Shown here: in pieces, positions 1-64,000 of the stretch | Position numbering within the stretch: position 1 is the first letter of the stretch | Layout of the letters: every line of letters starts with the position of its first letter | Virus record (IMG/VR): IMGVR_UViG_3300028888_000107 | Coordinates: 14,598-78,597 of that record | Direction: 5' to 3' (one strand) | Origin: a virus | Taxonomy: Duplodnaviria > Caudoviricetes | DNA length: 64,000 nucleotides | The notes under the pieces: model-generated | Database searches by the model: none | Told to the model about the DNA's origin: nothing | Seen by the model: only the letters and a program-made list of their open reading frames with translations | Position numbers and translations under genes: made by a program

Positions 1-132
1 TTGTTTCTTGAGCAATGAGCTCATCAATCTTTTCTCTTAACATCGTTAATATTTTTATAAATTATATGTTTTGCTTAATTACTTTGTATATTTTTGTTTC
101 ATACTGTAATTTTTGCAAACCTTTACTTTCAT

Positions 133-348
133 TTAACCAAATATTTTTTTGTATTCCACTTGTTTTTTAATTTGTTTAGTTGCATATTTCATCAAATGTT
201 CATCTATTTTTACACAAGCACGTGCAAGTTCCATTTGTTCAAATGTGCCACTTTGGGTATGTAACATTTTTAATCTTCTTTTCTTGTTTAGACTATCAAT
301 GGTTATGTGTTTTTTCCAAATACTGTTTTTTATTTTACGTATTTTCAT
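133..348 (-). CDS. hypothetical protein
   Basis: 71-aa ORF with ATG, 13 nt downstream of the PLP gene, same strand. Confidence 0.55.
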   Translation of the reverse strand: MKIRKIKNSIWKKHITIDSLNKKRRLKMLHTQSGTFEQMELARACVKIDEHLMKYATKQIKKQVEYKKIFG

Positions 349-361
349 TGTTTACAAGTTT

Positions 362-1159
362 TTATCTTCTTTTACCTATTATCCAAAACAAGCAATTTGG
401 TTCCAAATAGGGTACACATTTTGATTCGTATATTGGGTCCAACTCAATATCGCCAACTTTTTTAAAAACCTTGTCCTCATACCCAAGTTCGGACTTAACC
501 ACCGTTAGATTTTTGATATTTAGTGGTGCGTACTTTTTAAGGGTTTTTTGTACGTTATAGCCAACACTTACGGCTGTTACCTTTACATCTGTTCTGTTTG
601 TAAGAATTAAACCCCAAAGCACACCGCAAAGGTTCATACCGCTTCCTGCTGTTATAACAATATGCTTTACTTCTTTTGGAAGGTTTTTGGTTTGCAATGC
701 GGTTTGGTAAATGCTTTCCCAACTTTCCATTCCAAAGGGGACGTTAAGGCAATTGTTTTCTTCGGCATCCTTTTTTGCCCTTGCTATAATAACACTGTTG
801 TGCCAAGTGTCTTCGTGGTGGATAATTTCAGCACCATCGCCAATTGCAATTTTTAATTCTTCGGTATCCTTTCCCCTAATGGTGTGACACCTGCATTTTT
901 TGTTTAGGTTTTTGCAAATATTGGCAACTATTTGGATTTGCGGGCTAAACCTTGAACCAGCCGTAACAACGGTATCTTTGTCGCTTTTGGAAATTATACC
1001 GTATGCCTGTCTTGCCTTTGCGCCAACCACATCAAACACTTGGTAAAGGTCATCCCTTTTTACCCAATAATCGCCCACACGATATACTGGTGTTAATTCG
1101 GGTGCTTCCTTGTCAAAGTTGCTAAATACACTTGGTGTTATTTCAAATAAAGAAACCAT
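362..1159 (-). CDS. PLP-dependent enzyme, fold type II (ACC deaminase/D-cysteine desulfhydrase-like)
   Basis: KRDDL...GAKAR (Schiff-base Lys), TAGSRFSPQ, ITAGSGMNLCG, LDPIYESK motifs. Confidence 0.8.
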   Translation of the reverse strand: MVSLFEITPSVFSNFDKEAPELTPVYRVGDYWVKRDDLYQVFDVVGAKARQAYGIISKSDKDTVVTAGSRFSPQIQIVANICKNLNKKCRCHTIRGKDTEELKIAIGDGAEIIHHEDTWHNSVIIARAKKDAEENNCLNVPFGMESWESIYQTALQTKNLPKEVKHIVITAGSGMNLCGVLWGLILTNRTDVKVTAVSVGYNVQKTLKKYAPLNIKNLTVVKSELGYEDKVFKKVGDIELDPIYESKCVPYLEPNCLFWIIGKRR

Positions 1160-1176
1160 TTATGTTTTATATATAT

Positions 1177-2064
1177 TTAGTCATTGTTTTCGTTGTAGGA
1201 TTCTTCAACAAAATATTTAATAAGTTCTTTGTGGTTTTCAACATCTTCTTTATACAAGTTAAATCTGTATTCGCCTTTTGCGTAGTAGTTTTTAAGTTCG
1301 CCAAACTTTGTTTCTTCTATTTTCTTGTTGCGTTCTTGTGTTTGCTTGCACTTTACATAAAATGTTGTGTATTTCATTCTTGGAATAAAACTCACAAAGT
1401 TTATTGTTGTTCCATTCTTTACCAGATTTATATATGATTTAAGATATGATAATTTGTATTCTTTATCAATTGCGGCAATAAATTTGTTGTATATACTATC
1501 AACAACCGCCATTGCGTTTTCGGTTGTTTTTTTGTCTTCCCTGTTTAACCAAAAGTTTCTGTCTTTATCTTCTTCTATCTTTACATCATCCCCTATATTA
1601 TATGTGTCAAGCACCTTGTGAAAATGTAGTAAAGTTGTGTCGGAACTTTCGGATTTTAAGGGAAGCATTTCATACGCTATTATTGGAGTGATTCTTGAAA
1701 GCAATTCAAGAGCAATGTACGATTTACTTTTTATAATGTTTTCCGCTATAATAACAGCAACATATTCATGTTCGGCATCGTTTTTTGCAAGCAAGGATTG
1801 GTAGGTAACAGTTCTTACCAAATGGTCGGCATCCAAATCCCCAAGTTGTATTTCAACAGCATATTGCGTGGATTCGTTGCAAGATTGCAAAACCAAGTCA
1901 ACCCTTCCATAGCCTATCAAGGAAACTTCTCTTTTTGCGGTTAAGTCTCCAAGGTTCAAAGAATTGGTATATTTTGCTATGTATTTCTGAACATCATATT
2001 CGGAAATCGTTGATTCTTTTTTCAAGTTAACTTTTGTGCAAGATGCTAATTTTTCTTTTTCCAT
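1177..2064 (-). CDS. PD-(D/E)xK endonuclease-like protein (NucS-like N-domain)
   Basis: GRVDLVL...YAVEIQLG..DADHLVRTVTY...AVIIAE; start moved to ATG 2064 because the upstream TTG lies in a promoter. Confidence 0.7.
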   Translation of the reverse strand: MEKEKLASCTKVNLKKESTISEYDVQKYIAKYTNSLNLGDLTAKREVSLIGYGRVDLVLQSCNESTQYAVEIQLGDLDADHLVRTVTYQSLLAKNDAEHEYVAVIIAENIIKSKSYIALELLSRITPIIAYEMLPLKSESSDTTLLHFHKVLDTYNIGDDVKIEEDKDRNFWLNREDKKTTENAMAVVDSIYNKFIAAIDKEYKLSYLKSYINLVKNGTTINFVSFIPRMKYTTFYVKCKQTQERNKKIEETKFGELKNYYAKGEYRFNLYKEDVENHKELIKYFVEESYNENND

Positions 2065-2168
2065 ATCTTTATTGTTTTTAATTACAGTGCAAAAATACAA
2101 AAATGTTTTAATATATGCAACTAAAAAACAAAAAAGTTATTAACAAAGTTATTAACAATATACTATAA
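2062..2168 (-). promoter_or_regulatory. early promoter cassette P1
   Basis: TTG(2118-20)-N20-TATTTTTG(2090-97); TTATTAACA boxes at 2137-45 and 2149-57. Confidence 0.85.
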
Positions 2169-2275
2169 AATTTTTATCAAATAATAATCCACTCAATATA
2201 TAAACAATGGTACATGTGTTTTTACTAAAATTAACAAATTCCTTTAGTGTTAACTTCAAATAAAAATTTATATTA

Positions 2276-3151
2276 TTAGATTCCTATACGTTTATACAAA
2301 TTTTCTAACATAGTTTTTCTTTTTTCTTCGCCAACTTGTTTTGTTGATAAAACCACAATTTTTTCAAATTTAATAAAATTACCATTGCATACCCACATTT
2401 TATGGTTAAACAAATTATCTTGTTTTGGTAATGCCCCAAGATAATGTATTGGATTATAATTAAAATACTCTATGGGGTACACAAAAGATATGTGGCTTTT
2501 ACCAAAATTTCCATAAAGGCAAACATTTGTTAACCAATATATATTTTTTCCAACAATTTCAAAAACCTGAATTCCATATAAAACACCATTACACCTATAT
2601 GAAATTTTTATAATGTTAGAATTATTTAATAAAATTTGCTTTTCTATTTTTTTTAAATCAATATCAACACTTGAATTTGAGATATCTTTCCATTTATTTA
2701 GCAAATTATCAATTTCATACGCCTTGTTATCAACATAAAAATTATAATCCAAACCATTATAAGTATATATTTTTATATTTTCATCATTGATTATTCTTTT
2801 ACAAGAATTTTTAATTTTGCATTTCTTAACTTTTTTTTCGTCCCAACTAACAATAAAATCATAAAGTGTGTAATCGTTATTTTGTGTTTCATTACTATTT
2901 TTTGGAAAGTACCAAAATATTTGTCCTTCTATGTCCAAATCTTTTCGATTAACATTACCAAACACCATTGCGTATGTGCTGTGATTTGTTCGTTTTAATA
3001 AAACATATCCACCATTTTTTGATTTCACAAATCCGGGTGTTTCCGAATATGGCAAAAGTGTATAATAAATAGACGGACAAGTTTCAACAAAATTTATTAA
3101 ATCTTTTGGTGCTTTTCTAAAATCAACTATATTTAAATCGTTATAATTCAT
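2276..3151 (-). CDS. hypothetical protein, possibly GNAT/aminoacyl-transferase-like fold
   Basis: 291-aa ORF; C-terminal strand/helix pattern ending HYLG...LFNHK is only weakly suggestive. Confidence 0.55.
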   Translation of the reverse strand: MNYNDLNIVDFRKAPKDLINFVETCPSIYYTLLPYSETPGFVKSKNGGYVLLKRTNHSTYAMVFGNVNRKDLDIEGQIFWYFPKNSNETQNNDYTLYDFIVSWDEKKVKKCKIKNSCKRIINDENIKIYTYNGLDYNFYVDNKAYEIDNLLNKWKDISNSSVDIDLKKIEKQILLNNSNIIKISYRCNGVLYGIQVFEIVGKNIYWLTNVCLYGNFGKSHISFVYPIEYFNYNPIHYLGALPKQDNLFNHKMWVCNGNFIKFEKIVVLSTKQVGEEKRKTMLENLYKRIGI

Positions 3152-3167
3152 GTAAAGTTTTTGCTAT

Positions 3168-3818
3168 TTATAATATTGGTTCATCTTTCATTTGAATATC
3201 GTTATAAAGATTTCGTAAGCAAACCCCAGTTTTTTCAACAATCCATTGTGATGTTGGAGAACCCTTATCATTACAAACTTTTTCCGTAATGCTTGTCAAA
3301 TAATATTCTTCATTATCATACAAAATAGTTCTATTTCCAGAAACAATACATTTTATTGTATTATCTTTTTTGTAAACCAAAACATCACCATCTTTTAAAC
3401 CCATTTCATAAAAGTTAAGGGGTCCTCTTTGCAATTTTTTTTCTTTAAATTGTGCAATTTTATCATTTGATGTTAAATTATTTTCAATTTCTTTATTAAT
3501 TTCATTTGTTACTTCTTCTATACTAAATAAACTTATAAGTCCTATAATGCTTTTTGGGTCCAATCTAAAAAATTCACGGTTATTGTTTACACGAACAACC
3601 CCAAATGCTTTATGAAGTTCCTTTTCAACTAAATCGCAATTGTTAACCGTGCAAGAATATTCACACACAAAAGGCACAGGAACTCCTGTTGAAAAAAGTT
3701 CTTTCATTCTATCATTAACATCGGTTCTTGTTGTTTTTCCTATTTTAACAAGACCCGGCATACAAGGGTTTGACAAAACATAAATAATTCCTTGCTTTTT
3801 GCTTAATGTGTTTTCCAT
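3168..3818 (-). CDS. T5orf172/MUG113 GIY-YIG-family nuclease with RAMA-like C-terminal domain
   Basis: GIIYVLSNPCMPGLVKIGKT...STGVPVPF...VEKELH...REFF; C-terminal LNFYEMGLKDGDVL. Confidence 0.85.
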   Translation of the reverse strand: MENTLSKKQGIIYVLSNPCMPGLVKIGKTTRTDVNDRMKELFSTGVPVPFVCEYSCTVNNCDLVEKELHKAFGVVRVNNNREFFRLDPKSIIGLISLFSIEEVTNEINKEIENNLTSNDKIAQFKEKKLQRGPLNFYEMGLKDGDVLVYKKDNTIKCIVSGNRTILYDNEEYYLTSITEKVCNDKGSPTSQWIVEKTGVCLRNLYNDIQMKDEPIL

Positions 3819-3920
3819 ATCTTTGTTGTTTTAATTACAGTGCAAAAATACAAAACTTTTTAATATATGCAACTAAAAAACAAAAAAGTTATTAACAAAG
3901 ATATCAACAATACACTACAA
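3816..3920 (-). promoter_or_regulatory. early promoter cassette P2
   Basis: TTG-N19-TATTTTTG(3843-50); boxes 3889-97 and 3901-09; near-identical to P1. Confidence 0.85.
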
Positions 3921-4937
3921 CTTTTTACGGTAAACATACACCTTTTCATTTGTATCCACAAAATGCGTGGTTCCTTGTTCATCCCCTTTTGAACCATAAA
4001 CACGTTTGCCGTTGCTTAATTCAACATCTTCCAAAAACACAAAGCCAACCTCTGTTGCCATTTTGTGAAAATCATCAGCCATCTTGTAGTTTTCGGTGTT
4101 TTTGATGTTGTATGCAAAGAAACCATCATTTACAAGGTATTGCTTGCAATTTTCCATAGTTTTCCTTACATAAACATTTAGCCAATCTTTGTATTGGGGA
4201 TACAACTTTATGCTTTGCTCACCGTGTTTGTAATCTTCCAAATCAAAATAGGGCGGGCTGCTAAAGCACAAACCCATTTTGTTTGTCCATTCTTCCACAA
4301 AAATTTCACTTCCTTGCGGTCTAATGTCCTTGTGTATTGGTGCAAACAACCTAAATGGATCCGAAGCATAATAATCTTCATACATATTGCCAAGTTGTTC
4401 AACCAATTCAACATTGGGATCGGTTCCATAATAGTTGGTTTTCATTCTCATACTGCCCAAAAGCCTTGCACCCCAACCGCAACTGTAATCATAATAGTTT
4501 TTGTTTGGGCAATAATTTTCCAACATATAGTTTATAACCTGTATGGGAAATTGGGTTGCCTTTCTTGCAACACCCTTGCCGCCCAGTTGAACCATGTGCA
4601 TAAATTTTTTGCAAGGAGTTGGGTCGTCAAAGATGTGTGGGAATGCTTCTGCTTTTGCCATAAAAAAGCCAACAAGTTCTTTTGATTCAAGTACCTCGTT
4701 TAACGAAAACTTATCACCGGCAAAACAAACATCCGATGCAATTTTTATAAAATACTTTTTGTATATCTCGCTTGTTACCGAACCACCGTTTGCCACTTTT
4801 CTAAATTGTGCATACAAGTCGCTTTTTGTAGGAACTTTATAGTATTCCTCAACTATTTCATTGTATTCCTCATCGGACAATTCCCTGTAAAACTTTGTTT
4901 TAAGGGTTTTACCGTTATGTGTTATTTCCTTAATCAT
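3915..4937 (-). CDS. DNA amino-methyltransferase (m4C/m6A)
   Basis: SAM-binding YDYSCGWGARLLG and catalytic SSPPYF motifs. Confidence 0.85.
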   Translation of the reverse strand: MIKEITHNGKTLKTKFYRELSDEEYNEIVEEYYKVPTKSDLYAQFRKVANGGSVTSEIYKKYFIKIASDVCFAGDKFSLNEVLESKELVGFFMAKAEAFPHIFDDPTPCKKFMHMVQLGGKGVARKATQFPIQVINYMLENYCPNKNYYDYSCGWGARLLGSMRMKTNYYGTDPNVELVEQLGNMYEDYYASDPFRLFAPIHKDIRPQGSEIFVEEWTNKMGLCFSSPPYFDLEDYKHGEQSIKLYPQYKDWLNVYVRKTMENCKQYLVNDGFFAYNIKNTENYKMADDFHKMATEVGFVFLEDVELSNGKRVYGSKGDEQGTTHFVDTNEKVYVYRKKL

Positions 4938-4940
4938 ATT

Positions 4941-6014
4941 CTAAAACAACTTGTAAACCTTTCTGTGTTCGGGGTTTTTGCAAAAAACCATTATGCCTTC
5001 AACATTATCCACCAACTTGTTTCTATCATCTTCGTTTTTTCTTATTTTGGTTCTTTGCGACCTCCCAATAACCTTATCTTGTTCAACCTTTTTGAAACCA
5101 ACTTCCAATGCCAACTTTTTTGTATCGCCAACCAAATCGTATTCGGAGAAATTTTTAATGTTAAGAATAAAATAACCTCCATCTATAAGGTACGCCATAC
5201 AATTTTCCATTGTTTTGACCATATAGCCGTTTAGCCAATCCTTGTATTCAACACCGGGTTTCCAACTTTGGTTTCCCGTTTTGTAATCTTCCAAGTTAAA
5301 GTATGGGGGTGAACTAAAACACAAGCCCATTTTGTTTTCTATTTCATGGTGTCTTTCTTCGCTTCCGGTTGTCCATATTTTAAAGGTTGTTCTTGTGTCG
5401 TTTGTAACACGCAAATACCTTTGTCCCATTTTGGAAAGTCTTTCAACAAGTTTGTAGTTTGGATCCGTTCCATAATAGTTTATGTGGTTTCTTAAACTTC
5501 CTATAAGTCTATCACCCCACCCGCAACTAAAGTCATAATAGTTGTTGTTCACATTGTACTTATCCAAAACAAGGTCAACTGTTTGCAAAGGAAACATTCC
5601 CGCTTTTTTGCAAACACCAGCACCAATTAGTTGCATTGACTTGTTCAAATGGGATAATAACCCATCTTTGGGGTCGTACACTTTTTTGTTTACATTCACA
5701 TACCTTAAAATATACCCAACAACTTCTTTGCTTCGCAATGCCTCGGCAGGTGACCAAACTGCATCGTAAAGCGTGGTTTCGCTTAAAATATCGTTTATGT
5801 AGTAACGGTTTAACGCACCTTTGTTGGTGCCGCCATAGGAAATGCTTCTTATATTTTCGTCAACTTCTTCCAAAGTTGGCTTTGCATAGTATTCCCTTAC
5901 AAGATTTTCGTATTCCTCATCAGTAATATCATAAAAGTAAGGACAAGTCATTTTCATTTTCTTGCCCTCGTGTTCAAGCCATTTAACACCGTTTTCTTCG
6001 TAAATCATAATCAA
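4941..6014 (-). CDS. DNA amino-methyltransferase (m4C/m6A), paralog of adjacent gene
   Basis: YDFSCGWGDRLIG and SSPPYF motifs; colinear with 3915-4937. Confidence 0.85.
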   Translation of the reverse strand: MIMIYEENGVKWLEHEGKKMKMTCPYFYDITDEEYENLVREYYAKPTLEEVDENIRSISYGGTNKGALNRYYINDILSETTLYDAVWSPAEALRSKEVVGYILRYVNVNKKVYDPKDGLLSHLNKSMQLIGAGVCKKAGMFPLQTVDLVLDKYNVNNNYYDFSCGWGDRLIGSLRNHINYYGTDPNYKLVERLSKMGQRYLRVTNDTRTTFKIWTTGSEERHHEIENKMGLCFSSPPYFNLEDYKTGNQSWKPGVEYKDWLNGYMVKTMENCMAYLIDGGYFILNIKNFSEYDLVGDTKKLALEVGFKKVEQDKVIGRSQRTKIRKNEDDRNKLVDNVEGIMVFCKNPEHRKVYKLF

Positions 6015-6020
6015 CTAAAT

Positions 6021-6082
6021 TAAAATGCAAAAATACAAATTATCCTAAAACACAAAAACATTAAAACAAAAAGTTATTAACA
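6021..6082 (-). promoter_or_regulatory. early promoter P3 (degenerate)
   Basis: TATTTTTG(6028-35); one box 6074-82. Confidence 0.65.
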
Positions 6083-6112
6083 TTTCACATCGCATATATC
6101 CAACATATATCG

Positions 6113-6868
6113 TTATTTTATCAAAAGATGGTCGTATTGCTGGTGGTATTGCTTGCAAAGAGAAAGAAAATTTTTGGCATATTCAACAAGTTCCTTTTCC
6201 TCCACATACACCAATTGGGGTGAATCGTTTTCAACAGCTATCCAAAGTTCAGCGTGGTGAACCTTTATTCTAAAGATTTGGTAGTATGCAACAAAATACG
6301 CTCCAAGTTGAAGATAGTAACCGGTTAGCCACTCTTTTCTTTTTTTGCGTTTTGAAGTTTTAAAGTCAACCAACACATATTCATCAGCATGGTTTTTCAT
6401 TACAAAATCACACCTACCGGCATATCCTCCACAAGTAAGGGAATACAAGGTATCTTCCATACTTACAACATCCTTTACCCTTTCGAAAAACCCGCACCAC
6501 ATAAGGCTATTGAACAATTCGTTTCCACACTTTAGTTCATCGGACGTGTAGCCGTTTTCTTGAACAAAGGCATTCATTTTTTTGTTTACATCCAACAACC
6601 TATCGTTTTTGTTTTCTATGTCGCTTGTAAACCAATATTCAAGTTTTTGGTGCATACAAGTTCCACGATTGGCGGAAAACGTCATAATTCGGTTTGCCTC
6701 TTCTTCGCCAATGTTCTTTCTCCAATTATCAAGGCTGCTGTGGTCGGTCATTGCACCTATAATGGTGGTAACGGATGGCAACTTGTAAAGCACGCCATCC
6801 TTTTCTATGTTGTAGTATCGTTTGTTATCTATGGACTCTGTTAATTCAAGGCTTTCCTTTGTTGCCAT
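6113..6868 (-). CDS. PD-(D/E)xK exonuclease (phage lambda-exo/MGME1-like)
   Basis: PSVTTII, RGTCMH, YAGRCD, VDFKTS, QLGAY motifs. Confidence 0.85.
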   Translation of the reverse strand: MATKESLELTESIDNKRYYNIEKDGVLYKLPSVTTIIGAMTDHSSLDNWRKNIGEEEANRIMTFSANRGTCMHQKLEYWFTSDIENKNDRLLDVNKKMNAFVQENGYTSDELKCGNELFNSLMWCGFFERVKDVVSMEDTLYSLTCGGYAGRCDFVMKNHADEYVLVDFKTSKRKKRKEWLTGYYLQLGAYFVAYYQIFRIKVHHAELWIAVENDSPQLVYVEEKELVEYAKNFLSLCKQYHQQYDHLLIK

Positions 6869-6895
6869 ATTTTCATTTTAAATATATATGATAAT

Positions 6896-7828
6896 CTATT
6901 TGTTGTCTAACACGTAATCACTTGTTCCTAAAGTGTGTGGAAGTTTATCGACATAACAATCATAAGCCACTTTTGAAACAATGTTTTTTAACTTGTTTTT
7001 GTATGTTGTCATTTTATTGTTTATCCATCTTTTAAACCCATCGTATGATTTAAACTTATTGTTTGATAATTTGTTTGCGTATTTAAGAATAAGTTCTTTG
7101 TGTTTGTCATCTTTCACTTCTAAAAATTGTTCGCACCAGCAAAATACAAGTTTGTAATTTTTGTAAAAGTTAGTTCTTTTTATGTATTCCAACACATCGT
7201 TTACAGATAGAAAAGTTCCATCATATTCCAAAAGTTCGCCTTTTATTGTTCCTATAAACGCATTTCTTTCAAAATCAACAAGCATATACATAACGCTGCC
7301 GACCATTTTTTCTATTGGGTCATTATTGTTTGTCATTTCAAAATAACCCAAATCCTTTGCAACTTTTTCAAGTGTGTTTCCTTGTTTTCTTAAATTATAA
7401 TCTTCATAGGCGTGTTGAAGTTCGTGCATTAATGTACCCAAGTTGACACTTTTTTTGTTTAGTTGAATTTGTATGCTTTGAAATTTTTCACTATTTTTTA
7501 ATGTTTTGGTTTTTGAAAAAGCATAGCCCGTTAACCCATCTTCTGTTATGACCAATATAATATTTTTGGTAAAGTTACATTCAGGTGTGTGTACGTTTAT
7601 TGTTTTGTCGGATGAACTTTTTGCAATGTTTAACAATTTCCAAGCCAATGCTTCACAATTGTTGAAAACACCATGTTTTTCAAGTATTTTGTTTTTGTTA
7701 AACCTGTTCTCATTGGAATAATAAAATTGTCTATTTTCATCTCCACAATAAAATTCTATAAACAAATGAGGTTCTAATATATTATTATAATTTATTAAAA
7801 ATTCATCAAATTTTAAAATTTTATTCAT
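6896..7828 (-). CDS. putative zincin (HExxH) metallopeptidase with capsid-targeting-like leader
   Basis: TLMHELQHAYED plus FERNAF; N-terminus MNKILKFDEFL. Confidence 0.65.
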   Translation of the reverse strand: MNKILKFDEFLINYNNILEPHLFIEFYCGDENRQFYYSNENRFNKNKILEKHGVFNNCEALAWKLLNIAKSSSDKTINVHTPECNFTKNIILVITEDGLTGYAFSKTKTLKNSEKFQSIQIQLNKKSVNLGTLMHELQHAYEDYNLRKQGNTLEKVAKDLGYFEMTNNNDPIEKMVGSVMYMLVDFERNAFIGTIKGELLEYDGTFLSVNDVLEYIKRTNFYKNYKLVFCWCEQFLEVKDDKHKELILKYANKLSNNKFKSYDGFKRWINNKMTTYKNKLKNIVSKVAYDCYVDKLPHTLGTSDYVLDNK

Positions 7829-7839
7829 TTATGCGTTGT

Positions 7840-8815
7840 TTATATTTTTGAATTTATGTAATTTGTCATAGCTGTGGAATCCGCAAACCCTTTTGACATT
7901 TTTTCCGAAAACACTTCGTATGCCATTTTTGGTATAATTGTGTTAAACTTTCTTTTGTAGGAATACAACATGGCATTCAACCATCTTTTAACATCTTTAT
8001 ATTCCATAAAATAGAAATTTGTAATTTTGCCCAAATAATTCAAAACCTTTATCTTATCCTCTTTGTTTTTTATTTCCAAAAATTCGTTTGTCCACTCAAA
8101 CGCATCTTCGTATTGCTGGTAAAAACCCGTGCTTTTTATAAAATCGCAAACAGAATTTATTGTTGTAAACTTTTTCGGGGATTCCATAAGTTCCCCATAT
8201 ATGGAATTTATGTATGCGTTTCTTTCAAAGGATGTGTACAAATAAACCAATTTGTAAAGTTTGCGTTCCATTGTGTTTGATGGTTTGGAAAGGTTTACCA
8301 TTAGTTTTTTGTAGCCAATTTTTTCCAATTTTTTATCGGTGCTTGAACCTTTTTTTCTTAATTCACAATCCTCTTTTGCGTGTTGAAGTTCGTGCATAAT
8401 AACCGATAATTTTAACTTGTCTTTTGATGAAATTATTATTGTTATTTCATCAAACAAACCTTCGTTTTGGTTAAACACAGACTCGTTATAGGCATAGGCG
8501 GCAACCCCAAAAACATCTTCATCATATTCAACAATAACCTTTTTTGCCACATTGTTGGCGGGCATTTCTATTGTTATTGTTGAATGGTTTTTTAGTTCAA
8601 CACCTTTTGCCTTTTTTATAATTTCTTCGGACATTTCCAAGCATTTGTCAAAAATGCCGTATTTTTCAAAAAGCGTAGTTGTTGATGTCAAGGACTCACC
8701 AATATATAGAAAATTTCGGTTTTCATCACCGTAATAAAATTCTATAAAAAGGTGAGATAAAAAAACTATTGCCAGATGCTTTTTCATATTCTTCAAAACT
8801 TAAAATTCTTCCCAT
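7840..8815 (-). CDS. putative zincin metallopeptidase paralog; leader exon out of frame at a T7 run
   Basis: VIMHELQHAKED plus FERNAY; ATG 8815 encodes MGRILSFEEYEKASGNSF, which joins the main frame if one base of A7 (8759-8765) is removed; internal ATG at 8787. Confidence 0.65.
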
Positions 8816-8829
8816 AACCAAATTTGGTT

Positions 8830-9216
8830 CTACAAAAACAATAGAATGACCAATTTGTCAAAAACATCCGAGTTACGCAGAACAACCTTGCAATAGTCGC
8901 AAGTGTAAACACCGTTTTCATAGCAAGGCTCACAAACCGCAAAACCTTTTTCTTTGAAAATGTATTGTGTGCGAACAATGGTGTCGTTAAGCAACACGGT
9001 TTTTTCCTTTGCAATGTTAAAGTTTGAAGTGTATTGCTTTCCGTTTTCAAAAAGTGTAAGTGTAAAGACATCGGTTGTGTCGTTAAATGTAACATCAACC
9101 ATTCTTTCAACACTTATGAACTCACCGCCAGCATAACCCTTTACAATGGCGGGTGTTTGGGCGTTTGCCAAAAGGCAAATTGTCATTAAAGCCAATAAGT
9201 TAAAAAATCTTTTCAT
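8830..9216 (-). CDS. exported protein with signal peptide
   Basis: MKRFFNLLALMTICLLANAQ, a Bacteroidota-type signal peptide ending A-Q. Confidence 0.65.
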   Translation of the reverse strand: MKRFFNLLALMTICLLANAQTPAIVKGYAGGEFISVERMVDVTFNDTTDVFTLTLFENGKQYTSNFNIAKEKTVLLNDTIVRTQYIFKEKGFAVCEPCYENGVYTCDYCKVVLRNSDVFDKLVILLFL

Positions 9217-9237
9217 AATCGTTTGTTTTATGCTTTA

Positions 9238-9615
9238 TTAATCCACATTTATTACCAATTCATATTTTTCGGCAAACCAACGCAACTTTTCGGTTAAATG
9301 GTTGCCAAACATCTTGTAATGAAAATTTCGTGCATCATCAAACACCTTTGGATTGTTGTCGTTTTTTTCATAAAGGTCTGCACGTATTTCTTGTATATAG
9401 GTTGCGTCTTCCATAAATTCAATATGGTTAAAGTTTTCATCTTTGAACCTATCTTTAAGGAAACAAGTCAAGCCTTTAATAATGGGGACACAACTAATTT
9501 CGGAATACCAAAGTTTGTTTTCAAATTCCTTTAAGTAATATTCAATATCAAACATTACCATTTCACCGCTTCGGTTTTCTATACCGTTTGGTCTGTAAAT
9601 TATTTGGTATGTCAT
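9238..9615 (-). CDS. hypothetical protein
   Basis: 125-aa ORF, tight operon spacing. Confidence 0.65.
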   Translation of the reverse strand: MTYQIIYRPNGIENRSGEMVMFDIEYYLKEFENKLWYSEISCVPIIKGLTCFLKDRFKDENFNHIEFMEDATYIQEIRADLYEKNDNNPKVFDDARNFHYKMFGNHLTEKLRWFAEKYELVINVD

Positions 9616-9626
9616 ATTGTAAGGTT

Positions 9627-10064
9627 TTAGAAAATGAGTTTTAATGCAACAACAATACCCGCAACGATTAAACCTGTTGCAAAAAACAACCCAAGCAAGC
9701 GTCCTATTGATGTGTACTTTCTATCAGGTGAAAGCACAACAAGGACGGAGTTTGTTCCATCAAATTGTTCATAGTATTCGGGATACATTATAAGTTCGGA
9801 TAACCTTAATTCGTTTAGCAAGTTGCTTAACGGACCAAGTTGTTCCTTTATGTACATATCTACCGCTATGTTTCTTTCTATGGTTTCGTTTATGCTTTTT
9901 TGGGGCAAGTTGTTTAGGTCATCGGGTATATCAATAACGGTGTAAACCCTTCCGATCCAATCAACATCAAAGCCAAGTTCGTTTAGTTTGTCCTTGTTTT
10001 CGTTGACTGTTTTTTTAACTATGTTCCAAATTTTTATTTCCCTAATTAAATTTTTAATATACAT
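9627..10064 (-). CDS. hypothetical membrane-anchored protein
   Basis: C-terminal hydrophobic helix LLGLFFATGLIVAGIVVALKLIF. Confidence 0.65.
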   Translation of the reverse strand: MYIKNLIREIKIWNIVKKTVNENKDKLNELGFDVDWIGRVYTVIDIPDDLNNLPQKSINETIERNIAVDMYIKEQLGPLSNLLNELRLSELIMYPEYYEQFDGTNSVLVVLSPDRKYTSIGRLLGLFFATGLIVAGIVVALKLIF

Positions 10065-10065
10065 A

Positions 10066-10758
10066 TCACTTTGCCTTTGAAATTATTTTCATAATGTTAT
10101 CGTATGTAACTGGTGCGTACCCGCAAAAGTCAACACCCACATTAAAACGTCTTTCTTTTTTAAGGTTTGGGGGTGTTGGGATTGTACCACCGTGCAAGTT
10201 TACAACGCCCTTTTCTTTTCCATTCCAATCAAGCAAAGGGTAATGGGATAACACAATACCGTATTCGGGCATTTCCACAATGTTGTTGTGCAACACCAAA
10301 AAGTCATCGTTGTTGTCTTCTATTTTCTTTTGCAAAAACGCAAACATGCTTTCCGATGTGGTTAAGCCAACACTTTCGTATGCCTTGTATGAAATGTAGT
10401 CGCTTTCAAAAAGATTGCCAAAATTTGACACACCCCCGGTTTCGCTTGATAAAACAGATGTTAAAAGGTCGTTGTTTTGTATAACGCAACGCTTGTCAAA
10501 ATCGGTTGGCAAAAGAACCTTTATGCCACGAAGCATATTCAAAAGCATATCGTATCTTGAAAAGTCGTACACAAAGTTGCCAAGCACAAACACCACATCA
10601 TCTTCCCTTACATTTATGTTCCATTTTTCAATAAGGGTATCGTTCATACCCTCAACTGTTTTGAAGTTTCTTTTTCTAATGTCTATTATGTTATCACGGT
10701 AAAGCCACAAATCGCTTGTAAAAAACAGCCTTCTTTTCTTGTCCTTTTTATCCGCCAT
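10066..10758 (-). CDS. calcineurin-like metallophosphoesterase fold with degenerate metal ligands
   Basis: FFTSDLW, WN..V...DVVFVLGNF, SHYPL, NLHGG, FNVGVD. Confidence 0.75.
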   Translation of the reverse strand: MADKKDKKRRLFFTSDLWLYRDNIIDIRKRNFKTVEGMNDTLIEKWNINVREDDVVFVLGNFVYDFSRYDMLLNMLRGIKVLLPTDFDKRCVIQNNDLLTSVLSSETGGVSNFGNLFESDYISYKAYESVGLTTSESMFAFLQKKIEDNNDDFLVLHNNIVEMPEYGIVLSHYPLLDWNGKEKGVVNLHGGTIPTPPNLKKERRFNVGVDFCGYAPVTYDNIMKIISKAK

Positions 10759-10761
10759 GTT

Positions 10762-11232
10762 TTAAAAGTTTAAGTTTCTTATTAAAATGTTTTGTTTGTT
10801 AAAGCCTTTGAATTGTTTTCTATCGGCATTCATTCTCCTAAACACGCTATCAACATCATTTCTTTTTAGCAACCTGAACAACCTTTCCCAAAAAGGTATT
10901 TTTAGGTAGATTACAACAAAGTTGTGTATGTTTTTGTCGTGCAACATATTTATATATTCGGGGGTTAGCACAAAAACATCCTTGTTTTTCCATTCGCCTT
11001 TCCTTAACCCGTACCACCAGTTGTTGTAGGAGTATGAAAAAAGGTAATCGCTTTTGTCAAAATTTTCCTCGCTTTTAAAGTAGTAATCAACACCATCCTT
11101 TTCACCCTTCCTTATGGGTCGTGTTGTATCAAGAACACCTGCAAGAAACCCCTTGTTGGCAAAAACGTTTTTAAGGTAATCCTTGCCGCTTGCCGCCGGT
11201 CCCGTTATTACTATTTTTGTTTTGTTAGCCAT
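10762..11232 (-). CDS. gmk: guanylate kinase
   Basis: P-loop ITGPAASGKD and TTRPIRKGEKDGVDYYF. Confidence 0.85.
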   Translation of the reverse strand: MANKTKIVITGPAASGKDYLKNVFANKGFLAGVLDTTRPIRKGEKDGVDYYFKSEENFDKSDYLFSYSYNNWWYGLRKGEWKNKDVFVLTPEYINMLHDKNIHNFVVIYLKIPFWERLFRLLKRNDVDSVFRRMNADRKQFKGFNKQNILIRNLNF

Positions 11233-11289
11233 AACTATAAATAAACCATACATATTTAATATAATAAAAAAACCAAGATTTTTTGATTT

Positions 11290-11943
11290 ATGCCCACAAT
11301 CTTTTACACCGATGATAGTGTTTTAAAGCATTTGCCAAAAAGCATAGAAGAGGCTGAAAACATATTGGACGAATACACTGAAATTATAAACAAAACAATT
11401 GAATCAATCTCACAAGTTTGCTATGCCACCCCAAACGGCATAACACCAACCAACAAAGGTGTTGAACCTGTTGACTATATAAACCACCTTTTTGATAAAT
11501 ACTACAACAACGCATACAGCGAAAACATTTTTAAGTATTGCGATATGTTGTTGCTTTGCGAAGAATACGATAAAAACCCAAAGGGGGATAACTACTTTAA
11601 AACCCTTCAACGTGAAATTACAATAAACGATAACATTTCCTCGGAAAAGGAACGAATGGTTTTGTACAGGAAATTATGGAACGAAAACAAAGAGATGGAA
11701 GAAAGGTTAAAGGCGTTTATGTCCGCATCCCCAAAGGATGTAACACCCGATGGCAAAGATTGTTTGGAATACATTGCAAAGGAACTTGATTCACTTTTTT
11801 CAATAATATTGGAAAACAACATTGAAATGCTTAAACTCACTTTTCTTGAAAACGAAAGCCTGTGCTACAACACAAAGGAATGCAAAGGGTTGGGGCAAAG
11901 CGAAAAGCAAGAACTTTTTTACGATACAAAAGTTAAACATTAA
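11290..11943 (+). CDS. hypothetical protein
   Basis: 217-aa ORF; TATAAATA at 11236-11243 upstream. Confidence 0.65.
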   Translation: MPTIFYTDDSVLKHLPKSIEEAENILDEYTEIINKTIESISQVCYATPNGITPTNKGVEPVDYINHLFDKYYNNAYSENIFKYCDMLLLCEEYDKNPKGDNYFKTLQREITINDNISSEKERMVLYRKLWNENKEMEERLKAFMSASPKDVTPDGKDCLEYIAKELDSLFSIILENNIEMLKLTFLENESLCYNTKECKGLGQSEKQELFYDTKVKH

Positions 11944-11948
11944 CAGTA

Positions 11949-12158
11949 ATGAAAACTACAATTTGGGTTGCAAGGGATATGAGTGGCGAACTTAACTTTT
12001 TTAAGTCCGAACCAAAAGAGTATATTGGCGGTACCTTTTACCACAAAAGCATTTTGCGTATTGGCGAATACCTTGCCGATAAGTACAAATGGGTCACCTA
12101 TGAAATGTCCCCTGTTGAATTAAACCTTTCCATTACAAAAAAGAAAAAAGGTGTATAA
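11949..12158 (+). CDS. hypothetical protein
   Basis: 69-aa ORF (WVARD..G.L..F...P), operon spacing. Confidence 0.6.
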   Translation: MKTTIWVARDMSGELNFFKSEPKEYIGGTFYHKSILRIGEYLADKYKWVTYEMSPVELNLSITKKKKGV

Positions 12159-12179
12159 ATACTAAAAACAAATATTGCT

Positions 12180-12677
12180 ATGCACATTTTTAGAATAAAC
12201 GAAATGTATTCCGTCCATCCAGAAAACTTGGGTGAATTTAGGGAATACCTTATGCAAAACGGTTACGAAATTGAAGAAAGGGAAACAAACCACGAATACA
12301 GGGGCAGTAAGAAAGGCATTATGATATGTGTAAAGGATAAAAAAAGACCCAACTACACCATTTGCTTTGATTTTACATCCGATAAACCCAATGCGTATGA
12401 ATTTTTGTATTTTGTTGAAAAGGATGGTGAAAAAGACAACTTCTTTTACATAGGAAGCACAATGGAAATAGAATACGTTAAGGATTTGAACCTTTTGCTT
12501 GATGTGAAGGGAACATATAAAAAGTATTTTGTGGATTATAGAAAAAAGATGTTAAAGAAAGCGGAAGCCGCTTACAAAAGGGATGTTATGAAAAACGGAC
12601 GCTTTGCTTCCGATTATGATTTGGAAATAGCACGTGAAAAACTTAAATTGGCTGAACAAAAATATAATAATATATAA
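12180..12677 (+). CDS. hypothetical protein with capsid-targeting-like leader
   Basis: MHIFRINEM; late promoter 12154-12161. Confidence 0.65.
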   Translation: MHIFRINEMYSVHPENLGEFREYLMQNGYEIEERETNHEYRGSKKGIMICVKDKKRPNYTICFDFTSDKPNAYEFLYFVEKDGEKDNFFYIGSTMEIEYVKDLNLLLDVKGTYKKYFVDYRKKMLKKAEAAYKRDVMKNGRFASDYDLEIAREKLKLAEQKYNNI

Positions 12678-12685
12678 TAAAAGAT

Positions 12686-13336
12686 ATAACACATATTAAA
12701 AGAATAAATGAAATGCATCCAAGCACTTATTTAAGTGCTGCAGATAAAAGAGAGGCGCAAATAAAACAAACACCAAAAGAGTTAAGAAAAAATTTGCCAA
12801 AACATATATTGGAATCACCTAAAAAATTAAGGTCACATGCACAAAAAATGGACAAAACCCCCAAAGTTTATGAATTAATTACACGCTCTAATGAAAGTCT
12901 TACAAGATTTAGTTGTGATTATAATGAATTTGAATGGGTTGATAAAAGCAGATGGATTAATTATATGGCAAGCACTTATGAAGCGTGCTATTTAACAAAA
13001 GATGATATTAAAGAAGTTAAAAATAATAAAGAAAATAGTGATATAAAATATAAGTTTAACGAAAATTCACTTAAAGACAATGTTGAATACCCATTTGTTT
13101 TGGTTGATGGTGGTGGATGGAATAATACTTGCTATATGTTATTACTTGACATTGAAAGTGCCACACCAGATGAATGGGAGTATGACACCGAAGTTGTAAA
13201 ATTTATAGCAACAAAATACCAATTATATGATGGAATTATAGATTTTAGTCTCCTTGACGATGGTTCTAATGAAGATGAAGTAAAAGAGGCTGAACAAAAT
13301 TGGGATAATATGATACACAGATTAATGAAAAAATAA
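12686..13336 (+). CDS. hypothetical protein; leader begins at ATA (first ATG at 12713)
   Basis: In-frame ATA-ACA-CAT-ATT-AAA-AGA-ATA-AAT-GAA-ATG = (I)THIKRINEM, matching MTHIKKINEM of 41101-41400. Confidence 0.6.
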   Translation: MTHIKRINEMHPSTYLSAADKREAQIKQTPKELRKNLPKHILESPKKLRSHAQKMDKTPKVYELITRSNESLTRFSCDYNEFEWVDKSRWINYMASTYEACYLTKDDIKEVKNNKENSDIKYKFNENSLKDNVEYPFVLVDGGGWNNTCYMLLLDIESATPDEWEYDTEVVKFIATKYQLYDGIIDFSLLDDGSNEDEVKEAEQNWDNMIHRLMKK

Positions 13337-13394
13337 ACATAACACTTTTTAAGAAAGAAAAAAGTTAAATTATAAACCACATAACACAACAAAC

Positions 13395-13425
13395 AAAAAG
13401 GTGCGTCAAAAACGCACCTTTTTTT
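13395..13425. terminator. bidirectional intrinsic terminator
   Basis: AAAAAGGTGCGT-caaaa-ACGCACCTTTTTTT between convergent genes. Confidence 0.85.
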
Positions 13426-13445
13426 CATAAATCATTAACCTAAAT

Positions 13446-14951
13446 TTAAATTCCCCAAGGGGGCAATTCAATATCTCCGCATTTGGTTTTCACCACATTG
13501 TAATTTTTTCCTTCTTTGTTTGGTTGGTTGTAAATGTTTGGCTTGTTTTTTATGTAATCACATTCACTATCTTTTGTACTGTCATCATTTTCCTTAACCT
13601 GTTCCCAGTTTAGTTGGGAGGGGAGTATTTGCAAACCGCTTTGGTATTCTATTTCCAACAAGGCACAATCGCTTTTTGTAAGGGTAAATATCTTTTCGTT
13701 GTTTCCCGATAGTTGCTTCACTACCAAGCAATCAAGCACAATGCCAAATATATCGTGGATATATTTAACGAGCAAATATGTCTTTTCTTGTTGTTCGGAA
13801 CCATCCAAGGACTCGTGCTTTAACAAATACACACGGTTTTCTTCAAACAAGGTTGGTTGTTCTTGTTGGTAATTGAACATATTGGCGTAGTTGTATTGTT
13901 CAATTTTATCAACATCCATATTAGGCAGCACATCCAACTCGTGACTCTTCCTTTCATCTTCATATTTAATTTCTTGCCAAAAGTAGCCGTCAAATATTTC
14001 GGACTTGTTGGTTTCCTTGTTAAAATACACATTTCCAAGCACATTTTCTTTATGGTCAACATCGATTCCTTTGTAAACAAGAGCGGGACCCTTTGCTTTT
14101 ATATTTAGAATTTCATAATCAAGTGGATAGTGGGTATCATACCGCCACACTTTTATGCAATTCACTTGGATATATGAAATATCAGCGAAAACAAAATTGT
14201 AAAGTATATCCACGTGGTATGGTTTCCTTGTGGACATATCAATTACGTTTTTTTTGCAATACTCATGATAACTGTTGTGCAAGCCGCAAAAGTCAACAGT
14301 AAGGTATCCAAATTCATCACCGGTTGACGGCACACCCTTGTTAATTAAATGCTCGCACAATATATCCAAAGATGATTTAACAAACTCCTTGTTATCCTTG
14401 TTGGGGGTTAGCAAGGGGACGTAGTTAAACCTTTCTTCGGTTGTTTCATAAATTACCAAACATTTTCTTTGGGTGCTAAAATAGGTATCGCAATCGTTTG
14501 GCTTGCTATGAAAAATCCCATTTTTTATTTCGCTTTTGTTTTTTATCCAACCAAGAAATGTGTATGGTCCAAAACTGCGTCCAATTTGTTGACCATCTTC
14601 CTTAAAAAAGTCAACCTCGTTGCACATTGCTTGCAAGAAAAAACTTTTGCTGTAATCAAACCTTCTTGTGCTGTAAGGTCTGTTATATGTACCCTTGCTT
14701 GATGCTTCCATATTTTCCCTTGCCTTTTCACAAATTTTTCTTATGTAATCGTTTACATAGTCATTGTGTTCGTTGTTTGCATTGCCATCAAACTTTGATT
14801 TTAGGTATGCGCTTATAGCATCCTTTGTTCTATCGGACACCCCTTGTTCATTAGATTCCCGTTTTCCGGCATTAAAGTATTTGGACAATTTGGCTATCCT
14901 TTTATCAAGGTCGTCATCGCTATATGTAGTTCTTATGATGGTTCTTGCCAT
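13446..14951 (-). CDS. hypothetical protein
   Basis: 501-aa ORF, no recognised motif. Confidence 0.7.
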   Translation of the reverse strand: MARTIIRTTYSDDDLDKRIAKLSKYFNAGKRESNEQGVSDRTKDAISAYLKSKFDGNANNEHNDYVNDYIRKICEKARENMEASSKGTYNRPYSTRRFDYSKSFFLQAMCNEVDFFKEDGQQIGRSFGPYTFLGWIKNKSEIKNGIFHSKPNDCDTYFSTQRKCLVIYETTEERFNYVPLLTPNKDNKEFVKSSLDILCEHLINKGVPSTGDEFGYLTVDFCGLHNSYHEYCKKNVIDMSTRKPYHVDILYNFVFADISYIQVNCIKVWRYDTHYPLDYEILNIKAKGPALVYKGIDVDHKENVLGNVYFNKETNKSEIFDGYFWQEIKYEDERKSHELDVLPNMDVDKIEQYNYANMFNYQQEQPTLFEENRVYLLKHESLDGSEQQEKTYLLVKYIHDIFGIVLDCLVVKQLSGNNEKIFTLTKSDCALLEIEYQSGLQILPSQLNWEQVKENDDSTKDSECDYIKNKPNIYNQPNKEGKNYNVVKTKCGDIELPPWGI

Positions 14952-15022
14952 TTTTGGTAAGGGTTAAACAAAATTGCTTTTTTAATAATATAATAAAAAA
15001 AGCAAAGTATTTTGGCACAAAA

Positions 15023-16102
15023 CTATTGGTTGTTAAGTTCGTTGGAAAGTTTTTCAGAAAGTTCCTTTAAGGTTTCGTTTATTTCATTTCTTTTCCTTTC
15101 ACCCTCATCGTGTATCCTTTTGTACTCGTTCATTGTGTCAATAAGGGATTGTGTGGTTTTCCTTAAAGTATCCGCACTAACAACGCTTTCTTCGTTTGCC
15201 TTTGCCACGTTAATGGTGTTCATTTTCAAAAGTTCGGCATTTCTAACAAGTATTTCGTTTGTGGCATTGGACGCCATTCGTTGAACCTCAATGTTGTTCC
15301 TTTGGTTTTGCATTGTTACCGATATGCTTAATTGGTTCTTCCAAATGGGGATAACGGTGTTCACAATGTTATCGGACTTTTGGGCAATCATATTGTTGCT
15401 GTTTTGCAACGCCCGTATTTGCAAAAGGTCTTGCCCCATAATATACTCGGTAACTTTCATATCGGTTATCCTTTTTTGAAGGGCTTCCCTAAACGCATAC
15501 ATATCCTGCAACATATAGGGTTCGGTATCGGGGTTGTTTTCCATATCGGCTATGGTGTTGCCCAATTCCTTTTCCTTTAGCATTGCCGCAATAATTAGTT
15601 CACGCATACGCTTTACATAGGAAACATTGTTGTCAAAAATGATTTGCAATGTTCCGTTATCCTTTAGGGCGATAAGTTTTGTTGCGGTAATCTTCTTTGC
15701 CACATCATCAACATTATCGGCAATGTTGTTAAACTTAACAAGGTTGGTTTTGTACCTTTTTATAAGTTTTTTGATTAGGGGTATTTGCCTAATAAACTTA
15801 ATAAAGGAGTTTTCCTCGTTTAGTTTGTCAAGGTCAATATCGTTTAACCCCACCAAAAGGTTGTTAATAATGTTGCAAGCATCTTCGGTGGTTTCGCTGT
15901 TTGACTTGGTAATACGCAAAAGGTCATCACCGTTTTTTCTTACAATTTGGGAAAGGTCGCTACCATAGGTTTGTATGGAGTTGATGTCGTTTTCCCTTAT
16001 GCTTTTGGCAATGGTTGTTAGTTTTTTAAGTTCCTTTTCGTCCATATTGGCTATGCTTTTGTCATAGTCATAGGACTTAATTGCAACGTTGTTGTTTTCC
16101 AT
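15023..16102 (-). CDS. telA: toxic anion resistance protein (TelA/KlaA family)
   Basis: Helical 359-aa protein; IQTYGSDLSQ, IRALQNSNNMIAQK, TVIPIWKNQLSI, NATNEILVRNAELLK pattern. Confidence 0.8.
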   Translation of the reverse strand: MENNNVAIKSYDYDKSIANMDEKELKKLTTIAKSIRENDINSIQTYGSDLSQIVRKNGDDLLRITKSNSETTEDACNIINNLLVGLNDIDLDKLNEENSFIKFIRQIPLIKKLIKRYKTNLVKFNNIADNVDDVAKKITATKLIALKDNGTLQIIFDNNVSYVKRMRELIIAAMLKEKELGNTIADMENNPDTEPYMLQDMYAFREALQKRITDMKVTEYIMGQDLLQIRALQNSNNMIAQKSDNIVNTVIPIWKNQLSISVTMQNQRNNIEVQRMASNATNEILVRNAELLKMNTINVAKANEESVVSADTLRKTTQSLIDTMNEYKRIHDEGERKRNEINETLKELSEKLSNELNNQ

Positions 16103-16135
16103 ATCACTTGTTTGTTAAAGGGTTTGTAATTCTTG

Positions 16136-16660
16136 TTAAATTGTTCTTAAATTGTTAAGTATTTGCTTTTTAATAACATTGTCCTTTCCGCCCACATATT
16201 CTTCAAAGGCACGCATTAGTTCAAGTCCATCGGGGTCGGCAAGTGCCAAAGTGTATGTAACGGGGTCATTCGGGTAAAGTTGTTCCCTAACAAAATCGGC
16301 AAAGTTTTCAAACTTGGGATAATCCTTTTGGTTCCACACCCTTTCATCTGCAAGCAGGCAAATGCTTGTGGTAAGCCCGCCAAGGTCTTCCTCTTCAAAG
16401 GTTTCAAAGGCGATGTTGTTTTCAACAAGAATGGATTTAATTTCATCCATATCCTTTGTTGAACCACCGTTAAGAATAACAAGGGTTTTGTCTTCACTAA
16501 TCCACTTGTTTAAGTCGGGTTCGCCAATATGTTTCCAAACGTATTCGCAAACACCGTGTGTGGTTTGAACACCGTTGTTAATGCCGTTTAATTGTCGAAG
16601 CACAATACTGTACATTTTGTATTCGTGCTTGTATGCTTCTTCTTTTGTAATTTCTTTCAT
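16136..16660 (-). CDS. peptidyl-tRNA hydrolase 2-like fold protein
   Basis: MYSIVLRQL...VQTTH...KTLVILNGG...FEEEDLGGLTTSICL. Confidence 0.55.
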   Translation of the reverse strand: MKEITKEEAYKHEYKMYSIVLRQLNGINNGVQTTHGVCEYVWKHIGEPDLNKWISEDKTLVILNGGSTKDMDEIKSILVENNIAFETFEEEDLGGLTTSICLLADERVWNQKDYPKFENFADFVREQLYPNDPVTYTLALADPDGLELMRAFEEYVGGKDNVIKKQILNNLRTI

Positions 16661-16836
16661 TTTGGTTTGCTTTTAAAATTTTCAACAAGTTTTCTTATTT
16701 GCCATTTTCCACATTTGGCTATTTCTTTTGCAATTTCTTTGTTATAAAACCTAAAAACATTGGGTATGTATATAGGGTAGTGGGAATTGGCTTCACGTTT
16801 TCTTGCCAACCTTAACACATCATTCATTTCATCCAT
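16657..16836 (-). CDS. small hypothetical protein (59 aa, below ORF-track cutoff)
   Basis: MDEMNDVLRLARKREAN...KSKPK*, stop overlaps next ATG (ATGA). Confidence 0.55.
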   Translation of the reverse strand: MDEMNDVLRLARKREANSHYPIYIPNVFRFYNKEIAKEIAKCGKWQIRKLVENFKSKPK

Positions 16837-16844
16837 AGCGTTTA

Positions 16845-17258
16845 CTATTTATTGGGTTTAACTATGTTATTATCTGGAATTTTTAAAAACCTGCAAACCG
16901 ATTCATAAACCGCACCAAACAAGTTTTCGTTTCTTACAATAAAGGATAGGTACGAGTATTCGCATTCAACATCCCAAACATTGTTAATTGCCTTTCCATC
17001 ATCATCAAAAGTTATGGGCAAATATTGAACGCACACCCAAACGTTTGCCTTTTGCAAAACCATCAAAAGGGCATCCAACGTCCAACAGGGTATGCTTTGT
17101 TCATCTTCAATGTCGCTCTTTATGCAATCATCTTTAACGCTTGGTATCCCAAACACACCCAAATCGTTGTGGGGGTTAAACGGGTACAAAAGGTCTGCGG
17201 TTTCGCTTGGCAAACCCAACTTAAGCAATTCCTTTGATTGTTCTATTGTTGTGTACAT
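16845..17258 (-). CDS. hypothetical protein
   Basis: MYTTIEQSKELLKLGLP...PCWTLDALL. Confidence 0.7.
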   Translation of the reverse strand: MYTTIEQSKELLKLGLPSETADLLYPFNPHNDLGVFGIPSVKDDCIKSDIEDEQSIPCWTLDALLMVLQKANVWVCVQYLPITFDDDGKAINNVWDVECEYSYLSFIVRNENLFGAVYESVCRFLKIPDNNIVKPNK

Positions 17259-17269
17259 AGTGTATGGTT

Positions 17270-17791
17270 TTAATCTTCTTCAATTTCATAACCAAATGGT
17301 ATAATTCCATCGGCAATGCTTTTCCAATGTTTAACAACATCTTTGTGTGCGGGAAACGATGAATTTTTGTTTTCTTCCAGCAACCTTTTTGCTTCCTTTT
17401 GCAAACTTTCCCAAGCCCATTTTGGAAGTGTTTTAAACTTGTATTCATATTGTGGAAACAACATATCATCATAACTTAAAAGCATCATGCCAACATTGTT
17501 TCTTCCCAAATGCAATTGTTTTATAAGTTCCCACATAACGCAACCCATTTGAAACCCAGTCATTCCAAAAACAAACGACAACAGTTGAACAGACGCATAA
17601 CCCAACGCACCCGCACCGTAAACGGATTCTTCATACAAGTCAGAACCATCGTGTGTGTTTTCCAAATGTTTAATTATCTCGGTTGCGAATTGCTTAAGGT
17701 CATCCTCCGATTTAATTTCGGTTTTCGCCTTGTTGTACCAAGCCTCTTTTATTTCATTCCATTTTTTTCTTTGTTCTTCCGTTATGTTCAT
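17270..17791 (-). CDS. hypothetical protein
   Basis: 173-aa ORF in early array. Confidence 0.7.
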   Translation of the reverse strand: MNITEEQRKKWNEIKEAWYNKAKTEIKSEDDLKQFATEIIKHLENTHDGSDLYEESVYGAGALGYASVQLLSFVFGMTGFQMGCVMWELIKQLHLGRNNVGMMLLSYDDMLFPQYEYKFKTLPKWAWESLQKEAKRLLEENKNSSFPAHKDVVKHWKSIADGIIPFGYEIEED

Positions 17792-17793
17792 AG

Positions 17794-18024
17794 TTATTGC
17801 TTTTTTGATTTGTTGTTTCTTTCGGATGTCACAAGATAGCCAATTCTAATTTTAAAACTCCCGTCCTTACTTTCATAGGGGGTGTTCTTGTCCAAAAGTC
17901 CGCCCTTCCGAAACATATTGTAGGTTGTGCCAATCTCTTCCTTTGTGTGGTGGTTAAACACTTCCTTTACACATCCATAATACTCGTGGTTTCCGTTAAA
18001 TTCCACATGAACAATTTTTCTCAT
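17794..18024 (-). CDS. hypothetical protein
   Basis: Start set at MRKIVHVEF (ATG 18024) to avoid overlap. Confidence 0.55.
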   Translation of the reverse strand: MRKIVHVEFNGNHEYYGCVKEVFNHHTKEEIGTTYNMFRKGGLLDKNTPYESKDGSFKIRIGYLVTSERNNKSKKQ

Positions 18025-18034
18025 TTTTGTTTTT

Positions 18035-18457
18035 TTATTTGTTAATACTAATATCTTCAATAATAATTTTAATTGCGTTGTTAATTGCTTCTTCGGGTGT
18101 GGCGTATTCGTCTTTACTTTTAACAGAACCGCACCCCGTATAATTGTTGCCAACCCTCAATCTTTTTTTGTGGCAATATTTCCACATTAAATCCGTCACC
18201 CCATCTACGGTTTCGGCAACGGGTTCCACCCATACCCACATATCCATAGCAATCCTTAACCATTTAATAACCATTTGAAGTGGTGGGGATATTACACAAT
18301 CTTCATCATCTTCCCAATAATTTATTTCACCATTTGGTAGATATGAAATAGAGTTGTATGGATTAAGTTCAAAAGAAACACCTTTTTCTTTTAAAAGTTT
18401 TGCAACCTCAAAAGAACAATAATCTTCTTCAATTTCATACGTTTTTACTACTTTCAT
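18035..18457 (-). CDS. hypothetical protein
   Basis: EDYCSFEVAKLLKEKG...PPLQMVIKWLR. Confidence 0.7.
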   Translation of the reverse strand: MKVVKTYEIEEDYCSFEVAKLLKEKGVSFELNPYNSISYLPNGEINYWEDDEDCVISPPLQMVIKWLRIAMDMWVWVEPVAETVDGVTDLMWKYCHKKRLRVGNNYTGCGSVKSKDEYATPEEAINNAIKIIIEDISINK

Positions 18458-18794
18458 TGTTTTTGCTGTTTTTGTTTTTTAACCACCATTGTCCGTCCAT
18501 AAAACCTCGAATGTAAACTTGCAAGGCGTTTGGAAATTTTGTAAGTTGTATCCCGTATGCCTTTTTTCTTGCAACTTCAAGAACTTCGTCATCGGTCAAA
18601 TATTGGGTGCTTTCAGTTTCAATAGTTTCTTGGTCATCCTCAATAAGTTTAACAATCCAATCCATCCATTCTTTTGTCCAGTCACGCTTTTTTGACAAAG
18701 GGCAACCCTCAAATTGATATGTCGCGTTGGCGAGATGCACAAAGGACTTTTCAAATGCGTCCCTAATTACCATAAGTTTTTCTTCCGGTGTCAT
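18435..18794 (-). CDS. hypothetical protein
   Basis: 119-aa ORF in array. Confidence 0.65.
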   Translation of the reverse strand: MTPEEKLMVIRDAFEKSFVHLANATYQFEGCPLSKKRDWTKEWMDWIVKLIEDDQETIETESTQYLTDDEVLEVARKKAYGIQLTKFPNALQVYIRGFMDGQWWLKNKNSKNNESSKNV

Positions 18795-18862
18795 TGCTAT
18801 TTGTTTTTTTCGTTTTTTAATTCTAAAGTTTTTTATCTTTTACAAACCAATTTTGTTATTTC

Positions 18863-19066
18863 TTAATACACCACATTAAGTTTTTTCTCTATACCTAATT
18901 CGTATTCGGTCTCCCTTTTGTCAAGAAATTCTTTTATTTCCTTTAAGTTCATTTCTTTAAAAAACGGGTAGGTTTCCAACATATCTTTGGTGCATTGAAG
19001 AAATTTTGAAATCATTGACAATGTTGCAAAATCTTCTCTAATATTGTAATATTCTTGTTTTGTCAT
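18863..19066 (-). CDS. hypothetical protein
   Basis: 67-aa ORF, ATGA-coupled to upstream gene. Confidence 0.6.
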   Translation of the reverse strand: MTKQEYYNIREDFATLSMISKFLQCTKDMLETYPFFKEMNLKEIKEFLDKRETEYELGIEKKLNVVY

Positions 19067-19320
19067 TGTTCTTTCATTGCTTTTTTAAAAAAATGAATAA
19101 GTTCACCCGTGTTGTAATCATGAAGCGAACACGTTGGTGGCATAAAATCTTCAACGTGTTTTTCCAACCATTCACACGCTTTGGCTATAATTTGTTCTTC
19201 TTTCCATTTGGACATTCGCATGGCTGAATTATACGCCATTTCGTAAAATGTTCTATTGGTGTTAAACCCAGATGAAAAGATACTATCAACTATTTTCTTT
19301 GCGTTTTGTTCATCCAACAT
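19063..19320 (-). CDS. hypothetical protein, related to the core of 27577-27804
   Basis: MLDEQNAKKIV...MSKWKEEQIIAKA vs MTDEQKAKELV...MAKWKEQQMLDKA. Confidence 0.65.
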   Translation of the reverse strand: MLDEQNAKKIVDSIFSSGFNTNRTFYEMAYNSAMRMSKWKEEQIIAKACEWLEKHVEDFMPPTCSLHDYNTGELIHFFKKAMKEQ

Positions 19321-19363
19321 ATTGTTTTTTATTATGTGTTAATAATCTAATTATTTTTGTAAT

Positions 19364-19810
19364 TTAATCGTATGTTTCTTCAAGATAGCCATTAACCATT
19401 TCAGTTTCGCCTTCTTCTTTCCAAAATCCTACAACATCATCAAATATTTTACCGGTTACATCAACCCGTCCACCTTGCCAAGAAGATTGAACATCCAATG
19501 TAAACCATCCACCGTCCTTTGTTCTTACCGCCCATAGGTTTTTTTCGTCATAACTCGGACAAGATACTTCCACAAAGTAATCGGTATCTTTGGCAAAAAG
19601 AAAACCACAATTTGAAGACTCATCTTTCCATATATCATACAATGTTGTTTTAATATTATTCAAGTCAAAAATTATTTTTTTGGCTTCTTCGGGTGTTATC
19701 ACCCTTTCACACCTACAGACATAATGTCTTGAAAGTGATGTTTTTCCATCATCAAAAAAATGATATTCCTTTCCAATTTCTGGAATATTGTTGTTCTGTT
19801 TTTGTTTCAT
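19364..19810 (-). CDS. hypothetical protein
   Basis: 148-aa ORF in array. Confidence 0.7.
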   Translation of the reverse strand: MKQKQNNNIPEIGKEYHFFDDGKTSLSRHYVCRCERVITPEEAKKIIFDLNNIKTTLYDIWKDESSNCGFLFAKDTDYFVEVSCPSYDEKNLWAVRTKDGGWFTLDVQSSWQGGRVDVTGKIFDDVVGFWKEEGETEMVNGYLEETYD

Positions 19811-19824
19811 AATATCCTTAAATT

Positions 19825-20286
19825 TTAGTTATATCTTCTTTCGTACATCCCTTTAGGTGCTTCAAGAGCTAACCCTTTTTCTATCAAACCATTGTAATCA
19901 AGATGACTTTTGTTGTAAAATTGCACCATTTCGTACGTCCTTTTCGCAACTGCTTTTTGAAGAAGATGTCTTCTTTCATTATCGTCTTTTATTTGTTGGA
20001 CTTTTTTGACCAAAGTTTCTAAAAATTCACTCTCTATATCTGAAAAAACTTTTTGTTCATCCTCTGTCATACTTGACATCGGACGTAGATAGGGAATATA
20101 GTTATCCGAATAAGTGGAACCCATTTCATCCGTGAAATAGAAATTACCGTCTTCAAACATTCCAGACAATTTCATATCTTCTTCCACTAATCTACCATCC
20201 TTCTTATGTACAACACTACATATTACCCTATAAGGAAACATTGCGCATAAGAGTTTATTTAAAAGTTCTTTTTCTTCTTTATTCAT
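19825..20286 (-). CDS. phage family protein (EEKE.L.K.LC...PYLRPMSSMT...HLDYNGLI..GLALEAP.GMY)
   Basis: Paralog of 21993-22388 and of both ends of 24377-25051. Confidence 0.75.
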   Translation of the reverse strand: MNKEEKELLNKLLCAMFPYRVICSVVHKKDGRLVEEDMKLSGMFEDGNFYFTDEMGSTYSDNYIPYLRPMSSMTEDEQKVFSDIESEFLETLVKKVQQIKDDNERRHLLQKAVAKRTYEMVQFYNKSHLDYNGLIEKGLALEAPKGMYERRYN

Positions 20287-20470
20287 ACCTATATGGTTTT
20301 ATTGTATAATATTCATCAGCATAATCATAAGGGTATCTTTTCATTTCTTCGCATTTTTTATGCAATGCCAATTTTGCCGCATTGTGCGATGGAAATGATT
20401 CAACAAACACCCCGTTGCAATACATAGCCCAAGGTTTTGGTTCGTACAATTTTTCTTTTTTATTGTTCAT
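20279..20470 (-). CDS. hypothetical protein
   Basis: Start set at MNNKKEKLY. Confidence 0.55.
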   Translation of the reverse strand: MNNKKEKLYEPKPWAMYCNGVFVESFPSHNAAKLALHKKCEEMKRYPYDYADEYYTIKPYRYE

Positions 20471-20726
20471 TTTCATTTTCACCATCAACAATTTCACACA
20501 ATATAACATCATAATCATCAAAACAAGATGTGCTATGAACCATTATTTCGTTACCGCAATCTGGACAAATTACATAATCTTTACACAAAGGACGACTATG
20601 CAACAGGTCACCGTTACAGTAAGCATCTTTATCAACAAAAGAAAACACACAGCCGCATTCATCGCATCTTGTTGTTATTTCTTTGCCTTTAGGCATTTGG
20701 TTCCCGTGTTTTACCACTTTAATCAT
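20460..20726 (-). CDS. small zinc-ribbon protein
   Basis: CDECG...ICPDCG. Confidence 0.65.
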   Translation of the reverse strand: MIKVVKHGNQMPKGKEITTRCDECGCVFSFVDKDAYCNGDLLHSRPLCKDYVICPDCGNEIMVHSTSCFDDYDVILCEIVDGENENEQ

Positions 20727-20775
20727 AATTTTTGTTTATATTGTAAAAATTTGTTTAGACATATATTTTAGCCCG

Positions 20776-21027
20776 CTATAACTTTTTGCTTTTTTGTTCG
20801 CAAAAGTTTTTAAAAGCACCAACAAAACAATCAATCATAAGGGGTGTCATTTCGCTATACGTTGGCAAATTATCCATTAACCAATCACATGCACCATCAA
20901 CGTCAAAAAGCCCGTTTCTGGGGTGTCTGTCCGCCCACTCAACACCCTTTTCGAAACAGGCTGCCCTTCCCATTTTTGTTGAGTAAACAAACTTGGATAA
21001 CTTTTTTACATTTTCTTTTCTTGCCAT
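20776..21027 (-). CDS. hypothetical protein, tandem paralog of 21006-21275
   Basis: G..WAD.HP..GL.D.D.AC.WL...F.G.FKNFCE shared. Confidence 0.65.
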   Translation of the reverse strand: MARKENVKKLSKFVYSTKMGRAACFEKGVEWADRHPRNGLFDVDGACDWLMDNLPTYSEMTPLMIDCFVGAFKNFCEQKSKKL

Positions 21028-21275
21028 AATTCTTTGTTTCTTATTTCGCAAAAGTTTTTAAATCCTCCCACAAAGTATTCAACGGCTGTTATTGGCATTA
21101 AATTGTACGCCTTTAAACTATCAATTAGCCAAAGGCAAGCAGCATCAATATCAACAAGCCCGCTTTTTGGATGTTCATCTGCCCATTTAATACCTTGACG
21201 ATATGACTCTTTATCTACACCCGCTTTTAGGAATGCGTCACGTGTTGCCAAATTAATTTCATCTTCCCTTGTCAT
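21006..21275 (-). CDS. hypothetical protein, tandem paralog of 20776-21027
   Basis: Shared motif as above. Confidence 0.65.
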   Translation of the reverse strand: MTREDEINLATRDAFLKAGVDKESYRQGIKWADEHPKSGLVDIDAACLWLIDSLKAYNLMPITAVEYFVGGFKNFCEIRNKELWQEKKM

Positions 21276-21278
21276 AGT

Positions 21279-21380
21279 TTACCGATAAATGTAATCATAA
21301 TAGTTGTAGGCAAACCCCGTCCAAAAATAGCGGTAGCCGTTCCAAACCAAATCACCGTTGCAAGCAGTATAAATGCACAT
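21279..21380 (-). CDS. 33-aa aromatic-rich peptide
   Basis: MCIYTACNGDLVWNGYRYFWTGFAYNYYDYIYR*, fills the gap exactly (3 nt from each neighbour). Confidence 0.45.
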   Translation of the reverse strand: MCIYTACNGDLVWNGYRYFWTGFAYNYYDYIYR

Positions 21381-21383
21381 AAC

Positions 21384-21623
21384 CTACTTCTTTGTTTGTT
21401 GTTCGCAAATCTTTTGAATTAGTTCCTCCTGTTCCTTTTTGCGTCTTTCTTCGCAATACTTGCAGTTTCCCTTGTGTGCAAGTTTGTATCCGGTGCTAAT
21501 GTATTCGCAATTATCAATTACAACAATTTTACCGCCCCACGGAATATTGTTGTAACTTGTACCAACTTGATAGCATCCCGTTAACAACATTGAAATCAAA
21601 ATAAAAACCATTATCTTTTTCAT
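21384..21623 (-). CDS. lipoprotein
   Basis: MKKIMVFILISMLLTGC lipobox. Confidence 0.7.
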   Translation of the reverse strand: MKKIMVFILISMLLTGCYQVGTSYNNIPWGGKIVVIDNCEYISTGYKLAHKGNCKYCEERRKKEQEELIQKICEQQTKK

Positions 21624-21627
21624 ACCT

Positions 21628-21930
21628 TTAATTTTTAAGGTTTTTGCTATTTTTTCTTTTTTGCAGCCAATCTATGATTTTAAACGATACCTTTGCAAGA
21701 ATAATGACCAATGCCACATACAACGCCACATTAAGCAGTATAAGGCAACCAAACAAAACAAGGTTTGGTTCAAGTTTCAAAATTTTGTATTGCAAAAACA
21801 CAAACAAAGCGGTTGCGATACAAAACGAAACAACAACACCCAAGCATCCACGCATTTCATCTTTGTTGTGCGGGTTTAAGTCAGGTATGTCATCGGGGTT
21901 ATAGGAAGCCCAAGGAAACACAGGTATCAT
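21628..21930 (-). CDS. membrane protein
   Basis: Two hydrophobic helices and a basic C-tail. Confidence 0.65.
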   Translation of the reverse strand: MIPVFPWASYNPDDIPDLNPHNKDEMRGCLGVVVSFCIATALFVFLQYKILKLEPNLVLFGCLILLNVALYVALVIILAKVSFKIIDWLQKRKNSKNLKN

Positions 21931-21992
21931 ATTGTTTGCTTTTATTCGGTTAAATCAAGAAAATGTTCAACAAAGTTGGGTATTTCGCCAAA

Positions 21993-22388
21993 TTAGTACA
22001 TTCCCTCAGGTGCTTCCAATGCCAACCCCATTGCAATTAAGCCGTTGTAATCAAGGTGGTGTTCGTTGCAATAGTGAATGAACTCAGCCATTTGTCCCCA
22101 AGCGGCAGGCGACCAACCATCGCCATAGTTTTCGTTTTCAATAATGTTTAGGCATTGTTGAAAATTATCCCTTTCTTCTTGTGTCATACTTGACATTGGA
22201 CGCAAGTATGGTTTAAACTGTTCACCAACGTGGCAGGTCAATCCCCCGTTTGTAACAATAAACGGGTATTCGGAAAGGCAGATTGTTTTGATTGTGTCGA
22301 TTTTCTTTCCGAGAGCCAATCCCTTGACACCGTACTGTGCTGTTTCGCACAGCGATTTCAGTAATATTTCTTTTTCTTCTTTTGACAT
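21993..22388 (-). CDS. phage family protein (paralog of 19825-20286)
   Basis: MSKEEKEILLKSLC...KPYLRPMSSMT...HLDYNGLIAMGLALEAPEGMY. Confidence 0.75.
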   Translation of the reverse strand: MSKEEKEILLKSLCETAQYGVKGLALGKKIDTIKTICLSEYPFIVTNGGLTCHVGEQFKPYLRPMSSMTQEERDNFQQCLNIIENENYGDGWSPAAWGQMAEFIHYCNEHHLDYNGLIAMGLALEAPEGMY

Positions 22389-22399
22389 ATTTTTGTGTT

Positions 22400-22579
22400 T
22401 TAATTTTGGCTAATTGCAAACAAGTTTTTCCATCCAAAAAGGGTTAGTTTTTGTCCAACCGCTTTTTCTATGTTTGGACTAAATTGGCAAAACGTGGCAT
22501 TGTAATCCAAGTCTTCATAATCTTCGTAATAATGCTTTCTTGTTAAGCCGCATTTTGTTGTTACAACAAGTCTATACAT
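22400..22579 (-). CDS. small hypothetical protein (59 aa)
   Basis: MYRLVVTTKCGLTRKHYYEDY...AISQN*, fills the gap. Confidence 0.55.
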   Translation of the reverse strand: MYRLVVTTKCGLTRKHYYEDYEDLDYNATFCQFSPNIEKAVGQKLTLFGWKNLFAISQN

Positions 22580-22583
22580 ATTG

Positions 22584-23078
22584 CTATTTTTTAATTTTGT
22601 ACTTTAAATTTTCAAATTTCATTCTTATATTACCCAAAACAGTAATACGCCATTCGTCTAACTTGTACAAAAAACGGTTAAGTTTAACACCTGCCTTGTG
22701 CCACCACCAAACCTTAAACTTAAGCAGTTTGCTTCTTTGTCTGTAAAGTTCGTTGTAAGTTAGTTCACACTTGATATAATCACCCTTTGAAACATATCTG
22801 TATTGCTTTAAGCCCTTGGGGGGTTCGTTTGGGTCGCACTTTTCTTCATAAGTTCTAAACCTAACAGGAATAAGCATTAGTTTTCTCATTCCAAAATGTC
22901 CAGAAAATCCCCAACCATAACAATGCCGGCATTTTATGCACACATTGCTGCCAACACAAATTTGGGAAGAATATTCCGAACCATCTGCACGTTTGTGGGA
23001 AACTTGCTCGTTAAACGGGCAAAGTTGCTCAAGTTCTCCATCAAAACTATTGTTATCTTCTGTATAGTAAATTTTCAT
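22584..23078 (-). CDS. hypothetical Cys-containing protein
   Basis: 164-aa ORF, CVGS..CIKCRHC. Confidence 0.65.
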   Translation of the reverse strand: MKIYYTEDNNSFDGELEQLCPFNEQVSHKRADGSEYSSQICVGSNVCIKCRHCYGWGFSGHFGMRKLMLIPVRFRTYEEKCDPNEPPKGLKQYRYVSKGDYIKCELTYNELYRQRSKLLKFKVWWWHKAGVKLNRFLYKLDEWRITVLGNIRMKFENLKYKIKK

Positions 23079-23086
23079 AACTTTAC

Positions 23087-23362
23087 TTATTTAATTTCTT
23101 TGCCGCACATAGGGCAATACTTAACTGGAATGTAAATGTGGGTTACGCGCCTTTTATCATCGGCAAAGTAAACCTCAATGGTTGATACATAGCCATCCTC
23201 CTCGTGTGTTCTTTTGGATATTGGAGTGGGAGGTATAATGCTTGCCATAACTTCCCAATCTCCAATATCGTTGCTATCTGTTTTTGTTGGCAACAATTCA
23301 CGATACTTGTGTTTGTAGGCATCCATTTTATCGGATGTAAGGGCTTCACAATATTTGCACAT
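23087..23362 (-). CDS. small zinc-finger protein
   Basis: MCKYC...YCPMCG. Confidence 0.7.
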   Translation of the reverse strand: MCKYCEALTSDKMDAYKHKYRELLPTKTDSNDIGDWEVMASIIPPTPISKRTHEEDGYVSTIEVYFADDKRRVTHIYIPVKYCPMCGKEIK

Positions 23363-23365
23363 AGT

Positions 23366-23737
23366 TTATTGGTTTTTTTCGTTTACAATTTCAAAATTAA
23401 ATGCCATTTTGGGGCATACATAATTTTCAAGGTCTTTCCTGCCAACTATTTCTGAAAGTTTTGCAACAATGTTTTGGGCAAAGCAAACCGAAATTTCTCG
23501 GTAAAGGGAATAGGTGGAAACACTGCTCATATCATATAACTTCGTGTTTACGGTGTTGTATTTGACACTGTTGGTTTTTGTGAACACAATTTCAATTTCT
23601 TTGTTAAGTGTGTTTATATCGCACATGGCAACGCATACATTATCGTTTACCTTGCTAACCGAGTATTTGTAGTCTGGCGATTGGTTGTATTCATCACAAA
23701 CCAAGTCAGCAGCCATATAAAGAGCTTCTTGTAACAT
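23366..23737 (-). CDS. hypothetical protein, tandem paralog of 23748-24206
   Basis: L.MAAD..CD..N, E.EI.FT......YNTV, KL.EI.G shared. Confidence 0.65.
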   Translation of the reverse strand: MLQEALYMAADLVCDEYNQSPDYKYSVSKVNDNVCVAMCDINTLNKEIEIVFTKTNSVKYNTVNTKLYDMSSVSTYSLYREISVCFAQNIVAKLSEIVGRKDLENYVCPKMAFNFEIVNEKNQ

Positions 23738-23747
23738 AACCTTTAAT

Positions 23748-24206
23748 TTATTTTTTCATATAAGACAATTTTGACGATAAATCGTTTGCCATTAAATCAT
23801 CGTTGTTATCCTTAAGCATTTTAAGTTTGCAATCAATGGGAAACTTAACAATGTTATCAACATTATCCTCGCCAATTATTTCGGCAAGTTTTTCGGCGGT
23901 TTTTTGAACAATGCTGTTGATTATGCCTTTGTAAACAACAAAGCCAAATGCATCAATGATTTTGTGTTCGCTTTTAATGTTGCTCCACACATTTGCAATA
24001 ACGGTGTTGTATTGGTCGCAATCGTTTTGCGTAAACTTGATTTCGACCTCCTTTGCAACCAATTCCTTGTTGTACAAGGTTATGCAAACATCGTTATCCC
24101 TTCTATCCGCCAAATGGGAAAAGATGTAGGAATTGTTGATGTTAAGGTAATCGCAAGTTTCATCTGCCGCCATAAAAAGGGCTGCTTGTCTGTCTTTATT
24201 TTCCAT
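23748..24206 (-). CDS. hypothetical protein, tandem paralog of 23366-23737
   Basis: Shared motifs as above. Confidence 0.65.
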   Translation of the reverse strand: MENKDRQAALFMAADETCDYLNINNSYIFSHLADRRDNDVCITLYNKELVAKEVEIKFTQNDCDQYNTVIANVWSNIKSEHKIIDAFGFVVYKGIINSIVQKTAEKLAEIIGEDNVDNIVKFPIDCKLKMLKDNNDDLMANDLSSKLSYMKK

Positions 24207-24363
24207 ATCCTTTGTTTTTTAATTGTTGTTTTTTCAATTCAATTTCAAGGTACTTTACTTTTTCTTCCAATTCAATGGCACGAGCCTTTAGTTCATCCCT
24301 TTCTTTTATAATTTCAAGCATAATAGCCATTGTGCTTTGGTTTTGCAATTCCTTGTGTTCCAT
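24196..24363 (-). CDS. small coiled-coil protein
   Basis: Start set at MEHKELQ; heptad pattern. Confidence 0.55.
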   Translation of the reverse strand: MEHKELQNQSTMAIMLEIIKERDELKARAIELEEKVKYLEIELKKQQLKNKGYGK

Positions 24364-24376
24364 AATGGCAATGTGT

Positions 24377-25051
24377 TTATTTGTACATATCTTTAGTGGT
24401 TTCCAAGACAAGTCCTTTTTTAATCAATCCATGATAGTTTAAATGGTCACTGCTATCAAAGGCGGACCTTGTGGATTATGTTGCGGTTAAAATTAAACAA
24501 TTCCTCCTTGTTGCAATTGCCCTTAAATCTTCGGCAATTTGCTTTATGTTCATATAGGTGTTTTCCGAGTTGGGGTTGCGGTAGTTACGCATAATGTTAA
24601 TATAGTCAATAACCACAACGTGTATCTTAAACCCTTCCGTATCTTCAATTTGCTTAATGTGATTTTCCAAATCAATGGTGGTGCAACAACTTGTGGGGTA
24701 TTCCTTTATAAAAAGCCTGCCCAACGGGATAAGTTGCTTCCTTCTAAATTCTTGAAGCCTTTTACCCATCCTTTCATCATCATTGGATATACTATCATAA
24801 TCCTTCATATCAATATCCAAAACATTTGCACCTATTCTTTTTATAACCTTTTTGTCACTCATCTCGCAAGTTACAAAAAGAACATTTTTACCGGCTTTCA
24901 TAAAGTTGGCGGCATCGTTGCACAAAAATATTGAGTTAGATAGAATTCGATCAATCGCTGCGAAATCTTGGCAAAACGAATCACCGGTTGGTGTGTGCGG
25001 CACCCTCATGCAAAGGTTTTTTAACAGCCATTCTTTATCTTCTTGTTTCAT
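24377..25051 (-). pseudogene. chimeric gene: phage-family N-terminus + linker + gp41 helicase core fragment + phage-family C-terminus, with internal TAA at 24476-24478
   Basis: MKQEDKEWLLKNLC...SIFLCNDAANF...VVIDYI...ILTAT*STRSAFDSSD-HLNYHGLIKKGLVLETTKDMYK*, one reading frame throughout. Confidence 0.8.
24447..24577. repeat. near-exact dispersed copy of helicase gene segment 63870-64000
   Basis: 129/131 nt identical (differences 24478/63901 and 24566/63989); may extend to about 24936 beyond the window edge. Confidence 0.95.
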
Positions 25052-25059
25052 ACCACTTG

Positions 25060-25142
25060 TTTTTAATTACACCGCAAAAATACAAAACTTTTTAATATAT
25101 GCAACTTTTGCTACAAAAAAGTTATTAACATTGTTATTAACA
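25060..25142 (-). promoter_or_regulatory. early promoter cassette P4
   Basis: TTG-N19-TATTTTTG(25075-82); boxes 25122-30 and 25134-42. Confidence 0.85.
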
Positions 25143-25155
25143 TAACCAAAATTGG

Positions 25156-26505
25156 TTACAATTCAAAAAGGTTACGCAATTTCTCCTCAGGCATATCATA
25201 CAAATCCTTTGGGTTAAATTCAGTGTCGTTAAAGCCACCGGTGTCTGTACACAACTTTCCATCGCACCACTTTTCGGCATATTCAACCATTCTGTCAATT
25301 TGTCGCTTTGTTAACGGCTTATCACGCAGTGCATAGCCACAAGCAACAAGTTCATAGCCCAAAAAGCGTATTTTGCCAAAATGGAAGCGAACCCATCCAG
25401 CCTTATCAATGGCATAGTCCTTGTTGTAATCCTTATCATAGGCAGGGAGGTATTCGCCAACACCATGCTTTTCGTACAAGGCGTCAGCCAATTCAACGTG
25501 TATAAGGGGTGATTCATTCATTCCCATTGCATATACATTGCCATAAGGGTCAATGTATCCCGCCTCCCAATGGTCATCAAAGGTAACGGGTTCCGCAAGG
25601 TCTCTTTTCTTTTGGGTTTCTTTTTTCTTGGCAATTTCCTTGTTGATTTTGTTGGTGTTTGCTTCCATTGCGGTTTCGCCTCTAACCATATCTTCCACCA
25701 CAACATCCGCAACTTTGTTATAACCGTTTTTGTAAAACAACTCGTTTAGTTTATCCAAGTTTTCAACATCGTACAAAAGCAAAAGGTCGTAAAGTTTTTT
25801 AAAGTCCTCGTACTCTTTTTTATAATCGTTGTATTCGTATGATGGTACACTGTCAGGTCCAAACTTAAAGCCAAAGTTTTTTTGAAACCATTCAACCATT
25901 GGGATAAACTTTTCCGAATCTTCAACAAAGGTTTTAAGGCAATCCAAATCCATAAACCTATCATAAATTCTCCTGTTAAACAACGGTTGCGTATCACCGT
26001 GTTCCAAAATGTTTAACGCTTCCCTATCGTTTTCTTTCCAAACCCTTATAATATCCCCTGCTGTTATCTTAATGCTTCCGCTTATCTTTCCAACAGGGAC
26101 GCTAACACCAAAAAGTTCAAGCAAATCTTTATCATCCAAATCAACAGTGTAAACACATTCTTTGGCAAAGGTGTCCATTATTTTTTTTCTTAAAGCATCA
26201 CGGTATTTGTAATCGTTGTTAAAAAGATAATGCTTAACATAGCCAACATAATCGCTTTCGTTGTACATTGAAAGTTCCTCTTGGCTTAACACTTCCTTTT
26301 TGCAAATGCCCATTCTTGTATCGCTTTCTGTTTTAAGAAAAAGTTCGTTTTTAAGAATCGGCAAAACGTATTGTTTTGGAACACCGGAATCCGTCAAGGT
26401 TTTAACAGCCCATTCTGGATTTTTGTCATAATAAAGGTGTTCGTTTGCTATGTTTTGCAAAACAATTCCAAGATTTTCCCCAAGTGTAAAATGCAAGGTT
26501 TCCAT
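25156..26505 (-). CDS. hypothetical protein
   Basis: 449-aa ORF. Confidence 0.75.
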   Translation of the reverse strand: METLHFTLGENLGIVLQNIANEHLYYDKNPEWAVKTLTDSGVPKQYVLPILKNELFLKTESDTRMGICKKEVLSQEELSMYNESDYVGYVKHYLFNNDYKYRDALRKKIMDTFAKECVYTVDLDDKDLLELFGVSVPVGKISGSIKITAGDIIRVWKENDREALNILEHGDTQPLFNRRIYDRFMDLDCLKTFVEDSEKFIPMVEWFQKNFGFKFGPDSVPSYEYNDYKKEYEDFKKLYDLLLLYDVENLDKLNELFYKNGYNKVADVVVEDMVRGETAMEANTNKINKEIAKKKETQKKRDLAEPVTFDDHWEAGYIDPYGNVYAMGMNESPLIHVELADALYEKHGVGEYLPAYDKDYNKDYAIDKAGWVRFHFGKIRFLGYELVACGYALRDKPLTKRQIDRMVEYAEKWCDGKLCTDTGGFNDTEFNPKDLYDMPEEKLRNLFEL

Positions 26506-26518
26506 AACTTTGTTGTTT

Positions 26519-26725
26519 TTAGTCTTTGCTATCTTCGGAAATTAAACAAGGTGCTCCATAATAAACAGCGTTAGGCACTTCTTCAAAATCGGAAACATTG
26601 TAACTGTACTTAAGGCAATCATCCTCACGAACCATAACCCCAAATGCTTCCTCCGGGCTGTTTGCGGCAACAACACACAAACCCCTCCCGCAACTTCTTT
26701 TGGCAATATAAATCTTTGTTTGCAT
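26519..26725 (-). CDS. hypothetical protein
   Basis: Start set at MQTKIY behind a promoter cassette. Confidence 0.6.
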   Translation of the reverse strand: MQTKIYIAKRSCGRGLCVVAANSPEEAFGVMVREDDCLKYSYNVSDFEEVPNAVYYGAPCLISEDSKD

Positions 26726-26818
26726 ATCTTTATTGTTTTTAATTACACCGCAAAAATACAAAAATATTTTATATATGCAACTTTTTATGAAAAAAAGTTA
26801 TTAACAAAGTTATTAACA
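26726..26818 (-). promoter_or_regulatory. early promoter cassette P5
   Basis: TTG-N19-TATTTTTG(26751-58); boxes 26798-806 and 26810-18. Confidence 0.85.
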
Positions 26819-26823
26819 AATTT

Positions 26824-27192
26824 TTATTCGGGATAATAAAGTGTTGTTTTGGGGTAGCCAAACTCTTCAATCTCATCTGCTTGTTTGGAGAGTTTGTATG
26901 CCATAATTTTAAGTCTTTCCGCGGAGTCTCTTAAATGAACAACAAACTTTCTTTTGCCTTCTTCGGTATCAATAAACGGTCCAGATCCTTGGCATCCACA
27001 ACTCCACACACTGTTTTTTCTTGGGTGGTAAACATCGGGGTTTACTTGAATAAATTTGTTTCCATCTTCATCCAAACCATCCTCACTGCCAAACAATTGA
27101 ACTATAATGTTCATTTCACCGTTTGGATGTTTTAGGTTGTCGGGGTTTACCCCAATTTCAATTAGTTGTTCTGTTGTTAAAACATCTTCCAT
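26824..27192 (-). CDS. hypothetical protein
   Basis: 122-aa ORF. Confidence 0.65.
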   Translation of the reverse strand: MEDVLTTEQLIEIGVNPDNLKHPNGEMNIIVQLFGSEDGLDEDGNKFIQVNPDVYHPRKNSVWSCGCQGSGPFIDTEEGKRKFVVHLRDSAERLKIMAYKLSKQADEIEEFGYPKTTLYYPE

Positions 27193-27272
27193 AACTTTAA
27201 TGCTTTAATTACATTGTTGGAAAAAACTCATTTCTTTCCGCATATTCAATGGTTTCTGACAATTTTTTATCT
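27190..27272. repeat. 83-bp direct repeat copy A (encodes orphan DKKLSETIEYAERNEFFPTM* plus next leader)
   Basis: 74/83 identical to 27558-27640 without gaps. Confidence 0.9.
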
Positions 27273-27281
27273 ATTATTTTC

Positions 27282-27560
27282 TTACCAAGAAATTCTCAAT
27301 AAATCCCTATCGTTTTCAAAGACGATTTTTGTTTTATATCCTTTATCATAAAGGGTGTTTTCTATCGCAACCAAAGAGCATTTCAAATGTTCATCATTTT
27401 CATCGAAGAACCAATCACATGAATTAAATCCGCCTTTGGATGATTTGTCTATAAGTTTATATATATCATCAAGATAAATTGACGCCAAATAACTCAAACT
27501 CCCCTGTTCGGTTTGTTTTCGCGCATCATTTGCCGTTATATTCATTTTGCAGTTTTTCAT
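27282..27560 (-). CDS. hypothetical protein in cassette 2
   Basis: Begins MKNCKMN like 27577-27804. Confidence 0.65.
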   Translation of the reverse strand: MKNCKMNITANDARKQTEQGSLSYLASIYLDDIYKLIDKSSKGGFNSCDWFFDENDEHLKCSLVAIENTLYDKGYKTKIVFENDRDLLRISW

Positions 27561-27581
27561 AACTTTATGTTTTTAATTACA
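27538..27581. repeat. 44-bp leader/MKNCKMN repeat, second copy at 27782-27825
   Basis: 43/44 identical. Confidence 0.9.
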
Positions 27582-27640
27582 TTGTTGGAAAAAACCCATT
27601 TTTTTCTGCATATTCAATGGTTTCCGACAATTTTTTGTCT
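27558..27640. repeat. 83-bp direct repeat copy B
   Basis: Encodes DKKLSETIEYAEKNGFFPTM* plus leader of next gene. Confidence 0.9.
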
Positions 27641-27804
27641 TTTGCTTTATCCAACATTTGTTGTTCTTTCCATTTAGCCATATCAATTAAGGCATCATAT
27701 ACATCCTGAGCAAGGTCTTTGTTATGGTGGTTTATGTCGCACCACTTTTGAACCAATTCCTTTGCCTTTTGTTCATCCGTCATATTCATTTTGCAATTTT
27801 TCAT
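27577..27804 (-). CDS. hypothetical protein in cassette 1
   Basis: MKNCKMN + MTDEQKAKEL core + DKKLSETIEYAEKNGFFPTM. Confidence 0.65.
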   Translation of the reverse strand: MKNCKMNMTDEQKAKELVQKWCDINHHNKDLAQDVYDALIDMAKWKEQQMLDKAKDKKLSETIEYAEKNGFFPTM

Positions 27805-27896
27805 AACTTTATGTTTTTAATTACACCGCAAAAATACAAAACTTTTTAATATATGCAACCACTTAAACAAAAAAGTTATTAACAAACTTATCAACA
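27805..27896 (-). promoter_or_regulatory. early promoter cassette P6
   Basis: TTG-N19-TATTTTTG(27829-36); boxes 27876-84 and TTATCAACA 27888-96. Confidence 0.85.
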
Positions 27897-28562
27897 TTTA
27901 ACACATCTAACACCCATTGCCAAAGCTCTTGCACCAAAAGCACCGACAACATTTGCCCCTTTGTGCCAAATCCTAATAAACCAAGTATATTCATCGCTAT
28001 CTTGGTATTCATCGGAACACCATAGATGTGAAGTGATGCCAAGTGGATTCTTTGTGTTTATGGAATAACCGTTTGGGTATATGTTTAAGTTTGTTTCGTT
28101 GTTTGTTTCTGCATTCCTACCAACGCTGTTTTCTACATCGCTTTTTAGCCAATCATTGTTTGAACAAATTGCCTTTGCGGTGTGTGCCAAATAAGGACGC
28201 ATTTCTTCTTTGTTTAGGTTATGTTCACCTTTGCCCAAAAAAGTTAAAAGTTCTGTCCAATCGTTAATGGCGGTAACACGCCAACCCTTTGGGGCAAGCA
28301 ATTCCGTGTCAACCGCCTCAAAATTGTAATGCAAACCGTAATTGGGCAACCTGCTTGACTTTGGCGTTAAGTTACCGGGGTATTCATAATAGGGTAGTTT
28401 GCCAAGTTCGGATGTGGCGTATGTGTTAAGGGGTGTGCCATCGTTTAACCGTGTAACCCTCAAATTGGAAGCCAACCATAACTTGTTGTTGATGTTAACG
28501 GCATCATAGATATTGCCATCAATATCGGTTACTGCGTTTCTTATCAATTCAAAATTTTTCAT
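27891..28562 (-). CDS. FISUMP (Fibrobacter succinogenes major paralogous, CLec-like) domain protein
   Basis: TDIDGNIY..V.I....WLASNLR, YGLHYNF, LAPKGWRV....DW, LWCS, GVRCVK. Confidence 0.85.
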   Translation of the reverse strand: MKNFELIRNAVTDIDGNIYDAVNINNKLWLASNLRVTRLNDGTPLNTYATSELGKLPYYEYPGNLTPKSSRLPNYGLHYNFEAVDTELLAPKGWRVTAINDWTELLTFLGKGEHNLNKEEMRPYLAHTAKAICSNNDWLKSDVENSVGRNAETNNETNLNIYPNGYSINTKNPLGITSHLWCSDEYQDSDEYTWFIRIWHKGANVVGAFGARALAMGVRCVKC

Positions 28563-28574
28563 AGTAACAAAATC

Positions 28575-28637
28575 AATGTGGCAAAAATACAAAATATTTT
28601 ATATAGGCAACCACAAACAACAAAAAAGTTATTAACA
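28575..28637 (-). promoter_or_regulatory. early promoter cassette P7
   Basis: TTG-N18-TATTTTTG(28582-89); box 28629-37. Confidence 0.8.
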
Positions 28638-28805
28638 CATTAAGGTTTGAACGGAACCGGTTTAACAGATTAACAGAATAACAAATTTATTTCTCTTATA
28701 TAATACACTTTGCCAAATGTTGATAATTAGGTTGTTGTAAATTTAGGGTATATATGTGGCATATATCCAAACCACCAAATATAAATACTAAAAACAAAAA
28801 ACTTT

Positions 28806-29669
28806 ATGGCATCATACATAGATTGTTCCGATAACGAATCCCAAGAATGCCTATCGGAACTTATAGATAGGGTAAACAACCAAATGACATTAAGTTGCCA
28901 ACTTCCATTCAAGTTGCCAGCAGCCGCCATTGCCCAAATAGTGCAAGAGGCTAAAAAGTGGTTTTACAACAACTATGAAGACGCAGTTGAGGAACTTTAT
29001 ATATCAGCTCCCGGTTGGGTGTTTAGGGATCCTTCGTTTCTTTTGGGGTTAACCAACAGAAAAGGTATGGATGGAAACGAAATACAAAAATCTGAAACGC
29101 AAAAGAATAGGGGTGTTTTGGTAATGCCCGGTAACGTGTTTTCGGTTTTAAGGGTGTTTCAACTAAACCGCTTTTCGGGTGAAGCCGGTTGGGGCGGTGA
29201 TAGAATAGACGCCTACAACAGGGATTTTAGCACAAGAAGGATGTTTGCTTCCTATATGTATTCGGATTCAATTGCCCAAAGTGCTGACAATTTGCTTTAT
29301 TGGACTTGCAACTGGTACTATTTTGACGAATCAAGGCAAATGCTTCAAGAGATGCACGGTTTTAGTTACAACCGCCTAACCAAAAAATTAAGGTTTACGG
29401 GAGAGTTGCCAAAATACAGTTGTGTATTCAATGTATTAACAACCATACCCGATTGCGATCTGTTTCAAGATGATTTGTTCTTTAGGTATGTGGTTGCCCA
29501 ATGCTTAAGGCAAATGTCAAGAATACTTGGAACCTTTACATATTCTCTACCGGGAAATGTTAGCATCAACTACGACCAATATTCAAGTTGGGGCGAAACC
29601 GAATTGCAAGACATCAAAGATGAAATACAAAACAACAGACACAGCGTTGCGTATTTCTACACAACATAA
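28806..29669 (+). CDS. gp13: neck/head-completion protein (T4 gp13-like)
   Basis: FFRYVVAQCLRQMSRILGTFTYSLPGNVSIN...ELQDIKDEI; late promoter 28780-28787. Confidence 0.65.
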   Translation: MASYIDCSDNESQECLSELIDRVNNQMTLSCQLPFKLPAAAIAQIVQEAKKWFYNNYEDAVEELYISAPGWVFRDPSFLLGLTNRKGMDGNEIQKSETQKNRGVLVMPGNVFSVLRVFQLNRFSGEAGWGGDRIDAYNRDFSTRRMFASYMYSDSIAQSADNLLYWTCNWYYFDESRQMLQEMHGFSYNRLTKKLRFTGELPKYSCVFNVLTTIPDCDLFQDDLFFRYVVAQCLRQMSRILGTFTYSLPGNVSINYDQYSSWGETELQDIKDEIQNNRHSVAYFYTT

Positions 29670-29690
29670 TTCGTGTATGTTTTGAAAATA

Positions 29691-29719
29691 AAAAAGGTTG
29701 GCAAGTAGCCAACCTTTTT
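29691..29719. terminator. bidirectional intrinsic terminator
   Basis: AAAAAGGTTGGC-aagta-GCCAACCTTTTT between convergent genes. Confidence 0.85.
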
Positions 29720-29741
29720 GTTTATAAATACATTTGCGTTT

Positions 29742-30386
29742 TTAGATCTCTTCGTATTCATAGAAGCAACCGCTGTAGCCGTTTGCAGCCGCATTGTTGG
29801 AAGCGTTGTAAAGGTTTTTAACCAAACTTTCAATGTTCTTTGGATTGGTGTTAATCTTTTTGTTGCCTTTTTCGTGTTCGTAACTTTGTCCGGTTTCAAG
29901 GGTGTATTTGTAATACTTAACCAACTCTTCCAAAGTTCCTTCGTGAGTGTAAACACTATCCTTGCCAAACATTCTTGATTTGGTTTGGGTAATTCTGTAA
30001 ACCTTCTTTCCTTTATCCTTGCCAATTATTTTGTTAAGAATTTTTTCAAGGGTACCGTTTGTTATATCATCTTTTTTAATATAAGTGTCTTTGGCAACCA
30101 ATTTCATGGATTTTAAAAAAGGTTCCTTTGTTTTTTCATCCGTTTGTTTTGGAAAGGCAAACCAACAAAGTATTTCGTTTGTGTATTCTTTTTCATAACC
30201 AACAGCCAAATAAACACTTGGGTTATCCATTTCACCGTAAATTGGAAACATTGAGGTGTGTTCCATCTTTTCGGCTGAAACAATGGCTTGACTTGCCATT
30301 TCAACTATTTGTTTTGGTGTATAGGCAAGTTTAATTTGGCTTGCCCCCTCCACCATATATTCATTAAGTTTTAATATTCTTGACAT
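29742..30386 (-). CDS. hypothetical protein with capsid-targeting-like leader
   Basis: MSRILKLNEYMVEG. Confidence 0.7.
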   Translation of the reverse strand: MSRILKLNEYMVEGASQIKLAYTPKQIVEMASQAIVSAEKMEHTSMFPIYGEMDNPSVYLAVGYEKEYTNEILCWFAFPKQTDEKTKEPFLKSMKLVAKDTYIKKDDITNGTLEKILNKIIGKDKGKKVYRITQTKSRMFGKDSVYTHEGTLEELVKYYKYTLETGQSYEHEKGNKKINTNPKNIESLVKNLYNASNNAAANGYSGCFYEYEEI

Positions 30387-30402
30387 AATTGTTTTCTATA
30401 TA

Positions 30403-31320
30403 TTAGTAGTATAAAAGTTTACCATTATCCAAATCGTAAACTTCACCGCTAAAGGTGCTTAAAAAGAATTTAGGTCCATCGTTATCAACAACAATTTTAA
30501 CAAGTTTTTCCCATTGGTTGTTGTCAATTATTGCATTGGCTTCATCTTCCCCAACACCGGCTCCAACCAAATAGGATTTCCAATCTTCATCGCTCATTGC
30601 ACCTTTCACAAGGTCAACCGCATTTTGGTGGTCATCACCGCTTAACACACTTTTTGCTGCATCTTCTTCGCTATTAAAAATACTGCCGTTGCAACCGTTT
30701 TTTGTTACAAAGTAGGTATCGGTAAGCCATTCAATGCCATCAACATCAGCACCAATTTCACCAAGTTTGCTTATAACCAGTGCTTTGGTTTCTTCCGCTT
30801 CTTGGTTGTTAAGGTTTTCTTTGATAAACTCATCGATTTTTAAAATATAAACCCCTTTGCTTTCTTGTAATTTTTGGGATGGTCTTGCCACTTGGGTAAA
30901 CTTGTATTTGTTGGTTTGCCAATCAAACGATGCCATGCAATAACCATTATCTTCCACCCAATTATCTTCTTCATCATAATAGCCCCCATCTGAATTTTCA
31001 TAACTTGCAAAAGGTTGTTGTTCAAATCCCTCGCCAAGTCCATCGGAACATTGTCCGCTTACCCATTCGGAAATCTTATCAAGGGTGGCGGGAAGCAATT
31101 TATCGTTTGCCGTTAGAACAATGCTTCCTGTATCGTTACTTGTCATTGTCCAATAAATATCTTCAACTTTATCAATTTCTTCTGGAGCAACCTTATCATT
31201 ACGCAGGGAGTCCAAAAGGTATTTGGTCATATCATCTTCTTGCAAATAATCGTTTGCTTCTTGAATATCCAAAACGGGACAATCAAGGTTAAAGTTTGTT
31301 TTGTAATAAACGTTTCTCAT
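30403..31320 (-). CDS. acidic hypothetical protein, possibly two fused units
   Basis: Internal KLQES-KGVYILKIDEFIKENL leader-like motif. Confidence 0.7.
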   Translation of the reverse strand: MRNVYYKTNFNLDCPVLDIQEANDYLQEDDMTKYLLDSLRNDKVAPEEIDKVEDIYWTMTSNDTGSIVLTANDKLLPATLDKISEWVSGQCSDGLGEGFEQQPFASYENSDGGYYDEEDNWVEDNGYCMASFDWQTNKYKFTQVARPSQKLQESKGVYILKIDEFIKENLNNQEAEETKALVISKLGEIGADVDGIEWLTDTYFVTKNGCNGSIFNSEEDAAKSVLSGDDHQNAVDLVKGAMSDEDWKSYLVGAGVGEDEANAIIDNNQWEKLVKIVVDNDGPKFFLSTFSGEVYDLDNGKLLYY

Positions 31321-31333
31321 ATTTTTAAATGTA

Positions 31334-31777
31334 TTATTTTTTCAATTTTATTCCAAGCATTCTTGAAACATCCTCGCCCCAATTTCGGTGGTGGGTGTTT
31401 GGCAACACAACAAACAAATGGGAACCCGTTCCAATATGTTTCATAATGTTGTTACTGTAAATGGCATTGACAAATTCATCTTCATTCACTTCCCTCATTA
31501 TTCTATCATACAAAAACGACTTTAGACATTTTTCAATCTCAACCATAACCTCTCTATCAATAAAACCGTTTTTATTATTTTCATAATACTTATTTATGTA
31601 CTCGTAAAAATCAATTGTATCATGAATAAAGTATTCGTTGTAAAAAGTGCCATACACCGCAACAAGCCCATTTATAGTCATTTCATAAACGTAGTTTCCA
31701 ATGCCAAGCACAAGATCTTTTAAGGTGATATTATTTCTTTTTGTGTTAATTTCGTTAATCTTTTTTATGTGTGACAT
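31334..31777 (-). CDS. hypothetical protein with capsid-targeting-like leader
   Basis: MSHIKKINEI. Confidence 0.65.
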   Translation of the reverse strand: MSHIKKINEINTKRNNITLKDLVLGIGNYVYEMTINGLVAVYGTFYNEYFIHDTIDFYEYINKYYENNKNGFIDREVMVEIEKCLKSFLYDRIMREVNEDEFVNAIYSNNIMKHIGTGSHLFVVLPNTHHRNWGEDVSRMLGIKLKK

Positions 31778-31792
31778 AGTGGTTTTTATATT

Positions 31793-32392
31793 TTATTCAG
31801 CCAAGAACCTTATTAACACATCAGGTCTCCCATACAAGCCATAATTCCAATTAGGTTCGGCATATTGTTCATCAAACATTGTTTTAAGGTAAATCACAGT
31901 AAACCCGTTTCTTTCGTAAAATTCGCTTAAAAAACCATCGTAATGGTCAACCGTATTACCCCCGTTTTTAATGGCGTATCTTATAATAGCATCGCCAACA
32001 CCCCCAATGTTTTGTTCATTGTTGTGCAAGGACACTATTTCACAACGCATTCTTGTACCCATTTTTGTTTGCTTTAACGCAAACCCAATATCATATCCCT
32101 TTAGTTTAAAAGTTTTAATTCCAAGTTCCTTTAATTCCTTTTCGTTGTATTTGGTTAAAAATTCAGTTCTTTCTGATTTGTAAGCCGATTTCAAAAAAGA
32201 AGCATAGTTGTTTATTTCCCAAGAATCATCAATTCCAATAAGTTTTTTTACTTTGTTGCTTAATTCAACATCAAACACTTTTTCCAACAAAATTTTATCG
32301 CACAAGAAACTGTTATGGGAACACTCCTTGTACAATTCCTTCATACATTGCGTGTTAAATACAAACTCTTCAAAAAGCATAATTCTTTTCAT
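31793..32392 (-). CDS. GNAT-like acetyltransferase domain protein with capsid-targeting-like leader
   Basis: MKRIMLFEEFV; EIVSLHNN...GVGDAIIRYAIKNGGNTVDHYDGFLSEFYERNGF...YAEPNW..GRPDV. Confidence 0.6.
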   Translation of the reverse strand: MKRIMLFEEFVFNTQCMKELYKECSHNSFLCDKILLEKVFDVELSNKVKKLIGIDDSWEINNYASFLKSAYKSERTEFLTKYNEKELKELGIKTFKLKGYDIGFALKQTKMGTRMRCEIVSLHNNEQNIGGVGDAIIRYAIKNGGNTVDHYDGFLSEFYERNGFTVIYLKTMFDEQYAEPNWNYGLYGRPDVLIRFLAE

Positions 32393-32406
32393 AATAGCAA
32401 AATTTT

Positions 32407-33015
32407 TTAATCGTTGTAATGCTCAATTTTTTGGTACATATCATACATAATGTCAAAGAAAGGTCTTGTTATGTAATATGTTTTCATTTTGTTCCAATTG
32501 GTTTCTTTGTCCAAACCATCATCAAAATGAAAAACACTCATAAACCAATAAAAATCGTTTCCCATTAGAAGAAGGTCGTAAAAGAAAAATTCCAAAAAAC
32601 CACGTTTGTTTGTTGGCAACTCATCGTCATTAAAGGTAACAACAACACCATCTATAACGGTTAGATATTTGTCTTCTGCATCATAACCGCCTTCATTGTT
32701 AAGAAGGTCAAACACACCTATGCCGTTATCGTTTATTAGTTTAACCGCTTCGCTTGAATTGTTTTCACATATTTGGGGGCATTTGTCTTTGTATTCAACA
32801 ACCTCGTTGTAAAGACCCAGCAAATCATCTATTTTTACAAATTCTTCAAAAAGCCTTTGGGCATCATCGGCAAGGTATGGATAATTCATTTTAAATTCAT
32901 ACTTTGCATCAATACCCATTTGAATTCGGTTATCTACAAAATTTCTTAAAAAACGTTTTCCCATTGTTGTGTTGCTTTCCCCAATAAATTGTGAAAAAGA
33001 TGAAAGTTTTTTCAT
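32407..33015 (-). CDS. hypothetical protein with capsid-targeting-like leader
   Basis: MKKLSSFSQFIGES; late promoter 33034-33041. Confidence 0.7.
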   Translation of the reverse strand: MKKLSSFSQFIGESNTTMGKRFLRNFVDNRIQMGIDAKYEFKMNYPYLADDAQRLFEEFVKIDDLLGLYNEVVEYKDKCPQICENNSSEAVKLINDNGIGVFDLLNNEGGYDAEDKYLTVIDGVVVTFNDDELPTNKRGFLEFFFYDLLLMGNDFYWFMSVFHFDDGLDKETNWNKMKTYYITRPFFDIMYDMYQKIEHYND

Positions 33016-33057
33016 TTTATAAAGTGTTTTTTATATTTATAAAAATTGCAAAATCCA

Positions 33058-33369
33058 CTATTGTTTAAAAATTAGGTTTAATATGCCCAACAACAAATCT
33101 TGTTCCTCCTTTACACGTTTAATCATGTGGCGGTAGTTTCTTTTGTTTTTCGGGGTGTTTTCCACACATACGTGCCTGCTACCCCTGCCCAATGCGTAAA
33201 ATTGTGTGTGGTAGTGCTCGCTTAATTTCTCAAGCGAATTATCGCAAGCATCGTTCCACACGTATTCCATAACACCATTGGGAACTTCCCAAAGCAAACG
33301 CCTATCGGAAAGTTCAAGCATATCCTTTCTTAACTCTTCCGAGTAGTAGGTGTTAAATTGCGTTTTCAT
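33058..33369 (-). CDS. hypothetical protein
   Basis: 103-aa ORF, GRGSRHVCV. Confidence 0.65.
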   Translation of the reverse strand: MKTQFNTYYSEELRKDMLELSDRRLLWEVPNGVMEYVWNDACDNSLEKLSEHYHTQFYALGRGSRHVCVENTPKNKRNYRHMIKRVKEEQDLLLGILNLIFKQ

Positions 33370-33646
33370 ATTTTTTCAATTTGTTTAAAATGTTTTCCAA
33401 GTTGATGTTGTTGTTGGAGTACAGAGGCATTTCGCCATCGGAAATAGCCAAATGGTATCTTAATTCGTTAAACACCCCGGTTGCCCTGTGGTTGAACCTG
33501 ATTTCAAAGCAAATTCTTTTGCCATCACGCAAGTTGATTGCAACAACGTGTCTTGGGTTGGGCTCGCCATTGTGGTAGGTTTCGTAAGAGGTGTATTTAA
33601 TACCTGCTTTTTCCAAATGCTTTTCAATTTCTTTGTGTGCTAACAT
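33353..33646 (-). CDS. hypothetical protein
   Basis: 97-aa ORF. Confidence 0.6.
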   Translation of the reverse strand: MLAHKEIEKHLEKAGIKYTSYETYHNGEPNPRHVVAINLRDGKRICFEIRFNHRATGVFNELRYHLAISDGEMPLYSNNNINLENILNKLKKYENAI

Positions 33647-33671
33647 AACTTTTATTTTTTAATTGTTATAC

Positions 33672-34064
33672 TTATTGTTCATTGGCGGCAACTGCCAAGC
33701 CGTTTTGGGTTTGGGCTGCATAGTTCACTTTCCACACCTTGCCTTCCTTTACATAAAGGTTTTTGGAAATGGCTTGGCGGGTCAACTGTCCTGCGTACTT
33801 ACCAATCTTTTTGAAAAGGATTGCCACCTGCTTGTCGGTAAGCGATTTTCTTCTTTCAAATTGCTTGCAAAAAGATGTAAGCAATTCGGCATCCGTTCCG
33901 GCAAAGCCAACACCGTTAAGGTTATCCACCGTACCGCAAGCCTTTTCATCTTCGGTTTGGTACTCGTAAATCCTTAACAGTGCCTTAATTGCACGGTTTT
34001 TTTCAGTGGTAATGGCGGCTTTAATTGCCATTTCAATTTCCTTTTTGCTTTTGTACTCTTTCAT
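33672..34064 (-). CDS. hypothetical phage protein
   Basis: ALLRIYEYQTEDEK...NGVGF...DAELLTSF..Q; directly behind a promoter cassette. Confidence 0.7.
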   Translation of the reverse strand: MKEYKSKKEIEMAIKAAITTEKNRAIKALLRIYEYQTEDEKACGTVDNLNGVGFAGTDAELLTSFCKQFERRKSLTDKQVAILFKKIGKYAGQLTRQAISKNLYVKEGKVWKVNYAAQTQNGLAVAANEQ

Positions 34065-34093
34065 AATTTTTGGGTTTTAGGATTAGTTATTAC

Positions 34094-34175
34094 TTTTAAT
34101 TACACTGCAAAAATACAAAAATATTTTATATATGCAACCTTTTAGCAAAAAAAGTTATTAACAAAGTTATCAACA
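34094..34175 (-). promoter_or_regulatory. early promoter cassette P8
   Basis: TTG-N19-TATTTTTG(34108-15); boxes 34155-63 and TTATCAACA 34167-75. Confidence 0.85.
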
Positions 34176-34267
34176 ACGCCCAAATGTTAAAAAGTTAAAA
34201 ACACACTTGTTTGGATATATGTAGTATATAAAACATATTTAGAAATATGCACCATATAATTAATATT

Positions 34268-36217
34268 TTAATCATTACAGTTTAATGTATATGTAACTTG
34301 CCCACAATCCCAAACGGGAAGATATCCGTTGTTTTTCATTATTTCTTCATTACTGCTGCCTTTTCCAAAAGTTGTTCCAAGCAATCTATCCGCACCGTGT
34401 ATAACAAGCAAATTGTTTGTAATATGTCGTTTCCCGTTCCACCAATGCAAACTTGGGTTTGTTTCTTTTATCTTTTCAAAACCAAGACTTTCGTAAACGT
34501 TTCCAACAAACTTTGACAAATCGCAATAACTTACAATGTTTTTTGGATTTGTGTCTTTTTTAAAAAAATCAAACAATCTTTTTGAACCTCCAACAACAAG
34601 AAATTTTGATTGTGCGCATAGCCTTAACAATTCCCATTCATAGTTCTTGTTGTATCTTGGCTTTCCGAATGACATAAGTTGAATAAGAACACCGTTATGA
34701 TAAAGCCCGTAGGATTTTTCAACCCCTCTGCAAGAACCCTGCAGATGCCATAAATTTAAAAATTCAACGGCTTCGTTTTTTGCAACGGTTTTAATTTCAC
34801 AACTTCTTGCATATATTACCGTTTTTGGCATTAGCAAACCAATTATTTTGGAAATATCGTCCCAATCCCAGACATGAACACATCTGTAGCCGGCTTTTTG
34901 AGCGGCCAATGTTTTGCTTTTGTGATAATCTTGCCTTAACGGTTTACCCCCAAAAACATTAACAAGCGAATTGTGTGTGATGGTTGGGTTTATTTCAACA
35001 AGAATATTTTCTATTTTAAAATCGTATGAATATCCGTTTATGTGAAACTCTCTTTCATGCTTAATTCCGGCATTTGTCAAAAGTTCGGAAAACCTTTTGT
35101 TTGGCTTGCTATCGTTTTTGTAGCCAAGCCTTGCTTCCTTACGTTGGCAACACCAATCAACACCGTATCTTTCTTGGTTGGTTAGCCTTGTTTTTTCTCT
35201 TGTTTCTTGATTTTGTGAGGTGTAGGCGCATCCATACCTTTTAAAATTGGTTTCCTTTGTTTTTCTTTTAACTTCTTCGTTTTGTGTTGGATATGGTGTT
35301 CCGTATTTTTTAATGTTAGTTTCCCTTGTCTTTGCTTCAGTTTCAATTCCATGCAAAGAACAAGCATTTCCATATTTTTCAAGGTTTGTGTTTTCTATTC
35401 TTTTCTTTCCTTCTTCGGTCTGCTGATAGTAATCCTTTCCATATAACTTGTTGTTGGTTTCCTTTACCTTTTCTTTAACAACAACACTTTGTGATGGATG
35501 GTTTGTGTTGTAATGCGTTTGTGATGTTTTCTTTGCCTTTTCCTTCACAACAACGCTTTGCATACTGTATTCGCAGCCAATGTTTTTCAAGTTTGTTTGC
35601 CTTGCCTTTTCCTTGGTTTTGTTTAAAGAAAAAACATTTTCAACACCATATCGTTTTAGGCAAGTTTCTTTGTTTTTTTCTTGGTTGTTGTAATTAGTGT
35701 CTCCATACCTTTTTAATTTGGTTTCTTTTGTTTTTTCTGAGTTTGAATATGTTGGCGAACCGTATTTCTCTGTTTTTGTTTTTTGTACCTTTTCTTGTGT
35801 TTCCTTTAGTTTTTGCGGGTTATCAACACCGTATTTTTTCAAACAAGTTTGCTTTGCGCCATGTCTGTTATTGTAGTTCTTGTTACCGTATTTTTGTAAA
35901 CAGGTTTCTTCTTTTTTTAGTAAAATTTCCTTGCTTTTTTGCGCATGGCTGTTGCAACAATATGTGTTGTAGCCTTTTTTAAACCCGTTAAACGAACAAC
36001 GCTTCCCACAATGGCAAACACCTATTTTTAAATCTTTATCGTTTAGTAAATAATGGTAAAGTTTTTGCCTAAACGAAAATTCTTTGGGAAACAACCAAGT
36101 TAACATAACAGCATATTCATCAGGAAATGTTTCGGAAAACCCCTTTTCTTGTATTTGGTTTAAACCTCCCTTGCTTTTTGGAAGCAATAACAAATTGTAT
36201 ATTTCTTCTTTTGTCAT
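34268..36217 (-). mobile_element. free-standing Hef-like homing endonuclease (Zn finger + K.TCL.KYG repeats + Vsr-like nuclease + C-terminal domain)
   Basis: CHCGKRC.F.GF..GY..YC; about 23-aa KYG repeats; YDFKIENILVEINP; ARSCEIK...QGSC...WELLRLC. Confidence 0.75.
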
Positions 36218-36235
36218 AAGGTATTTATTTGTTTG

Positions 36236-36243
36236 CAAAGATA
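36236..36243 (-). promoter_or_regulatory. Bacteroidota -7 element (TATCTTTG) for the endonuclease
   Basis: TAnnTTTG about 20 nt upstream of ATG 36217, just after the capsid terminator. Confidence 0.6.
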
Positions 36244-36268
36244 CAAAAAAATCAAATACAGCAAAACA

Positions 36269-36298
36269 AAAAACCCGCTCACTTGTGAGCGGGTTTTT
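36269..36298 (-). terminator. intrinsic terminator after major capsid gene
   Basis: AAAAACCCGCTCAC-tt-GTGAGCGGGTTTTT perfect stem. Confidence 0.9.
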
Positions 36299-36323
36299 AT
36301 AGTGTCCCCATTAAGGGGTTGGG

Positions 36324-38075
36324 TTAAATCAAACTAACACCATCGTTTAATTTAATGCCAAAGGTGTAATATTGCACCTGTGGATGTTGTCCAGCTTCCA
36401 CAACAGCAAACCTACTCTTCATAGAAATTGCGGGAGCAAACGTAAATTCGGAAACAGTTTCCACCTTATCTGCGAGAAGATACGGCATGAATACAATACC
36501 GGGTTCGTTTTCTTTGCCTTTTCTGCCTACGCAAACCCTGCCATCGCTGTAAGCCATGTTAGGATCAACATAGATGCTAATGCCAGCCAAGTTGCCAATA
36601 GGATACAAACTGTTACCGTTTGCGCTAATGGTGTTGGAAAGAGGATAAGGAACGAAACCAGCGCAATCTTGCAAAGCGGTTCCAATCATACCGGAAACCA
36701 CTGCAAATGTGCCTTGTCCCCTACGACCCCTAACAGCAATAATGTTAGAAGCGGCAATAATTTTGGTCATAATCCTTCTTTGGATTGTACCCATAACTTC
36801 GCCACCCATAGAAACATTGGTAGGAGTAATCTCACCAGTCTCAATAGGATTGCCTTCTTTGTCAAAACCTAACCACAATTTTTCAGGTGTAGTGGTTGTG
36901 CCATCGCAGAAAATAGCGGAAATGTTGTTTTTACCTTCAACTTCCTCAATCTGCATAGCATTCAAAGCACCCAAGTTGAACATCTTTTCAAGGATGAGCT
37001 TGTTGATGCATTGGGTCAACTCGTTAACCAAAGCAGCCTCTGCCTGTGCAACGGCGTCAATGCCAAATTGTTTAAGGTCTTGAACCTGCTCACGAGTAAT
37101 GGCACTGTTAACTTGGAAAGTCTCAGCCTTAACATCCAAAGTGTAGGATTTCAAGCCAATCTGCCTACCGGCTGTTGCTTCGCCCATTTCCCTTGTGTAA
37201 GGGTTATTGGAAGTAACATTTCCTTTAACAAAACCTTCGCCACTGAAAGAAGTAACGTGGTCTTCAAATGCCCTAACCAATTCAACACCCTCTGATTTTT
37301 CAACGGTCAAAGCGGTTTCTTCAGAACCTTCGCCTTTTTCAACCAAAGTGTAGGTACCGTCTGCCAAACCTTCGAAAAGTTCGTAAATTGGGGTCTCAGC
37401 ACCTTCGCCACCCAGCATGTTGTTACCTTTGAAATAGGTTTTTTCCAAAACCCTAAACATAGGTTTGCCATCAATACGAGCGGGATAAATAAATGTTAAT
37501 TCATAATCATCGTTGCCTTGGAAAGCGTATTTTGCATTAGGTTTGAAAGTGTATTTCTCACCATTAACAGTAACACCGCTAATCATACCCTTAATCATAT
37601 AAGGAGATGCTGTGTTCTTGTTTCCAAAAGGATTGGAAGTGGTTTCCCAACCGCCTTGGTTGTGCAACCTGCCACCTTCGTAAACATAGTCAAGGTATTG
37701 CAACAAACCGTGAGGTCCTTGCATTGGAACAACGGGAACAAGGTCCAAAGCGATTGTCTGAGCTGCAACTTGCAAAGCAAGAGGAAGCACGCTGTAAACA
37801 TTGTCACCGCTACCTGCCAAAGAAGGAGTGTAAGAGTTGGTTGTACCGGCTTGCGGGAAGGTGATAGCACCCATGCCACCGATGTTCATATTGGGGTTCA
37901 AATGGACGTGTCCATCAACCGCCTCATTAACCATTTGTTTGTCATGCAAATCATGCAAGTAAGCATATTTTGCAATCCAGTTTACTTTAGAAGCATCTTG
38001 AATACCAAGGGATTCCTTGATGTGCTGACCCCATGAATTCATAATTTGCGCTTCGTTCAATTGAATTGAGTACAT
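36324..38075 (-). CDS. gp23: major capsid protein (T4 gp23-like)
   Basis: LDLVPVVPMQGPHGLLQYLDYVY, ITREQVQDLK, LVNELTQCINK, GIVFMPYL, SMKSRFA. Confidence 0.95.
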   Translation of the reverse strand: MYSIQLNEAQIMNSWGQHIKESLGIQDASKVNWIAKYAYLHDLHDKQMVNEAVDGHVHLNPNMNIGGMGAITFPQAGTTNSYTPSLAGSGDNVYSVLPLALQVAAQTIALDLVPVVPMQGPHGLLQYLDYVYEGGRLHNQGGWETTSNPFGNKNTASPYMIKGMISGVTVNGEKYTFKPNAKYAFQGNDDYELTFIYPARIDGKPMFRVLEKTYFKGNNMLGGEGAETPIYELFEGLADGTYTLVEKGEGSEETALTVEKSEGVELVRAFEDHVTSFSGEGFVKGNVTSNNPYTREMGEATAGRQIGLKSYTLDVKAETFQVNSAITREQVQDLKQFGIDAVAQAEAALVNELTQCINKLILEKMFNLGALNAMQIEEVEGKNNISAIFCDGTTTTPEKLWLGFDKEGNPIETGEITPTNVSMGGEVMGTIQRRIMTKIIAASNIIAVRGRRGQGTFAVVSGMIGTALQDCAGFVPYPLSNTISANGNSLYPIGNLAGISIYVDPNMAYSDGRVCVGRKGKENEPGIVFMPYLLADKVETVSEFTFAPAISMKSRFAVVEAGQHPQVQYYTFGIKLNDGVSLI

Positions 38076-38178
38076 TTCGTTTTTTTATATATTCTTTTAA
38101 GTTATTTTAAATACTTCATTCACACTCAAGTTCTTTTCTTCTATAACCTAAAGGAATTTCGTATTTTGTTTCACAATA

Positions 38179-38233
38179 TATTTATAACACTTAATTTTTG
38201 TGTTATTTTTACTCTGTTTTTATTATATTTATA
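38179..38233 (-). promoter_or_regulatory. two T4-type late promoters (TATAAATA) upstream of major capsid gene
   Basis: TATTTATA on + strand at 38179-86 and 38226-33; same octamer at 12154, 28780, 33034, 38276, 41420, 46048, 62628. Confidence 0.8.
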
Positions 38234-38290
38234 AATGTAAGAATTTGTAATTGTTTTTCATTATAATTCTTTGCATATAAATATGTTAGT

Positions 38291-40306
38291 ATGTTAGCAA
38301 ATGTTATTGAAACAACTGATAGAAACACACTTTTTAAGTATTTTCTGCAAAAGCCAAATCCTGACAAAAATGGAAGGCTAAAGCAAGAAAAGTGGTTTTC
38401 ACAATATTTTCCAGAAATCTACAAAGATTACAAAAAAACTGTTTTCGCAAAAGAAGCAGACAAGATGAAGTTTTCTCAAAAACTTTGGCATTTTTTACAA
38501 TATGATGAACAATTGTGTCTTGGCAAATGCAAAGAGTGTGGAAAGCGCACATCCTTTATAAGTTTTGCAAGCGGGTACTTAACATTTTGTTCAACCGAAT
38601 GTTCAAACAAAAACAATGAAACAAAAGATGCCATTAAAAGCACCCTTATACAAAAATACAACGGTGTGGGTTTTGCTTCACAACAAATATCAAACAAATT
38701 TAAAAAAACCATGACCGATAAATATGGTTGTGAATATTCGGCACATTCAAACGAAATAAAAGAAAAAACAAAAAAAGTTAATCTTGAAAAATATGGAGGC
38801 ACCGGTTTTGCTTCAGACATAACAAAAAGGTTGTTTATAAAAACAATGAATGAAAAATATGGTGTTAACTATTCTTGGGAATCCGAGGAATTGCGAAACA
38901 AAACATATAAAACAAGCAAAGAGCGTTATGGTAATCCACATTACACAAATAAAGAAAAAGGCATTCAAACCCATTACAACAAAATAATAAAAAACTCAAA
39001 AGACATCTTAAAAATAGAACAAGATTACTATGTGTGCAAATGCACCGAGCCTACTTGTGAAAAATGTGTGGAAAAGACCTTTAAAATAAGCAAGCAATTA
39101 TACTATATGAGAAGCATAAACGGTGATGTTGCTTGTGTAAAACTAAATAACCCAAAAAGCAAGAACACAAGCAACGATGAAAGAATTGTTTATGACCTTG
39201 TTTGCGAACTTTACAAAGGGGAAGTGCAAAGAAACAACAGAAAGGAACTAAACAAAAAGGAAATAGATATATACTTGCCCGAACTAAAAAAGGGAATTGA
39301 ATTTAACGGTGACTATTGGCACAACAACCCCAACACAATGTTTGATGCGGAAAGGATGGATGTTTGGGAAAAGGATGAACAAAAAGAATTTTTAGCCAAC
39401 CAAAACGGAATAGAAATTTTGCATATATGGGAAAACGAACTATCGGATATTGAATACGTCAAGTACAAAATAGCAAGGTTTGTTAAATCCACAACACCAA
39501 AAACATCAGCATACTACAAGTTAAAAACCTTTTTGGATGGGTTGCAATCACAATATGTTGAAAACGTGTTTGGGGAGTTTGAATACAACAATGTTGTTGT
39601 TAAATATGTCAACGCCTTTTACTACAACAACGCCACCACAAAAGGTTCCTTTTTTGCAAATTCGGAAAAGCGTGTAATTTACGCATACGATTACGAGGTA
39701 AACGATGATAGAAAGTTTGGCGTCTTAAAATCCCAAATAGAGCATTCGCTTGGACTTACCAAAACAAAAATATACGCAAGGAATTGTGAATTGCGTGAAA
39801 TAACAAACCAACAAGCCAAACCCTTTTTGGAAGAAAATTCCTTGTATGGGTACAGGGGTGCAACAATAACGCTTGGTTTGTTTTACAAAGGCGAACTTGC
39901 AATGGTTTACAGTTTTGGACATAATTACTATGGAAGAAAGGGTGCTTTGGAAGCCATTCGTGTATGCACCCTAAAAAACGTTGTTGTGGTGGGGGGAAGC
40001 AGCAAATGCCTTTCGTATTTCCTTAAAAAGTACGCACCAAGTTACAAGGGCAACAAACTTGTGTTTTACGTTGATAAAATTCACCAAGATGGAAAATCCT
40101 TAAAAGGTTTTAACTTTGTTCACCATTACGATGGTGTAATGAACTATTGGCTAAAGGAAAACTTTGGTGGAGCTTTGTATGGTGAGGCTGGAACCGCCTT
40201 TGGCAGAAACCCTTCCAAAAACAAGGAAATTGCAAAGTTGGAAAAAGATGGATACATTGTTTCGGTTCCAACTGTCGGTGTGGATGTTTATGAAATGGTT
40301 TTATAG
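38291..40306 (+). mobile_element. free-standing Hef-like homing endonuclease
   Basis: CKECGKRTSF...GYLTFCS..C; KYG repeats; EIDIYLPELKKGIEFNGDYWH; YARNCELREI. Confidence 0.75.
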
Positions 40307-40349
40307 ATAAAATTCCAATAAAAATAACAATTTATTGGCTGTTTTGGTT

Positions 40350-40375
40350 AAACTTTTTGGATTTTTTATTATATA
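40350..40375 (+). promoter_or_regulatory. candidate middle-promoter motif upstream of gp55
   Basis: AAACTTTTTGGATTTTTTATTATAT; related copies on minus strand at about 11258-11283, 14987-15012, 45371-45385, 53703-53729. Confidence 0.55.
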
Positions 40376-40399
40376 TTATATAGATATACAGCACTTCAA

Positions 40400-40774
40400 A
40401 TGGGAAGGAAAAAAGGAAAACATTATATTGACCCAAAAGAGTTTTACGATGAAATGGTCATATCTTTGGAAAAAGATGAATTAACACCCAAAGCAATCCA
40501 ATTTTGCCAAGAAATAATAGATAGAACTGCAATGTGCAACCACTATGATTCCAAAGAAGATTTGGAAGATTGCAAGGCATACGCAATGTTCAACATTTTA
40601 AGGTATTGGCGTAACTTTAACCCCGCCTTGTACGATAACCCATTCTCTTATTTTAGTTCATACAGCTGGACGGGGCTTTCGCAAGGTTGGAATATTTTGC
40701 ACCCCAAAAAGGAAAGCGGATACACAAGGATTAGCATAAACGATTTGGATGACGGAGGGGATAAGGATTACTAA
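40400..40774 (+). CDS. gp55: late sigma factor (T4 gp55-like)
   Basis: HYIDPKEF...EDCKAYA..NILRYWRNFNP...NPFSYFS. Confidence 0.8.
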   Translation: MGRKKGKHYIDPKEFYDEMVISLEKDELTPKAIQFCQEIIDRTAMCNHYDSKEDLEDCKAYAMFNILRYWRNFNPALYDNPFSYFSSYSWTGLSQGWNILHPKKESGYTRISINDLDDGGDKDY

Positions 40775-40785
40775 AACCCGCAAAT

Positions 40786-41052
40786 ATGAAAATTGCAATT
40801 GAAGATTGTGTTAAGGTTCTTGGCAGGGGAACTGTAATAGTATGCAACCCACCCGAAGAACTTTTTGAATATGTAGATGACTTTTGTTATGCTTGCAAAA
40901 TAAAATCGGGTGAAACAATAACAATAGATTCTTTAAGGTACATAATAAAAGGTGTTGAACAATTATCAACAAGCAAAAGTGTTGGACTTGTTATAAGCGG
41001 TATTGGCGATTGCAACAAACTTATAGGAAAGAATTTTGAATATTTGAAATAA
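40786..41052 (+). CDS. hypothetical protein
   Basis: 88-aa ORF, GRGTVIV. Confidence 0.6.
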   Translation: MKIAIEDCVKVLGRGTVIVCNPPEELFEYVDDFCYACKIKSGETITIDSLRYIIKGVEQLSTSKSVGLVISGIGDCNKLIGKNFEYLK

Positions 41053-41080
41053 AAAAGGGGCAATTTGTGTTGCCCCTTTT
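41051..41080. terminator. bidirectional intrinsic terminator
   Basis: AAAAGGGGCAA-tttgtg-TTGCCCCTTTT. Confidence 0.85.
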
Positions 41081-41100
41081 GTTTTTTGTTTGTGCTTGGA

Positions 41101-41400
41101 TTAATCGTAAATTTCCTTTTCAAGTTCAAAAACATCACGTGTACTTACTTCTATTTTAAAAGTAACATTGCCACCGTTGTTAAAAACAAGTTCAACCGTG
41201 TTTTCTTTTTCGTTATATATGTAGTCTTCGTAAAAAACATCTTTTCCATGTGCAACTGATTCATAAAATTCTTCAAAGTTGTCATATTCGTTTTTTAGGT
41301 TTAAAATATCAACCATTTCTTTTGACAATATGGTGATTTTCATATCCATTTCACCACCGTTTACGTCCATCATTTCATTTATCTTTTTAATGTGTGTCAT
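41101..41400 (-). CDS. hypothetical protein with capsid-targeting-like leader
   Basis: MTHIKKINEM; late promoter 41420-41427. Confidence 0.7.
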   Translation of the reverse strand: MTHIKKINEMMDVNGGEMDMKITILSKEMVDILNLKNEYDNFEEFYESVAHGKDVFYEDYIYNEKENTVELVFNNGGNVTFKIEVSTRDVFELEKEIYD

Positions 41401-41430
41401 AACTTTTAATTTATTTTTATATTTATAATT

Positions 41431-43128
41431 TTAAAAATCGATTCTATATTTAATTTTACCGGCATCCCAACATTTGACATAACCACGGTTTCTCATAACT
41501 TCATCTTCTGTTAATTCAGGATGTTCAACACATTCAACCAAATTTGATTTTTGAAAACGGTATCTTGGCAAACGAATATCCATTGTTGTCCAATAGTAAG
41601 TTGGTGGAACAATGTGTTCCTTTTCAAACCCCATCTTTTCATAAACATCACCGTTTGAAACAGATAAATCTGCAAATGTTATAATTGTTTTTGGATTATA
41701 TAACTTTACAAAGTGTTTTAGCAACTTGCTTGCACCGCCCCTTACGTGGGTATCAAAAGGTGAACACATACGACTTAACTCCCATTCGCCCTCCTTTGGT
41801 TTTCCACCGATTAAACGCCTTTTCTTTGCAAACAAGCAAACCATTACAAGTTGGTTATCTTTGTAAAGACCAAGTTTAACTTGCGAAGGTGTGTAGCCTT
41901 GGATGTGGTATGTTTCACAAAACGCTTTGGCTGTTTTTGTATCAATTTCTCTAACAACACAATCTCTTGCGTTTATTTTGTTGGTATGCAATCCAAATTT
42001 ACCACGAATTATATTTTTAACAATATCTTTTTTGTATTTCCAATCATCTTCCCATATATGCAACAATTGTGTGCTTTTGTACGTGCATAATAATGTTTTA
42101 TCGTAATGGTAATTTTTATCTTTGTATATGTCGCTATGCCAATACACACCGTTAAACTCAAATGCAAGATTTTTTTCCGGTAAGTATATGTCAAGTTCCT
42201 TACCGTTTAAAAGTTTTCTATCGTTTTCTATTATTTTGCCATTGTATATATCTTGGATATATAGTAATAATTCTTGTTCACACCCACTGCTTAAAGCACC
42301 AATAGGGTTTAATTTTGTGCAAGTTTCATAACCGTATCTTTTTCTATCGTTGTATAGTTGTTGTTTTGTTATGTAAGTTTTTTCTATACATTTGTCGCAA
42401 TTTGGATTTGTGCATTTGCAAATCCAATCACCCGTTTCAGTAAAGCCAACAACAAAATCTTTATTGCCAAGTAATCGGGTTCTTCTGTTTTTCCTTGTTT
42501 TTTCTTTAACTTCCTTTATTGAATACGGGTTGTCCACACCATACTTTGTTAAAAAGGTGTTTTTTCTTTTTTCTTTAATTTCATTGCTTGAACTTGGGTT
42601 TTCTGTACCGTACTTTTTTAAACAGGTTTCTTTTGACAAATTTCTTACTGATTGAAGGCATAACGTGCATTTGACACCGTACTTTTTTAAGTTGATAACA
42701 TCTCTTGATTTGTTTGCCCTTTCTACAACTTGTTTGTTTTGCGATGGGTTTTTAACACCATAATGTTTTATGTATGCTTCTTCCCTCTTTCTTTGCATTT
42801 CATTGGCTTTTTCTTCACCGTATTTTTCCTTGTTTGATTTTCTTTTCTCATTTAAAATGTTTTCATCTTTTTGGCAACAAGAATATGAACAATGTTTTCT
42901 GTATCCTGTGTTATAACCCGTGAATTTTGTTCTTTTTCCGCATATAACACATTTTCCAAGAAAAAAGTTTTTATCGTTATGAATGTAATGATACAACATT
43001 TGCATAAATGAAAATTCTTCAGGAAAATTCCACAATTGCAAATCTTTGTAAATTTCAGGGTATTTTTTGGAAAATGACTTCTTGTTTAACCCTTGTATGT
43101 TTTCGTATGTTAATTCATCTTTTGTCAT
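41431..43128 (-). mobile_element. free-standing Hef-like homing endonuclease
   Basis: CVICGKRTKF...GYRKHCS; ELDIYLPEKNLAFEFNGVYWHS; 3' part nearly identical to 43131-44120. Confidence 0.75.
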
Positions 43129-43130
43129 AT

Positions 43131-45365
43131 TTAAAAATCGATTCTGTATTTAATTTTACCGGCATCCCAACATTTGACATATCCACGGTTTCGCATAACT
43201 TCATCTTCTGTTAGTTCGGGATGTTCAACACATTCAACCAAATTTGATTTTTGAAAACGGTATCTTGGATATCTAACACCGTTAATTGCCCAATAGTATG
43301 TTGGCGGTACAACATATTCCTTTTTAAATCCCATCTTTTCGTAAACACCACCGTTTGAAACAGAAAGGTCTGCAAAAGTAACAATTGTTTTTGGATTGTA
43401 TAGCCTTGCAAAGTGTTTCAACAACTTGCTTGCGCCTCCCCTTACATGGGTGTCAAAGGGTGAACACATTCTATAAAGTTCCCACTCCCCATCCTTTTTA
43501 CCGGCACCGCTAATTCTTCTAACCGGACCAAACAAGCAAACCATTACAAGTTGGTTGTCTTTGTAAAGCCCAAGTTTAACTTGTGAAGATGTGTAGCCTT
43601 GGATATGGTAGGTATCACAAAACTTTTTTGCCGTTTTTGAATCTATTTCTTTAACAACACAATTTCTTGCGTTTAATTTGTTGGTATGCAAACCAAGTTT
43701 TCCTCGTATCAGGTTTTTAAGTATGTCTTTCTTGTTTAGCCAATCATCTTCCCAAATGTGAATTAGTTGTACGCCCTTGTTTAAACAAGATATTGATTTG
43801 TTGTAATGGTAATCTTTTTCTTTATATATGTCGCTGTGCCAATACACACCGTTAAATTCAAAGGCAAGTTTTTTTTCCGGTAGATAAATATCAAGTTCCT
43901 TGCCGTTCAAAAGTTTTCTATCGTTTTCAATTATTTTACCGTTGTATATATCTTGAATATATAGCAACAATTCTTGTTCCCTTCCACTGTTTAAAACACC
44001 TATCGGGTTTAACTTGGTGCAAGTTTCATAACCACCAATTATTCTATCCTTGTTTATGTTTGCATTTGTTATATATGTTTTTTCTATACATTTGTCGCAA
44101 TTTGGATTTGTGCATTTGCAAATCCATTGTCCGTTTTCTGTGTATCCCAACAAAAAATTATGTTTTTCTACTGTGTTTTTTCTAACTTTTTTTAAATTGG
44201 CTTCTTTTGCCGTATTTGTTTCCAAAAAACTGTTTACACCATATTTTTCTTGGTTTGTTTTTATTACCCTTTTCTTTACTTCATCATTTTGGGATGGATG
44301 TTCAACACCATACTTTTTTATAGAAGTTTTCTTTGTTTTGCTTTTAAAATCTTCTGTTTGTGTATAGTATTCTTTTCCATATTTGGTTAAGTTGGTTTGT
44401 TTTGTTTTTTCTTTTATTTCATGTGAACACACAGGCGAATTTCCGCCATACCTTTCTTGGTTAGTTTCTTTTATTTTATCCCTTACTTCTTTTGCCCTTA
44501 ATGAATTTGAAACACCGTAGTTTTTTAAAAAAGTTTCTTCCCTTTTTTGCTTTACTTCTTCTGCTTGTGAAACATTATCAACACCATACCTTTCTTGATT
44601 TGTTTTTCTTATTTTTTCTTTTATTTCTTCATTTTTTAAAGGAGATGTTTCACCATATTTTAACATACAAGTTCTTTTTATTTTTTCTTGAACTTTTTTT
44701 GATTGTGCAGGATTGTTAACACCGTAGTTTTTTAAAAAGGTTTCTTCCCTTTTTTGCTTTATTTTTTCTGCCTGTGAAACATTAACCACACCATACCTTT
44801 CTTGGTTGGTTTTTCTTATTTTTTCTTTTATCTCCGTGTTTTTAAGTGGTGTCGTCTCACCGTATCTTTCCAAACAAGTTTCTGTTCGTTTTTTCAAAAC
44901 ACTTTTGTTTTGTATTGCGTGTTTTACACCGTATTTTTTAAGGGTGGTTTGCTCTTGCTTTCTTTTTATTTCTTCCTTTTCTTTTTCTGTTTTGTTTTTA
45001 TAATTCTCTTGTTTTTTTATTTTTATTGCTTCTTTTTCTTCGTTTGTTCTTTTGTTTATGGTATCTTTCATTCTTTTTGAAACAACACCGCTTTTGTTTA
45101 TGCAATCCCTTGAACAATATTCATGATAGCCTTCATATATGTTAACAAAATTGCAACGCTTTCCACAAAATGGACAAACACCAAGTAAAAGGTCGACATC
45201 TTCATTTATATAGTGATACAGTTTTTGCTTAAATGAAAAACCCTCTGGATAGTTGGTAGAAGATATTTCACCATATTCTTGAGGAAATGTTTTTGCAAAC
45301 CCCTTTTCGGTTGTAAAATATCCGCTTTTAGATTCTTTGCATTTTGCTATTATGTAATCTTTCAT
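43131..45365 (-). mobile_element. free-standing Hef-like homing endonuclease with expanded repeat region
   Basis: CPFCGKRCNF...GYHEYCS; ten or more KYG/RYG repeats; same nuclease motif; start set at MKDYII. Confidence 0.75.
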
Positions 45366-45380
45366 ACTGTATATATAATA

Positions 45381-45410
45381 AAAAACGGGCAAAATATTTT
45401 TGCCCGTTTT
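45381..45410 (-). terminator. intrinsic terminator after tail tube gene
   Basis: AAAAACGGGCAAAA-tat-TTTTGCCCGTTTT. Confidence 0.8.
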
Positions 45411-45438
45411 ATTTTTTAAATTATTGATATTAAATATA

Positions 45439-45993
45439 TTAAATACCAATCAACTGCTCGTCCCAATAATCGCATCTCAAATTCAAGGTAAGTTCAGCGG
45501 CTTCGGAGTTATCGTATGCCAAATCACCCATACCCGTTAAGTTGCCGGTTGGAAACACATCCTTAAGGATAATCTTTCTGTACACACTGCCATCACGGTT
45601 AAATTGAACAATTACACCGGAACCACAGTAATCTTTTTTCATACCACTTGCACCAGTAAGCGGATCCCAAATCATGTTTCTCCACCTTCTTAAAGATGTG
45701 TAAACATAGTTTTCGTTTGAGTCATCCAAGTTCATTGTAAACACAACTGTTAGGTCAAGAGTGGTTTTTTCAGGAAATCCCGCATAACTTCTTGTAGCCT
45801 GCTTGTATTTTTGTTCCGTTGTTGTCACACTTGGGTTAAGGTCATCCAAACCGCCTATTGATTTGACGTGTTCAATAAGAATTGGGGATAGGGATGTTGG
45901 GCTGAACAAAGTAAGTTCAAACATTGCGTTATAAACCGGTTCCCAATGGTTTATAGCGGCTTGCGAGTTTCTATAATGAGGTAAACCTGCCAT
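45439..45993 (-). CDS. gp19: tail tube protein (T4 gp19-like)
   Basis: RSYAG...LTVVFTMNLD...RRWRNMIWDPLTG...KKDY...Q.NRDG......LKDVFP...DYWDE. Confidence 0.85.
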   Translation of the reverse strand: MAGLPHYRNSQAAINHWEPVYNAMFELTLFSPTSLSPILIEHVKSIGGLDDLNPSVTTTEQKYKQATRSYAGFPEKTTLDLTVVFTMNLDDSNENYVYTSLRRWRNMIWDPLTGASGMKKDYCGSGVIVQFNRDGSVYRKIILKDVFPTGNLTGMGDLAYDNSEAAELTLNLRCDYWDEQLIGI

Positions 45994-46047
45994 AATTCTT
46001 ATATGTATATTCTTTTCAACACCACACCTTTGGCGGTGTTGTTATTA

Positions 46048-46055
46048 TATTTATA
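46048..46055 (-). promoter_or_regulatory. late promoter for tail tube gene
   Basis: TATAAATA on minus strand. Confidence 0.8.
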
Positions 46056-46106
46056 AAAATGAATTTTGGCGGTTGTTTTGCAAAAGCGAATTTACCCATA
46101 AAATGT

Positions 46107-46188
46107 GTTTATAGGTAAATTTGCCTATAAACTGTTTATAAGCGATAAAACTTATAAATTGTGATTATAAGTGAATACGCTTATAGTT
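46107..46188. repeat. three tandem palindromes TATA(A/G)G-N8-C(C/T)TATA
   Basis: GTTTATAGG-N8-CCTATAAAC (46107-46132), GTTTATAAG-N8-CTTATAAAT (46134-46159), GATTATAAG-N8-CTTATAGTT (46163-46188). Confidence 0.85.
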
Positions 46189-46999
46189 TTATCATATCCC
46201 CAAACATTTTATCCACGTTTGGGTCAGACCATTTTATAAACCCTGTGCCGGGTGTAAAGGTAAGTTCTCCCAAATATACGTTATCATTTACTTCATAAAA
46301 GTCAACCCTTACAAACCTAAAATCGTTTGATAGTTTTTTTGCGTAGTCAACCATTGTTTCAAATTTGTTTGGCTTTATGTCTATTTTGTTTGGGTTGTTT
46401 TTTATGTCGCATCTTGATATGTCAACAAAGTTAAAGTCCATATCATAGTAGTTAAGGTGAAAATCTTGGGTATGCCTGCCGTTAATTACTTGGCAATATG
46501 TTGGGTTGCCGTTAAAACACAAAAACTTGTAATCGGTTAGTTCCTTTTGGTTGTGGGCTTTAAGGTAGGTTTCTGCATAGCATTTTCTTTTAATTTTAAG
46601 GTAGTGGGGTTCCAACGAATTGTAGCCAAATGGTGTGTTTATCCATTGTTGCATTTTGGTTTGGCAATCGGTTTCGCTTAAACAGGATTTGCTCCTGCAT
46701 ATAATGTTGTAGCCGTAGCCGTGGTTGCATTTTAACACAAATTGGTTTGGCAATTCGGCAAACCTTATATCTTGCGGTTTTGTGTAGGTTTTTATAACAG
46801 GAACACAAATATCCATTCCTATCTTTTCCTTTGCGTATTCGTGCAAAAGAAGTTTGTCTGAGCATTTTGAACGAAGGCTAATGTCATCGTAAAGTTGCAA
46901 CCATTGTGATTTTTCACACCAAGTTTCGGGATTGTCTATGTTAAAATTGTTATACCCAAAACACTTTGCCTTTTTTATGATAAGTTCTTTTAAAGACAT
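46181..46999 (-). CDS. TupA-like ATP-grasp ligase
   Basis: DKLLLHEY, LPNQFVLKCNHGYGYN, DYKFLCFNG.P, FVRVDFY...YLGELTFTPG. Confidence 0.85.
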   Translation of the reverse strand: MSLKELIIKKAKCFGYNNFNIDNPETWCEKSQWLQLYDDISLRSKCSDKLLLHEYAKEKIGMDICVPVIKTYTKPQDIRFAELPNQFVLKCNHGYGYNIICRSKSCLSETDCQTKMQQWINTPFGYNSLEPHYLKIKRKCYAETYLKAHNQKELTDYKFLCFNGNPTYCQVINGRHTQDFHLNYYDMDFNFVDISRCDIKNNPNKIDIKPNKFETMVDYAKKLSNDFRFVRVDFYEVNDNVYLGELTFTPGTGFIKWSDPNVDKMFGDMIKL

Positions 47000-47028
47000 A
47001 TTTGTTGCTTTTGGTTACTAAATATAGT

Positions 47029-48297
47029 TTACAATCTAATTATATTGTCGCTTTTTGGTAAAACCGATTTTACATCGTACACAAAACCGTTTTCGCTTAA
47101 ATAATCGTTGTAGTTTATGTCAAGATAGTTTTCGTGCGGCACCGCCAAAACAACCACATCGTATTTTTTGTTTGGTATCTTTTCCACAACATCAACGCCA
47201 AGTTCATCTTTTGCAAATTGTTTGTTGCAATAGCCATCCACAACCGTTATGTTGTTGGTGTACTCGGATAGTTTGTTGTATATTTTAACAACTTTTGTGT
47301 TTCTTATATCAGGGCAGTTTTCCTTAAAAGTAACACCCATTACAAGTATGTTGGAACCTTTTACAAGAATGCCACGTTTGTTCATGTGGTGAATTATTTT
47401 GTTGGCTATGTAATCTGACATATCTTCGTTTACTTGCCTGCCGCTTTTTATAAGCACGGGATTTACCTTGTAATCCTCAGCCTTTTGTATTAAGTAGTAG
47501 GGGTCAACACCTATGCAATGCCCTCCAACCAACCCGGGTTGCAAGCGTATAAAGTTCCATTTTGTGGAAGCGGCATCAACAACCTCCTTTGTGTCAATCC
47601 CCATTGCGTTAAAAATCTTCGCAAGTTCGTTAAAAAAGGCAATATTGATATCCCTTTGGGTGTTTTCAATAATCTTGGATGCTTCGGCAACCTTAATTGA
47701 ACTTGCCCTAAATGTACCGTTAAGCAAAACCGAGTTGTAAAGTTCATCAACAATTAGGGATGTATTTTCGTTGGAACCGCTTGTTACCTTTTTTATTTTT
47801 TCAACCGTGTGTTCCTTGTCACCGGGGTTTATTCTTTCGGGGGAGTAACCAACAAAAAAGTCCTTGTTGTACTTTAACCCGCTTGCCTTTTCTATTTCAG
47901 GTACACAAACCTCTTCTGTGCAGCAAGGAAACGTGGTGCTTTCATATATGACAATATCGTTCTTTTTAACAACACTTCCCACAAGTTCGCTTGACTTAAT
48001 TAGTGGTGTTAAGTCGGGTTTGTACTTGTCATCAACGGGCGTTGGAACCGCCACAACATAAATGTTGCAATCCCTTATGTCTTCCTTGTTGGTTGTGCAT
48101 ACAAGCATCTTTGTGTTTATGGCTATTTCAAGAAGTTTGTTGTCAACTTCAAGTGTGGAATCAATTCCTTTGTTTAATTCTTCCACACGCTTTTCATTTA
48201 TGTCATACCCTATGACGTTGTACTTGGTTGAAAACAACCTTGCAAGTGGCAAGCCAACATAACCCAATCCTATTACTGCTATCTTGTGTTCTTTCAT
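47029..48297 (-). CDS. UDP-N-acetylhexosamine 6-dehydrogenase (TviB/WbpO/WecC-like)
   Basis: GLGYVGLP, AVPTP, YESTT, SPERINPG, KIIENTQRDINIA, GGHCIGVDP, TFKENCPDIRN. Confidence 0.92.
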   Translation of the reverse strand: MKEHKIAVIGLGYVGLPLARLFSTKYNVIGYDINEKRVEELNKGIDSTLEVDNKLLEIAINTKMLVCTTNKEDIRDCNIYVVAVPTPVDDKYKPDLTPLIKSSELVGSVVKKNDIVIYESTTFPCCTEEVCVPEIEKASGLKYNKDFFVGYSPERINPGDKEHTVEKIKKVTSGSNENTSLIVDELYNSVLLNGTFRASSIKVAEASKIIENTQRDINIAFFNELAKIFNAMGIDTKEVVDAASTKWNFIRLQPGLVGGHCIGVDPYYLIQKAEDYKVNPVLIKSGRQVNEDMSDYIANKIIHHMNKRGILVKGSNILVMGVTFKENCPDIRNTKVVKIYNKLSEYTNNITVVDGYCNKQFAKDELGVDVVEKIPNKKYDVVVLAVPHENYLDINYNDYLSENGFVYDVKSVLPKSDNIIRL

Positions 48298-48317
48298 CTG
48301 TTTTTGTGTTGTGTATT

Positions 48318-49034
48318 TTAATATAAGTTCCAATATTCGTACCAATTTAAATCCCTGCAATAAAGTTGCATTATAACATCCGTAAATGTTATGTCCTTGT
48401 ATGTTTCGGAAAATGAAACAAATTTATCTTCGTGAAATTCAAATTCATTGGTTTTCTTGTTTTTTATATAACCAGTTCTATTATCAAAATACCACACCTC
48501 TTTAAAGTAATATGTTAGGGGTGCTATGGATGGTATCATTTGCGAATCACCGCTAACCATTAGTTTTCTTTCGCTTTTGGTTGTGTGGTTAACAATTCTT
48601 GAACATTTGTGGTTGTACCTGTTAAGCAATCTGTACGATGGTGTTTCCATAAAGTTTTCATTAAACAACTTCATATATCCACCGCTTATGGTTTCGTTAT
48701 CGTTAAAACAAGTTATGGTGTATTCAGGTTCCTTGTTTGGAAAAAGATATGATAAATCTCCTGTTTCCAAAATTAAAGGAACCAAATGAAAATCGTTTTG
48801 GCTAAAGCCAAACCTTATAAGTTCATCCACAAGCGGCAACACATATTTATAGGTGTATTCGGTTGTGTAATGGTGTTCGTTACCGGGCATGTTTGAATAC
48901 AGCACATCTTTATCCTTAAAAATGGGAAGTTTGTGAATATCTCTCCCAGAATTATCATACTTGACGCCATACACTTTGTTACGATATGGAAAACAAATGT
49001 ATTTTGCCATTTTTAATATGTTTTCCCTTTCCAT
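48318..49034 (-). CDS. putative SGNH/DHHW (AlgX-like) O-acyltransferase
   Basis: NEHHY and KLMVSGDSQMIPSIAPL..YFKEV..FDNR; start coupled to upstream stop (TAATG). Confidence 0.45.
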   Translation of the reverse strand: MERENILKMAKYICFPYRNKVYGVKYDNSGRDIHKLPIFKDKDVLYSNMPGNEHHYTTEYTYKYVLPLVDELIRFGFSQNDFHLVPLILETGDLSYLFPNKEPEYTITCFNDNETISGGYMKLFNENFMETPSYRLLNRYNHKCSRIVNHTTKSERKLMVSGDSQMIPSIAPLTYYFKEVWYFDNRTGYIKNKKTNEFEFHEDKFVSFSETYKDITFTDVIMQLYCRDLNWYEYWNLY

Positions 49035-51499
49035 TAGAAACTTGTTATATTTATCATATCGCCCCAATACAAACTTGTTTCATAATCCCTGCATCCAAAA
49101 ATTCCACCGTTTGGGGTAAATGTTAGTTCACCAAGATACAATTTATCATTAACTATATAAAAGTCAACCCTTACAAAATCAAAATCTTTTGATAACTTTC
49201 TTGAATAGTCAAGCATTTCATCAAGATTCACTGGCTTTTTATCCAAGTTGTTAAAGTCTTGCCTTGCACAACTCCAACCTATATCAAAGGTGTTCCAATC
49301 GGTATCGTATATGTTTTCGTGCAAATTGTTTGAATACCTATCCGATATTACCATTATCATTTTTGGTTCGCCATTGCAGCACCAAACCTTGTAATCCACA
49401 AGCGATTCGTTTCCATCATCCATAAAAACTTCCGAATAGCATTTTGGTTCAATTAGTGCGTAATGCCATTGGTAATATTTATCCCCAAAGTTTGTGTCAA
49501 GCCAAGTGTTTAAAAAATCAACACAATCTTTTCTTGTGTTTATTTTTCGGTTTTTAATGTTTAAAAATTCATTGTTTTTGTTATCCGTGCAAATAATGTT
49601 CATGGCGTAACCGTGGTTACATTTTAAAACATATTTGTTTGGCAATTTATCGAAATTAATATCTTCTGGTTTGTTGTAAACATCAATTATGGGGACGCAA
49701 ATATCCTTTCCAAGTTTTTTGATGCTGTAATCGTGCAACAATATTTTATCGGCACATTTAGCCTTTAGCATTTTGTTTTTGTCATACACCATTAGCCAAT
49801 GCAACTTATCTTGAACCGTTTTGGGGTTTTCAAAATCTATTTGTAAGTTGAAACGGCTTTTGCTTGCCCTGTTTTTTAAAAAGTCTTCAATGTCCTTATC
49901 GGTTGCGTTTTTTAGGTTTGTTATGTTTTTACATATACCATCATCCTTTTTTATTTCGGTAAAGTCGTTTACAACAAAATCGGAAATGCGGTTTGCATAA
50001 ACCGAGTAATCGGTTTTTTTCACCATTTTAACAGTGTTTTTTCTTAACTCGCTATCAAAGTTTGTTTTTTTATCTTGGGTAAGAGAATTTTCGTGTATTC
50101 TTCTATCAAACAATATTCGTTGGTCTTCATATAGTTTGCAATCGGTGTATCTTATTCTTCGCATAAAGTCGGCATCTCCACCGCAACGCCAATCCCTGTA
50201 TCCACCAAGTTCGCAAAACACGCTTTTTTCAAACAAAACCACACCATAACTCATTCCATAGGGTTTTTCTATCTTGCAATTTCCAAAGTTTTCAAACCCA
50301 AACCTTATAAAATTGTATTGCGTTGCATTCTCCATAATGCTTGATATGGTGTAAGGTCTCATTTTGTCATCGCTATCAAACCTTAAAATCCAATCATACT
50401 TGGCTTCCTTTATAATGGTGTTGCTCGTAACATAAGTTCCCTTGTTGCTATCCATCATTAAAACACGCAAGTTTTTGTACTTGTGCATTATTTCCTTCAT
50501 TTTCAAAAGAGTTCTTTCACAACCATCAATACCTACAATAACTTCCCAATTGTTGTGTGTTTTAAACCAAGTTTGTTCGGCAACACTATCAAGACACTCC
50601 TCAATAAAGTCTTGCGATTTGTATGCAGTTATGCAAACACTAATTCCTTCTGTTGGCTTTTCGTTTACTACAGCCACCTTGCTTTCTTCAAACTTAACTT
50701 TTTCAACTTTTCCCGCAAACAAATCGGTTAAATACCTTTCTTTTTCTTCGGTTCTTTTGTTGTACTTAAAAAAGTGTTCAATGCTTAACCTATCATTTCC
50801 TATACCACCTCCTCTTCTTTTCTTTTTTATCATATAGTACTCATCCGCACTTTTGGTTGCGTAATGAGCAATATACGCCTTGCTGTGGTTATATGTATCC
50901 GAGGTTACAAAAGTTGAATACGTTGCGTATTTTCCATCGCAATCAACAACATCACCCCTAATGTTAGAATAGTGTACGTTTATTGCCTTAAACCCCGTTA
51001 ACTTTGTTTTGTAAAAATGCTTTTTGTAATAAGATAAAGTTTCATCTTCACACACTCTTGTAAACCTTTCCCTTACCGGCAAGCATTCGTAATGAAGGTT
51101 GTCATTATCGTCATAGCATTTCCAATTTAGCCTTACGCTTTTTGTGCTTGGCTTGGTTATATCCTTTATATATCCACAAACATTTTCATAGCCGTTTAAT
51201 ACCAAAAATTCATCAACGTCCAAGTAAAGAACCCAATCATATTTACCGCCAAACCTTTGGTAAAAATCATTGTATGACGCAATTTGTGTTTCACACCCCT
51301 TTTGCTTTTTTCCTATAAAATATTTTAAAACGGTAACATTTGGGTTTTCTTTTCCAACAACGTCTTCACACTTTTCACCATCCGTATCGTTGTTATCATA
51401 TATGTATATGTGGTCAAAACCAAGATTTAAGTGATGGTTAATCCATTCGGATAGGTAAAGGTTTTCACATTTGGCAATACAACAAAGGGCAATCTTCAT
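49034..51499 (-). CDS. tri-domain GT-A glycosyltransferase (GT92/GT2-like) + GT2 + TupA-like ATP-grasp
   Basis: EWINHHLNLGFDHIYIYDN..YLDVDEF; ISVCITAY...VGIDG...RFDSDD; KYVLKCNHGY...FVRVDFY...LGELTFTP. Confidence 0.85.
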   Translation of the reverse strand: MKIALCCIAKCENLYLSEWINHHLNLGFDHIYIYDNNDTDGEKCEDVVGKENPNVTVLKYFIGKKQKGCETQIASYNDFYQRFGGKYDWVLYLDVDEFLVLNGYENVCGYIKDITKPSTKSVRLNWKCYDDNDNLHYECLPVRERFTRVCEDETLSYYKKHFYKTKLTGFKAINVHYSNIRGDVVDCDGKYATYSTFVTSDTYNHSKAYIAHYATKSADEYYMIKKKRRGGGIGNDRLSIEHFFKYNKRTEEKERYLTDLFAGKVEKVKFEESKVAVVNEKPTEGISVCITAYKSQDFIEECLDSVAEQTWFKTHNNWEVIVGIDGCERTLLKMKEIMHKYKNLRVLMMDSNKGTYVTSNTIIKEAKYDWILRFDSDDKMRPYTISSIMENATQYNFIRFGFENFGNCKIEKPYGMSYGVVLFEKSVFCELGGYRDWRCGGDADFMRRIRYTDCKLYEDQRILFDRRIHENSLTQDKKTNFDSELRKNTVKMVKKTDYSVYANRISDFVVNDFTEIKKDDGICKNITNLKNATDKDIEDFLKNRASKSRFNLQIDFENPKTVQDKLHWLMVYDKNKMLKAKCADKILLHDYSIKKLGKDICVPIIDVYNKPEDINFDKLPNKYVLKCNHGYAMNIICTDNKNNEFLNIKNRKINTRKDCVDFLNTWLDTNFGDKYYQWHYALIEPKCYSEVFMDDGNESLVDYKVWCCNGEPKMIMVISDRYSNNLHENIYDTDWNTFDIGWSCARQDFNNLDKKPVNLDEMLDYSRKLSKDFDFVRVDFYIVNDKLYLGELTFTPNGGIFGCRDYETSLYWGDMINITSF

Positions 51500-51517
51500 A
51501 CAATTTTCTTTTTGTTT

Positions 51518-51529
51518 TATTTATAAATA
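51518..51529. promoter_or_regulatory. palindromic late promoter TATTTATAAATA upstream of glycan operon
   Basis: TATAAATA on both strands; 19 nt upstream of ATG 51499. Confidence 0.75.
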
Positions 51530-51604
51530 CATTGTGTTAAAAATCCCTATAAAAACTATGAAATTTTTAAGTTTGTATTAAAAATTATAAACACAATGAA
51601 TAAC

Positions 51605-51637
51605 AAAAAAGCGCAGCCCAAAGGGTTGCACTTTTTT
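51605..51637 (-). terminator. probable intrinsic terminator
   Basis: Imperfect GTGCAACCC-ttt-GGGCTGCGC stem with T6 tail. Confidence 0.6.
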
Positions 51638-51665
51638 AACAATAAAATCAGTATGTACAGAATTA

Positions 51666-52277
51666 CTAAACGTTTTCTGGGTTAACTTCGTTTTCAATTT
51701 CCTCCAAGTTTTTCTCTTCTTCCTTGGTAACAAGTTTGGTTTCCTCTTCGGGCATATCATCTTCAAATTCACCCGAATCCAAAATGTTATCAATTTCAGC
51801 CAAACGGGTGTGTAACTCGTTAAGGGGTGTAATGTTTTCGTTTATTGTCTTGATATTTTTGGAAATTTCTGGTCCAACCAATTGCACAAGTCCAAGAAAA
51901 GAGGTTGCTTCAAACACACCCTTGCCTTCCCAATTCATAAAACCGTTCCACAACGCCTTGCAACTGGTGGTGTTCATCATAATGTGACCATTCCAATCAT
52001 CTTTTTTTGTGTAAGGTTTTTGTTGTTTTAGGTTACTGTGAAGCATAAGGACGTTTGCCGCACTTGAATTGTCAACTTTAATTTCCTTTTCAACAAACTT
52101 GCAAAGTTTATCAAATTGGGATTTGTTGACAACATTAACGGAAAATTCCTTATTAAGAAGTTCTTCAATACCCTTGTTGTATTGTTCGTACAACCTTTTT
52201 TGTTCATCAACAAGTTCGCTTTTTTTTGGCAAAACTTGTTTGCTTTCGGTTTCTTTTAATTTTTTGTTATCTTCCAT
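51666..52277 (-). CDS. hypothetical helical protein
   Basis: 203-aa ORF, acidic C-tail. Confidence 0.7.
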   Translation of the reverse strand: MEDNKKLKETESKQVLPKKSELVDEQKRLYEQYNKGIEELLNKEFSVNVVNKSQFDKLCKFVEKEIKVDNSSAANVLMLHSNLKQQKPYTKKDDWNGHIMMNTTSCKALWNGFMNWEGKGVFEATSFLGLVQLVGPEISKNIKTINENITPLNELHTRLAEIDNILDSGEFEDDMPEEETKLVTKEEEKNLEEIENEVNPENV

Positions 52278-52288
52278 TTTAAAAAGTT

Positions 52289-52633
52289 TTAATATTCAAA
52301 AATAGCATCTTCGAAATTATCTTTAATCTTTTGAAGTTCTTCGAAATCCTTTTGGCTGTTTTTACCATAGGTTTCGTTACAACATTTTTGCAAAGCATTG
52401 GCAAGATTTAACACGTTTTTGGTTTTTGTATCACACTCACCGTCACCTATTGCCGTAAAGCATTCAAAGGCGTCATCCAATCCAAGCAAAAGAACCCTTT
52501 TGTCTTCTTTAAGTTCAATGTTGGGTTTAACCAAATTATCATCTTTCATAAACATATCGGTTTCTTGAATGGATGTTATAAGGTTAAGTATGGTGTTGCC
52601 CAATGATTTAAGTCTGTCAATGTTGGCTTTCAT
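52289..52633 (-). CDS. hypothetical protein
   Basis: 114-aa ORF. Confidence 0.65.
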   Translation of the reverse strand: MKANIDRLKSLGNTILNLITSIQETDMFMKDDNLVKPNIELKEDKRVLLLGLDDAFECFTAIGDGECDTKTKNVLNLANALQKCCNETYGKNSQKDFEELQKIKDNFEDAIFEY

Positions 52634-52678
52634 AATACATAGTGTTAAAGGGGGAGCTATACAACTCCCCCAAATGGA

Positions 52679-53620
52679 TTACAAATCAATATCATCAAGG
52701 TTAAAGAAGTCTTCGGACCCACCGCTCGGCTTGCTTGGTGCAAACACTTCATCTTCCTCTTCCTCAACAACCTCAACCTTTGCCTTTTTGGTTTCCTTTT
52801 TGGAGGTTGCGTTGTTGCCACCCTTTAAAATCGCTTCAATGGGTTTTTCATCGGAAATGTCTTCTTTTTCACCTGTGTAGGTTCTTAAGCATCTGTTTAC
52901 CCTTTCGGTCATCTCGGCATCCCATTCTTTGTAATCGTAAACGGTAATGTCGGGTGAATTGTTGTCAAGGTATTCAACAATTTTCTTTTTGCCCGCATTG
53001 TCAACAGTTACCTTTTCGCCATCAATGGTCATTGGGGACACATTGCCAAATTTGGAACTGTCATAGTTGTTAAAACCGCCAACCCTTTTAAGTTTAAGGT
53101 TGAAGTTTTTGCCGTTAAACGGGTCAAACACATTGCAAGGTTCATCGCTATTGCTTTCTTCGTCAATCATTTCCTTGATTTTTTTGCCATAGCGAAACAC
53201 CTTAATTTGTCCAACAAGTTCAGGGTGTTGTGGGTCTTTTACAATCTCCACAAGGGAATAGTTGTAGTAGTTTCTATTGAAGTTTTCGGCAAGTTTGTTG
53301 TCCACCGCATTCTTGGAATTTTTAAGTTTCCAATACATTTGGGAAATTGGGGATTTTTCGCCAATGGTTTGGGGGTCGTCCACGTAGAAGCCATTTTCAT
53401 CGTTGGCGTCCTTTAAGTAGTAAACGTACTTACTAATTGTGGAAAGTTTAATGTCCTTAATGTAGGGCAAAAACCTTAATGTTGCCGTGTAAACACCATC
53501 GGGGGCGTCATCTACGCTTGGTTGGTAAAGGTTTTCATCAACCGTTTTTGTTTTTGCGACATCCTTTGTGATTTCTTTCACATCTGTCGGCATGTTGAAA
53601 ATGTCATTTAAATTACTCAT
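52679..53620 (-). CDS. gp32: single-stranded DNA-binding protein (T4 gp32-like)
   Basis: TLRFLP, IGEKSPI, IVKDPQHPELVGQIKVFRYGKKI, FDPFNGKNFNLK...GFNNYDSSKF, acidic tail. Confidence 0.92.
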   Translation of the reverse strand: MSNLNDIFNMPTDVKEITKDVAKTKTVDENLYQPSVDDAPDGVYTATLRFLPYIKDIKLSTISKYVYYLKDANDENGFYVDDPQTIGEKSPISQMYWKLKNSKNAVDNKLAENFNRNYYNYSLVEIVKDPQHPELVGQIKVFRYGKKIKEMIDEESNSDEPCNVFDPFNGKNFNLKLKRVGGFNNYDSSKFGNVSPMTIDGEKVTVDNAGKKKIVEYLDNNSPDITVYDYKEWDAEMTERVNRCLRTYTGEKEDISDEKPIEAILKGGNNATSKKETKKAKVEVVEEEEDEVFAPSKPSGGSEDFFNLDDIDL

Positions 53621-53739
53621 AAGACTTAAAATTTATTAAATATGTTAAAAAAGTTAAACGATTAAAATAATTCAAAGAACCACTTTAATCCTTTTACAAT
53701 ATAATATAATAAAAAAATTCAAAAAGTTTAGGTTCCATA

Positions 53740-53751
53740 TATTTATAAATA
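53740..53751. promoter_or_regulatory. palindromic late promoter TATTTATAAATA between gp32 and portal
   Basis: TATAAATA on both strands in a divergent intergenic region. Confidence 0.75.
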
Positions 53752-53783
53752 CATAAAATCAATTTTCTTTAAAGAAACTTATC

Positions 53784-55475
53784 ATGGCAGGTTATATAAA
53801 AACAAGAAAAGACCCAAGGACTGGAAACCAAAGAAACATTGTTTCAAAGACATTAAGAAATTTGTCCAATCTTGGAATGAACTTTGATAACAAAATATTC
53901 AAAAACTCGCACGCCATAGGTTTGTACGAGATAGACCCAATGCAGAAAAACACTAACAAATTCGTGTACGAAGATAGTGTTTACGACATCTTTAACGGGT
54001 TTAGTTTTACCGATTCATCAATGCACAAAAACATATCCCTTTACGATAGGGTGTATGATGAGGGAAAACGAATGGCTTTACGAAGATTGGCGGTGCAAGA
54101 TGAAATAGAAGAAATACTTGACATAGTTTGCGATGAGTGCATTTGCTACAACCAAAACGGTTTGTTTAGCGAACTTTTGTACAACCCAATGCTTATAGAT
54201 GAGAAAAAGAAAGAGGAAATGAACAATGTGTTTAACGACATATACGCATACTTCGGCTTTTACGACCAAAACATGGCTTGGGGTTACTTTAGGAAATTCC
54301 TTGTGGATGGGTTCCTTGCCTTTGAAATACTTTACAACACGGATGGCAACGAAGACGTTGGCAAGCAAAAGCACATAATAGGTTTCCAAGAATTGGATAC
54401 CCTATCTCTAATCCCCGCAATAGATGAAAAAACGGGTGAAAAGATTTGGATACAATACAAGGATGACCCAGTAAGACAAAGGGTGCTTTACGATTCCCAA
54501 ATCATTTACATAAGTTATTCACAATTTGATAGTGCAACAAGAATTTCCTATGTGGAAAGGCTAACAAGGGCGTTTAACCTTTTGAGGATTATGGAAAGCA
54601 CAAGAATTATTTGGGCGGTTTCCAATGCAAGTTTTAAAACAATGTTCACCATACCGGTTGAAAACAACAGCAACAGGGGAAGGCAAACATTGGCTGAAAC
54701 AATGCACAGTTATCGTGAAATTGTTGACTTTAACTGGGAAAGCGGTGAAATTATGACAAACGGAAAACCAATGATGCCCTTTAACAAAGAATATTGGTTT
54801 CCAAATGTAAACGGTGAAAGCCCGCAAGTAAGCACACTTGGCGGTGACGGGCCAGATTTGGCTGATACCGAAGCCCTTAAATACTTCAAAATGAAACTTT
54901 GGCAAGCCAGTAAGGTTCCTTTTTCAAGGTTTGATGTTGACCAAGGCAGGGGACAATATGCAATGACAACCGAATCAATGCAAAGGGAAGAAGTAAAATT
55001 TGCCAACTTTATAAACAGGTTAAGGTCAATATTTAAGGAAATCCTTATAAAACCCATTTACATACAATTGTGCTTGTTGCACCAAGAATATGTAAACGAT
55101 ACCAACTTTAGAAACACGCTCGCATTAAAGTATGTTAATGATAACGTGTTTACCGAAAAGCGTGAAATAGAACTTATCCAACAAAAGGCTGATTTTATTG
55201 GCAGCATTATGCAAACCTTTGTAACACAAGATTCCGAAGGCAACGAACAACCCTATTGGGATTTGGATTATCTAATAAGAAGGTTTGGCGGTTTTACGAA
55301 TGAAGACCTTGAAAACAACGCAAGGATACAAGAAATAAAAAAACTTGTTAAGGAAGGCTACAAAGAAAAAGATGCCGAAAAAATAGCGGATGGCGAAGAC
55401 CCCTCCAAATTTAAAAAAGAGAAAAAGGAAGAAGAAGGCGAAGAGGAAGAAGGCGGTGACAACTTAACACTTTAG
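53784..55475 (+). CDS. gp20: portal protein (T4 gp20-like)
   Basis: EIEEILDIVCDE, FRKFLVDG, SYVERL...NLLRIME...IW, KEYWFP..NG...VSTL.G, YFKMKLWQASKVPFSR, REEVKFANFINRLR. Confidence 0.95.
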   Translation: MAGYIKTRKDPRTGNQRNIVSKTLRNLSNLGMNFDNKIFKNSHAIGLYEIDPMQKNTNKFVYEDSVYDIFNGFSFTDSSMHKNISLYDRVYDEGKRMALRRLAVQDEIEEILDIVCDECICYNQNGLFSELLYNPMLIDEKKKEEMNNVFNDIYAYFGFYDQNMAWGYFRKFLVDGFLAFEILYNTDGNEDVGKQKHIIGFQELDTLSLIPAIDEKTGEKIWIQYKDDPVRQRVLYDSQIIYISYSQFDSATRISYVERLTRAFNLLRIMESTRIIWAVSNASFKTMFTIPVENNSNRGRQTLAETMHSYREIVDFNWESGEIMTNGKPMMPFNKEYWFPNVNGESPQVSTLGGDGPDLADTEALKYFKMKLWQASKVPFSRFDVDQGRGQYAMTTESMQREEVKFANFINRLRSIFKEILIKPIYIQLCLLHQEYVNDTNFRNTLALKYVNDNVFTEKREIELIQQKADFIGSIMQTFVTQDSEGNEQPYWDLDYLIRRFGGFTNEDLENNARIQEIKKLVKEGYKEKDAEKIADGEDPSKFKKEKKEEEGEEEEGGDNLTL

Positions 55476-55490
55476 AATATATATAAAACA

Positions 55491-55802
55491 ATGAACAGAA
55501 TAAAAAGATTTGACGATTTTGTAAACGAAAGCCTGTACCCTATGAATGTTGTTGACAACATTTTTAAGGAAAACGGGTACAATGTTTCTGGTTATTGGTC
55601 ACACAGTGATGATGAAAACCTTGATTGGAAAGAATATACCAAAAAAACAAGCGAAACCCAAAAATATGTTGATTTGACAAAGTTTAGAATAGCAATAAGC
55701 GCAAAAGGCAAACTTACATGTTGGGATATGCAAAGGGATAAGGAATCAAACTATGTTGAAATTTCTGTTCCTGAATTGAAAGAACTTTTGAAACAATATT
55801 AA
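55491..55802 (+). CDS. hypothetical protein with capsid-targeting-like leader
   Basis: MNRIKRFDDFVNES. Confidence 0.7.
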   Translation: MNRIKRFDDFVNESLYPMNVVDNIFKENGYNVSGYWSHSDDENLDWKEYTKKTSETQKYVDLTKFRIAISAKGKLTCWDMQRDKESNYVEISVPELKELLKQY

Positions 55803-55811
55803 TAACACACA

Positions 55812-58800
55812 ATGCCGGTACCAACCATAAAAGACCTTTTTACCCCCATAAATTCCATAAGCACGTGCTTGGAATCAAAAGCGGCTGTGATTAGCAAGAA
55901 CCTTGTTGATATAAACAACAGTATCACCGGTGCGGCTACCACATTGGGAGAAAAGTCAAAATCCATAAAGGATTCCATTGATGATGCAAAAAAGGATATT
56001 ATAAAATCCCTAAAGGATTTAAGCAACACAAAAGTCGGAAAACCAAAACAAGAAAAAAATGCAAAAAACATTGAAAAACTATCAAAAGAATTTTCATCAA
56101 ACCTTGCAACCGGTATAGCATCAACAATACAACAAGCAAGCGCGGCAATAAGCGGGGGTATCTCGGAATTGGGGATGGGTGTTGCCCAAGCAACACAAAT
56201 ACTTGTTGAAATAAACAAAAGCCTTGACAAAACAAATGTTCAATTAAAATCGGAAAAAAGAAGAGAAAGAAGGGAAGAAAGAAAATTAAGAAAAAACCTA
56301 ACAACAGGAAAGCAAACTTTGGAAATGCCCGAAATAAAGGGCAGCGATGATATAGGAAAAAGTGTAGCCAACATAGCAAAAGCCGTTGAAGCCGTTGGTA
56401 ACGTTAAGTTAAAAGATATTATACTTTTTAAGTCAAAACTTAAAAAGATGATACGAGGCATTGTTGAACCAATAAAAGAATACAACGAAAACCTTAAACC
56501 CGGTGAGGGTGTTAAAATAGCCAAAGACATAGAAGAACTTGGAAGTTCCCTATCGTCTTTTGTTAGGGATATGTCCAAAACAACATTAAGGGGTGTTATA
56601 GCATCCAAATTTGTTGGCAAAGACCCTAAAGAATCACCATTAAACAAGTTACTCGGCTCAGCCACATACGCAGTTTTAACCAATGTTTACGGCGCACGTT
56701 ACAATGAAAAAACGGGAAAATACACGGGAATTAACAAAAGGCAAGCAGAATACCTTAAAGATTCTGGAATAATTTTAAACAACCTCGGAACAAACATACT
56801 TAAGTTTAACGCAAAAATGGCATTGGCTGCCGTGCTTGCACCGGTTGCCTTGGCGGGTGCAAAAATGTTTTCTTGGGAAATGCCTTTGCTTCGTAAATCC
56901 ATAAACAAACTTATGGGCAGAAACAAGAACTACAAGGCGGAGGAAATGAAATATATAGCAGCCGGCAGGGTTCTTGATAAAATAGGAACAAGCATATTGT
57001 TATTTAATGCCAAATTAACGTTAAGTGCTGTATTGGCTATTCCCGCAATGGTTGGAATGGGTTTGTTTGCGTTGCTTTTATTGGAAACAAGAGGAGTGTT
57101 TGCATATCTTGGAAACAAAAAAGTTAGAAAGGCGTTTAGAAGAGGTGCAAGAACACTTGACATGATAACCGGTGCAATACTTGGTTTTGAAGCATCTATG
57201 GTATTAAGCATTGTTTTGGCACCGTTTGCCATGATGGGACTTGCTTTATCAACACCTATTATGCTTGGCGCAAATGCCATGTTCGGTATAATTGGTCAAC
57301 GAAGAAATGTAAAAAATGTATTAAGCGCAAGTGCCGCAATAACATTAATGGGATTATCCATAATTGCATTCTCCGCATCCATGCTTGTTACAACGATGAT
57401 TACAAAAAGAATTATAACAGGCGGTGGTGATAAAGTTGACCCAACAAATTTGGTTGCTCTTGCATCCGTTGTTCCAATAGTGGGACTTATGCTTGGCGGA
57501 CATGCTTTAATGGGAATGATGGGCAAACCGCAATCGGTTAAAGATTCGCTTAATTCATTTGTTTCTATAACACTAATGTCGGCGGGTCTTGTTGTATTTT
57601 CTTTGGGTATGCTTGTTGCAACAGCAATAACCAAAAATATGTGGAAAACAAGCGGTGGCAAATTTGATACCATTTCCATGATTACATCGGTTTCTGTGTT
57701 TGGTTTAATGTTTGTTGGTTCAAAAGTGTTCCAAATGGCTGGACAAGACCTTAAAGGTGTTGCCAAAGGTCTTGCCTCTGTTACCCTGATGTCAATAGGT
57801 TTGGGAATTTTTGGGTTTGGTTTAAGTTTTTATTCAAAATCAACCAAAGACTTAAAAACCAAAGACATTGTAGCAATGCCGTTACTGCTTGCCGGTTTTG
57901 CGGTTGAATTTGGAATAATGGGTGCGACTGTTGAATTTATTGCACTTGGCGGTGCTGCGGCTGCCGCAATGGGTGTTGGTGTTGGCGCATTTGGACTTGG
58001 ATTAAAATCATATTCGGAAAGCATTAAGGATGTTTCCAAAGACGATGTCATAAGAATGGCAAAGATAATAGGTCTTTATGGAGTTGAATTTGCAGGCATT
58101 GGACTTATTTCGCACGCCATATTAGGTGCTGACTTGGCATTTGCCGCAATGGGGGGTTCTTTGTTATCATTTGGAAAAGGTCTTTCCATTTATATGGATA
58201 GTATTAAAGGTTATGATGAAGAACAATTAAAACTATCAAGAAGCCATATAGGAAAACTTGGCGGTGAATTTGCTTTGCTTGGACTGGCATCACCTGCCAT
58301 ACTTGCAGCAGGTGTTGCAACAACAACAATAGGTGCTGGCTTGGCTTCTTTGGGAAAAGGAATGAAGTCTTGGAAAGATGTGGGTGGAGTTTCCGATGAT
58401 GAACTTGCCAATCTTTGCAAAACCGTTGACGCAGTTAAATTGGCGTTTATGGGAAGTGTTGATGAAAACGGCAAACCAAAAAAAGTTGGCGGCTTAAAAG
58501 GATTGTTAAAGAGTGTAACCGGTGCCATTGCTGCTCCATTTAACTTGGCAGCTGTTGTTGAAACCGCAACCAGTTTAACAGTAGCGAGCGGTGCCATAGT
58601 TCATATTGCAAAAGCATTAAAATTCTGGGAAGAATCCAACATTAACATAGATAGTGTAACCAACCTTACAACAGTTATGGCTTCTATGAACGAAGCGTTT
58701 GGCAAAATGGCTGGAAAATCAAACGGTGGAGAAAAAGGTTTGCTCGGCAAACTTATAGGTTTGGACTTTTCTGTATTTTCACCAACCGATGTTGAACTTG

Positions 58801-60926
58801 GAATTCGTTCAACAAAGAATATGGGCAAAGCGTTGAAAAACATTGCCGAAGGTGTTGTTGCGTTTAGAGATGGCATAGGTAAAGAATTTACCGATAAAAA
58901 GAAAGCGGAAGAACTTGGTGTAGCAATAACAAATGTTATAACACCTATTGCCAACGGTTTTGCAGCATTGGAAGGTCTTGAACCTTATGAAAACCAAAGA
59001 AAAAAAGGATTGCTTGGAAACATAATAACAGGATTTATTGGAGAACTTGGTTCACCAGCAGGCAAAACGAAAATAGCAACAGGTATAAAGAGTGTTAAGG
59101 ATTTGGGCAAAACACTTAAAAACCTTGCGGAAGGTGTTAAGGAATTTGCAACCCTTATACCTAAAAACGCAAGGGCTTCTTGGTTAAAAGATGTTGGTGA
59201 TAACATAGCAGCTGTATTAACTGCACTTCAAGGTCCTCTTGTTGCATTGGGTACAAGCGAAGCCGAATTAACCCAAATGGTTGCCCAAACAACCAACATA
59301 GGAACATCAATGGAAAGTGTGTACACTTCTATGGGTGATGTTTCCAAGATATCAATGAAACAAAGTAGTGCAAAAGCAGGTGTTGAAGCAATAAAGGGAT
59401 TGGGAGAAACTCTTGTCGGCATAGCAAACGCAACCAAAACATTTTCCGAAATATCACTTAAACAAATTGGCAAGAGCGGTACTTGGAATGAAAATTGGGA
59501 AATTGTAGAAAATGGTGAAGGTGCTTTGGGTGCTATGACAGCAGTACTTTGCAGCCAATTTGCATTGTTTAGCAAACTTGGTGTTACCGTTAAGGAAACA
59601 GGTACATACAAAGAAACCAAAAAAGAAGGAAACATATTTAACAGAAAAGTTTCCACAACATCCAAATCATACATAGGAATGGCAATTGATTCCATTTCCA
59701 ATCTTGGTGCAACGGTAAGCGACATTGGGGATGCCCTTAAAAAATTCAGCAGCAATGAATGGAAAGATGGCGCAATAGCCGGAGCAAGCGATGCCTTTAG
59801 AACAATATTATCATTTACAGAAGCGTTTGGAACACTTGGCTATGTTATGCTAAATGGTACGTCATACAAGCAACAATTTAACGCATTGTCATCAAAAGGA
59901 TGGAATCAAGAAGTTGTGTCCAAATTTGGAACAATATCCGGCTCAACCGGATTGCTTCTAAAATATTCGGAAGCATTAACAAAAGGTTCCGATTTAATAA
60001 AGGGTGTTGTTACATCATACAATGATGTGTTTGTTAAAACAAACAACAACATTGACATTTTAAAGAAATTTTATGATAAACCGGAATATATGATGTACCC
60101 CGTGTACAATGTTTTGGAAATGTCAAGAATTTTGGCGACAACCAATGAAGAAGAAGTTCACATGATTGACAACAAGGGAAAATATGTAATGTTGGGTAAA
60201 CTAAAACTAACATCACAAACCTTGGATAACGCAATAGCAAACACAAGCAAACTTAAAGAAATAGCAACCAACATTACAACAGCTGTTTCAAAATTGCCAT
60301 CACAAACAACAAACGCAAGGGGTGCAAAGGAAATGAAATCGGCAATTAGCAACCTAACCGATGGTTTTAAAGAAATAGAAACACTAAAACCAATCACAAC
60401 AACTTCCTTTGATAACCTTGTTCGCAGTATGTCCAAATCGTTAAGGGTATTGGATGGAAAAGGAAAATCTTTGGATAAAGCAACCAAACTTGTTGATAGA
60501 CTTATTGTGGCAAAAAAGAACAACGTATTTGGCGATTTAAGCAGGAACACGCAAAACATAGCAAACGCAATTAACAATTTGTCAAAAGACAACCTAAAAC
60601 CTTATTCCGAACTAATAGCCGCTTTGGGTAAAATGAGCGAGCGTGATAGCAAGTACAAAGAGTTGTTTGATGACATTATTAACCTTTTGAAAAAAATGAA
60701 TGCCGAACTCGCCAAAAGAAACGAAGGCGGTGAAGGTGGTGAAGGTGGTGATAAAACAGAAAAAGGCGGTACAGGTGGTAAAGGTAAATCTACAGGTAAG
60801 AAAAACGAACCTCAAACACAACCACATCAGCAACCCATTAACATACCTGATTACACCCAAAAACTTGACCTAATTAAAGAGGCTATTGATAAAGTTAAAA
60901 ACGCAATAAATAACAAAACATCTTAA
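55812..60926 (+). CDS. tail tape measure protein
   Basis: 1704 aa, long Ala/Gly/Leu-rich amphipathic and hydrophobic helical repeats, located among structural genes. Confidence 0.75.
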   Translation: MPVPTIKDLFTPINSISTCLESKAAVISKNLVDINNSITGAATTLGEKSKSIKDSIDDAKKDIIKSLKDLSNTKVGKPKQEKNAKNIEKLSKEFSSNLATGIASTIQQASAAISGGISELGMGVAQATQILVEINKSLDKTNVQLKSEKRRERREERKLRKNLTTGKQTLEMPEIKGSDDIGKSVANIAKAVEAVGNVKLKDIILFKSKLKKMIRGIVEPIKEYNENLKPGEGVKIAKDIEELGSSLSSFVRDMSKTTLRGVIASKFVGKDPKESPLNKLLGSATYAVLTNVYGARYNEKTGKYTGINKRQAEYLKDSGIILNNLGTNILKFNAKMALAAVLAPVALAGAKMFSWEMPLLRKSINKLMGRNKNYKAEEMKYIAAGRVLDKIGTSILLFNAKLTLSAVLAIPAMVGMGLFALLLLETRGVFAYLGNKKVRKAFRRGARTLDMITGAILGFEASMVLSIVLAPFAMMGLALSTPIMLGANAMFGIIGQRRNVKNVLSASAAITLMGLSIIAFSASMLVTTMITKRIITGGGDKVDPTNLVALASVVPIVGLMLGGHALMGMMGKPQSVKDSLNSFVSITLMSAGLVVFSLGMLVATAITKNMWKTSGGKFDTISMITSVSVFGLMFVGSKVFQMAGQDLKGVAKGLASVTLMSIGLGIFGFGLSFYSKSTKDLKTKDIVAMPLLLAGFAVEFGIMGATVEFIALGGAAAAAMGVGVGAFGLGLKSYSESIKDVSKDDVIRMAKIIGLYGVEFAGIGLISHAILGADLAFAAMGGSLLSFGKGLSIYMDSIKGYDEEQLKLSRSHIGKLGGEFALLGLASPAILAAGVATTTIGAGLASLGKGMKSWKDVGGVSDDELANLCKTVDAVKLAFMGSVDENGKPKKVGGLKGLLKSVTGAIAAPFNLAAVVETATSLTVASGAIVHIAKALKFWEESNINIDSVTNLTTVMASMNEAFGKMAGKSNGGEKGLLGKLIGLDFSVFSPTDVELGIRSTKNMGKALKNIAEGVVAFRDGIGKEFTDKKKAEELGVAITNVITPIANGFAALEGLEPYENQRKKGLLGNIITGFIGELGSPAGKTKIATGIKSVKDLGKTLKNLAEGVKEFATLIPKNARASWLKDVGDNIAAVLTALQGPLVALGTSEAELTQMVAQTTNIGTSMESVYTSMGDVSKISMKQSSAKAGVEAIKGLGETLVGIANATKTFSEISLKQIGKSGTWNENWEIVENGEGALGAMTAVLCSQFALFSKLGVTVKETGTYKETKKEGNIFNRKVSTTSKSYIGMAIDSISNLGATVSDIGDALKKFSSNEWKDGAIAGASDAFRTILSFTEAFGTLGYVMLNGTSYKQQFNALSSKGWNQEVVSKFGTISGSTGLLLKYSEALTKGSDLIKGVVTSYNDVFVKTNNNIDILKKFYDKPEYMMYPVYNVLEMSRILATTNEEEVHMIDNKGKYVMLGKLKLTSQTLDNAIANTSKLKEIATNITTAVSKLPSQTTNARGAKEMKSAISNLTDGFKEIETLKPITTTSFDNLVRSMSKSLRVLDGKGKSLDKATKLVDRLIVAKKNNVFGDLSRNTQNIANAINNLSKDNLKPYSELIAALGKMSERDSKYKELFDDIINLLKKMNAELAKRNEGGEGGEGGDKTEKGGTGGKGKSTGKKNEPQTQPHQQPINIPDYTQKLDLIKEAIDKVKNAINNKTS

Positions 60927-60955
60927 TAGCACATAAATACTAAAAATTTGTTGTT

Positions 60956-61621
60956 ATGACCTTTATAGGAATAGATTTCTCAATTAACTCACCAAGCATT
61001 TGCATAAACAAGGACGACAACCTATCGTTTGTTTCCTTTTTTAACACAAACGGAGATGATTGGAACAGGGCAACCCCTCTTAAAAAGTACACATACCATA
61101 ACGAACTAAAGGACGTTGTTAAAATGGTTCCCTATGAAAGAAACGGCTACAAACCCATTGGCACTTATTCGGATTATTCAACCGAACAAATGTCAAAGAT
61201 GCAAGATGCCGTTTTAATAGCCAACCTTATAACAAACGAAATAGCGACAAACACCATCGGCTTTCCCAAAATAGCAATAGAAGGGTTTGCATACGGTAGC
61301 AAAGGAATGTCCTTTATTGACCTTATATTGTTCAACTCCTTTTTAAGAAAAAACATTGTGGAGTTGTTTGGGGTGGAAAACCTTGTTGTAATATCGCCAA
61401 AGGAGGCAAAAAAGTTTGCGGGTAACGGTAATGCCGATAAAGAATATATGATAGGCGAGTTTATTAAAAACTCACACAACGATGAAGCATTGAACAATTC
61501 CGAATTTCATAGATATATAAAGAATATATCCATAGATTACAAAAACATAAAACCAATAGATGACCTTGTGGATGCCTATTGGATTATGAAAACCTCAAAA
61601 GAAAAATATTTTGGCAAATGA
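60956..61621 (+). CDS. ruvC: RuvC-like Holliday junction resolvase
   Basis: IGIDFSINSP, IAIEGFAYGS, SPKEAKKFAGNGNADKEYM, DDLVDAY. Confidence 0.8.
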   Translation: MTFIGIDFSINSPSICINKDDNLSFVSFFNTNGDDWNRATPLKKYTYHNELKDVVKMVPYERNGYKPIGTYSDYSTEQMSKMQDAVLIANLITNEIATNTIGFPKIAIEGFAYGSKGMSFIDLILFNSFLRKNIVELFGVENLVVISPKEAKKFAGNGNADKEYMIGEFIKNSHNDEALNNSEFHRYIKNISIDYKNIKPIDDLVDAYWIMKTSKEKYFGK

Positions 61622-62316
61622 TAGGAATAGTTGAAGATAATTTTGACCCTTTGGAAGAAGGAAGATTAAAGGTACGCATATTCGGTCTTACCGATAAAAA
61701 AGATGAAAACGGTGATTACATTATACCCACATCTTGTCTTCCTTGGGCAAGGTCCGGTTGCATAAACAGCTCGGGTGCTTTTTCAGTTCCCAAAATAGGT
61801 TCGTATGTGTATATAAACGCAGGTGACATTTACAACCCCATTTGGACGGGAATGGTTTATCTAAACAACGATGCCAAAATGGAAATAGGGGATGACAAAA
61901 ACGCACACACCCTTGTTTACGATACCGATTTCTCAAACGGTGAAGAAAACAATTACAGGGAAGGCGAACACATAAAAATTTATTTTAGCGAAAACAAAGG
62001 TGTTGTTATAGATTACAAAACTTGTTCCGGTGGTTCCTATTTTAATATGACACCAAACGGGGATATTAAAATGATGGATGGTAACGGTGACTCCATAATA
62101 CTATCAAACGGGACCATTACCATAAAAAGCGATAACAAAATAAAAATAGACGCACCTTGCATTGAACTTGGACAAGATGCCGTGGAGGGCGTGCTTAAAT
62201 CGGAAAGTTTTAGAAAACTTTTTGAAAAGCATACCCACATGTACGAGAGCGGTCAAACAACACCCCCGATTGAGGGTATGAACCCAAATGTAATAAACAA
62301 AAAAATTCTTGTTTAA
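61618..62316 (+). CDS. baseplate central spike (gp5 OB-fold/VgrG-like, no lysozyme domain)
   Basis: GIVEDNFDPLEEGRLKVRIFG...LPWA...FSVPKIGSYV; C-terminal HTH (His-Thr-His) tip motif. Confidence 0.8.
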   Translation: MIGIVEDNFDPLEEGRLKVRIFGLTDKKDENGDYIIPTSCLPWARSGCINSSGAFSVPKIGSYVYINAGDIYNPIWTGMVYLNNDAKMEIGDDKNAHTLVYDTDFSNGEENNYREGEHIKIYFSENKGVVIDYKTCSGGSYFNMTPNGDIKMMDGNGDSIILSNGTITIKSDNKIKIDAPCIELGQDAVEGVLKSESFRKLFEKHTHMYESGQTTPPIEGMNPNVINKKILV

Positions 62317-62609
62317 AGTTTGCCAAAGATTTTTCTTGTGTAAATTACTTGTGGCAAAATCCTCATAGTTGAATTGCCCGGCAACAAATGCTTTTCATTA
62401 TTCTTGCCATTCCATAACCCAACAAGTTCATCAAGGCTTATTGTGTAGCCGTTGGTATATGCCAATTCCATAAACTCCATATCGGTCATTGTGTCATCCA
62501 CAACACCTTCAACAATAAAAACCCTGTATTCATCATCGGCAAGTTCGGTTGTTGTATCCACAAACTTTGCCATTTCGTTTATAAACTCATTGTAGTTTTT
62601 TACTAACAT
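62313..62609 (-). CDS. hypothetical protein with capsid-targeting-like leader
   Basis: MLVKNYNEFINEM; late promoter 62628-62635. Confidence 0.7.
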   Translation of the reverse strand: MLVKNYNEFINEMAKFVDTTTELADDEYRVFIVEGVVDDTMTDMEFMELAYTNGYTISLDELVGLWNGKNNEKHLLPGNSTMRILPQVIYTRKIFGKL

Positions 62610-62631
62610 TTTGATTTGTTGTTTTTATATT

Positions 62632-62665
62632 TATAAAAAATGCCGGTGTTTTTTCACCAGCATTT
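62632..62665 (-). terminator. probable intrinsic terminator
   Basis: AAATGCTGGTG-a6-CACCGGCATTT followed by T-run on minus strand. Confidence 0.65.
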
Positions 62666-62691
62666 GTGTTGTGCAAGCAATGTGTTTGGCT

Positions 62692-62901
62692 TTACTTAAC
62701 CTTTTGAACCGATTGGGTTTCGGCTGGCTTGGTTGCAACAGGTTTCTTTAATGCTGCTTCAACCTTTTCCATATTGTTGTTATCGGTAAGCAAATGTATT
62801 GCTTGGCTAATAAGGGCGGCATCGTCAAAGGAATAAACTGCGCTTTTCCTTCCCAATTCCACACCTTGAATAAGTACATTTACTGCTTCTGTTAGTGTCA
62901 T
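62692..62901 (-). CDS. hypothetical protein
   Basis: 69-aa ORF, A...G.YS..DAA.I..AI. Confidence 0.65.
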   Translation of the reverse strand: MTLTEAVNVLIQGVELGRKSAVYSFDDAALISQAIHLLTDNNNMEKVEAALKKPVATKPAETQSVQKVK

Positions 62902-62912
62902 AATTTTGTAGT

Positions 62913-63422
62913 TTAGTTAATTTTAATTTCAAAACTTTTGGTTTCCTTAACTTTATAAGGCACAAACACGTAAAGAATATTCTCATTGTATTTGGCTGTA
63001 ATGTTATTGTAATCAAACATATCGTGGGCAAGGTTAATTTTCTTTTTGTATCCGGAACCCAAAAGTTCTGGGTGTGCTCCCTTATCCAACATATTCACCA
63101 GTTTAATTTCCATAACATCTGTATATGCGTTTTGTTTAATGTTTATTGAGATATTATCTCTTTTTACACCGGGCAGAAATGTTTTAAATTCAAAACCTTT
63201 GTCGGTGCTTTTGAAAAATTCACTTCTTACAAAGTTAAATGAATTTTCACACTTGCAAACAGGTTTGGTGTAGTTCTTTTTTTCATTGTCACAATCATCT
63301 TTTTTGCAATCGCACTTTTGTGTTTGTTCTTGTTCATTAAACAACTTTTTTGTGTTTTCAACAAAATCATCATTTAAAAAGTTGTTTAAAAGTTTGTCAA
63401 ATAAATTTAAATAATCGCTCAT
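62913..63422 (-). CDS. small heat-shock protein (Hsp20 alpha-crystallin domain)
   Basis: FEFKTFLPGVKRDNISINI...YKKKINL...ITAKYNENILYVFVP...EIKIN. Confidence 0.75.
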   Translation of the reverse strand: MSDYLNLFDKLLNNFLNDDFVENTKKLFNEQEQTQKCDCKKDDCDNEKKNYTKPVCKCENSFNFVRSEFFKSTDKGFEFKTFLPGVKRDNISINIKQNAYTDVMEIKLVNMLDKGAHPELLGSGYKKKINLAHDMFDYNNITAKYNENILYVFVPYKVKETKSFEIKIN

Positions 63423-63442
63423 AGTTTTGTTTTTTATATATT

Positions 63443-64000
63443 TTAAAAAGGCATATCCCCTTGTGTGGGTTCGCCCGCTTTTTTCTCTTTTTTAAGTTCC
63501 CTTATGTCCCTTACTTTGATTTTACCGCCACCAAAGTTTTCATCTGTATCGTTTTCCCATTTATCCTTGTTGGGTTCTATTTTTTTCATAGGTTCAACCT
63601 TCTTTGTTTTTATTTTGGTGGTTGGTTTGCTATCGGGAACAGATGAACTTCCATCTTCATTTATAATTATACCGTTTTCATTTAAACGCATTTTTCGGTA
63701 TTCAATGTCCAACCCCATTTTGCTGTTTTTGCCAAAGCCATCCCTTATTTTTAGCATCTTTAAGAAGTACTCGTTGTTCATTTTTTGTTCATCATCTTGT
63801 ATGATGCCGTAAACAGTATCCGATGTTGCAACAAGACCCATACTTTCGGCAACTTGCGACAATGTTATATCACTGCTATCAAAGGCGGACCTTGTGGATT
63901 GTGTTGCGGTTAAAATTAAACAATTCCTCCTTGTTGCAATTGCCCTTAAATCTTCGGCAATTTGCTTTATGTTCATATAGGTGTTTTCAGAGTTGGGGTT
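63443..64000 (-). CDS. gp41: replicative helicase (T4 gp41/DnaB-like), 3' part
   Basis: IKQIAEDLRAIA...ILTATQSTRSAF...VAESMGLVATSD...LKIRDG; runs off window end. Confidence 0.9.
   Translation of the reverse strand, partial: NPNSENTYMNIKQIAEDLRAIATRRNCLILTATQSTRSAFDSSDITLSQVAESMGLVATSDTVYGIIQDDEQKMNNEYFLKMLKIRDGFGKNSKMGLDIEYRKMRLNENGIIINEDGSSSVPDSKPTTKIKTKKVEPMKKIEPNKDKWENDTDENFGGGKIKVRDIRELKKEKKAGEPTQGDMPF

Follow-up and report, generated by a model that had tools for sequence, protein, structure and literature searches.

Do the short peptides that recur at the N-termini of dissimilar proteins in an uncultured giant phage address those proteins to its head? The source is a T4-related phage of Bacteroidota, in which about one gene in 11 carries such an N-terminal tag. 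The window, the whole stretch of DNA that was analysed, comprises 64,000 nucleotides of one contig. A sequence-only reading had listed 11 unrelated proteins with this leader. All 11 N-termini read as listed, at the coordinates listed; the genes starting at 7828 and 8815 are paralogous (36% identity), so the number of unrelated proteins is 10. Upstream of the window, the same contig holds two further leaders, MNRIKTYNQFVNE and MVHIKRINEMFE.

Leaders in the window and in related genomes

The leader-bearing genes of the window (cargo genes), and one open reading frame (ORF) with an internal copy, are listed below.

6896–7828, minus strand: cargo, 310 aa, leader MNKILKFDEF, with HELQH-AYE invariant at residues 135–142
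7840–8815, minus strand: paralogue of the preceding gene, leader MGRILSFEEY (start 8815), with HELQH at residue 135
12180–12677, plus strand: cargo, 165 aa, MHIFRINEM, with an exact TATAAATA at 12154–12161
12686–13336, plus strand: cargo, leader codons (I)THIKRINEM with ATA at the start position where ATG is usual; the following ATG (12713) lies right after INE
29742–30386, minus strand: cargo, 214 aa, MSRILKLNEYMVE-G, leader read at the N-terminus
30403–31320, minus strand: ORF of 305 aa, internal leader-like VYILKIDEFIKE at residues 157–168 (nt 30817–30852)
31334–31777, minus strand: cargo, 147 aa, MSHIKKINEI, leader read at the N-terminus
31793–32392, minus strand: cargo, 199 aa, MKRIMLFEEFV, matching phrog_2563 (unknown function) from residue 60
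32407–33015, minus strand: cargo, 202 aa, MKKLSSFSQFIGE-S, with an exact TATAAATA at 33034–33041
41101–41400, minus strand: cargo, 99 aa, MTHIKKINEM, with an exact TATAAATA at 41420–41427
55491–55802, plus strand: leader gene, 103 aa, MNRIKRFDDFVNE-S, directly 3' of the portal gene
62313–62609, minus strand: cargo, 98 aa, MLVKNYNEFINE-M, the nearest to T4 MKTYQEFIAE-A, with an exact TATAAATA at 62628–62635

A matrix built from the window's leaders was used to scan relatives. Both the matrix and the regular expressions were set after the data had been seen, and the main test was made on an independent, near-complete relative of 387 kb (G001; 69% portal identity). The N-termini of G001 were strongly enriched: at a score of at least 10 bits, 42 of 541 matched, compared to 1 of 2041 internal methionines and 2 of 2400 random internal positions. 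By lineage, leaders were counted on 10/106 proteins of the window's own contig, 46/541 of G001, 30/681 of LR756500 and 21/294 of Sphingomonas phage PAU, with 0–2 in the internal controls. This corresponds to approximately 9% of the contig's genes and 8% of those of G001, or 40–50 proteins per genome.

The logo reads M-[VTIA]-H-I-K-[RK]-hydrophobic-[ND]-E-[MF], frequently with [IV]-x-E plus a small residue after it, and the division into two subtypes (F-x-E-F and HIKxINE) proposed earlier was statistically real. A hydrophobic-x-E site was kept in 55 of 57 leaders; when the first acidic residue was not Glu, a second site was present in 7/9 leaders compared to 13/48 of the others (p = 0.006). Across three genome sets, hydrophobic-x-E occurred within 18 residues in 106/108 leaders, compared to about 40% of all genes. 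Identical leader peptides were encoded by synonymous codons, indicating conservation at the peptide rather than the DNA level, and the same peptide was found in genomes of 35% and 49% GC.

Cargo proteins and their turnover

The cargo is almost entirely unannotated and, as judged by homology, is exchanged rapidly among related phages. The 57 leader proteins formed 53 BLASTP clusters, and a homologue in G001 was detected for only 2 of the 11 cargo genes, the 29742–30386 gene being among those with none. Searches of Pfam and PHROGs with the 12180–12677 product gave no match. In the family of the 6896–7828 gene, the leader was present in only the two closest homologues, while 16 distant ones begin at the body of the protein; in the family of the 31793–32392 gene, it was retained down to 49% identity and missing in the four most distant homologues. 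The leader is thus an add-on of about 10 residues, confined to close homologues in both families. In the AF2 model of the 6896–7828 product, residues 1–42 (pLDDT < 50) lie outside the confident fold.

Three genes depart from the simple arrangement. The leader at 8815 is out of frame with its body (ORF 7840–8796), with the shift located at a 7-base homopolymer (8759–8765), which may reflect an error in sequencing, slippage or a pseudogene. The homologue P0037, 83% identical to the 12686–13336 product, begins MTHIKRINEM with a normal methionine, so the window gene either starts at ATA, which would be rare, or has lost its leader naturally. The C-terminal half of the 30403–31320 ORF is homologous to a G001 protein bearing an N-terminal leader, and the ORF reads as a fusion protein with a buried leader. 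If the cargo does form a capsid-loaded arsenal, natural variants like the change from ATG to ATA and the fusion with a buried leader would illustrate how genes join and leave it.

Two HExxH peptidases and a GNAT-like enzyme had been named among the cargo. The HELQH motif was confirmed at residue 135 in both paralogues, and by this motif they are candidate peptidases. H135, E136, H139 and E142 were invariant across 20 homologues, and the third-ligand position is present (HExxH-x-x-E). No Pfam match was obtained for this cargo. A Foldseek search with its AF2 model (pLDDT 76.7) returned nothing at E ≤ 0.001, the weak best matches being lethal factor, MATCAP, 4l7a and astacin, and a VIA wide search mainly picked up the C-terminal helical bundle. 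No GNAT domain was found in the ten window cargo proteins by Pfam and PHROGs at E ≤ 0.01, a search that leaves room for remote homology.

Late promoters, the head module and related systems

The four exact TATAAATA boxes reported upstream of leaders (at 12154, 33034, 41420 and 62628) were all recovered, and the window contains 18 exact copies compared to 6.0 ± 2.5 expected. A late-type box preceded 33 of 42 leader genes in G001 compared to 90 of 499 other genes (p = 1e-15), and 8 of 11 compared to 17 of 95 on the window's own contig. The genes for the capsid, portal, tail tube and adaptor likewise have TATAAATA upstream. At the promoter level, the data suggest that the leader genes would be expressed late, along with the head genes. 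The T4-type genes for the capsid protein, a late sigma factor and the portal are listed below.

36324–38075, minus strand: T4 Gp23-family major capsid protein (Pfam Gp23, E = 2.5e-33), with TATAAATA at 38179 and 38226
40400–40774, plus strand: gp55-type late sigma factor (phrog_234), which probably recognises TATAAATA-type boxes
53784–55475, plus strand: T4 Gp20-family portal protein (Pfam Portal_T4, E = 1.3e-63), with TATAAATA at 53744

The window also codes for a gp5-like baseplate hub and an Hsp20-family chaperone. The LNE-A and VNE-A noted earlier in the capsid protein were both present, at residues 6–9 (N-terminus MYSIQLNE-A) and 49–52; VNE-A, whose Glu is conserved in the clade, is a candidate maturation site. 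A leader gene lies immediately 3' of the portal gene in the window, in G001 and in PAU, the position occupied in T4 by genes 67 and 68 of the prohead core.

The prohead protease was absent from the contig, which is 33% complete by CheckV. An S77 (gp21-type) protease scored above the Pfam cut-off in G001, LR756500, PTm1, PAU, Lak-A1 and L006, which is every complete or large relative examined, and it was also found in the 53%-portal relatives. Most relatives carrying it have the protease joined to a long extension at its C-terminus. PTm1 shares this protease-scaffold fusion, yet no recurrent leader was detected in it, which counts against loading into the head.

PAU represents a sister lineage (capsid 31% identical) with a shared leader of its own on about 21 proteins, MKT-[LI]-x-x-L-[YF]-E-[AS]-K-L-N-E (MKTLSKLYE-A/S-KLNE). 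Among its bearers are the protein annotated as scaffold and the two that GenBank lists as 'internal capsid proteins' (gp142, gp154). The PAU leader differs in sequence from that of the window, and its genes are concentrated in or near the head module, clustering around the portal, protease and capsid genes. LR756500 has its own version on about 30 proteins, and Lak tentatively has one on about 9 (approximately 1.5% of genes). We found no paper describing the PAU leader and no virion proteomics for the window phage's clade.

The T4 leaders, read from NC_000866, are MKTYQEFIAE (IPII/III), MKTFKEF (IPI) and MAKINELLRE (gp24). Genetic work in T4 assigned targeting to residues 4 and 7 and processing to residues 8 and 10; gp21 cleaves after L/I-x-E, and Asp at P1 prevents cleavage (PMC9026906). 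MLVKNYNEFINE-M and MNRIKRFDDFVNE-S from the window, and MKRVKSYNEFIAE-S and MVKKFSEFIAE-S from relatives, place an aromatic residue, x, E, aromatic, I/V, x and E in the register of MKTYQEFIAE-A, and at the sequence level the leader agrees with the T4 capsid-targeting sequence at the residues critical in T4 genetics. Read as sequence, the F/Y subtype retains Y/F-x-E/D-F-[IV]-x-E and a small residue, whereas the H...M subtype retains only the first hydrophobic-x-E. In HIK...INE-M leaders, P1' would be Met, Phe or Tyr, compared to the small residues after T4 sites, so the cut site of this subtype is uncertain.

In both T4 and this phage, a short N-terminal tag is carried by unrelated late proteins, alongside a T4-type capsid protein, portal, late sigma factor and TATAAATA promoters, with the S77 protease in the relatives; the cargo varies among related phages and the tag alone is conserved (PMC3012670, PMC9026906). 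The two systems also differ. There are 40–50 tagged proteins per genome here compared to a handful in T4, and the cargo is not uniformly basic (pI 4.2–8.6) whereas T4 internal proteins are basic; both points count against head loading. The genes here are both scattered genome-wide and grouped in short arrays, the tag exceeds that of T4 in length and begins with a basic H-I-K-R head that is conserved, the second subtype (...I-N-E-M) lacks a T4-like second site, the protease of the clade is fused to a scaffold-like extension, and the system is known from sequence alone. The giant phages phiKZ, 201phi2-1 and SPN3US likewise have a diverged gp21-type protease that cuts after Glu at a three-residue motif and dozens of head-internal proteins, some of them ejected into the host (PMC5694885, PMC9026906). 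However, these phages, with a virion RNA polymerase and an inner body, form a separate lineage, most of their propeptides are long (>100 residues) instead of one shared short tag, and their motif is S/A/G-x-E in place of hydrophobic-x-E.

Interpretation and alternatives

The leader system is probably a greatly expanded T4-type capsid-targeting system. This reading is supported by the residue spacing, the head module and sigma factor, the S77 protease of relatives, the PAU scaffold and internal proteins, the late boxes, the modular add-on and the two subtypes. The leader would be a protease-removable address tag of 10–14 residues. It would attach proteins made late to the scaffolding core while the prohead assembles, and the capsid shell would thereby enclose them; the gp21-type (Peptidase S77) protease with its scaffold-like extension would then cut after hydrophobic-x-Glu and free the cargo in the head. 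From the sequences we infer core binding, leader cleavage and the presence of cargo in the virion, and more weakly, by analogy, that part of the cargo may be ejected into the host with the DNA. [quoted passage not shown] Every comparative test that was run supported the core of the original proposal, a T4-like leader on a large, dispersed, swappable late set in two subtypes; its GNAT enzyme and its peptidase assignment were not supported by the searches made.

Prohead targeting might also operate with little or no payload, most bearers being assembly-only core or scaffold proteins (like T4 gp67, gp68 and gp22) that are degraded and expelled before DNA packaging. The leader on the PAU scaffold, the leader genes adjoining portal and protease genes and the coiled-coil or apolipoprotein-like character of some cargo are in keeping with this, as is the processing of T4 core proteins by the same protease (PMC9026906). 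We consider it unlikely, since 40–50 unrelated, fast-swapped proteins of mostly globular size (91–574 aa) are unlike a conserved scaffold, some carry a motif suggestive of an enzyme (the invariant HExxH) or a named domain (WDGH, PRTase-like), and assembly components are normally conserved while just 2 of 11 are common to G001 at 69% portal identity. It is rather improbable that the tag specifies another destination, such as the lumen of the tail or baseplate, a site in a membrane or a compartment built by the phage, or another partner, such as a dedicated chaperone or protease controlling when the proteins become active: the critical residues stand in a T4-like register, the PAU leader genes, the scaffold's among them, are embedded in the head module, and the near-universal hydrophobic-x-Glu suits a Glu-specific S77 protease. 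These observations are set against a link to the head that is drawn from sequence, the departure of the HIK...INE-M subtype from the T4 cut-site context, and the baseplate hub and chaperone encoded in the window.

Instead of a functional peptide, the conserved start could reflect a property of late genes at the nucleic-acid level or in translation, such as an A-rich unstructured 5' coding region or a downstream box, in a host that makes no use of Shine-Dalgarno sequences. The leader codons are indeed A/T-rich and lie at a fairly fixed distance from late-type boxes, but the synonymous variation, the identical peptide at 35% and 49% GC, the conserved hydrophobic spacing, the lineage-specific peptides of PAU, LR756500 and Lak, the capsid, portal and tail genes with the same boxes and no leader, and the peptide preserved in the internal fused copy make this very improbable. 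That a modifying enzyme, e.g., a radical-SAM/SPASM maturase, recognises the tag is the least credible of these readings and hardly to be expected. Radical-SAM proteins are encoded by G001 and LR756500, but neither PAU, with its 21 leader proteins, nor the window's contig has such a gene, and the distance to the nearest leader gene (7.6–41 kb in LR756500, 4.6 kb for the single G001 copy) showed no pattern of adjacency.

Returning to capsid targeting, we suggest only tentatively that in a T4-related branch of huge phages (this lineage, the LR756500 type, PAU and perhaps Lak) 4–9% of genes, or about 1.5% in the tentative case of Lak, may encode capsid-loaded proteins. Each lineage would mark them with its own 'dialect' of the T4 targeting peptide, evolving together with the protease-scaffold fusion. 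The lineage-specific tags and the fusion provide a natural data set for structural questions about the recognition of the T4 targeting peptide. If the tag works as in T4, it would offer a ready-made address by which foreign proteins could be loaded into large capsids, and a simple sequence rule would find the 40–50 capsid-travelling proteins of each genome. The giant phages that infect Bacteroidota in the gut and the environment are uncultured, and roughly 90% of their genes are of unknown function. Should capsid targeting be true, the capsid-travelling proteins would be the likeliest actors during the first seconds after infection begins, whether in countering restriction and other defences or in host takeover, and the tag alone would list, from sequence only, the injected first-wave anti-defence and takeover arsenal of these uncultured phages.

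Leader peptides in the window and its relatives

The 64-kb window lies on a 78.6-kb viral contig that is 33% complete (CheckV). It encodes a gp32-type ssDNA-binding protein, a tail tube, a gp5-like baseplate hub, a gp13-like adaptor and a gp55-type late sigma factor, together with the following features:

36324-38075, minus strand, major capsid protein of the T4 Gp23 family
53784-55475, portal protein of the T4 Gp20 family
15023-16102, minus strand, TelA-family (toxic anion resistance) protein inside the phage (Pfam E=2e-62)

The capsid protein was 44% identical to that of LR756500 (an uncultured "huge phage", 462 kb, 24% GC), 32% to that of the Lak megaphages of Prevotella, 31% to that of Sphingomonas phage PAU and 30% to that of Tenacibaculum phage PTm1. 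The closest large relative was G001 (IMG/VR contig IMGVR_UViG_3300031998_000001; 387 kb, 93% complete), with a portal 69% identical to that of the window.

A position matrix was built solely from the 11 leaders of the window and run on G001 as an independent genome, a scan that the sequence-only reading had proposed. Scores of at least 10 bits were obtained at 42 of 541 G001 N-termini; among the controls, 2 of the 2400 random internal sites and a single one of the 2041 internal Met sites scored that high. The logo reads M-[VTIA]-H-I-K-[RK]-hydrophobic-[ND]-E-[MF]. Identical leader peptides were encoded by differing synonymous codons, and genomes of 35% and 49% GC retained the same peptide, which argues for selection at the peptide level. 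Judged from these patterns, the leader is neither a chance likeness nor a DNA cassette. The two proposed subtypes, F-x-E-F and HIKxINE, proved statistically real, though with intermediates: His at -4 went with Met at +3 (p=3e-6), and Phe or Tyr at +3 with a second [IV]-x-E (p=7e-7). Of 2.9 million viral contigs, only ~13 large ones contained the strict HIK-type DNA pattern.

All N-termini quoted in the sequence-only reading were recovered, and two further leaders were located on the contig upstream of the window. The 11 leader proteins were described as unrelated; the leaders are present, but those at 7828 and 8815 belong to paralogues. The peptide at 8815 and its body ORF (7840-8796) are in different frames, and the frameshift maps to a 7-base homopolymer (8759-8765). 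At 12686 the leader codons are present, with ATA rather than ATG as the first codon, whereas the 83% identical homologue P0037 has an ordinary Met start (MTHIKRINEM). Because the next ATG after the ATG-to-ATA change (12686-12715) comes right after the INE of the leader, this gene copy may yield a naturally leaderless protein. ORF 30403-31320 (minus strand) carries an internal leader copy, VYILKIDEFIKE, at residues 157-168 (leader-like stretch at 30817-30852); homology with a G001 protein that has the tag at its N-terminus starts exactly there, an upstream 155-residue segment is joined in frame to the leader-bearing gene, and the leader Met is replaced by Gly. The ORF may encode two modules joined at a protease site, or be a decaying gene.

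The window-derived matrix found nothing in PTm1 or PAU. A matrix-free search for recurrent N-termini yielded leaders in three other genomes (PAU, LR756500 and Lak-A1); PTm1 gave no convincing leader by either search. The PAU leader (NC_019521; L121-L131), MKT-[LI]-x-x-L-[YF]-E-[AS]-K-L-N-E, was found on ~21 proteins (e.g. 106051-113735), including the protein annotated as scaffold (gp152) and the two annotated as "internal capsid proteins" (gp142, gp154); their genes lie close together near those for the portal, protease and capsid. LR756500.1 (L132-L155) has MKYIKEYEEF-[LI]-N-E-[SA] on ~30 proteins, with arrays of up to four adjacent leader genes at 11.7-17 kb, 180-201 kb and 312-318 kb. A tentative set of ~9 proteins in Lak-A1 (MK250016; L199-L226) begins MNK-x-IK-x-L-x-ESLFDDD when TAG is read as a sense codon, which raises coding density from 66% to 91%; several of these genes lie a few kb from the S77 protease gene (189 kb). 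Clustering of leader genes was significant in G001, LR756500 and PAU and not significant on the contig of the window (1 adjacent pair, p=0.58).

A second N-terminal family, M-x-x-EEK-x-LL-x-x-LC-x-R-x-PYG, was present in early-side genes of the window (19825-20286, 21993-22388, 24476-25051) and in ~15 G001 genes at 176-220 kb. Its members look like true paralogues rather than bearers of a tag, unrelated to the leader.

Likeness to the T4 targeting sequence and head-gene context

The T4 record gives the leaders MKTYQEFIAE (IPII, IPIII), MKTFKEF (IPI) and MAKINELLRE (gp24). The T-even internal proteins are a diverse set with only the targeting sequence in common (PMC3012670). IPIII needs no more than its first 10 residues to be packaged; targeting depends on residues 4 and 7, processing on residues 8 and 10. 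gp21 cleaves after L/I-x-E, and Asp at position 10 stops cutting, not targeting (PMC9026906). The T4 register (aromatic, x, acidic, aromatic, I/V, x, Glu, small residue) was kept in MLVKNYNEFINE-M and MNRIKRFDDFVNE-S of the window, in MVKKFSEFIAE-S of G001, and in MKRVKSYNEFIAE-S of relatives with a 53% identical portal (53%-portal relatives). Hydrophobic-x-Glu was retained in 55 of 57 leaders. Where the first acidic position was Asp, Gln or Asn, a second hydrophobic-x-Glu was present in 7 of 9 leaders, compared with 13 of 48 otherwise (p=0.006); a protease specific for Glu that has to cleave at some point within the leader would be expected to give this pattern. For the HIK...INE-M subtype the cut site is uncertain, since the residue after the Glu would be Met, Phe or Tyr. 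The LNE-A and VNE-A sites reported in the capsid protein were confirmed. The leader is best explained as a T4-type capsid-targeting sequence; by analogy with T4, the leader proteins would be packaged and cleaved, and some may be ejected.

No prohead protease was found on the contig of the window, which is uninformative for a 33%-complete fragment. Peptidase S77 scored above the Pfam cut-off in G001, LR756500, PTm1, PAU, Lak-A1 and the 53%-portal relatives, with the domain mostly N-terminal in a protein of 590-690 residues with a coiled-coil-like extension; the PTm1 depositors named this fusion "prohead core scaffolding protein and protease". A leader gene lies directly 3' of the portal gene in the window (55491), G001 and PAU, the position taken in T4 by the prohead-core genes 67 and 68. 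In G001, eight paralogous DNA methyltransferase-like genes (N-terminal ...YNGDCLEVM...; 53996-54757, 257367-268185, 282601-283401) were also seen, several of them around the portal gene. In the 53%-portal relatives, the capsid gene is followed by one for a ~390-aa leader protein, which was considered as a gp24-like vertex protein and dropped: it had no Pfam match, and a profile search of G001, the window, PAU, PTm1, LR756500 and T4 gp23/gp24 turned up no homologue. Four large DUF7487 proteins (34268-36238, 38291-40306, 41431-43128, 43131-45449) flank the capsid and late-sigma genes of the window. The protease and capsid genes are neighbours both in LR756500 and in the 53%-portal relatives, so the DUF7487 genes look like homing-endonuclease-like insertions that split the head module.

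The four exact TATAAATA boxes reported upstream of leader genes were confirmed, and the same octamer lies 5' of the capsid, portal, tail-tube and adaptor genes. In G001, 33 of 42 leader genes had a box of this type within 45 nt upstream, versus 90 of the 499 other genes (p=1e-15); on the contig of the window, the counts were 8 of 11 and 17 of 95. Because leader and structural genes share these boxes and the window encodes a gp55-type sigma factor, late expression of the leader genes, at the promoter level, is a reasonable inference. The early-type box preceded 1 of 11 leader genes and 14 of 95 others, which is uninformative as to whether leader genes avoid it. A late box was also seen upstream of a glycan operon (46181-51499, minus strand), which includes an 821-aa fusion of two glycosyltransferase domains and a TupA-like ATP-grasp. 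An early-promoter-like repeat cassette, ...GTTGCATATATAAAATATTT TTGTATTTTTGC... then GTAATTAAAAACA... ATG, was located at 2079-2130, 26740-26790 and 28570-28620 and 5' of 25051, 27560 and 27804; it gives rise to spurious "LYFC..." ORF extensions. The cassette fits the Bacteroidota TTG / TAnnTTTG promoter type, which supports a Bacteroidota host.

Cargo proteins

With the first 15 residues removed, the 57 leader proteins of the two genomes fell into 53 BLASTP clusters, and only 2 of the 11 window cargo proteins had a G001 homologue despite portals 69% identical. By these comparisons, the cargo is unrelated, modular and rapidly changing. Pfam gave no match in any of the ten cargo proteins of the window and, in 44 of G001, only nine families of one member each, with no recurring function. 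Among 5.8 billion proteins searched, the HExxH protein at 6896-7828 had 19 homologues: the 2 nearest bear the leader, and 16 more distant ones begin right at the conserved body, which makes the leader a 10-residue add-on. In the family of 31793-32392, the leader was likewise present in close and not in distant homologues.

Two HExxH peptidases and a GNAT-like enzyme had been proposed among the cargo. H-E-x-x-H-x-x-E is indeed invariant; an AF2 model of the HExxH cargo (pLDDT 76.7; residues 1-42 disordered) gave no significant structural match by Foldseek or a wide VIA search, and the protein is a candidate peptidase by its invariant motif. The GNAT-like assignment gained no support, as Pfam and PHROGs gave no GNAT domain in the ten cargo proteins of the window. 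Directly 3' of the leader gene next to the portal lies a 1704-aa ORF (55812-60926, plus strand; no Pfam match); in G001, two leader genes come after the homologue of this ORF (35584-40338, 29% identity). An Hsp20/alpha-crystallin family protein (62913-63422, minus strand), with a TATATAAAA box upstream, also adjoins a leader gene.

Alternative readings and novelty

The synonymous variation, the conservation across GC contents and the lineage-specific peptides contradict a signal at the level of translation or DNA. A recognition tag for radical-SAM enzymes was rejected, since PAU has 21 tagged proteins and zero radical-SAM genes, and such genes are not adjacent to leader genes elsewhere. An address for another cellular destination fits less well with the head-module context. 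Within the capsid-targeting reading, some of the proteins with the tag may serve only in assembly, as core components, rather than as delivered effectors.

The mechanism itself is already known from T4. No leader of this kind in jumbo or huge phages was described in PMC7824862, PMC13282480, PMC12880540 or the full-text literature searched, most subscription journals being outside its scope. No paper describing the PAU leader was found either; PAU is cultured (host HER1398), which makes its leader testable. Relative to that literature, what is new is the scale (4-9% of genes), the genome-wide dispersal, the two subtypes, and the lineage-specific versions of the leader across a branch of huge phages.

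What the first reader, a model, noticed from the sequence alone, without database searches (positions are those of the whole stretch)
24377..25051. In-frame chimera: a copy of the phage's own helicase core inside an early-gene shell
Seen: the gene starts MKQEDKEWLLKNLC and its frame ends HLNYHGLIKKGLVLETTKDMYK*. These are the conserved ends of paralogs 19825-20286 and 21993-22388. The middle is replaced by a gp41 helicase segment from just after the Walker A Lys (SIFLCN) through Walker B (VVIDY) to ATQSTRSAFDSSD. Bases 24447-24577 match the real helicase at 63870-64000 at 129/131. Both junctions keep frame. One of the two differences is CAA-to-TAA at the conserved Gln of ATQ, which truncates the product at 191 aa. 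The gene sits first behind early promoter P4. Inference: a recent capture event yields an early-expressed, ATP-binding-deficient helicase fragment. It could act as a decoy for host sensors of replication proteins, as a dominant-negative competitor, or be a repair scar.
Basis: partly seen in the sequence, partly recalled or inferred. Interest (0 to 1): 0.8.

Follow-up and report, generated by a model that had tools for sequence, protein, structure and literature searches.

The report
Helicase gene fragment inserted into mini-gene
One strain of a large T4-like rumen phage has copied 489 bases of its own replication-helicase gene into a tiny early gene, and this looks like a recent DNA-repair or replication scar, now carrying a stop codon, not a new functional device.

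Summary
The sequence observation holds. Window 24377-25051 (-) is one reading frame: 39 and 22 codons of a small early-gene family enclose 489 nt (163 codons) of the phage's own gp41/DnaB-type helicase. A TAA sits at the conserved motif-H3 Gln codon.

It is not a paralogue whose middle was swapped. At this exact locus, relatives carry either an intact 131-aa family member or a 61-codon "mini" allele that is the shell alone. The chimera equals the mini allele plus a clean 489-nt insertion.

The donor helicase gene is itself split at Walker A (GK|S) by an atypical split intein. The insert starts at the first C-extein codon. There the intein's last codons (CAT AAC) share TAAC with the target, and a second ATAAC follows the other end of the tract.

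The allele is seen in one strain only: two identical JGI contigs, plus two ENA contigs inferred from gene geometry. It differs from working helicase alleles at 7 or fewer of 489 bases. It lacks Walker A, the C-terminal third and the N-terminal domain.

Best reading: a recent microhomology-guided templated insertion, a scar that disrupted a dispensable mini gene. Decoy or dominant-negative roles are untested and unsupported. Other first-reader notes (unchecked) describe the same split-intein helicase arrangement in other genomes.

The parts
24377..25051 (-). Whole chimeric reading frame: 224 codons plus the family's own stop, interrupted by one TAA
   Evidence: It is 100% identical in a second JGI contig, L002.
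24935..25051 (-). 5' shell: codons 1-39 of the 61-codon mini allele of the early-gene family
   Evidence: Three of 117 bases differ from the mini allele in L029-L034. Residues 1-19/21 align with family members.
24446..24934 (-). Insert of 489 nt (163 codons), copied from the helicase C-extein (nt 361-849 of the 1275-nt helicase C-part gene)
   Evidence: Identity is 456/492 to L001 and 475-482/489 to helicase alleles L003-L037. blastn against mini-allele contigs breaks at window 24935 and 24447.
24476..24478 (-). Premature TAA at the motif-H3 Gln codon (CAA in every helicase allele)
24377..24445 (-). 3' shell: codons 40-61 of the mini allele plus its stop; in frame but downstream of the TAA
   Evidence: One of 69 bases differs from the mini allele. 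It is 55-57% identical to the paralogues' C-termini.
25057..25142 (-). Repeated early-promoter cassette: two TGTTAATAAC repeats and a Bacteroidota-type TAnnTTTG element
   Evidence: At least 7 copies lie in the window at 81-90% identity. The element is nearly identical upstream of the intact alleles in relatives.
63443..64000 (-). Resident helicase: C-terminal 185 codons, cut by the end of the contig 131 nt into the duplicated tract
   Evidence: At protein level it is identical to the tail of P0211 and P0217.
21993..22388 (-). Family paralogue, 131 aa, intact
   Evidence: It is absent from mini-allele relatives L029 and L030.
19825..20286 (-). Family paralogue, 153 aa, intact
24196..24363 (-). 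Next gene downstream (55 aa), conserved in all relatives; the gap to the chimera's stop is 113 nt, against 14 nt after the intact or mini allele

Best explanation
This is a real, strain-specific, recent insertion. A 61-codon mini allele of a variable early-gene family received exactly 489 nt copied from the phage's own gp41/DnaB-type helicase gene.

The copy was probably made by microhomology-guided template switching, or by synthesis-dependent repair of a break. The departing strand ended in TAAC in the mini gene. It paired with the TAAC formed by the last two intein codons (CAT AAC) of the helicase C-part gene, copied the first 163 C-extein codons, and returned to the same spot next to a second ATAAC.

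The result stays in frame but is not a working helicase or a working family member. It has no Walker A loop, no C-terminal third of the RecA-like core, no N-terminal domain, and a TAA at the H3 Gln. The family's invariant central motif was already missing in the mini allele. The family's C-terminal motif is no longer translated.

The most likely consequence is simple disruption of a dispensable mini gene.

Shown: the anatomy, the three alleles at one locus, the junction sequences, the recency, and the missing motifs. Inferred: the switching mechanism and the lack of function.
For: 1. **Three alleles at one locus**, between the same 449-aa and 55/152-aa genes:
   - a 131-aa intact member (L016-L019, L022-L024, L026);
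   - a 61-aa mini allele, identical in 6 contigs read out of 8 found, from ENA, Logan and NCBI sources;
   - the chimera (window and L002).
2. **Clean insertion.** The chimera's shell (117 + 69 nt) matches the mini allele at 182/186. No target base is lost or duplicated beyond a 1-2 nt ambiguity.
3. **Junction motifs.** TAAC lies immediately left of the insert in both target and donor. The donor gene has only 5 TAAC and 3 ATAAC in 1275 nt, and two ATAAC bracket nt 361-849 exactly.
4. **Recency.** There are 7 differences in 489 from helicase allele L037. Two of them (152 and 205) also occur in another helicase allele (L001), and the isoleucine that one of them encodes is also in P0001, P0221 and P0222. 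In the 131 nt that can be compared with the resident gene, apart from the terminal junction base the only copy-specific change is the stop.
5. **Missing parts.**; the family alignment gives invariant P63, L65, R66 and P67, which the shell lacks.
6. **Rarity.** No untruncated or other insert-bearing version was found in two very large protein collections.
7. **Not an assembler product.** Neither junction shares a long k-mer with its partner. A second JGI contig is 100% identical over 14.7 kb. Two contigs of ENA assembly ERZ27257205 reproduce the gene geometry on both sides, including the 113-nt gap created by the TAA, and overlap by about 139 nt inside the tract, as expected where a k141 assembly meets a repeat.
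Against: - The ENA contigs gave gene coordinates but no DNA.
- The JGI, ENA and Logan records may come from the same or related samples.
- A simple TAAC-to-TAAC switch predicts a 494-nt insert, not 489. The right junction therefore needs either a 5-nt loss or a return with only 0-2 nt of pairing.
- Both junctions keep frame (about 1 chance in 9), and the gene keeps an intact early promoter. An expressed 191-aa product is therefore possible, and its activity was not tested.
- With so few mutations, selection cannot be measured.
Confidence: 0.7

Rival explanations
1. It is a functional, early-expressed helicase fragment. The 191-aa product would act as a decoy for a host sensor of replication proteins, as a poison or regulatory subunit of the helicase hexamer, or as a partner for helicase-binding proteins.
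For: - Both junctions are in frame.
- The early promoter cassette is intact and nearly identical to that of the intact alleles.
- The fragment starts exactly where the natural C-extein polypeptide starts.
- The tract contains Walker B and most of the RecA-like core.
Against: - It is confined to one strain, and close relatives do without it.
- One of the very few copy-specific changes is a nonsense codon, and no untruncated form exists in the databases searched.
- It lacks the N-terminal domain and the C-terminal part of the core (profile positions 174-255). From general knowledge of DnaB-family structures, these carry most inter-subunit contacts and the arginine finger, so entry into hexamers is doubtful.
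- All four shell differences from the mini allele change the amino acid.
Confidence: 0.15
2. The polarity is reversed. The chimera is the older form, and the 61-codon mini allele arose from it by deletion of the helicase tract.
For: - A 2-nt AC repeat flanks the tract in the chimera and could support a slippage deletion.
- The mini allele lacks the family's central motif, so it is itself a derived form.
Against: - The deletion would have to remove the helicase-derived bases exactly, within a 4-nt window on the left and 1-2 nt on the right, leaving none behind.
- The mini allele is the commoner form and occurs in lineages 4-7% diverged in the flanks. The tract is still about 99% identical to current helicase alleles, so it is too young to predate them.
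Confidence: 0.06
3. The breakpoints were set by a site-specific nuclease, not by chance microhomology. Candidates are the endonuclease associated with the split intein cutting an intein-free helicase allele at its insertion site, or a nuclease or transposase that acts next to (A)TAAC.
For: - The left end of the insert coincides with the intein/extein boundary to within the 4-nt TAAC.
- ATAAC brackets the tract exactly in the donor, and TAAC precedes the insertion point in the target.
- A T5orf172/GIY-YIG-type endonuclease gene is present or absent next to the helicase C-part among relatives.
Against: - Given use of TAAC, the intein boundary is 1 of only 5 possible sites in the gene, so the coincidence is weak.
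- Cutting on the same side of both ATAAC copies predicts 494 nt, not 489.
- No Y1 transposase or TnpB is on this contig.
- The TnpB element of relative L038 sits next to a different flank, not TAAC.
Confidence: 0.06
4. It is an assembly or library artefact: a chimeric contig that joins helicase reads into the early gene.
For: - The window's contig ends inside the duplicated tract.
- No reads could be examined.
- All records may derive from related samples.
Against: - The two junctions share at most 4 nt with their partners, too little for a de Bruijn mis-join.
- The copy differs from the resident helicase.
- The same structure occurs in a second JGI assembly and is implied by two contigs of a k141 ENA assembly.
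- A contig break inside a 489-nt near-identical repeat is what a true duplication produces.
Confidence: 0.03

Closest known systems
Templated insertions by microhomology-mediated template switching or synthesis-dependent break repair (FoSTeS/MMBIR-type events; illegitimate recombination in T4-type phages). This comparison is from general knowledge, not tested here.
   Same: - A few hundred bases are copied from an ectopic site in the same genome.
- Microhomology at the junction is very short (TAAC).
- The strand returns to the point of departure with no loss of target sequence.
- The donor is left intact.
   Different: - The exact product is 5 nt shorter than a simple TAAC-to-TAAC switch predicts.
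- The insert is codon-exact at both ends.
- The enzymes and the initiating lesion are unknown.
Modular shuffling in hyperplastic early regions of T4-type phages through repeated promoter cassettes (PeSLs): Arbiol et al. 2010, PMC2839356; Comeau et al. 2014, PMC4122927
   Same: - Small early genes sit behind near-identical promoter cassettes.
- Close relatives differ by presence, absence or replacement of single genes at fixed positions. Examples are three alleles at this locus, and paralogue 21993-22388 missing in L029/L030.
   Different: - The junctions of this event lie inside the coding sequence and do not use the promoter repeats.
- The inserted DNA is a piece of an essential core gene, not an accessory cassette.
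Fractured gp41 helicase genes with split inteins (Dassa et al. 2009, PMC2677866) and atypically split inteins with a long C-part, such as VidaL (PDB 6vgv)
   Same: - The donor gene encodes about 120 aa of intein C-part ending in His-Asn, followed by Ser and the helicase core.
- A profile of it matches VidaL (E=1.3e-7), the gp41-1 intein and T4 gp41 (E=2.7e-48).
- An endonuclease gene lies nearby.
   Different: - The chimera itself contains no intein sequence and cannot splice.
- The interruption is at Walker A GK|S. The paper's cyanophage-like gp41 genes are fractured at a point given as position 356 of P-SSM2 gp41. That equivalence was not tested here.
- The N-part of the helicase is not next to the C-part and was not found.
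Truncated or Walker-A-defective subunits of hexameric helicases acting as dominant negatives, and phage decoy proteins (from general knowledge)
   Same: A fragment of a replication protein could be made early in infection.
   Different: - The domains that hold DnaB-type hexamers together are missing.
- There is a nonsense codon.
- It occurs in a single strain.
- No binding or protection was tested.

Membership tests
DnaB/gp41-type replicative helicase (Pfam PF03796 DnaB_C) | Match to the RecA-like core above the curated threshold | tested here: met
   48.3 bits against a cut-off of 27, but only profile positions 35-173 of 255. phrog_19 matches at E=5e-32.
DnaB/gp41-type replicative helicase (Pfam PF03796 DnaB_C) | Walker A loop G-x-x-x-x-G-K-S/T | tested here: not met
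   Only the final Ser is present. Contiguous homologues P0034 and P0035 show the loop ending ...VGK immediately before it.
DnaB/gp41-type replicative helicase (Pfam PF03796 DnaB_C) | Walker B (hydrophobic run followed by Asp) | tested here: met
   VVVIDY is present in the product.
DnaB/gp41-type replicative helicase (Pfam PF03796 DnaB_C) | Motif H3 Gln and the C-terminal third of the core (H4, arginine finger) | tested here: not met
   The Gln codon is TAA. The tract ends 10 codons later, and profile positions 174-255 are absent.
DnaB/gp41-type replicative helicase (Pfam PF03796 DnaB_C) | N-terminal domain and linker | tested here: not met
   The product starts with 39 aa of the early-gene family. 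No N-terminal helicase sequence exists anywhere on the contig.
Small early-gene family (window 19825-20286 and 21993-22388; 131-aa orthologue in relatives; weak phrog_10841) | Conserved N-terminal segment (invariant M1, L9, L13, C14) | tested here: met
   Residues 1-19 are 58-68% identical to the orthologues.
Small early-gene family (window 19825-20286 and 21993-22388; 131-aa orthologue in relatives; weak phrog_10841) | Central motif with invariant P63, L65, R66, P67 (PYLRPMSSMT region) | tested here: not met
   It is absent from the chimera and already absent from the 61-codon mini allele.
Small early-gene family (window 19825-20286 and 21993-22388; 131-aa orthologue in relatives; weak phrog_10841) | Conserved C-terminal segment (H-x-D-Y ... 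G-L-A-L-E-A-P ... M-Y) | tested here: inconclusive
   It is encoded in frame at 24377-24445 (12-15 of 22 identical to family members) but lies behind the TAA, so it is not translated.
Split-intein fractured gene (applies to the donor helicase, not to the chimera) | Hint-fold C-part ending His-Asn, followed by a Ser/Cys/Thr nucleophile at a conserved site of the host protein | tested here: met
   P0211 and P0001 end the 120-aa N-terminal part with SHN|S. The profile matches VidaL at 1.3e-7, plus the gp41-1, DnaX and NrdJ-1 inteins. The Pfam Intein_splicing score of 29.9 bits is below the 35.8 cut-off.
Split-intein fractured gene (applies to the donor helicase, not to the chimera) | A separate N-part gene carrying the N-extein with Walker A and the short N-intein | not testable with these tools
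   It was not found on the 78.6-kb contig (33% of the genome by CheckV) or within 10 kb of the C-part in relatives.
IS200/IS605-type insertion next to a fixed tetranucleotide | A TnpA or TnpB gene in the genome, and a target motif equal to TAAC | tested here: not met
   No PF01797 or PF07282 match on the contig. The TnpB element of relative L038 is flanked by a different sequence.

The most novel reading that the evidence does not exclude
The mini gene's TAAC site is a preferred landing site. A phage nuclease, or the split-intein/endonuclease system of the helicase, generated the codon-exact C-extein fragment. The resulting early-expressed, ATP-blind helicase piece is kept because it titrates a host sensor or a helicase partner. 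That would be a natural route by which a phage makes decoys out of its own core genes.
Probability: 0.05. Interest if true: 0.7.

Novelty: new member of a known kind. Interest (0 to 1): 0.3.

Why it matters
The case is unusually well resolved. Donor, empty target and product are all available, so the junctions can be read base by base. That makes it a clean natural example of how a T4-like phage can copy part of an essential gene into its variable early region, and of how such a duplicate breaks metagenome assemblies.

It also serves as a caution. An in-frame chimera behind a strong promoter invites functional stories. Here, comparison with relatives shows a young, strain-limited, already truncated insertion.

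The by-product may be of more practical interest. The helicase of this phage group is interrupted at Walker A by an atypically split intein with a long C-part, a rare class valued for protein engineering.

Tried and rejected
**Searches that found nothing or could not run**
- **Relatives in phage and viral collections:** no match in GenBank phages. IMG/VR scans with the chimera and with the 449-aa neighbour found nothing.
- **Exact junction patterns:** not found in viral or metagenome contigs.
- **Function of the shell family:** Pfam found nothing and PHROGs gave only a weak hit of unknown function. The protein atlas returned only viral hypothetical clusters. The AlphaFold model has mean pLDDT 42.8, too poor for a fold search.
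- **Sigma-70 promoter and terminator scan:** no better than shuffled sequence.

**Ideas tested and dropped**
- **Shell N-terminus (39 aa) as a short C-intein** (it ends ...LSN before Ser): rejected. Residues 1-19/21 align with the early-gene family, the Leu and Ser codons differ from those of the helicase intein, and the mini allele reads ...LPN followed by His.
- **261-aa gene upstream of the helicase C-part as the missing N-part:** rejected; it is a membrane protein.
- **Two strong hits to the 39-aa query (P0233, P0235):** repeat proteins in which a weak match is multiplied many times, so spurious.
- **IS200/IS605-type mobilisation next to TAAC:** rejected.
- **Complex prediction with the helicase:** not run, because no binding claim is made.

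Full report
**What is in the window**

The minus-strand frame 25051 to 24377 reads 224 codons with a single TAA at 24476-24478, so the called ORF is 24476-25051, 191 aa. Its middle scores 48.3 bits against DnaB_C, covering profile positions 35-173 of 255, and matches phrog_19, DnaB-like helicase. Its first 14-19 residues and the last 22 codons of the frame resemble two small genes at 19825-20286 and 21993-22388. Bases 24447-24577 match 63870-64000 at 129/131. Upstream lies one of at least seven copies of a roughly 90-nt early-promoter cassette with a Bacteroidota-type TAnnTTTG element.

The window is the last 64 kb of a single 78,597-base IMG/VR contig. The contig is linear and about 33% complete by CheckV, so the genome is roughly 240 kb. 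The helicase at 63443-64000 runs off the end of the contig, and no other helicase DNA is present.

Near-identical helicase genes were recovered from many rumen assemblies (P0211 and relatives; loci L003-L012 and L035-L037). They encode 424-426 aa. The first 120 aa are not helicase; they end in Ser-His-Asn and are followed by Ser. A profile of this family matches the atypically split intein VidaL (E=1.3e-7), the gp41-1, DnaX and NrdJ-1 inteins over positions 10-122, and T4 gp41 (PDB 8dtp, E=2.7e-48) over positions 120-380 (single sequence). Contiguous homologues read ...VGK immediately before the same Ser.

The phage's helicase is therefore a fractured gene, split inside Walker A (GK|S) by a split intein with a long C-part. 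This arrangement is known from Dassa et al. 2009 (PMC2677866), and other first-reader notes describe it in other genomes. That is why the copy "starts just after the Walker A Lys": it starts at the first codon of the C-extein.

**The locus in relatives**

The 449-aa gene upstream of the chimera served as an anchor.

- In relatives 94% and 80% identical in that protein, the next gene, at the same offset and behind the same promoter, is an intact 131-aa member of the small family. The same 55-aa and 152-aa genes follow it.
- A search of 1.84 billion representative proteins with only the 39-aa N-terminal shell found a 61-aa protein, P0234. It is the shell alone: the same 39 residues joined directly to the same 22.
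- P0234 sits at the same locus in 8 contigs from ENA, Logan and NCBI sources. The gene is identical in all 6 contigs whose DNA was read.
- The chimera's shell differs from this mini allele at 4 of 186 bases. blastn of the window against those contigs breaks at 24935 and 24447.

The chimera is thus the mini allele plus 489 nt, with no target base lost. The reverse order, deletion of the tract from an older chimera, would need a deletion that removes exactly the helicase-derived bases. It would also need a tract older than the 4-7% divergence of the flanks, while the tract is about 99% identical to current helicase alleles. I consider it unlikely.

**Junctions**

- Target: ...CCTAAC|CATTT.
- Product: ...TCTAAC|TCAATA ... 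AGTGAC|CATTT.
- Donor...CCATAAC|TCAATA ... AGTGAT|ATAACATT.

The left junction has a 4-nt microhomology, TAAC, which in the donor is part of the intein's terminal His-Asn codons. The helicase C-part gene has only five TAAC and three ATAAC in 1275 nt. Two ATAAC lie at nt 356-360 and 850-854, bracketing the copied nt 361-849 exactly.

Both ends therefore seem to have been set by this short motif, as in template switching or synthesis-dependent break repair. The coincidence with the intein boundary largely reduces to use of one of five available sites. A simple TAAC-to-TAAC event predicts 494 nt, and the product is 489 nt with the last base changed. The right junction is thus not fully explained.

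An IS200/IS605-type mechanism was considered because such elements insert next to a fixed tetranucleotide. The contig has no TnpA or TnpB, and the TnpB element of relative L038 has a different flank.

**Age and decay**

- Against the closest helicase allele (L037) the tract differs at 7 of 489 positions: six C-to-T changes on the coding strand, plus the last base.
- Two of the six (positions 152 and 205) are shared with another helicase allele, L001. The isoleucine that one of them encodes is also in P0001, P0221 and P0222.
- Four of the six are synonymous third positions, so most were probably inherited from the donor.
- In the 131 nt where the resident gene is visible, the only changes peculiar to the copy are the CAA-to-TAA stop and the last base of the tract at the junction. 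The other difference is peculiar to the resident gene.
- No untruncated version and no other insert-bearing version was found.

**Is it real?**

Neither junction offers the long shared k-mers that a graph mis-join needs. A second JGI contig (16,991 bp, metagenome 3300032030) is 100% identical over 14.7 kb, including the chimera.

In ENA assembly ERZ27257205, one contig runs from the 449-aa gene 546 nt into an open gene at the chimera's position and stops. A second contig starts 168 nt before a stop that lies 113 nt upstream of the 55-aa gene. That is the chimera's spacing; the intact and mini alleles give 14 nt. The two contigs overlap by about 139 nt inside the tract, as expected where a k141 assembly meets a repeat. 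The window's own contig also ends inside the tract.

These records may stem from related samples, and I could not examine reads. Some doubt therefore remains.

**Function**

The product has no Walker A loop, no H3 Gln, no C-terminal third of the core and no N-terminal domain. From general knowledge of DnaB-family structures, those parts carry the nucleotide site and most contacts between subunits. Helicase activity is therefore excluded, and entry into hexamers is doubtful.

The family's invariant central motif is missing, and its C-terminal motif lies behind the stop. The allele is confined to one strain.

I conclude that it is most likely a young scar that disrupted a dispensable mini gene (confidence about 0.7). 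An expressed fragment with some activity is the main rival (about 0.15). Nothing here tests expression or binding.

**Novelty**

Templated insertions and shuffling in the variable early regions of T4-type phages are known (PMC2839356, PMC4122927). This is a well-documented new instance, not a new kind of system.

Noticed in passing
window 63443-64000 (-); L003:10001-11275; L001:2739-4019: The phage's replicative helicase is a fractured gene. The C-part starts with about 120 aa of intein ending SHN, followed by the Walker A Ser. Its best structural relatives by sequence are the atypically split intein VidaL and the gp41-1 intein. The N-part (N-extein plus a short N-intein) is not adjacent and was not found. 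More than 30 protein clusters of 394-443 aa among the best hits probably share this layout; the intein part was checked in about 14 of them.
   Followed up: partly
L004:8801-9124, L006:5463-5786, L007:3554-3877 (present); L003, L005, L009, L012 (absent): A 107-aa T5orf172/MUG113 (GIY-YIG-like) endonuclease gene is present or absent near the helicase C-part among otherwise near-identical relatives. It lies just beyond a 261-aa membrane-protein gene and behaves like a mobile homing endonuclease gene.
   Followed up: partly
window 64000 (contig end); ENA ERZ27257205 contigs: The 489-nt duplicate appears to break assemblies. The IMG/VR contig ends 131 nt into the tract on the helicase side. Two ENA contigs end and start inside the tract on the chimera side. 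The record is only about 33% of a genome of roughly 240 kb.
   Followed up: partly
window 24446-24934 compared with L037:1861-2349: All six internal differences between the copy and the closest helicase allele are C to T on the coding strand, including the stop. This could reflect deamination of single-stranded DNA during the copying event or on the non-template strand of a highly transcribed gene. It could equally be inherited from the unseen resident allele.
   Followed up: no
window 25057-25142, 26733-26818, 27799-27897, 2072-2157, 3829-3909, 34094-34175, 28581-28637: A repeated early-promoter cassette has two TGTTAATAAC direct repeats, a GTTGCATATAT block and TATTTTTG (the TAnnTTTG type of Bacteroidota). 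It points to a Bacteroidota host and to a shared regulator site.
   Followed up: partly
window 19825-22579; L029:8168; L026:10260-10646: Family members come and go as cassettes. Both paralogues of the window are missing from mini-allele relatives L029 and L030. L026 has a member whose N-terminal part resembles the 131-aa orthologue's and whose C-terminal half is almost identical to paralogue 21993-22388, which suggests recombination between family members.
   Followed up: partly
L038:3142-4618: A 1,477-nt TnpB-only element (455-aa OrfB_IS605/Cas12f-like protein) interrupts a 214-aa gene in one relative. Clean empty sites exist in L002, L023 and L029, with a 3-nt ambiguity (ACC) at the junction.
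   Followed up: partly
window 25156-26505 (-): A 449-aa early protein has no Pfam or PHROG match, and a search of 5.8 billion protein clusters found only 7 related clusters. It is 80-94% conserved in the close ones, so it is a lineage-restricted gene of unknown function.
   Followed up: no

Follow-up and report, generated by a model that had tools for sequence, protein, structure and literature searches.

The small early genes that follow promoter P6 in the phage DNA analysed here probably go back to a tandem copy of one gene, A, bracketed by a 24-nt leader, in which one unit of an unrelated gene, B, took the place of the second copy's body. The arrangement can be regarded as what two ordinary recombination events have left behind among the accessory early genes (the hyperplastic region) of a T4-like jumbo phage. 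Our verdict is ordinary phage gene shuffling rather than the integron-like capture system that an earlier note on this DNA had put forward.

The window, i.e., the whole stretch of 64,000 nt that was analysed (GC content ~35%), belongs to a 78.6-kb contig, the virus fragment IMGVR_UViG_3300028888_000107, with a CheckV completeness of 33%. Its genes include those for a major capsid protein (Pfam Gp23, E 2.5e-33) and a portal (Gp20, Portal_T4, E 1.3e-63), both of the T4 type, and the relatives that were reached via genes B and C are contigs of 322–393 kb. Because of these two proteins, the size of the relatives and the Bacteroidota form of the promoters, the contig is best regarded as a fragment of a T4-like jumbo phage that would infect a member of the Bacteroidota. 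Searches against GenBank phages by megablast, blastn, and tblastn gave no match, and the region carries dozens of small open reading frames without known families.

Layout of the locus and its repeated ends

On the minus strand, the locus runs from P6 via L, gene A (which ends in R), a second copy of L, gene B, R' and leader' to gene C, and every element of this anatomy, which the earlier note had described, was recovered at its place. The P6 cassette (27825–27897) has two TGTTAATAAC-type boxes followed by the promoter core at 27858–27829. L copy 1 (27777–27825) contains the 24-nt leader, the seven-codon prefix MKNCKMN, and ATGACGG, the native start of the gene A family. Gene A (27577–27804) encodes 75 aa, namely, the prefix, a core homologous to that encoded at 19063–19320, and the R tail; R itself (27577–27639) comprises the last 20 codons of A and its stop codon, and the beginning of the next leader overlaps this stop. 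In L copy 2 (27533–27581), the native start position reads ATA. Gene B (27282–27560; 92 aa, with its own stop) joins the seven-codon prefix of A in frame to a complete 85-aa PHROG 5321 gene and is followed by a 13-nt spacer (27269–27281) that is B's own and was brought in with B. Next come the orphan R' (27209–27271), an untranslated 3' relic of a second copy of gene A, then leader' (27193–27213), a diverged copy of the cassette leader, and directly behind it gene C (26824–27192; 122 aa), a small and widely conserved gene that anchors the locus. In a regex scan, P6 was the sole promoter core of its type within 26824–27897; since no second core follows P6 up to the end of C, genes A, B, and C most simply form one transcription unit.

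The gene directly upstream of P6 (27891–28592) contains a Fibrobacter succinogenes major paralogous domain (PF09603, E 6e-26), an unusual cargo for a phage early region, and for a 449-aa neighbour gene no related loci were found among viral contigs. Elsewhere in the window, two adjacent DUF7487 genes (565 and 772 aa) have 1030 nt in common at 82.6% identity (41430–42457 and 43130–44155), which points to a tandem duplication beside structural genes.

The two copies of L (27825–27777 and 27581–27533) are identical at 47 of 49 positions, and at 43 of 44 over the shorter span for which the earlier note had counted them. R together with its leader (27648–27555) matches its second copy (27280–27187) at 86–88% over 89–94 nt; the earlier note had counted 74 of 83. 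A 28-nt part of L (leader and first codons) and a 29-nt R pattern each occur exactly twice in the window, compared with an expectation of zero from shuffled sequences, and self-BLAST of the whole 78.6-kb contig confined both repeat pairs to this locus. Further L/R flanks, which the earlier note had proposed to look for, were found neither in the contig nor, as exact patterns, in IMG/VR, where the scan may leave out records near this genome.

Of the 63 nt, five differ between R and R', and three of these changes would be synonymous. R' keeps an open frame of 20 codons and a stop, in a frame that differs from that of B and without a plausible start codon. Readthrough or frameshifting from B into R' was ruled out because R' lies in another frame; this frame is open for just four codons upstream of B's stop, and no slippery site was seen on reading the sequence. 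The idea that R is a decayed, translated promoter cassette was discarded as well, as local alignment against five cassettes stayed at chance level. R does begin with the small inverted repeat to which the earlier note had drawn attention, but this was rejected as a special feature, since the 64-kb window contains 135 perfect stems of 5 nt with a 4-nt loop.

The nature of L and R becomes apparent from the relatives of gene A. A search of 5.8 billion proteins returned four clusters of gene A homologues; in three of them, a like prefix is united with the core and the R tail of A in a single protein of 75–81 aa at 77–96% identity (P0001–P0003, P0017, P0019, and P0034). Because these relatives encode A whole, from prefix to R tail, L and R are the proper beginning (5') and end (3') of gene A and not portable flanks. 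The observation that different genes lie between the same sequences behind a promoter therefore stands, for two unrelated genes, but the fixed flanks of the earlier note turn into the ends of a gene. For annotation, the prefix and the orphan R' are to be treated as relics, not as motifs.

Gene A has a composite look of its own. Its core (residues 8–54) is 35% identical to residues 1–48 of the product of 19063–19320 (E 3e-8), which bears out a resemblance seen earlier; this free-standing paralogue (minus strand, 85 aa) lacks the prefix and has a different C-terminus of its own. Distantly related genes on other jumbo-phage contigs match the core of A only. In P0004, the core carries a different tail, the end of which resembles the C-terminus of a multicopy family described below (8 of 11 residues), and in P0023, the core and R are followed by another 70 residues. 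Gene A itself is probably an older chimera of a free-standing-type core and the R tail. In A, too, the seven codons of the prefix stand ahead of the native start, and A may therefore have arrived behind an older 5' end that was already resident. No related loci of the A family were found among metagenome contigs.

Gene B and the junctions of its unit

Past the prefix, A and B have no similarity. Residues 8–92 of B match positions 2–92 of the 92-position PHROG 5321 profile, and the homologues of B form 12 clusters, most of them with proteins of 85 aa that begin with MT. In L010, L014, L016, L017, and L019, B is found in at least four other upstream contexts, without L and never with R downstream; among GTDB genome contigs, no loci related to the B family were found. 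The AlphaFold model of B has a mean pLDDT of 82, with values below 50 for residues 1–7, i.e., the borrowed prefix, which are disordered in the model. Small uncharacterised proteins from T4-like phages of Aeromonas, Acinetobacter, and enterobacteria resemble it in structure (E ~1e-4), and a fold search against the PDB gave nothing significant (best match E 0.07). B is a typical small accessory protein of T4-like phages.

In the loci of several relatives, B lies inside arrays of a multicopy family of ~130–150-aa proteins. Members of this family have an N-terminus like M..EEK.LL.K.L, a C-terminus like GLALEAP, and a weak match to PHROG 10841. The arrays contain up to ~9 tandem paralogues in 12 kb, with B within them; the family occupies 1900–9900 in L014, 3400–7400 in L016, and 1200–7700 in L019, and in the window it is present at 19825–20286 and 21993–22388. 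A 100-aa protein of L014, a 322-kb contig, is 95.7% identical to its counterpart in the window (10882–11157 and 21628–21930, respectively). Between the window and L014, B is 86% identical and most of its neighbours have no match, which indicates strong mosaicism between these phages.

The two junctions of B can be located to within a few bases. At the 5' junction, gene A reads ATGACGG followed by A, B of the relatives reads ATGACAG followed by B, and B of the window reads ATAACGG followed by B, so that the latter carries ACGG as in A rather than ACAG as in B of the relatives. As judged from these sequences, the 5' join lies inside the 7-nt ATGACNG in which the start codons of A and B overlap, and B's own ATG was changed to ATA later; P0005 and P0035 still have M at the position of B's own start. 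Because the native start position reads ATA in L copy 2, B must start at the ATG of the prefix. A role of the ATGAC start as a general recombination linker was ruled out, since only 9 of 85 rough gene calls begin in this way. On the 3' side, homology to L014, L015, L016, and L019 spans the stop codon of B and the spacer up to window position 27268 and then ends, exactly at the ATG position of the next gene in these relatives. R' follows this junction, and the overlap there is limited to AGA (3 nt). Both junctions lie outside the cassette, at different short microhomologies and without one common site. One complete B unit, from its start codon to the next start codon, would have replaced the body of an A copy.

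The A-B pair is not restricted to this contig. In one MAG, the NCBI protein accessions of A and prefixed B are next to each other, as are their locus tags; the A and prefixed-B clusters hold 29 and 46 sequences, respectively (from ENA, Logan, NCBI, and JGI), on contigs of up to 408 kb, with several contigs of the same size in both cluster lists. From these protein clusters, the pair appears to have been inherited across a clade rather than turning over. With no additional L/R copies and no variation in content seen, i.e., with the same A-B pair apparent, the cassette-array reading would fail by the test that the earlier note had itself set. The outcome also differs from the simple duplication and divergence that this test had named; as far as the sequences tell, the history is one of duplication and body replacement. 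The arrangement seems to predate the divergence from lineages with an A protein of 77% identity. R is nevertheless closer to R' than to R of this 77%-identity lineage, which counts against the proposed history unless gene conversion, later module exchange between strains, or constraint on R' is assumed.

Promoter cassettes and the proposed history

The promoter core of this phage has the Bacteroidota-type form TTG-N19-TAnnTTTG, for which the regex scan gave 22 matches in the window compared with 4.3 expected. A cassette of ~100 nt occurs in eight copies, all on the minus strand, with one or two TGTTAATAAC boxes, a TTG-N19-TATTTTTG core, and a conserved A-rich leader (2057–2174, 3811–3926, 6018–6082, 25046–25143, 26719–26819, 27797–27897 at P6, 28581–28637, and 34087–34176). 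These copies have 82–92% identity, and five of the eight have a 24-nt leader segment in common. The 24-nt leader lies on both sides of A, in the 3' part of the cassette and in the spacer before gene C. The same 24 nt also follow the end of R, with the stop codon of A inside the leader. No terminator-like hairpin was found at any cassette within 26400–28700.

Other joins are seen behind these promoters. A 191-aa gene behind P4 has the N-terminus of the multicopy family followed by a piece of a DnaB-type helicase. The 3' end of this chimera (24447–24577) recurs with 98.5% identity over 131 nt at 63870–64000, in a helicase gene that runs off the contig; this match is cut by the contig end, and it may be longer and may be the reason why the assembly stops. 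In the complete 393-kb relative G001 (locus L009), the order behind a promoter cassette is a gene of 51 aa, a dead relic of gene C, an inserted membrane-type gene of 83 aa, and an intact gene C. In the relic (L009 5689–5731), ~25 nt from the start of C and 20 nt from its end meet out of frame at an ATTG that both have. Gene C has more than 148 homologue clusters, and the genes upstream of it differ between lineages (L009, L021, and L022). These data support the view that small early genes are often shuffled in this phage group. The promoter-proximal gene capture or shuffling of the earlier note, to which the helicase chimera behind P4 belonged, is therefore upheld solely in the generic sense already described for T4-type phages, as shuffling and not as dedicated capture.

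The history that we consider probable would start from a resident state in which A was a small early gene directly behind P6, with the 24-nt leader on both sides. It would then involve I) unequal homologous recombination between two leader copies, by which the 244-nt A unit was duplicated in tandem; and II) the replacement of the second A body by the B unit, from its start codon to the last base before the next start codon. A 244-nt unit between direct repeats is a classic substrate for unequal homologous recombination. The junctions of step II can be read directly from the DNA; the order of the two steps is one that we infer. An equivalent route would be a swap in another strain first, giving A::B, followed by a leader-to-leader crossover with a strain that carried A. 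Either way, the outcome would be one operon, P6-A-B-C, in which B is translated from the leader, start codon, and first seven codons of A, a start that B uses because its own ATG became ATA. The 3' end of the overwritten A copy would stay behind as the untranslated R' and still supply the leader of gene C. General phage recombination and replication, with selection for insertions that keep expression signals intact, would suffice for this course of events, and no dedicated capture machinery would be needed; a RecA/UvsX-type recombinase is encoded in the complete 393-kb relative.

Known systems and alternative explanations

The closest known system is the modular shuffling of the hyperplastic region in T4-type phages, with its promoter-early stem-loop (PeSL) cassettes (Arbiol et al. 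2010, PMC2839356; Comeau et al. 2014, PMC4122927). As in that system, the phage is T4-like (Gp23 capsid, Gp20 portal), the genes concerned are small, early, and non-essential, and insertions and replacements set relatives apart. A strong promoter unit of the host type likewise recurs many times, and a single-gene unit has a short regulatory repeat on either side, which can explain its tandem duplication. Unlike PeSLs, the promoter is of the Bacteroidota type, the cassette lacks the terminator stem-loop of the PeSL composite of promoter and terminator, and A is bracketed by the 24-nt leader of the cassette alone and not by the whole cassette. PeSL breakpoints fall in the cassette; here, the ends of the duplicated A unit coincide with the leader, and the B junctions (ATGACNG and AGA) lie outside.

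An active hot spot of the PeSL kind, with the leader or cassette as a portable homology patch for general recombination and L/R as one snapshot of it, is an unlikely alternative, although it is the one that survives best. We likewise doubt that such a hot spot has been duplicating promoter-proximal gene units, excising them as mini-circles, and re-inserting them repeatedly. The eight similar cassette copies, the leader on both sides of the A unit, and the lineage-dependent content between promoter and gene C would all agree with it, and both shuffling and mini-circles have been documented in T4-type phages (PMC2839356, PMC4122927). However, both B junctions are found outside the leader at unrelated microhomologies, the closest relatives apparently carry the same A-B pair without a sign of turnover at the site, and the cassette has no terminator stem-loop. 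A tentative variant, to which we give no more weight, is that the 24-nt leader, with or without the short prefix, is a portable patch for PeSL-like recombination in T4-like jumbo phages of the Bacteroidota, by which single-gene units next to a promoter are duplicated, excised, and re-inserted time and again and newcomers fuse in frame to the resident 5' end, as for A'::B and the helicase chimera behind P4. If true, PeSL shuffling would have a variant that lacks the terminator and would extend to a new host phylum.

Duplication followed by body replacement, the reading that we prefer, is also close to the general model of tailed-phage evolution, i.e., mosaicism by illegitimate recombination at gene boundaries and gene acquisition of the 'moron' type. 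As in that model, a complete foreign gene unit was joined at very short homologies, the surviving joins preserve expression, and relics of the overwritten gene stay in place. Unlike a moron, B brings no promoter or terminator; it borrows the leader, start codon, and first seven codons of the resident, and it lies inside a duplicate of the resident gene.

Integron-like, site-specific capture, in which L and R would be attachment sites and a dedicated recombinase would insert promoterless genes beside P6, is very improbable. What recalls integron cassettes (IntI, attI, attC, Pc) is a series of promoterless genes behind one promoter with repeats between the units, and the same end sequences on two unrelated genes. 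The repeats, however, are the coding ends of the resident gene, with L and R as the two ends of one conserved gene; B occurs elsewhere without these flanks; no further L/R copies were found in the contig or, as exact patterns, in IMG/VR; and the two joins of B are different microhomologies. As to a recombinase elsewhere in the genome, which the earlier note had suggested looking for, tyrosine recombinases (PF00589) were absent from the contig (G000, 33% complete) and from the complete 393-kb G001, in a search that scored 14 of 14 control genomes, and serine recombinases (PF00239) were absent from the same two. No attC-like fold was found in R+L or in R' with its leader on either strand, as the repeats fold no better than shuffled sequences (z -1.1, -1.7, 0.0, and -0.45) and form only local stems of 5–7 bp. 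Varied cassette content, as in integrons, was not seen, and the protein clusters of the closest relatives suggest the same A-B pair.

An assembly artefact, in which two strain variants of a metagenome would have been fused into a chimera, might be suspected in a metagenomic fragment that is 33% complete and has another repeat reaching the contig end, but it is hardly credible in view of A and prefixed B occurring together in many independent assemblies from several sources, with adjacent NCBI locus tags and accessions. Equally remote is simple tandem duplication with divergence, which would make A and B paralogues and agrees with adjacent units that have both ends in common; judged on sequence, it is already refuted by the lack of similarity past the prefix, the sharp boundaries between shared and unshared parts, and the place of B in a family of its own, with a full-length PHROG match and homologues in other contexts.

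The locus reveals no new mechanism and no new mobile element. It represents a base-resolved case in which a giant phage would have gained an early gene by overwriting a spare copy of a resident gene, with the newcomer inheriting the promoter, leader, and start codon of the resident. In this way, the plasticity known from the hyperplastic regions of T4-type phages would be extended to uncultured jumbo phages of the Bacteroidota.
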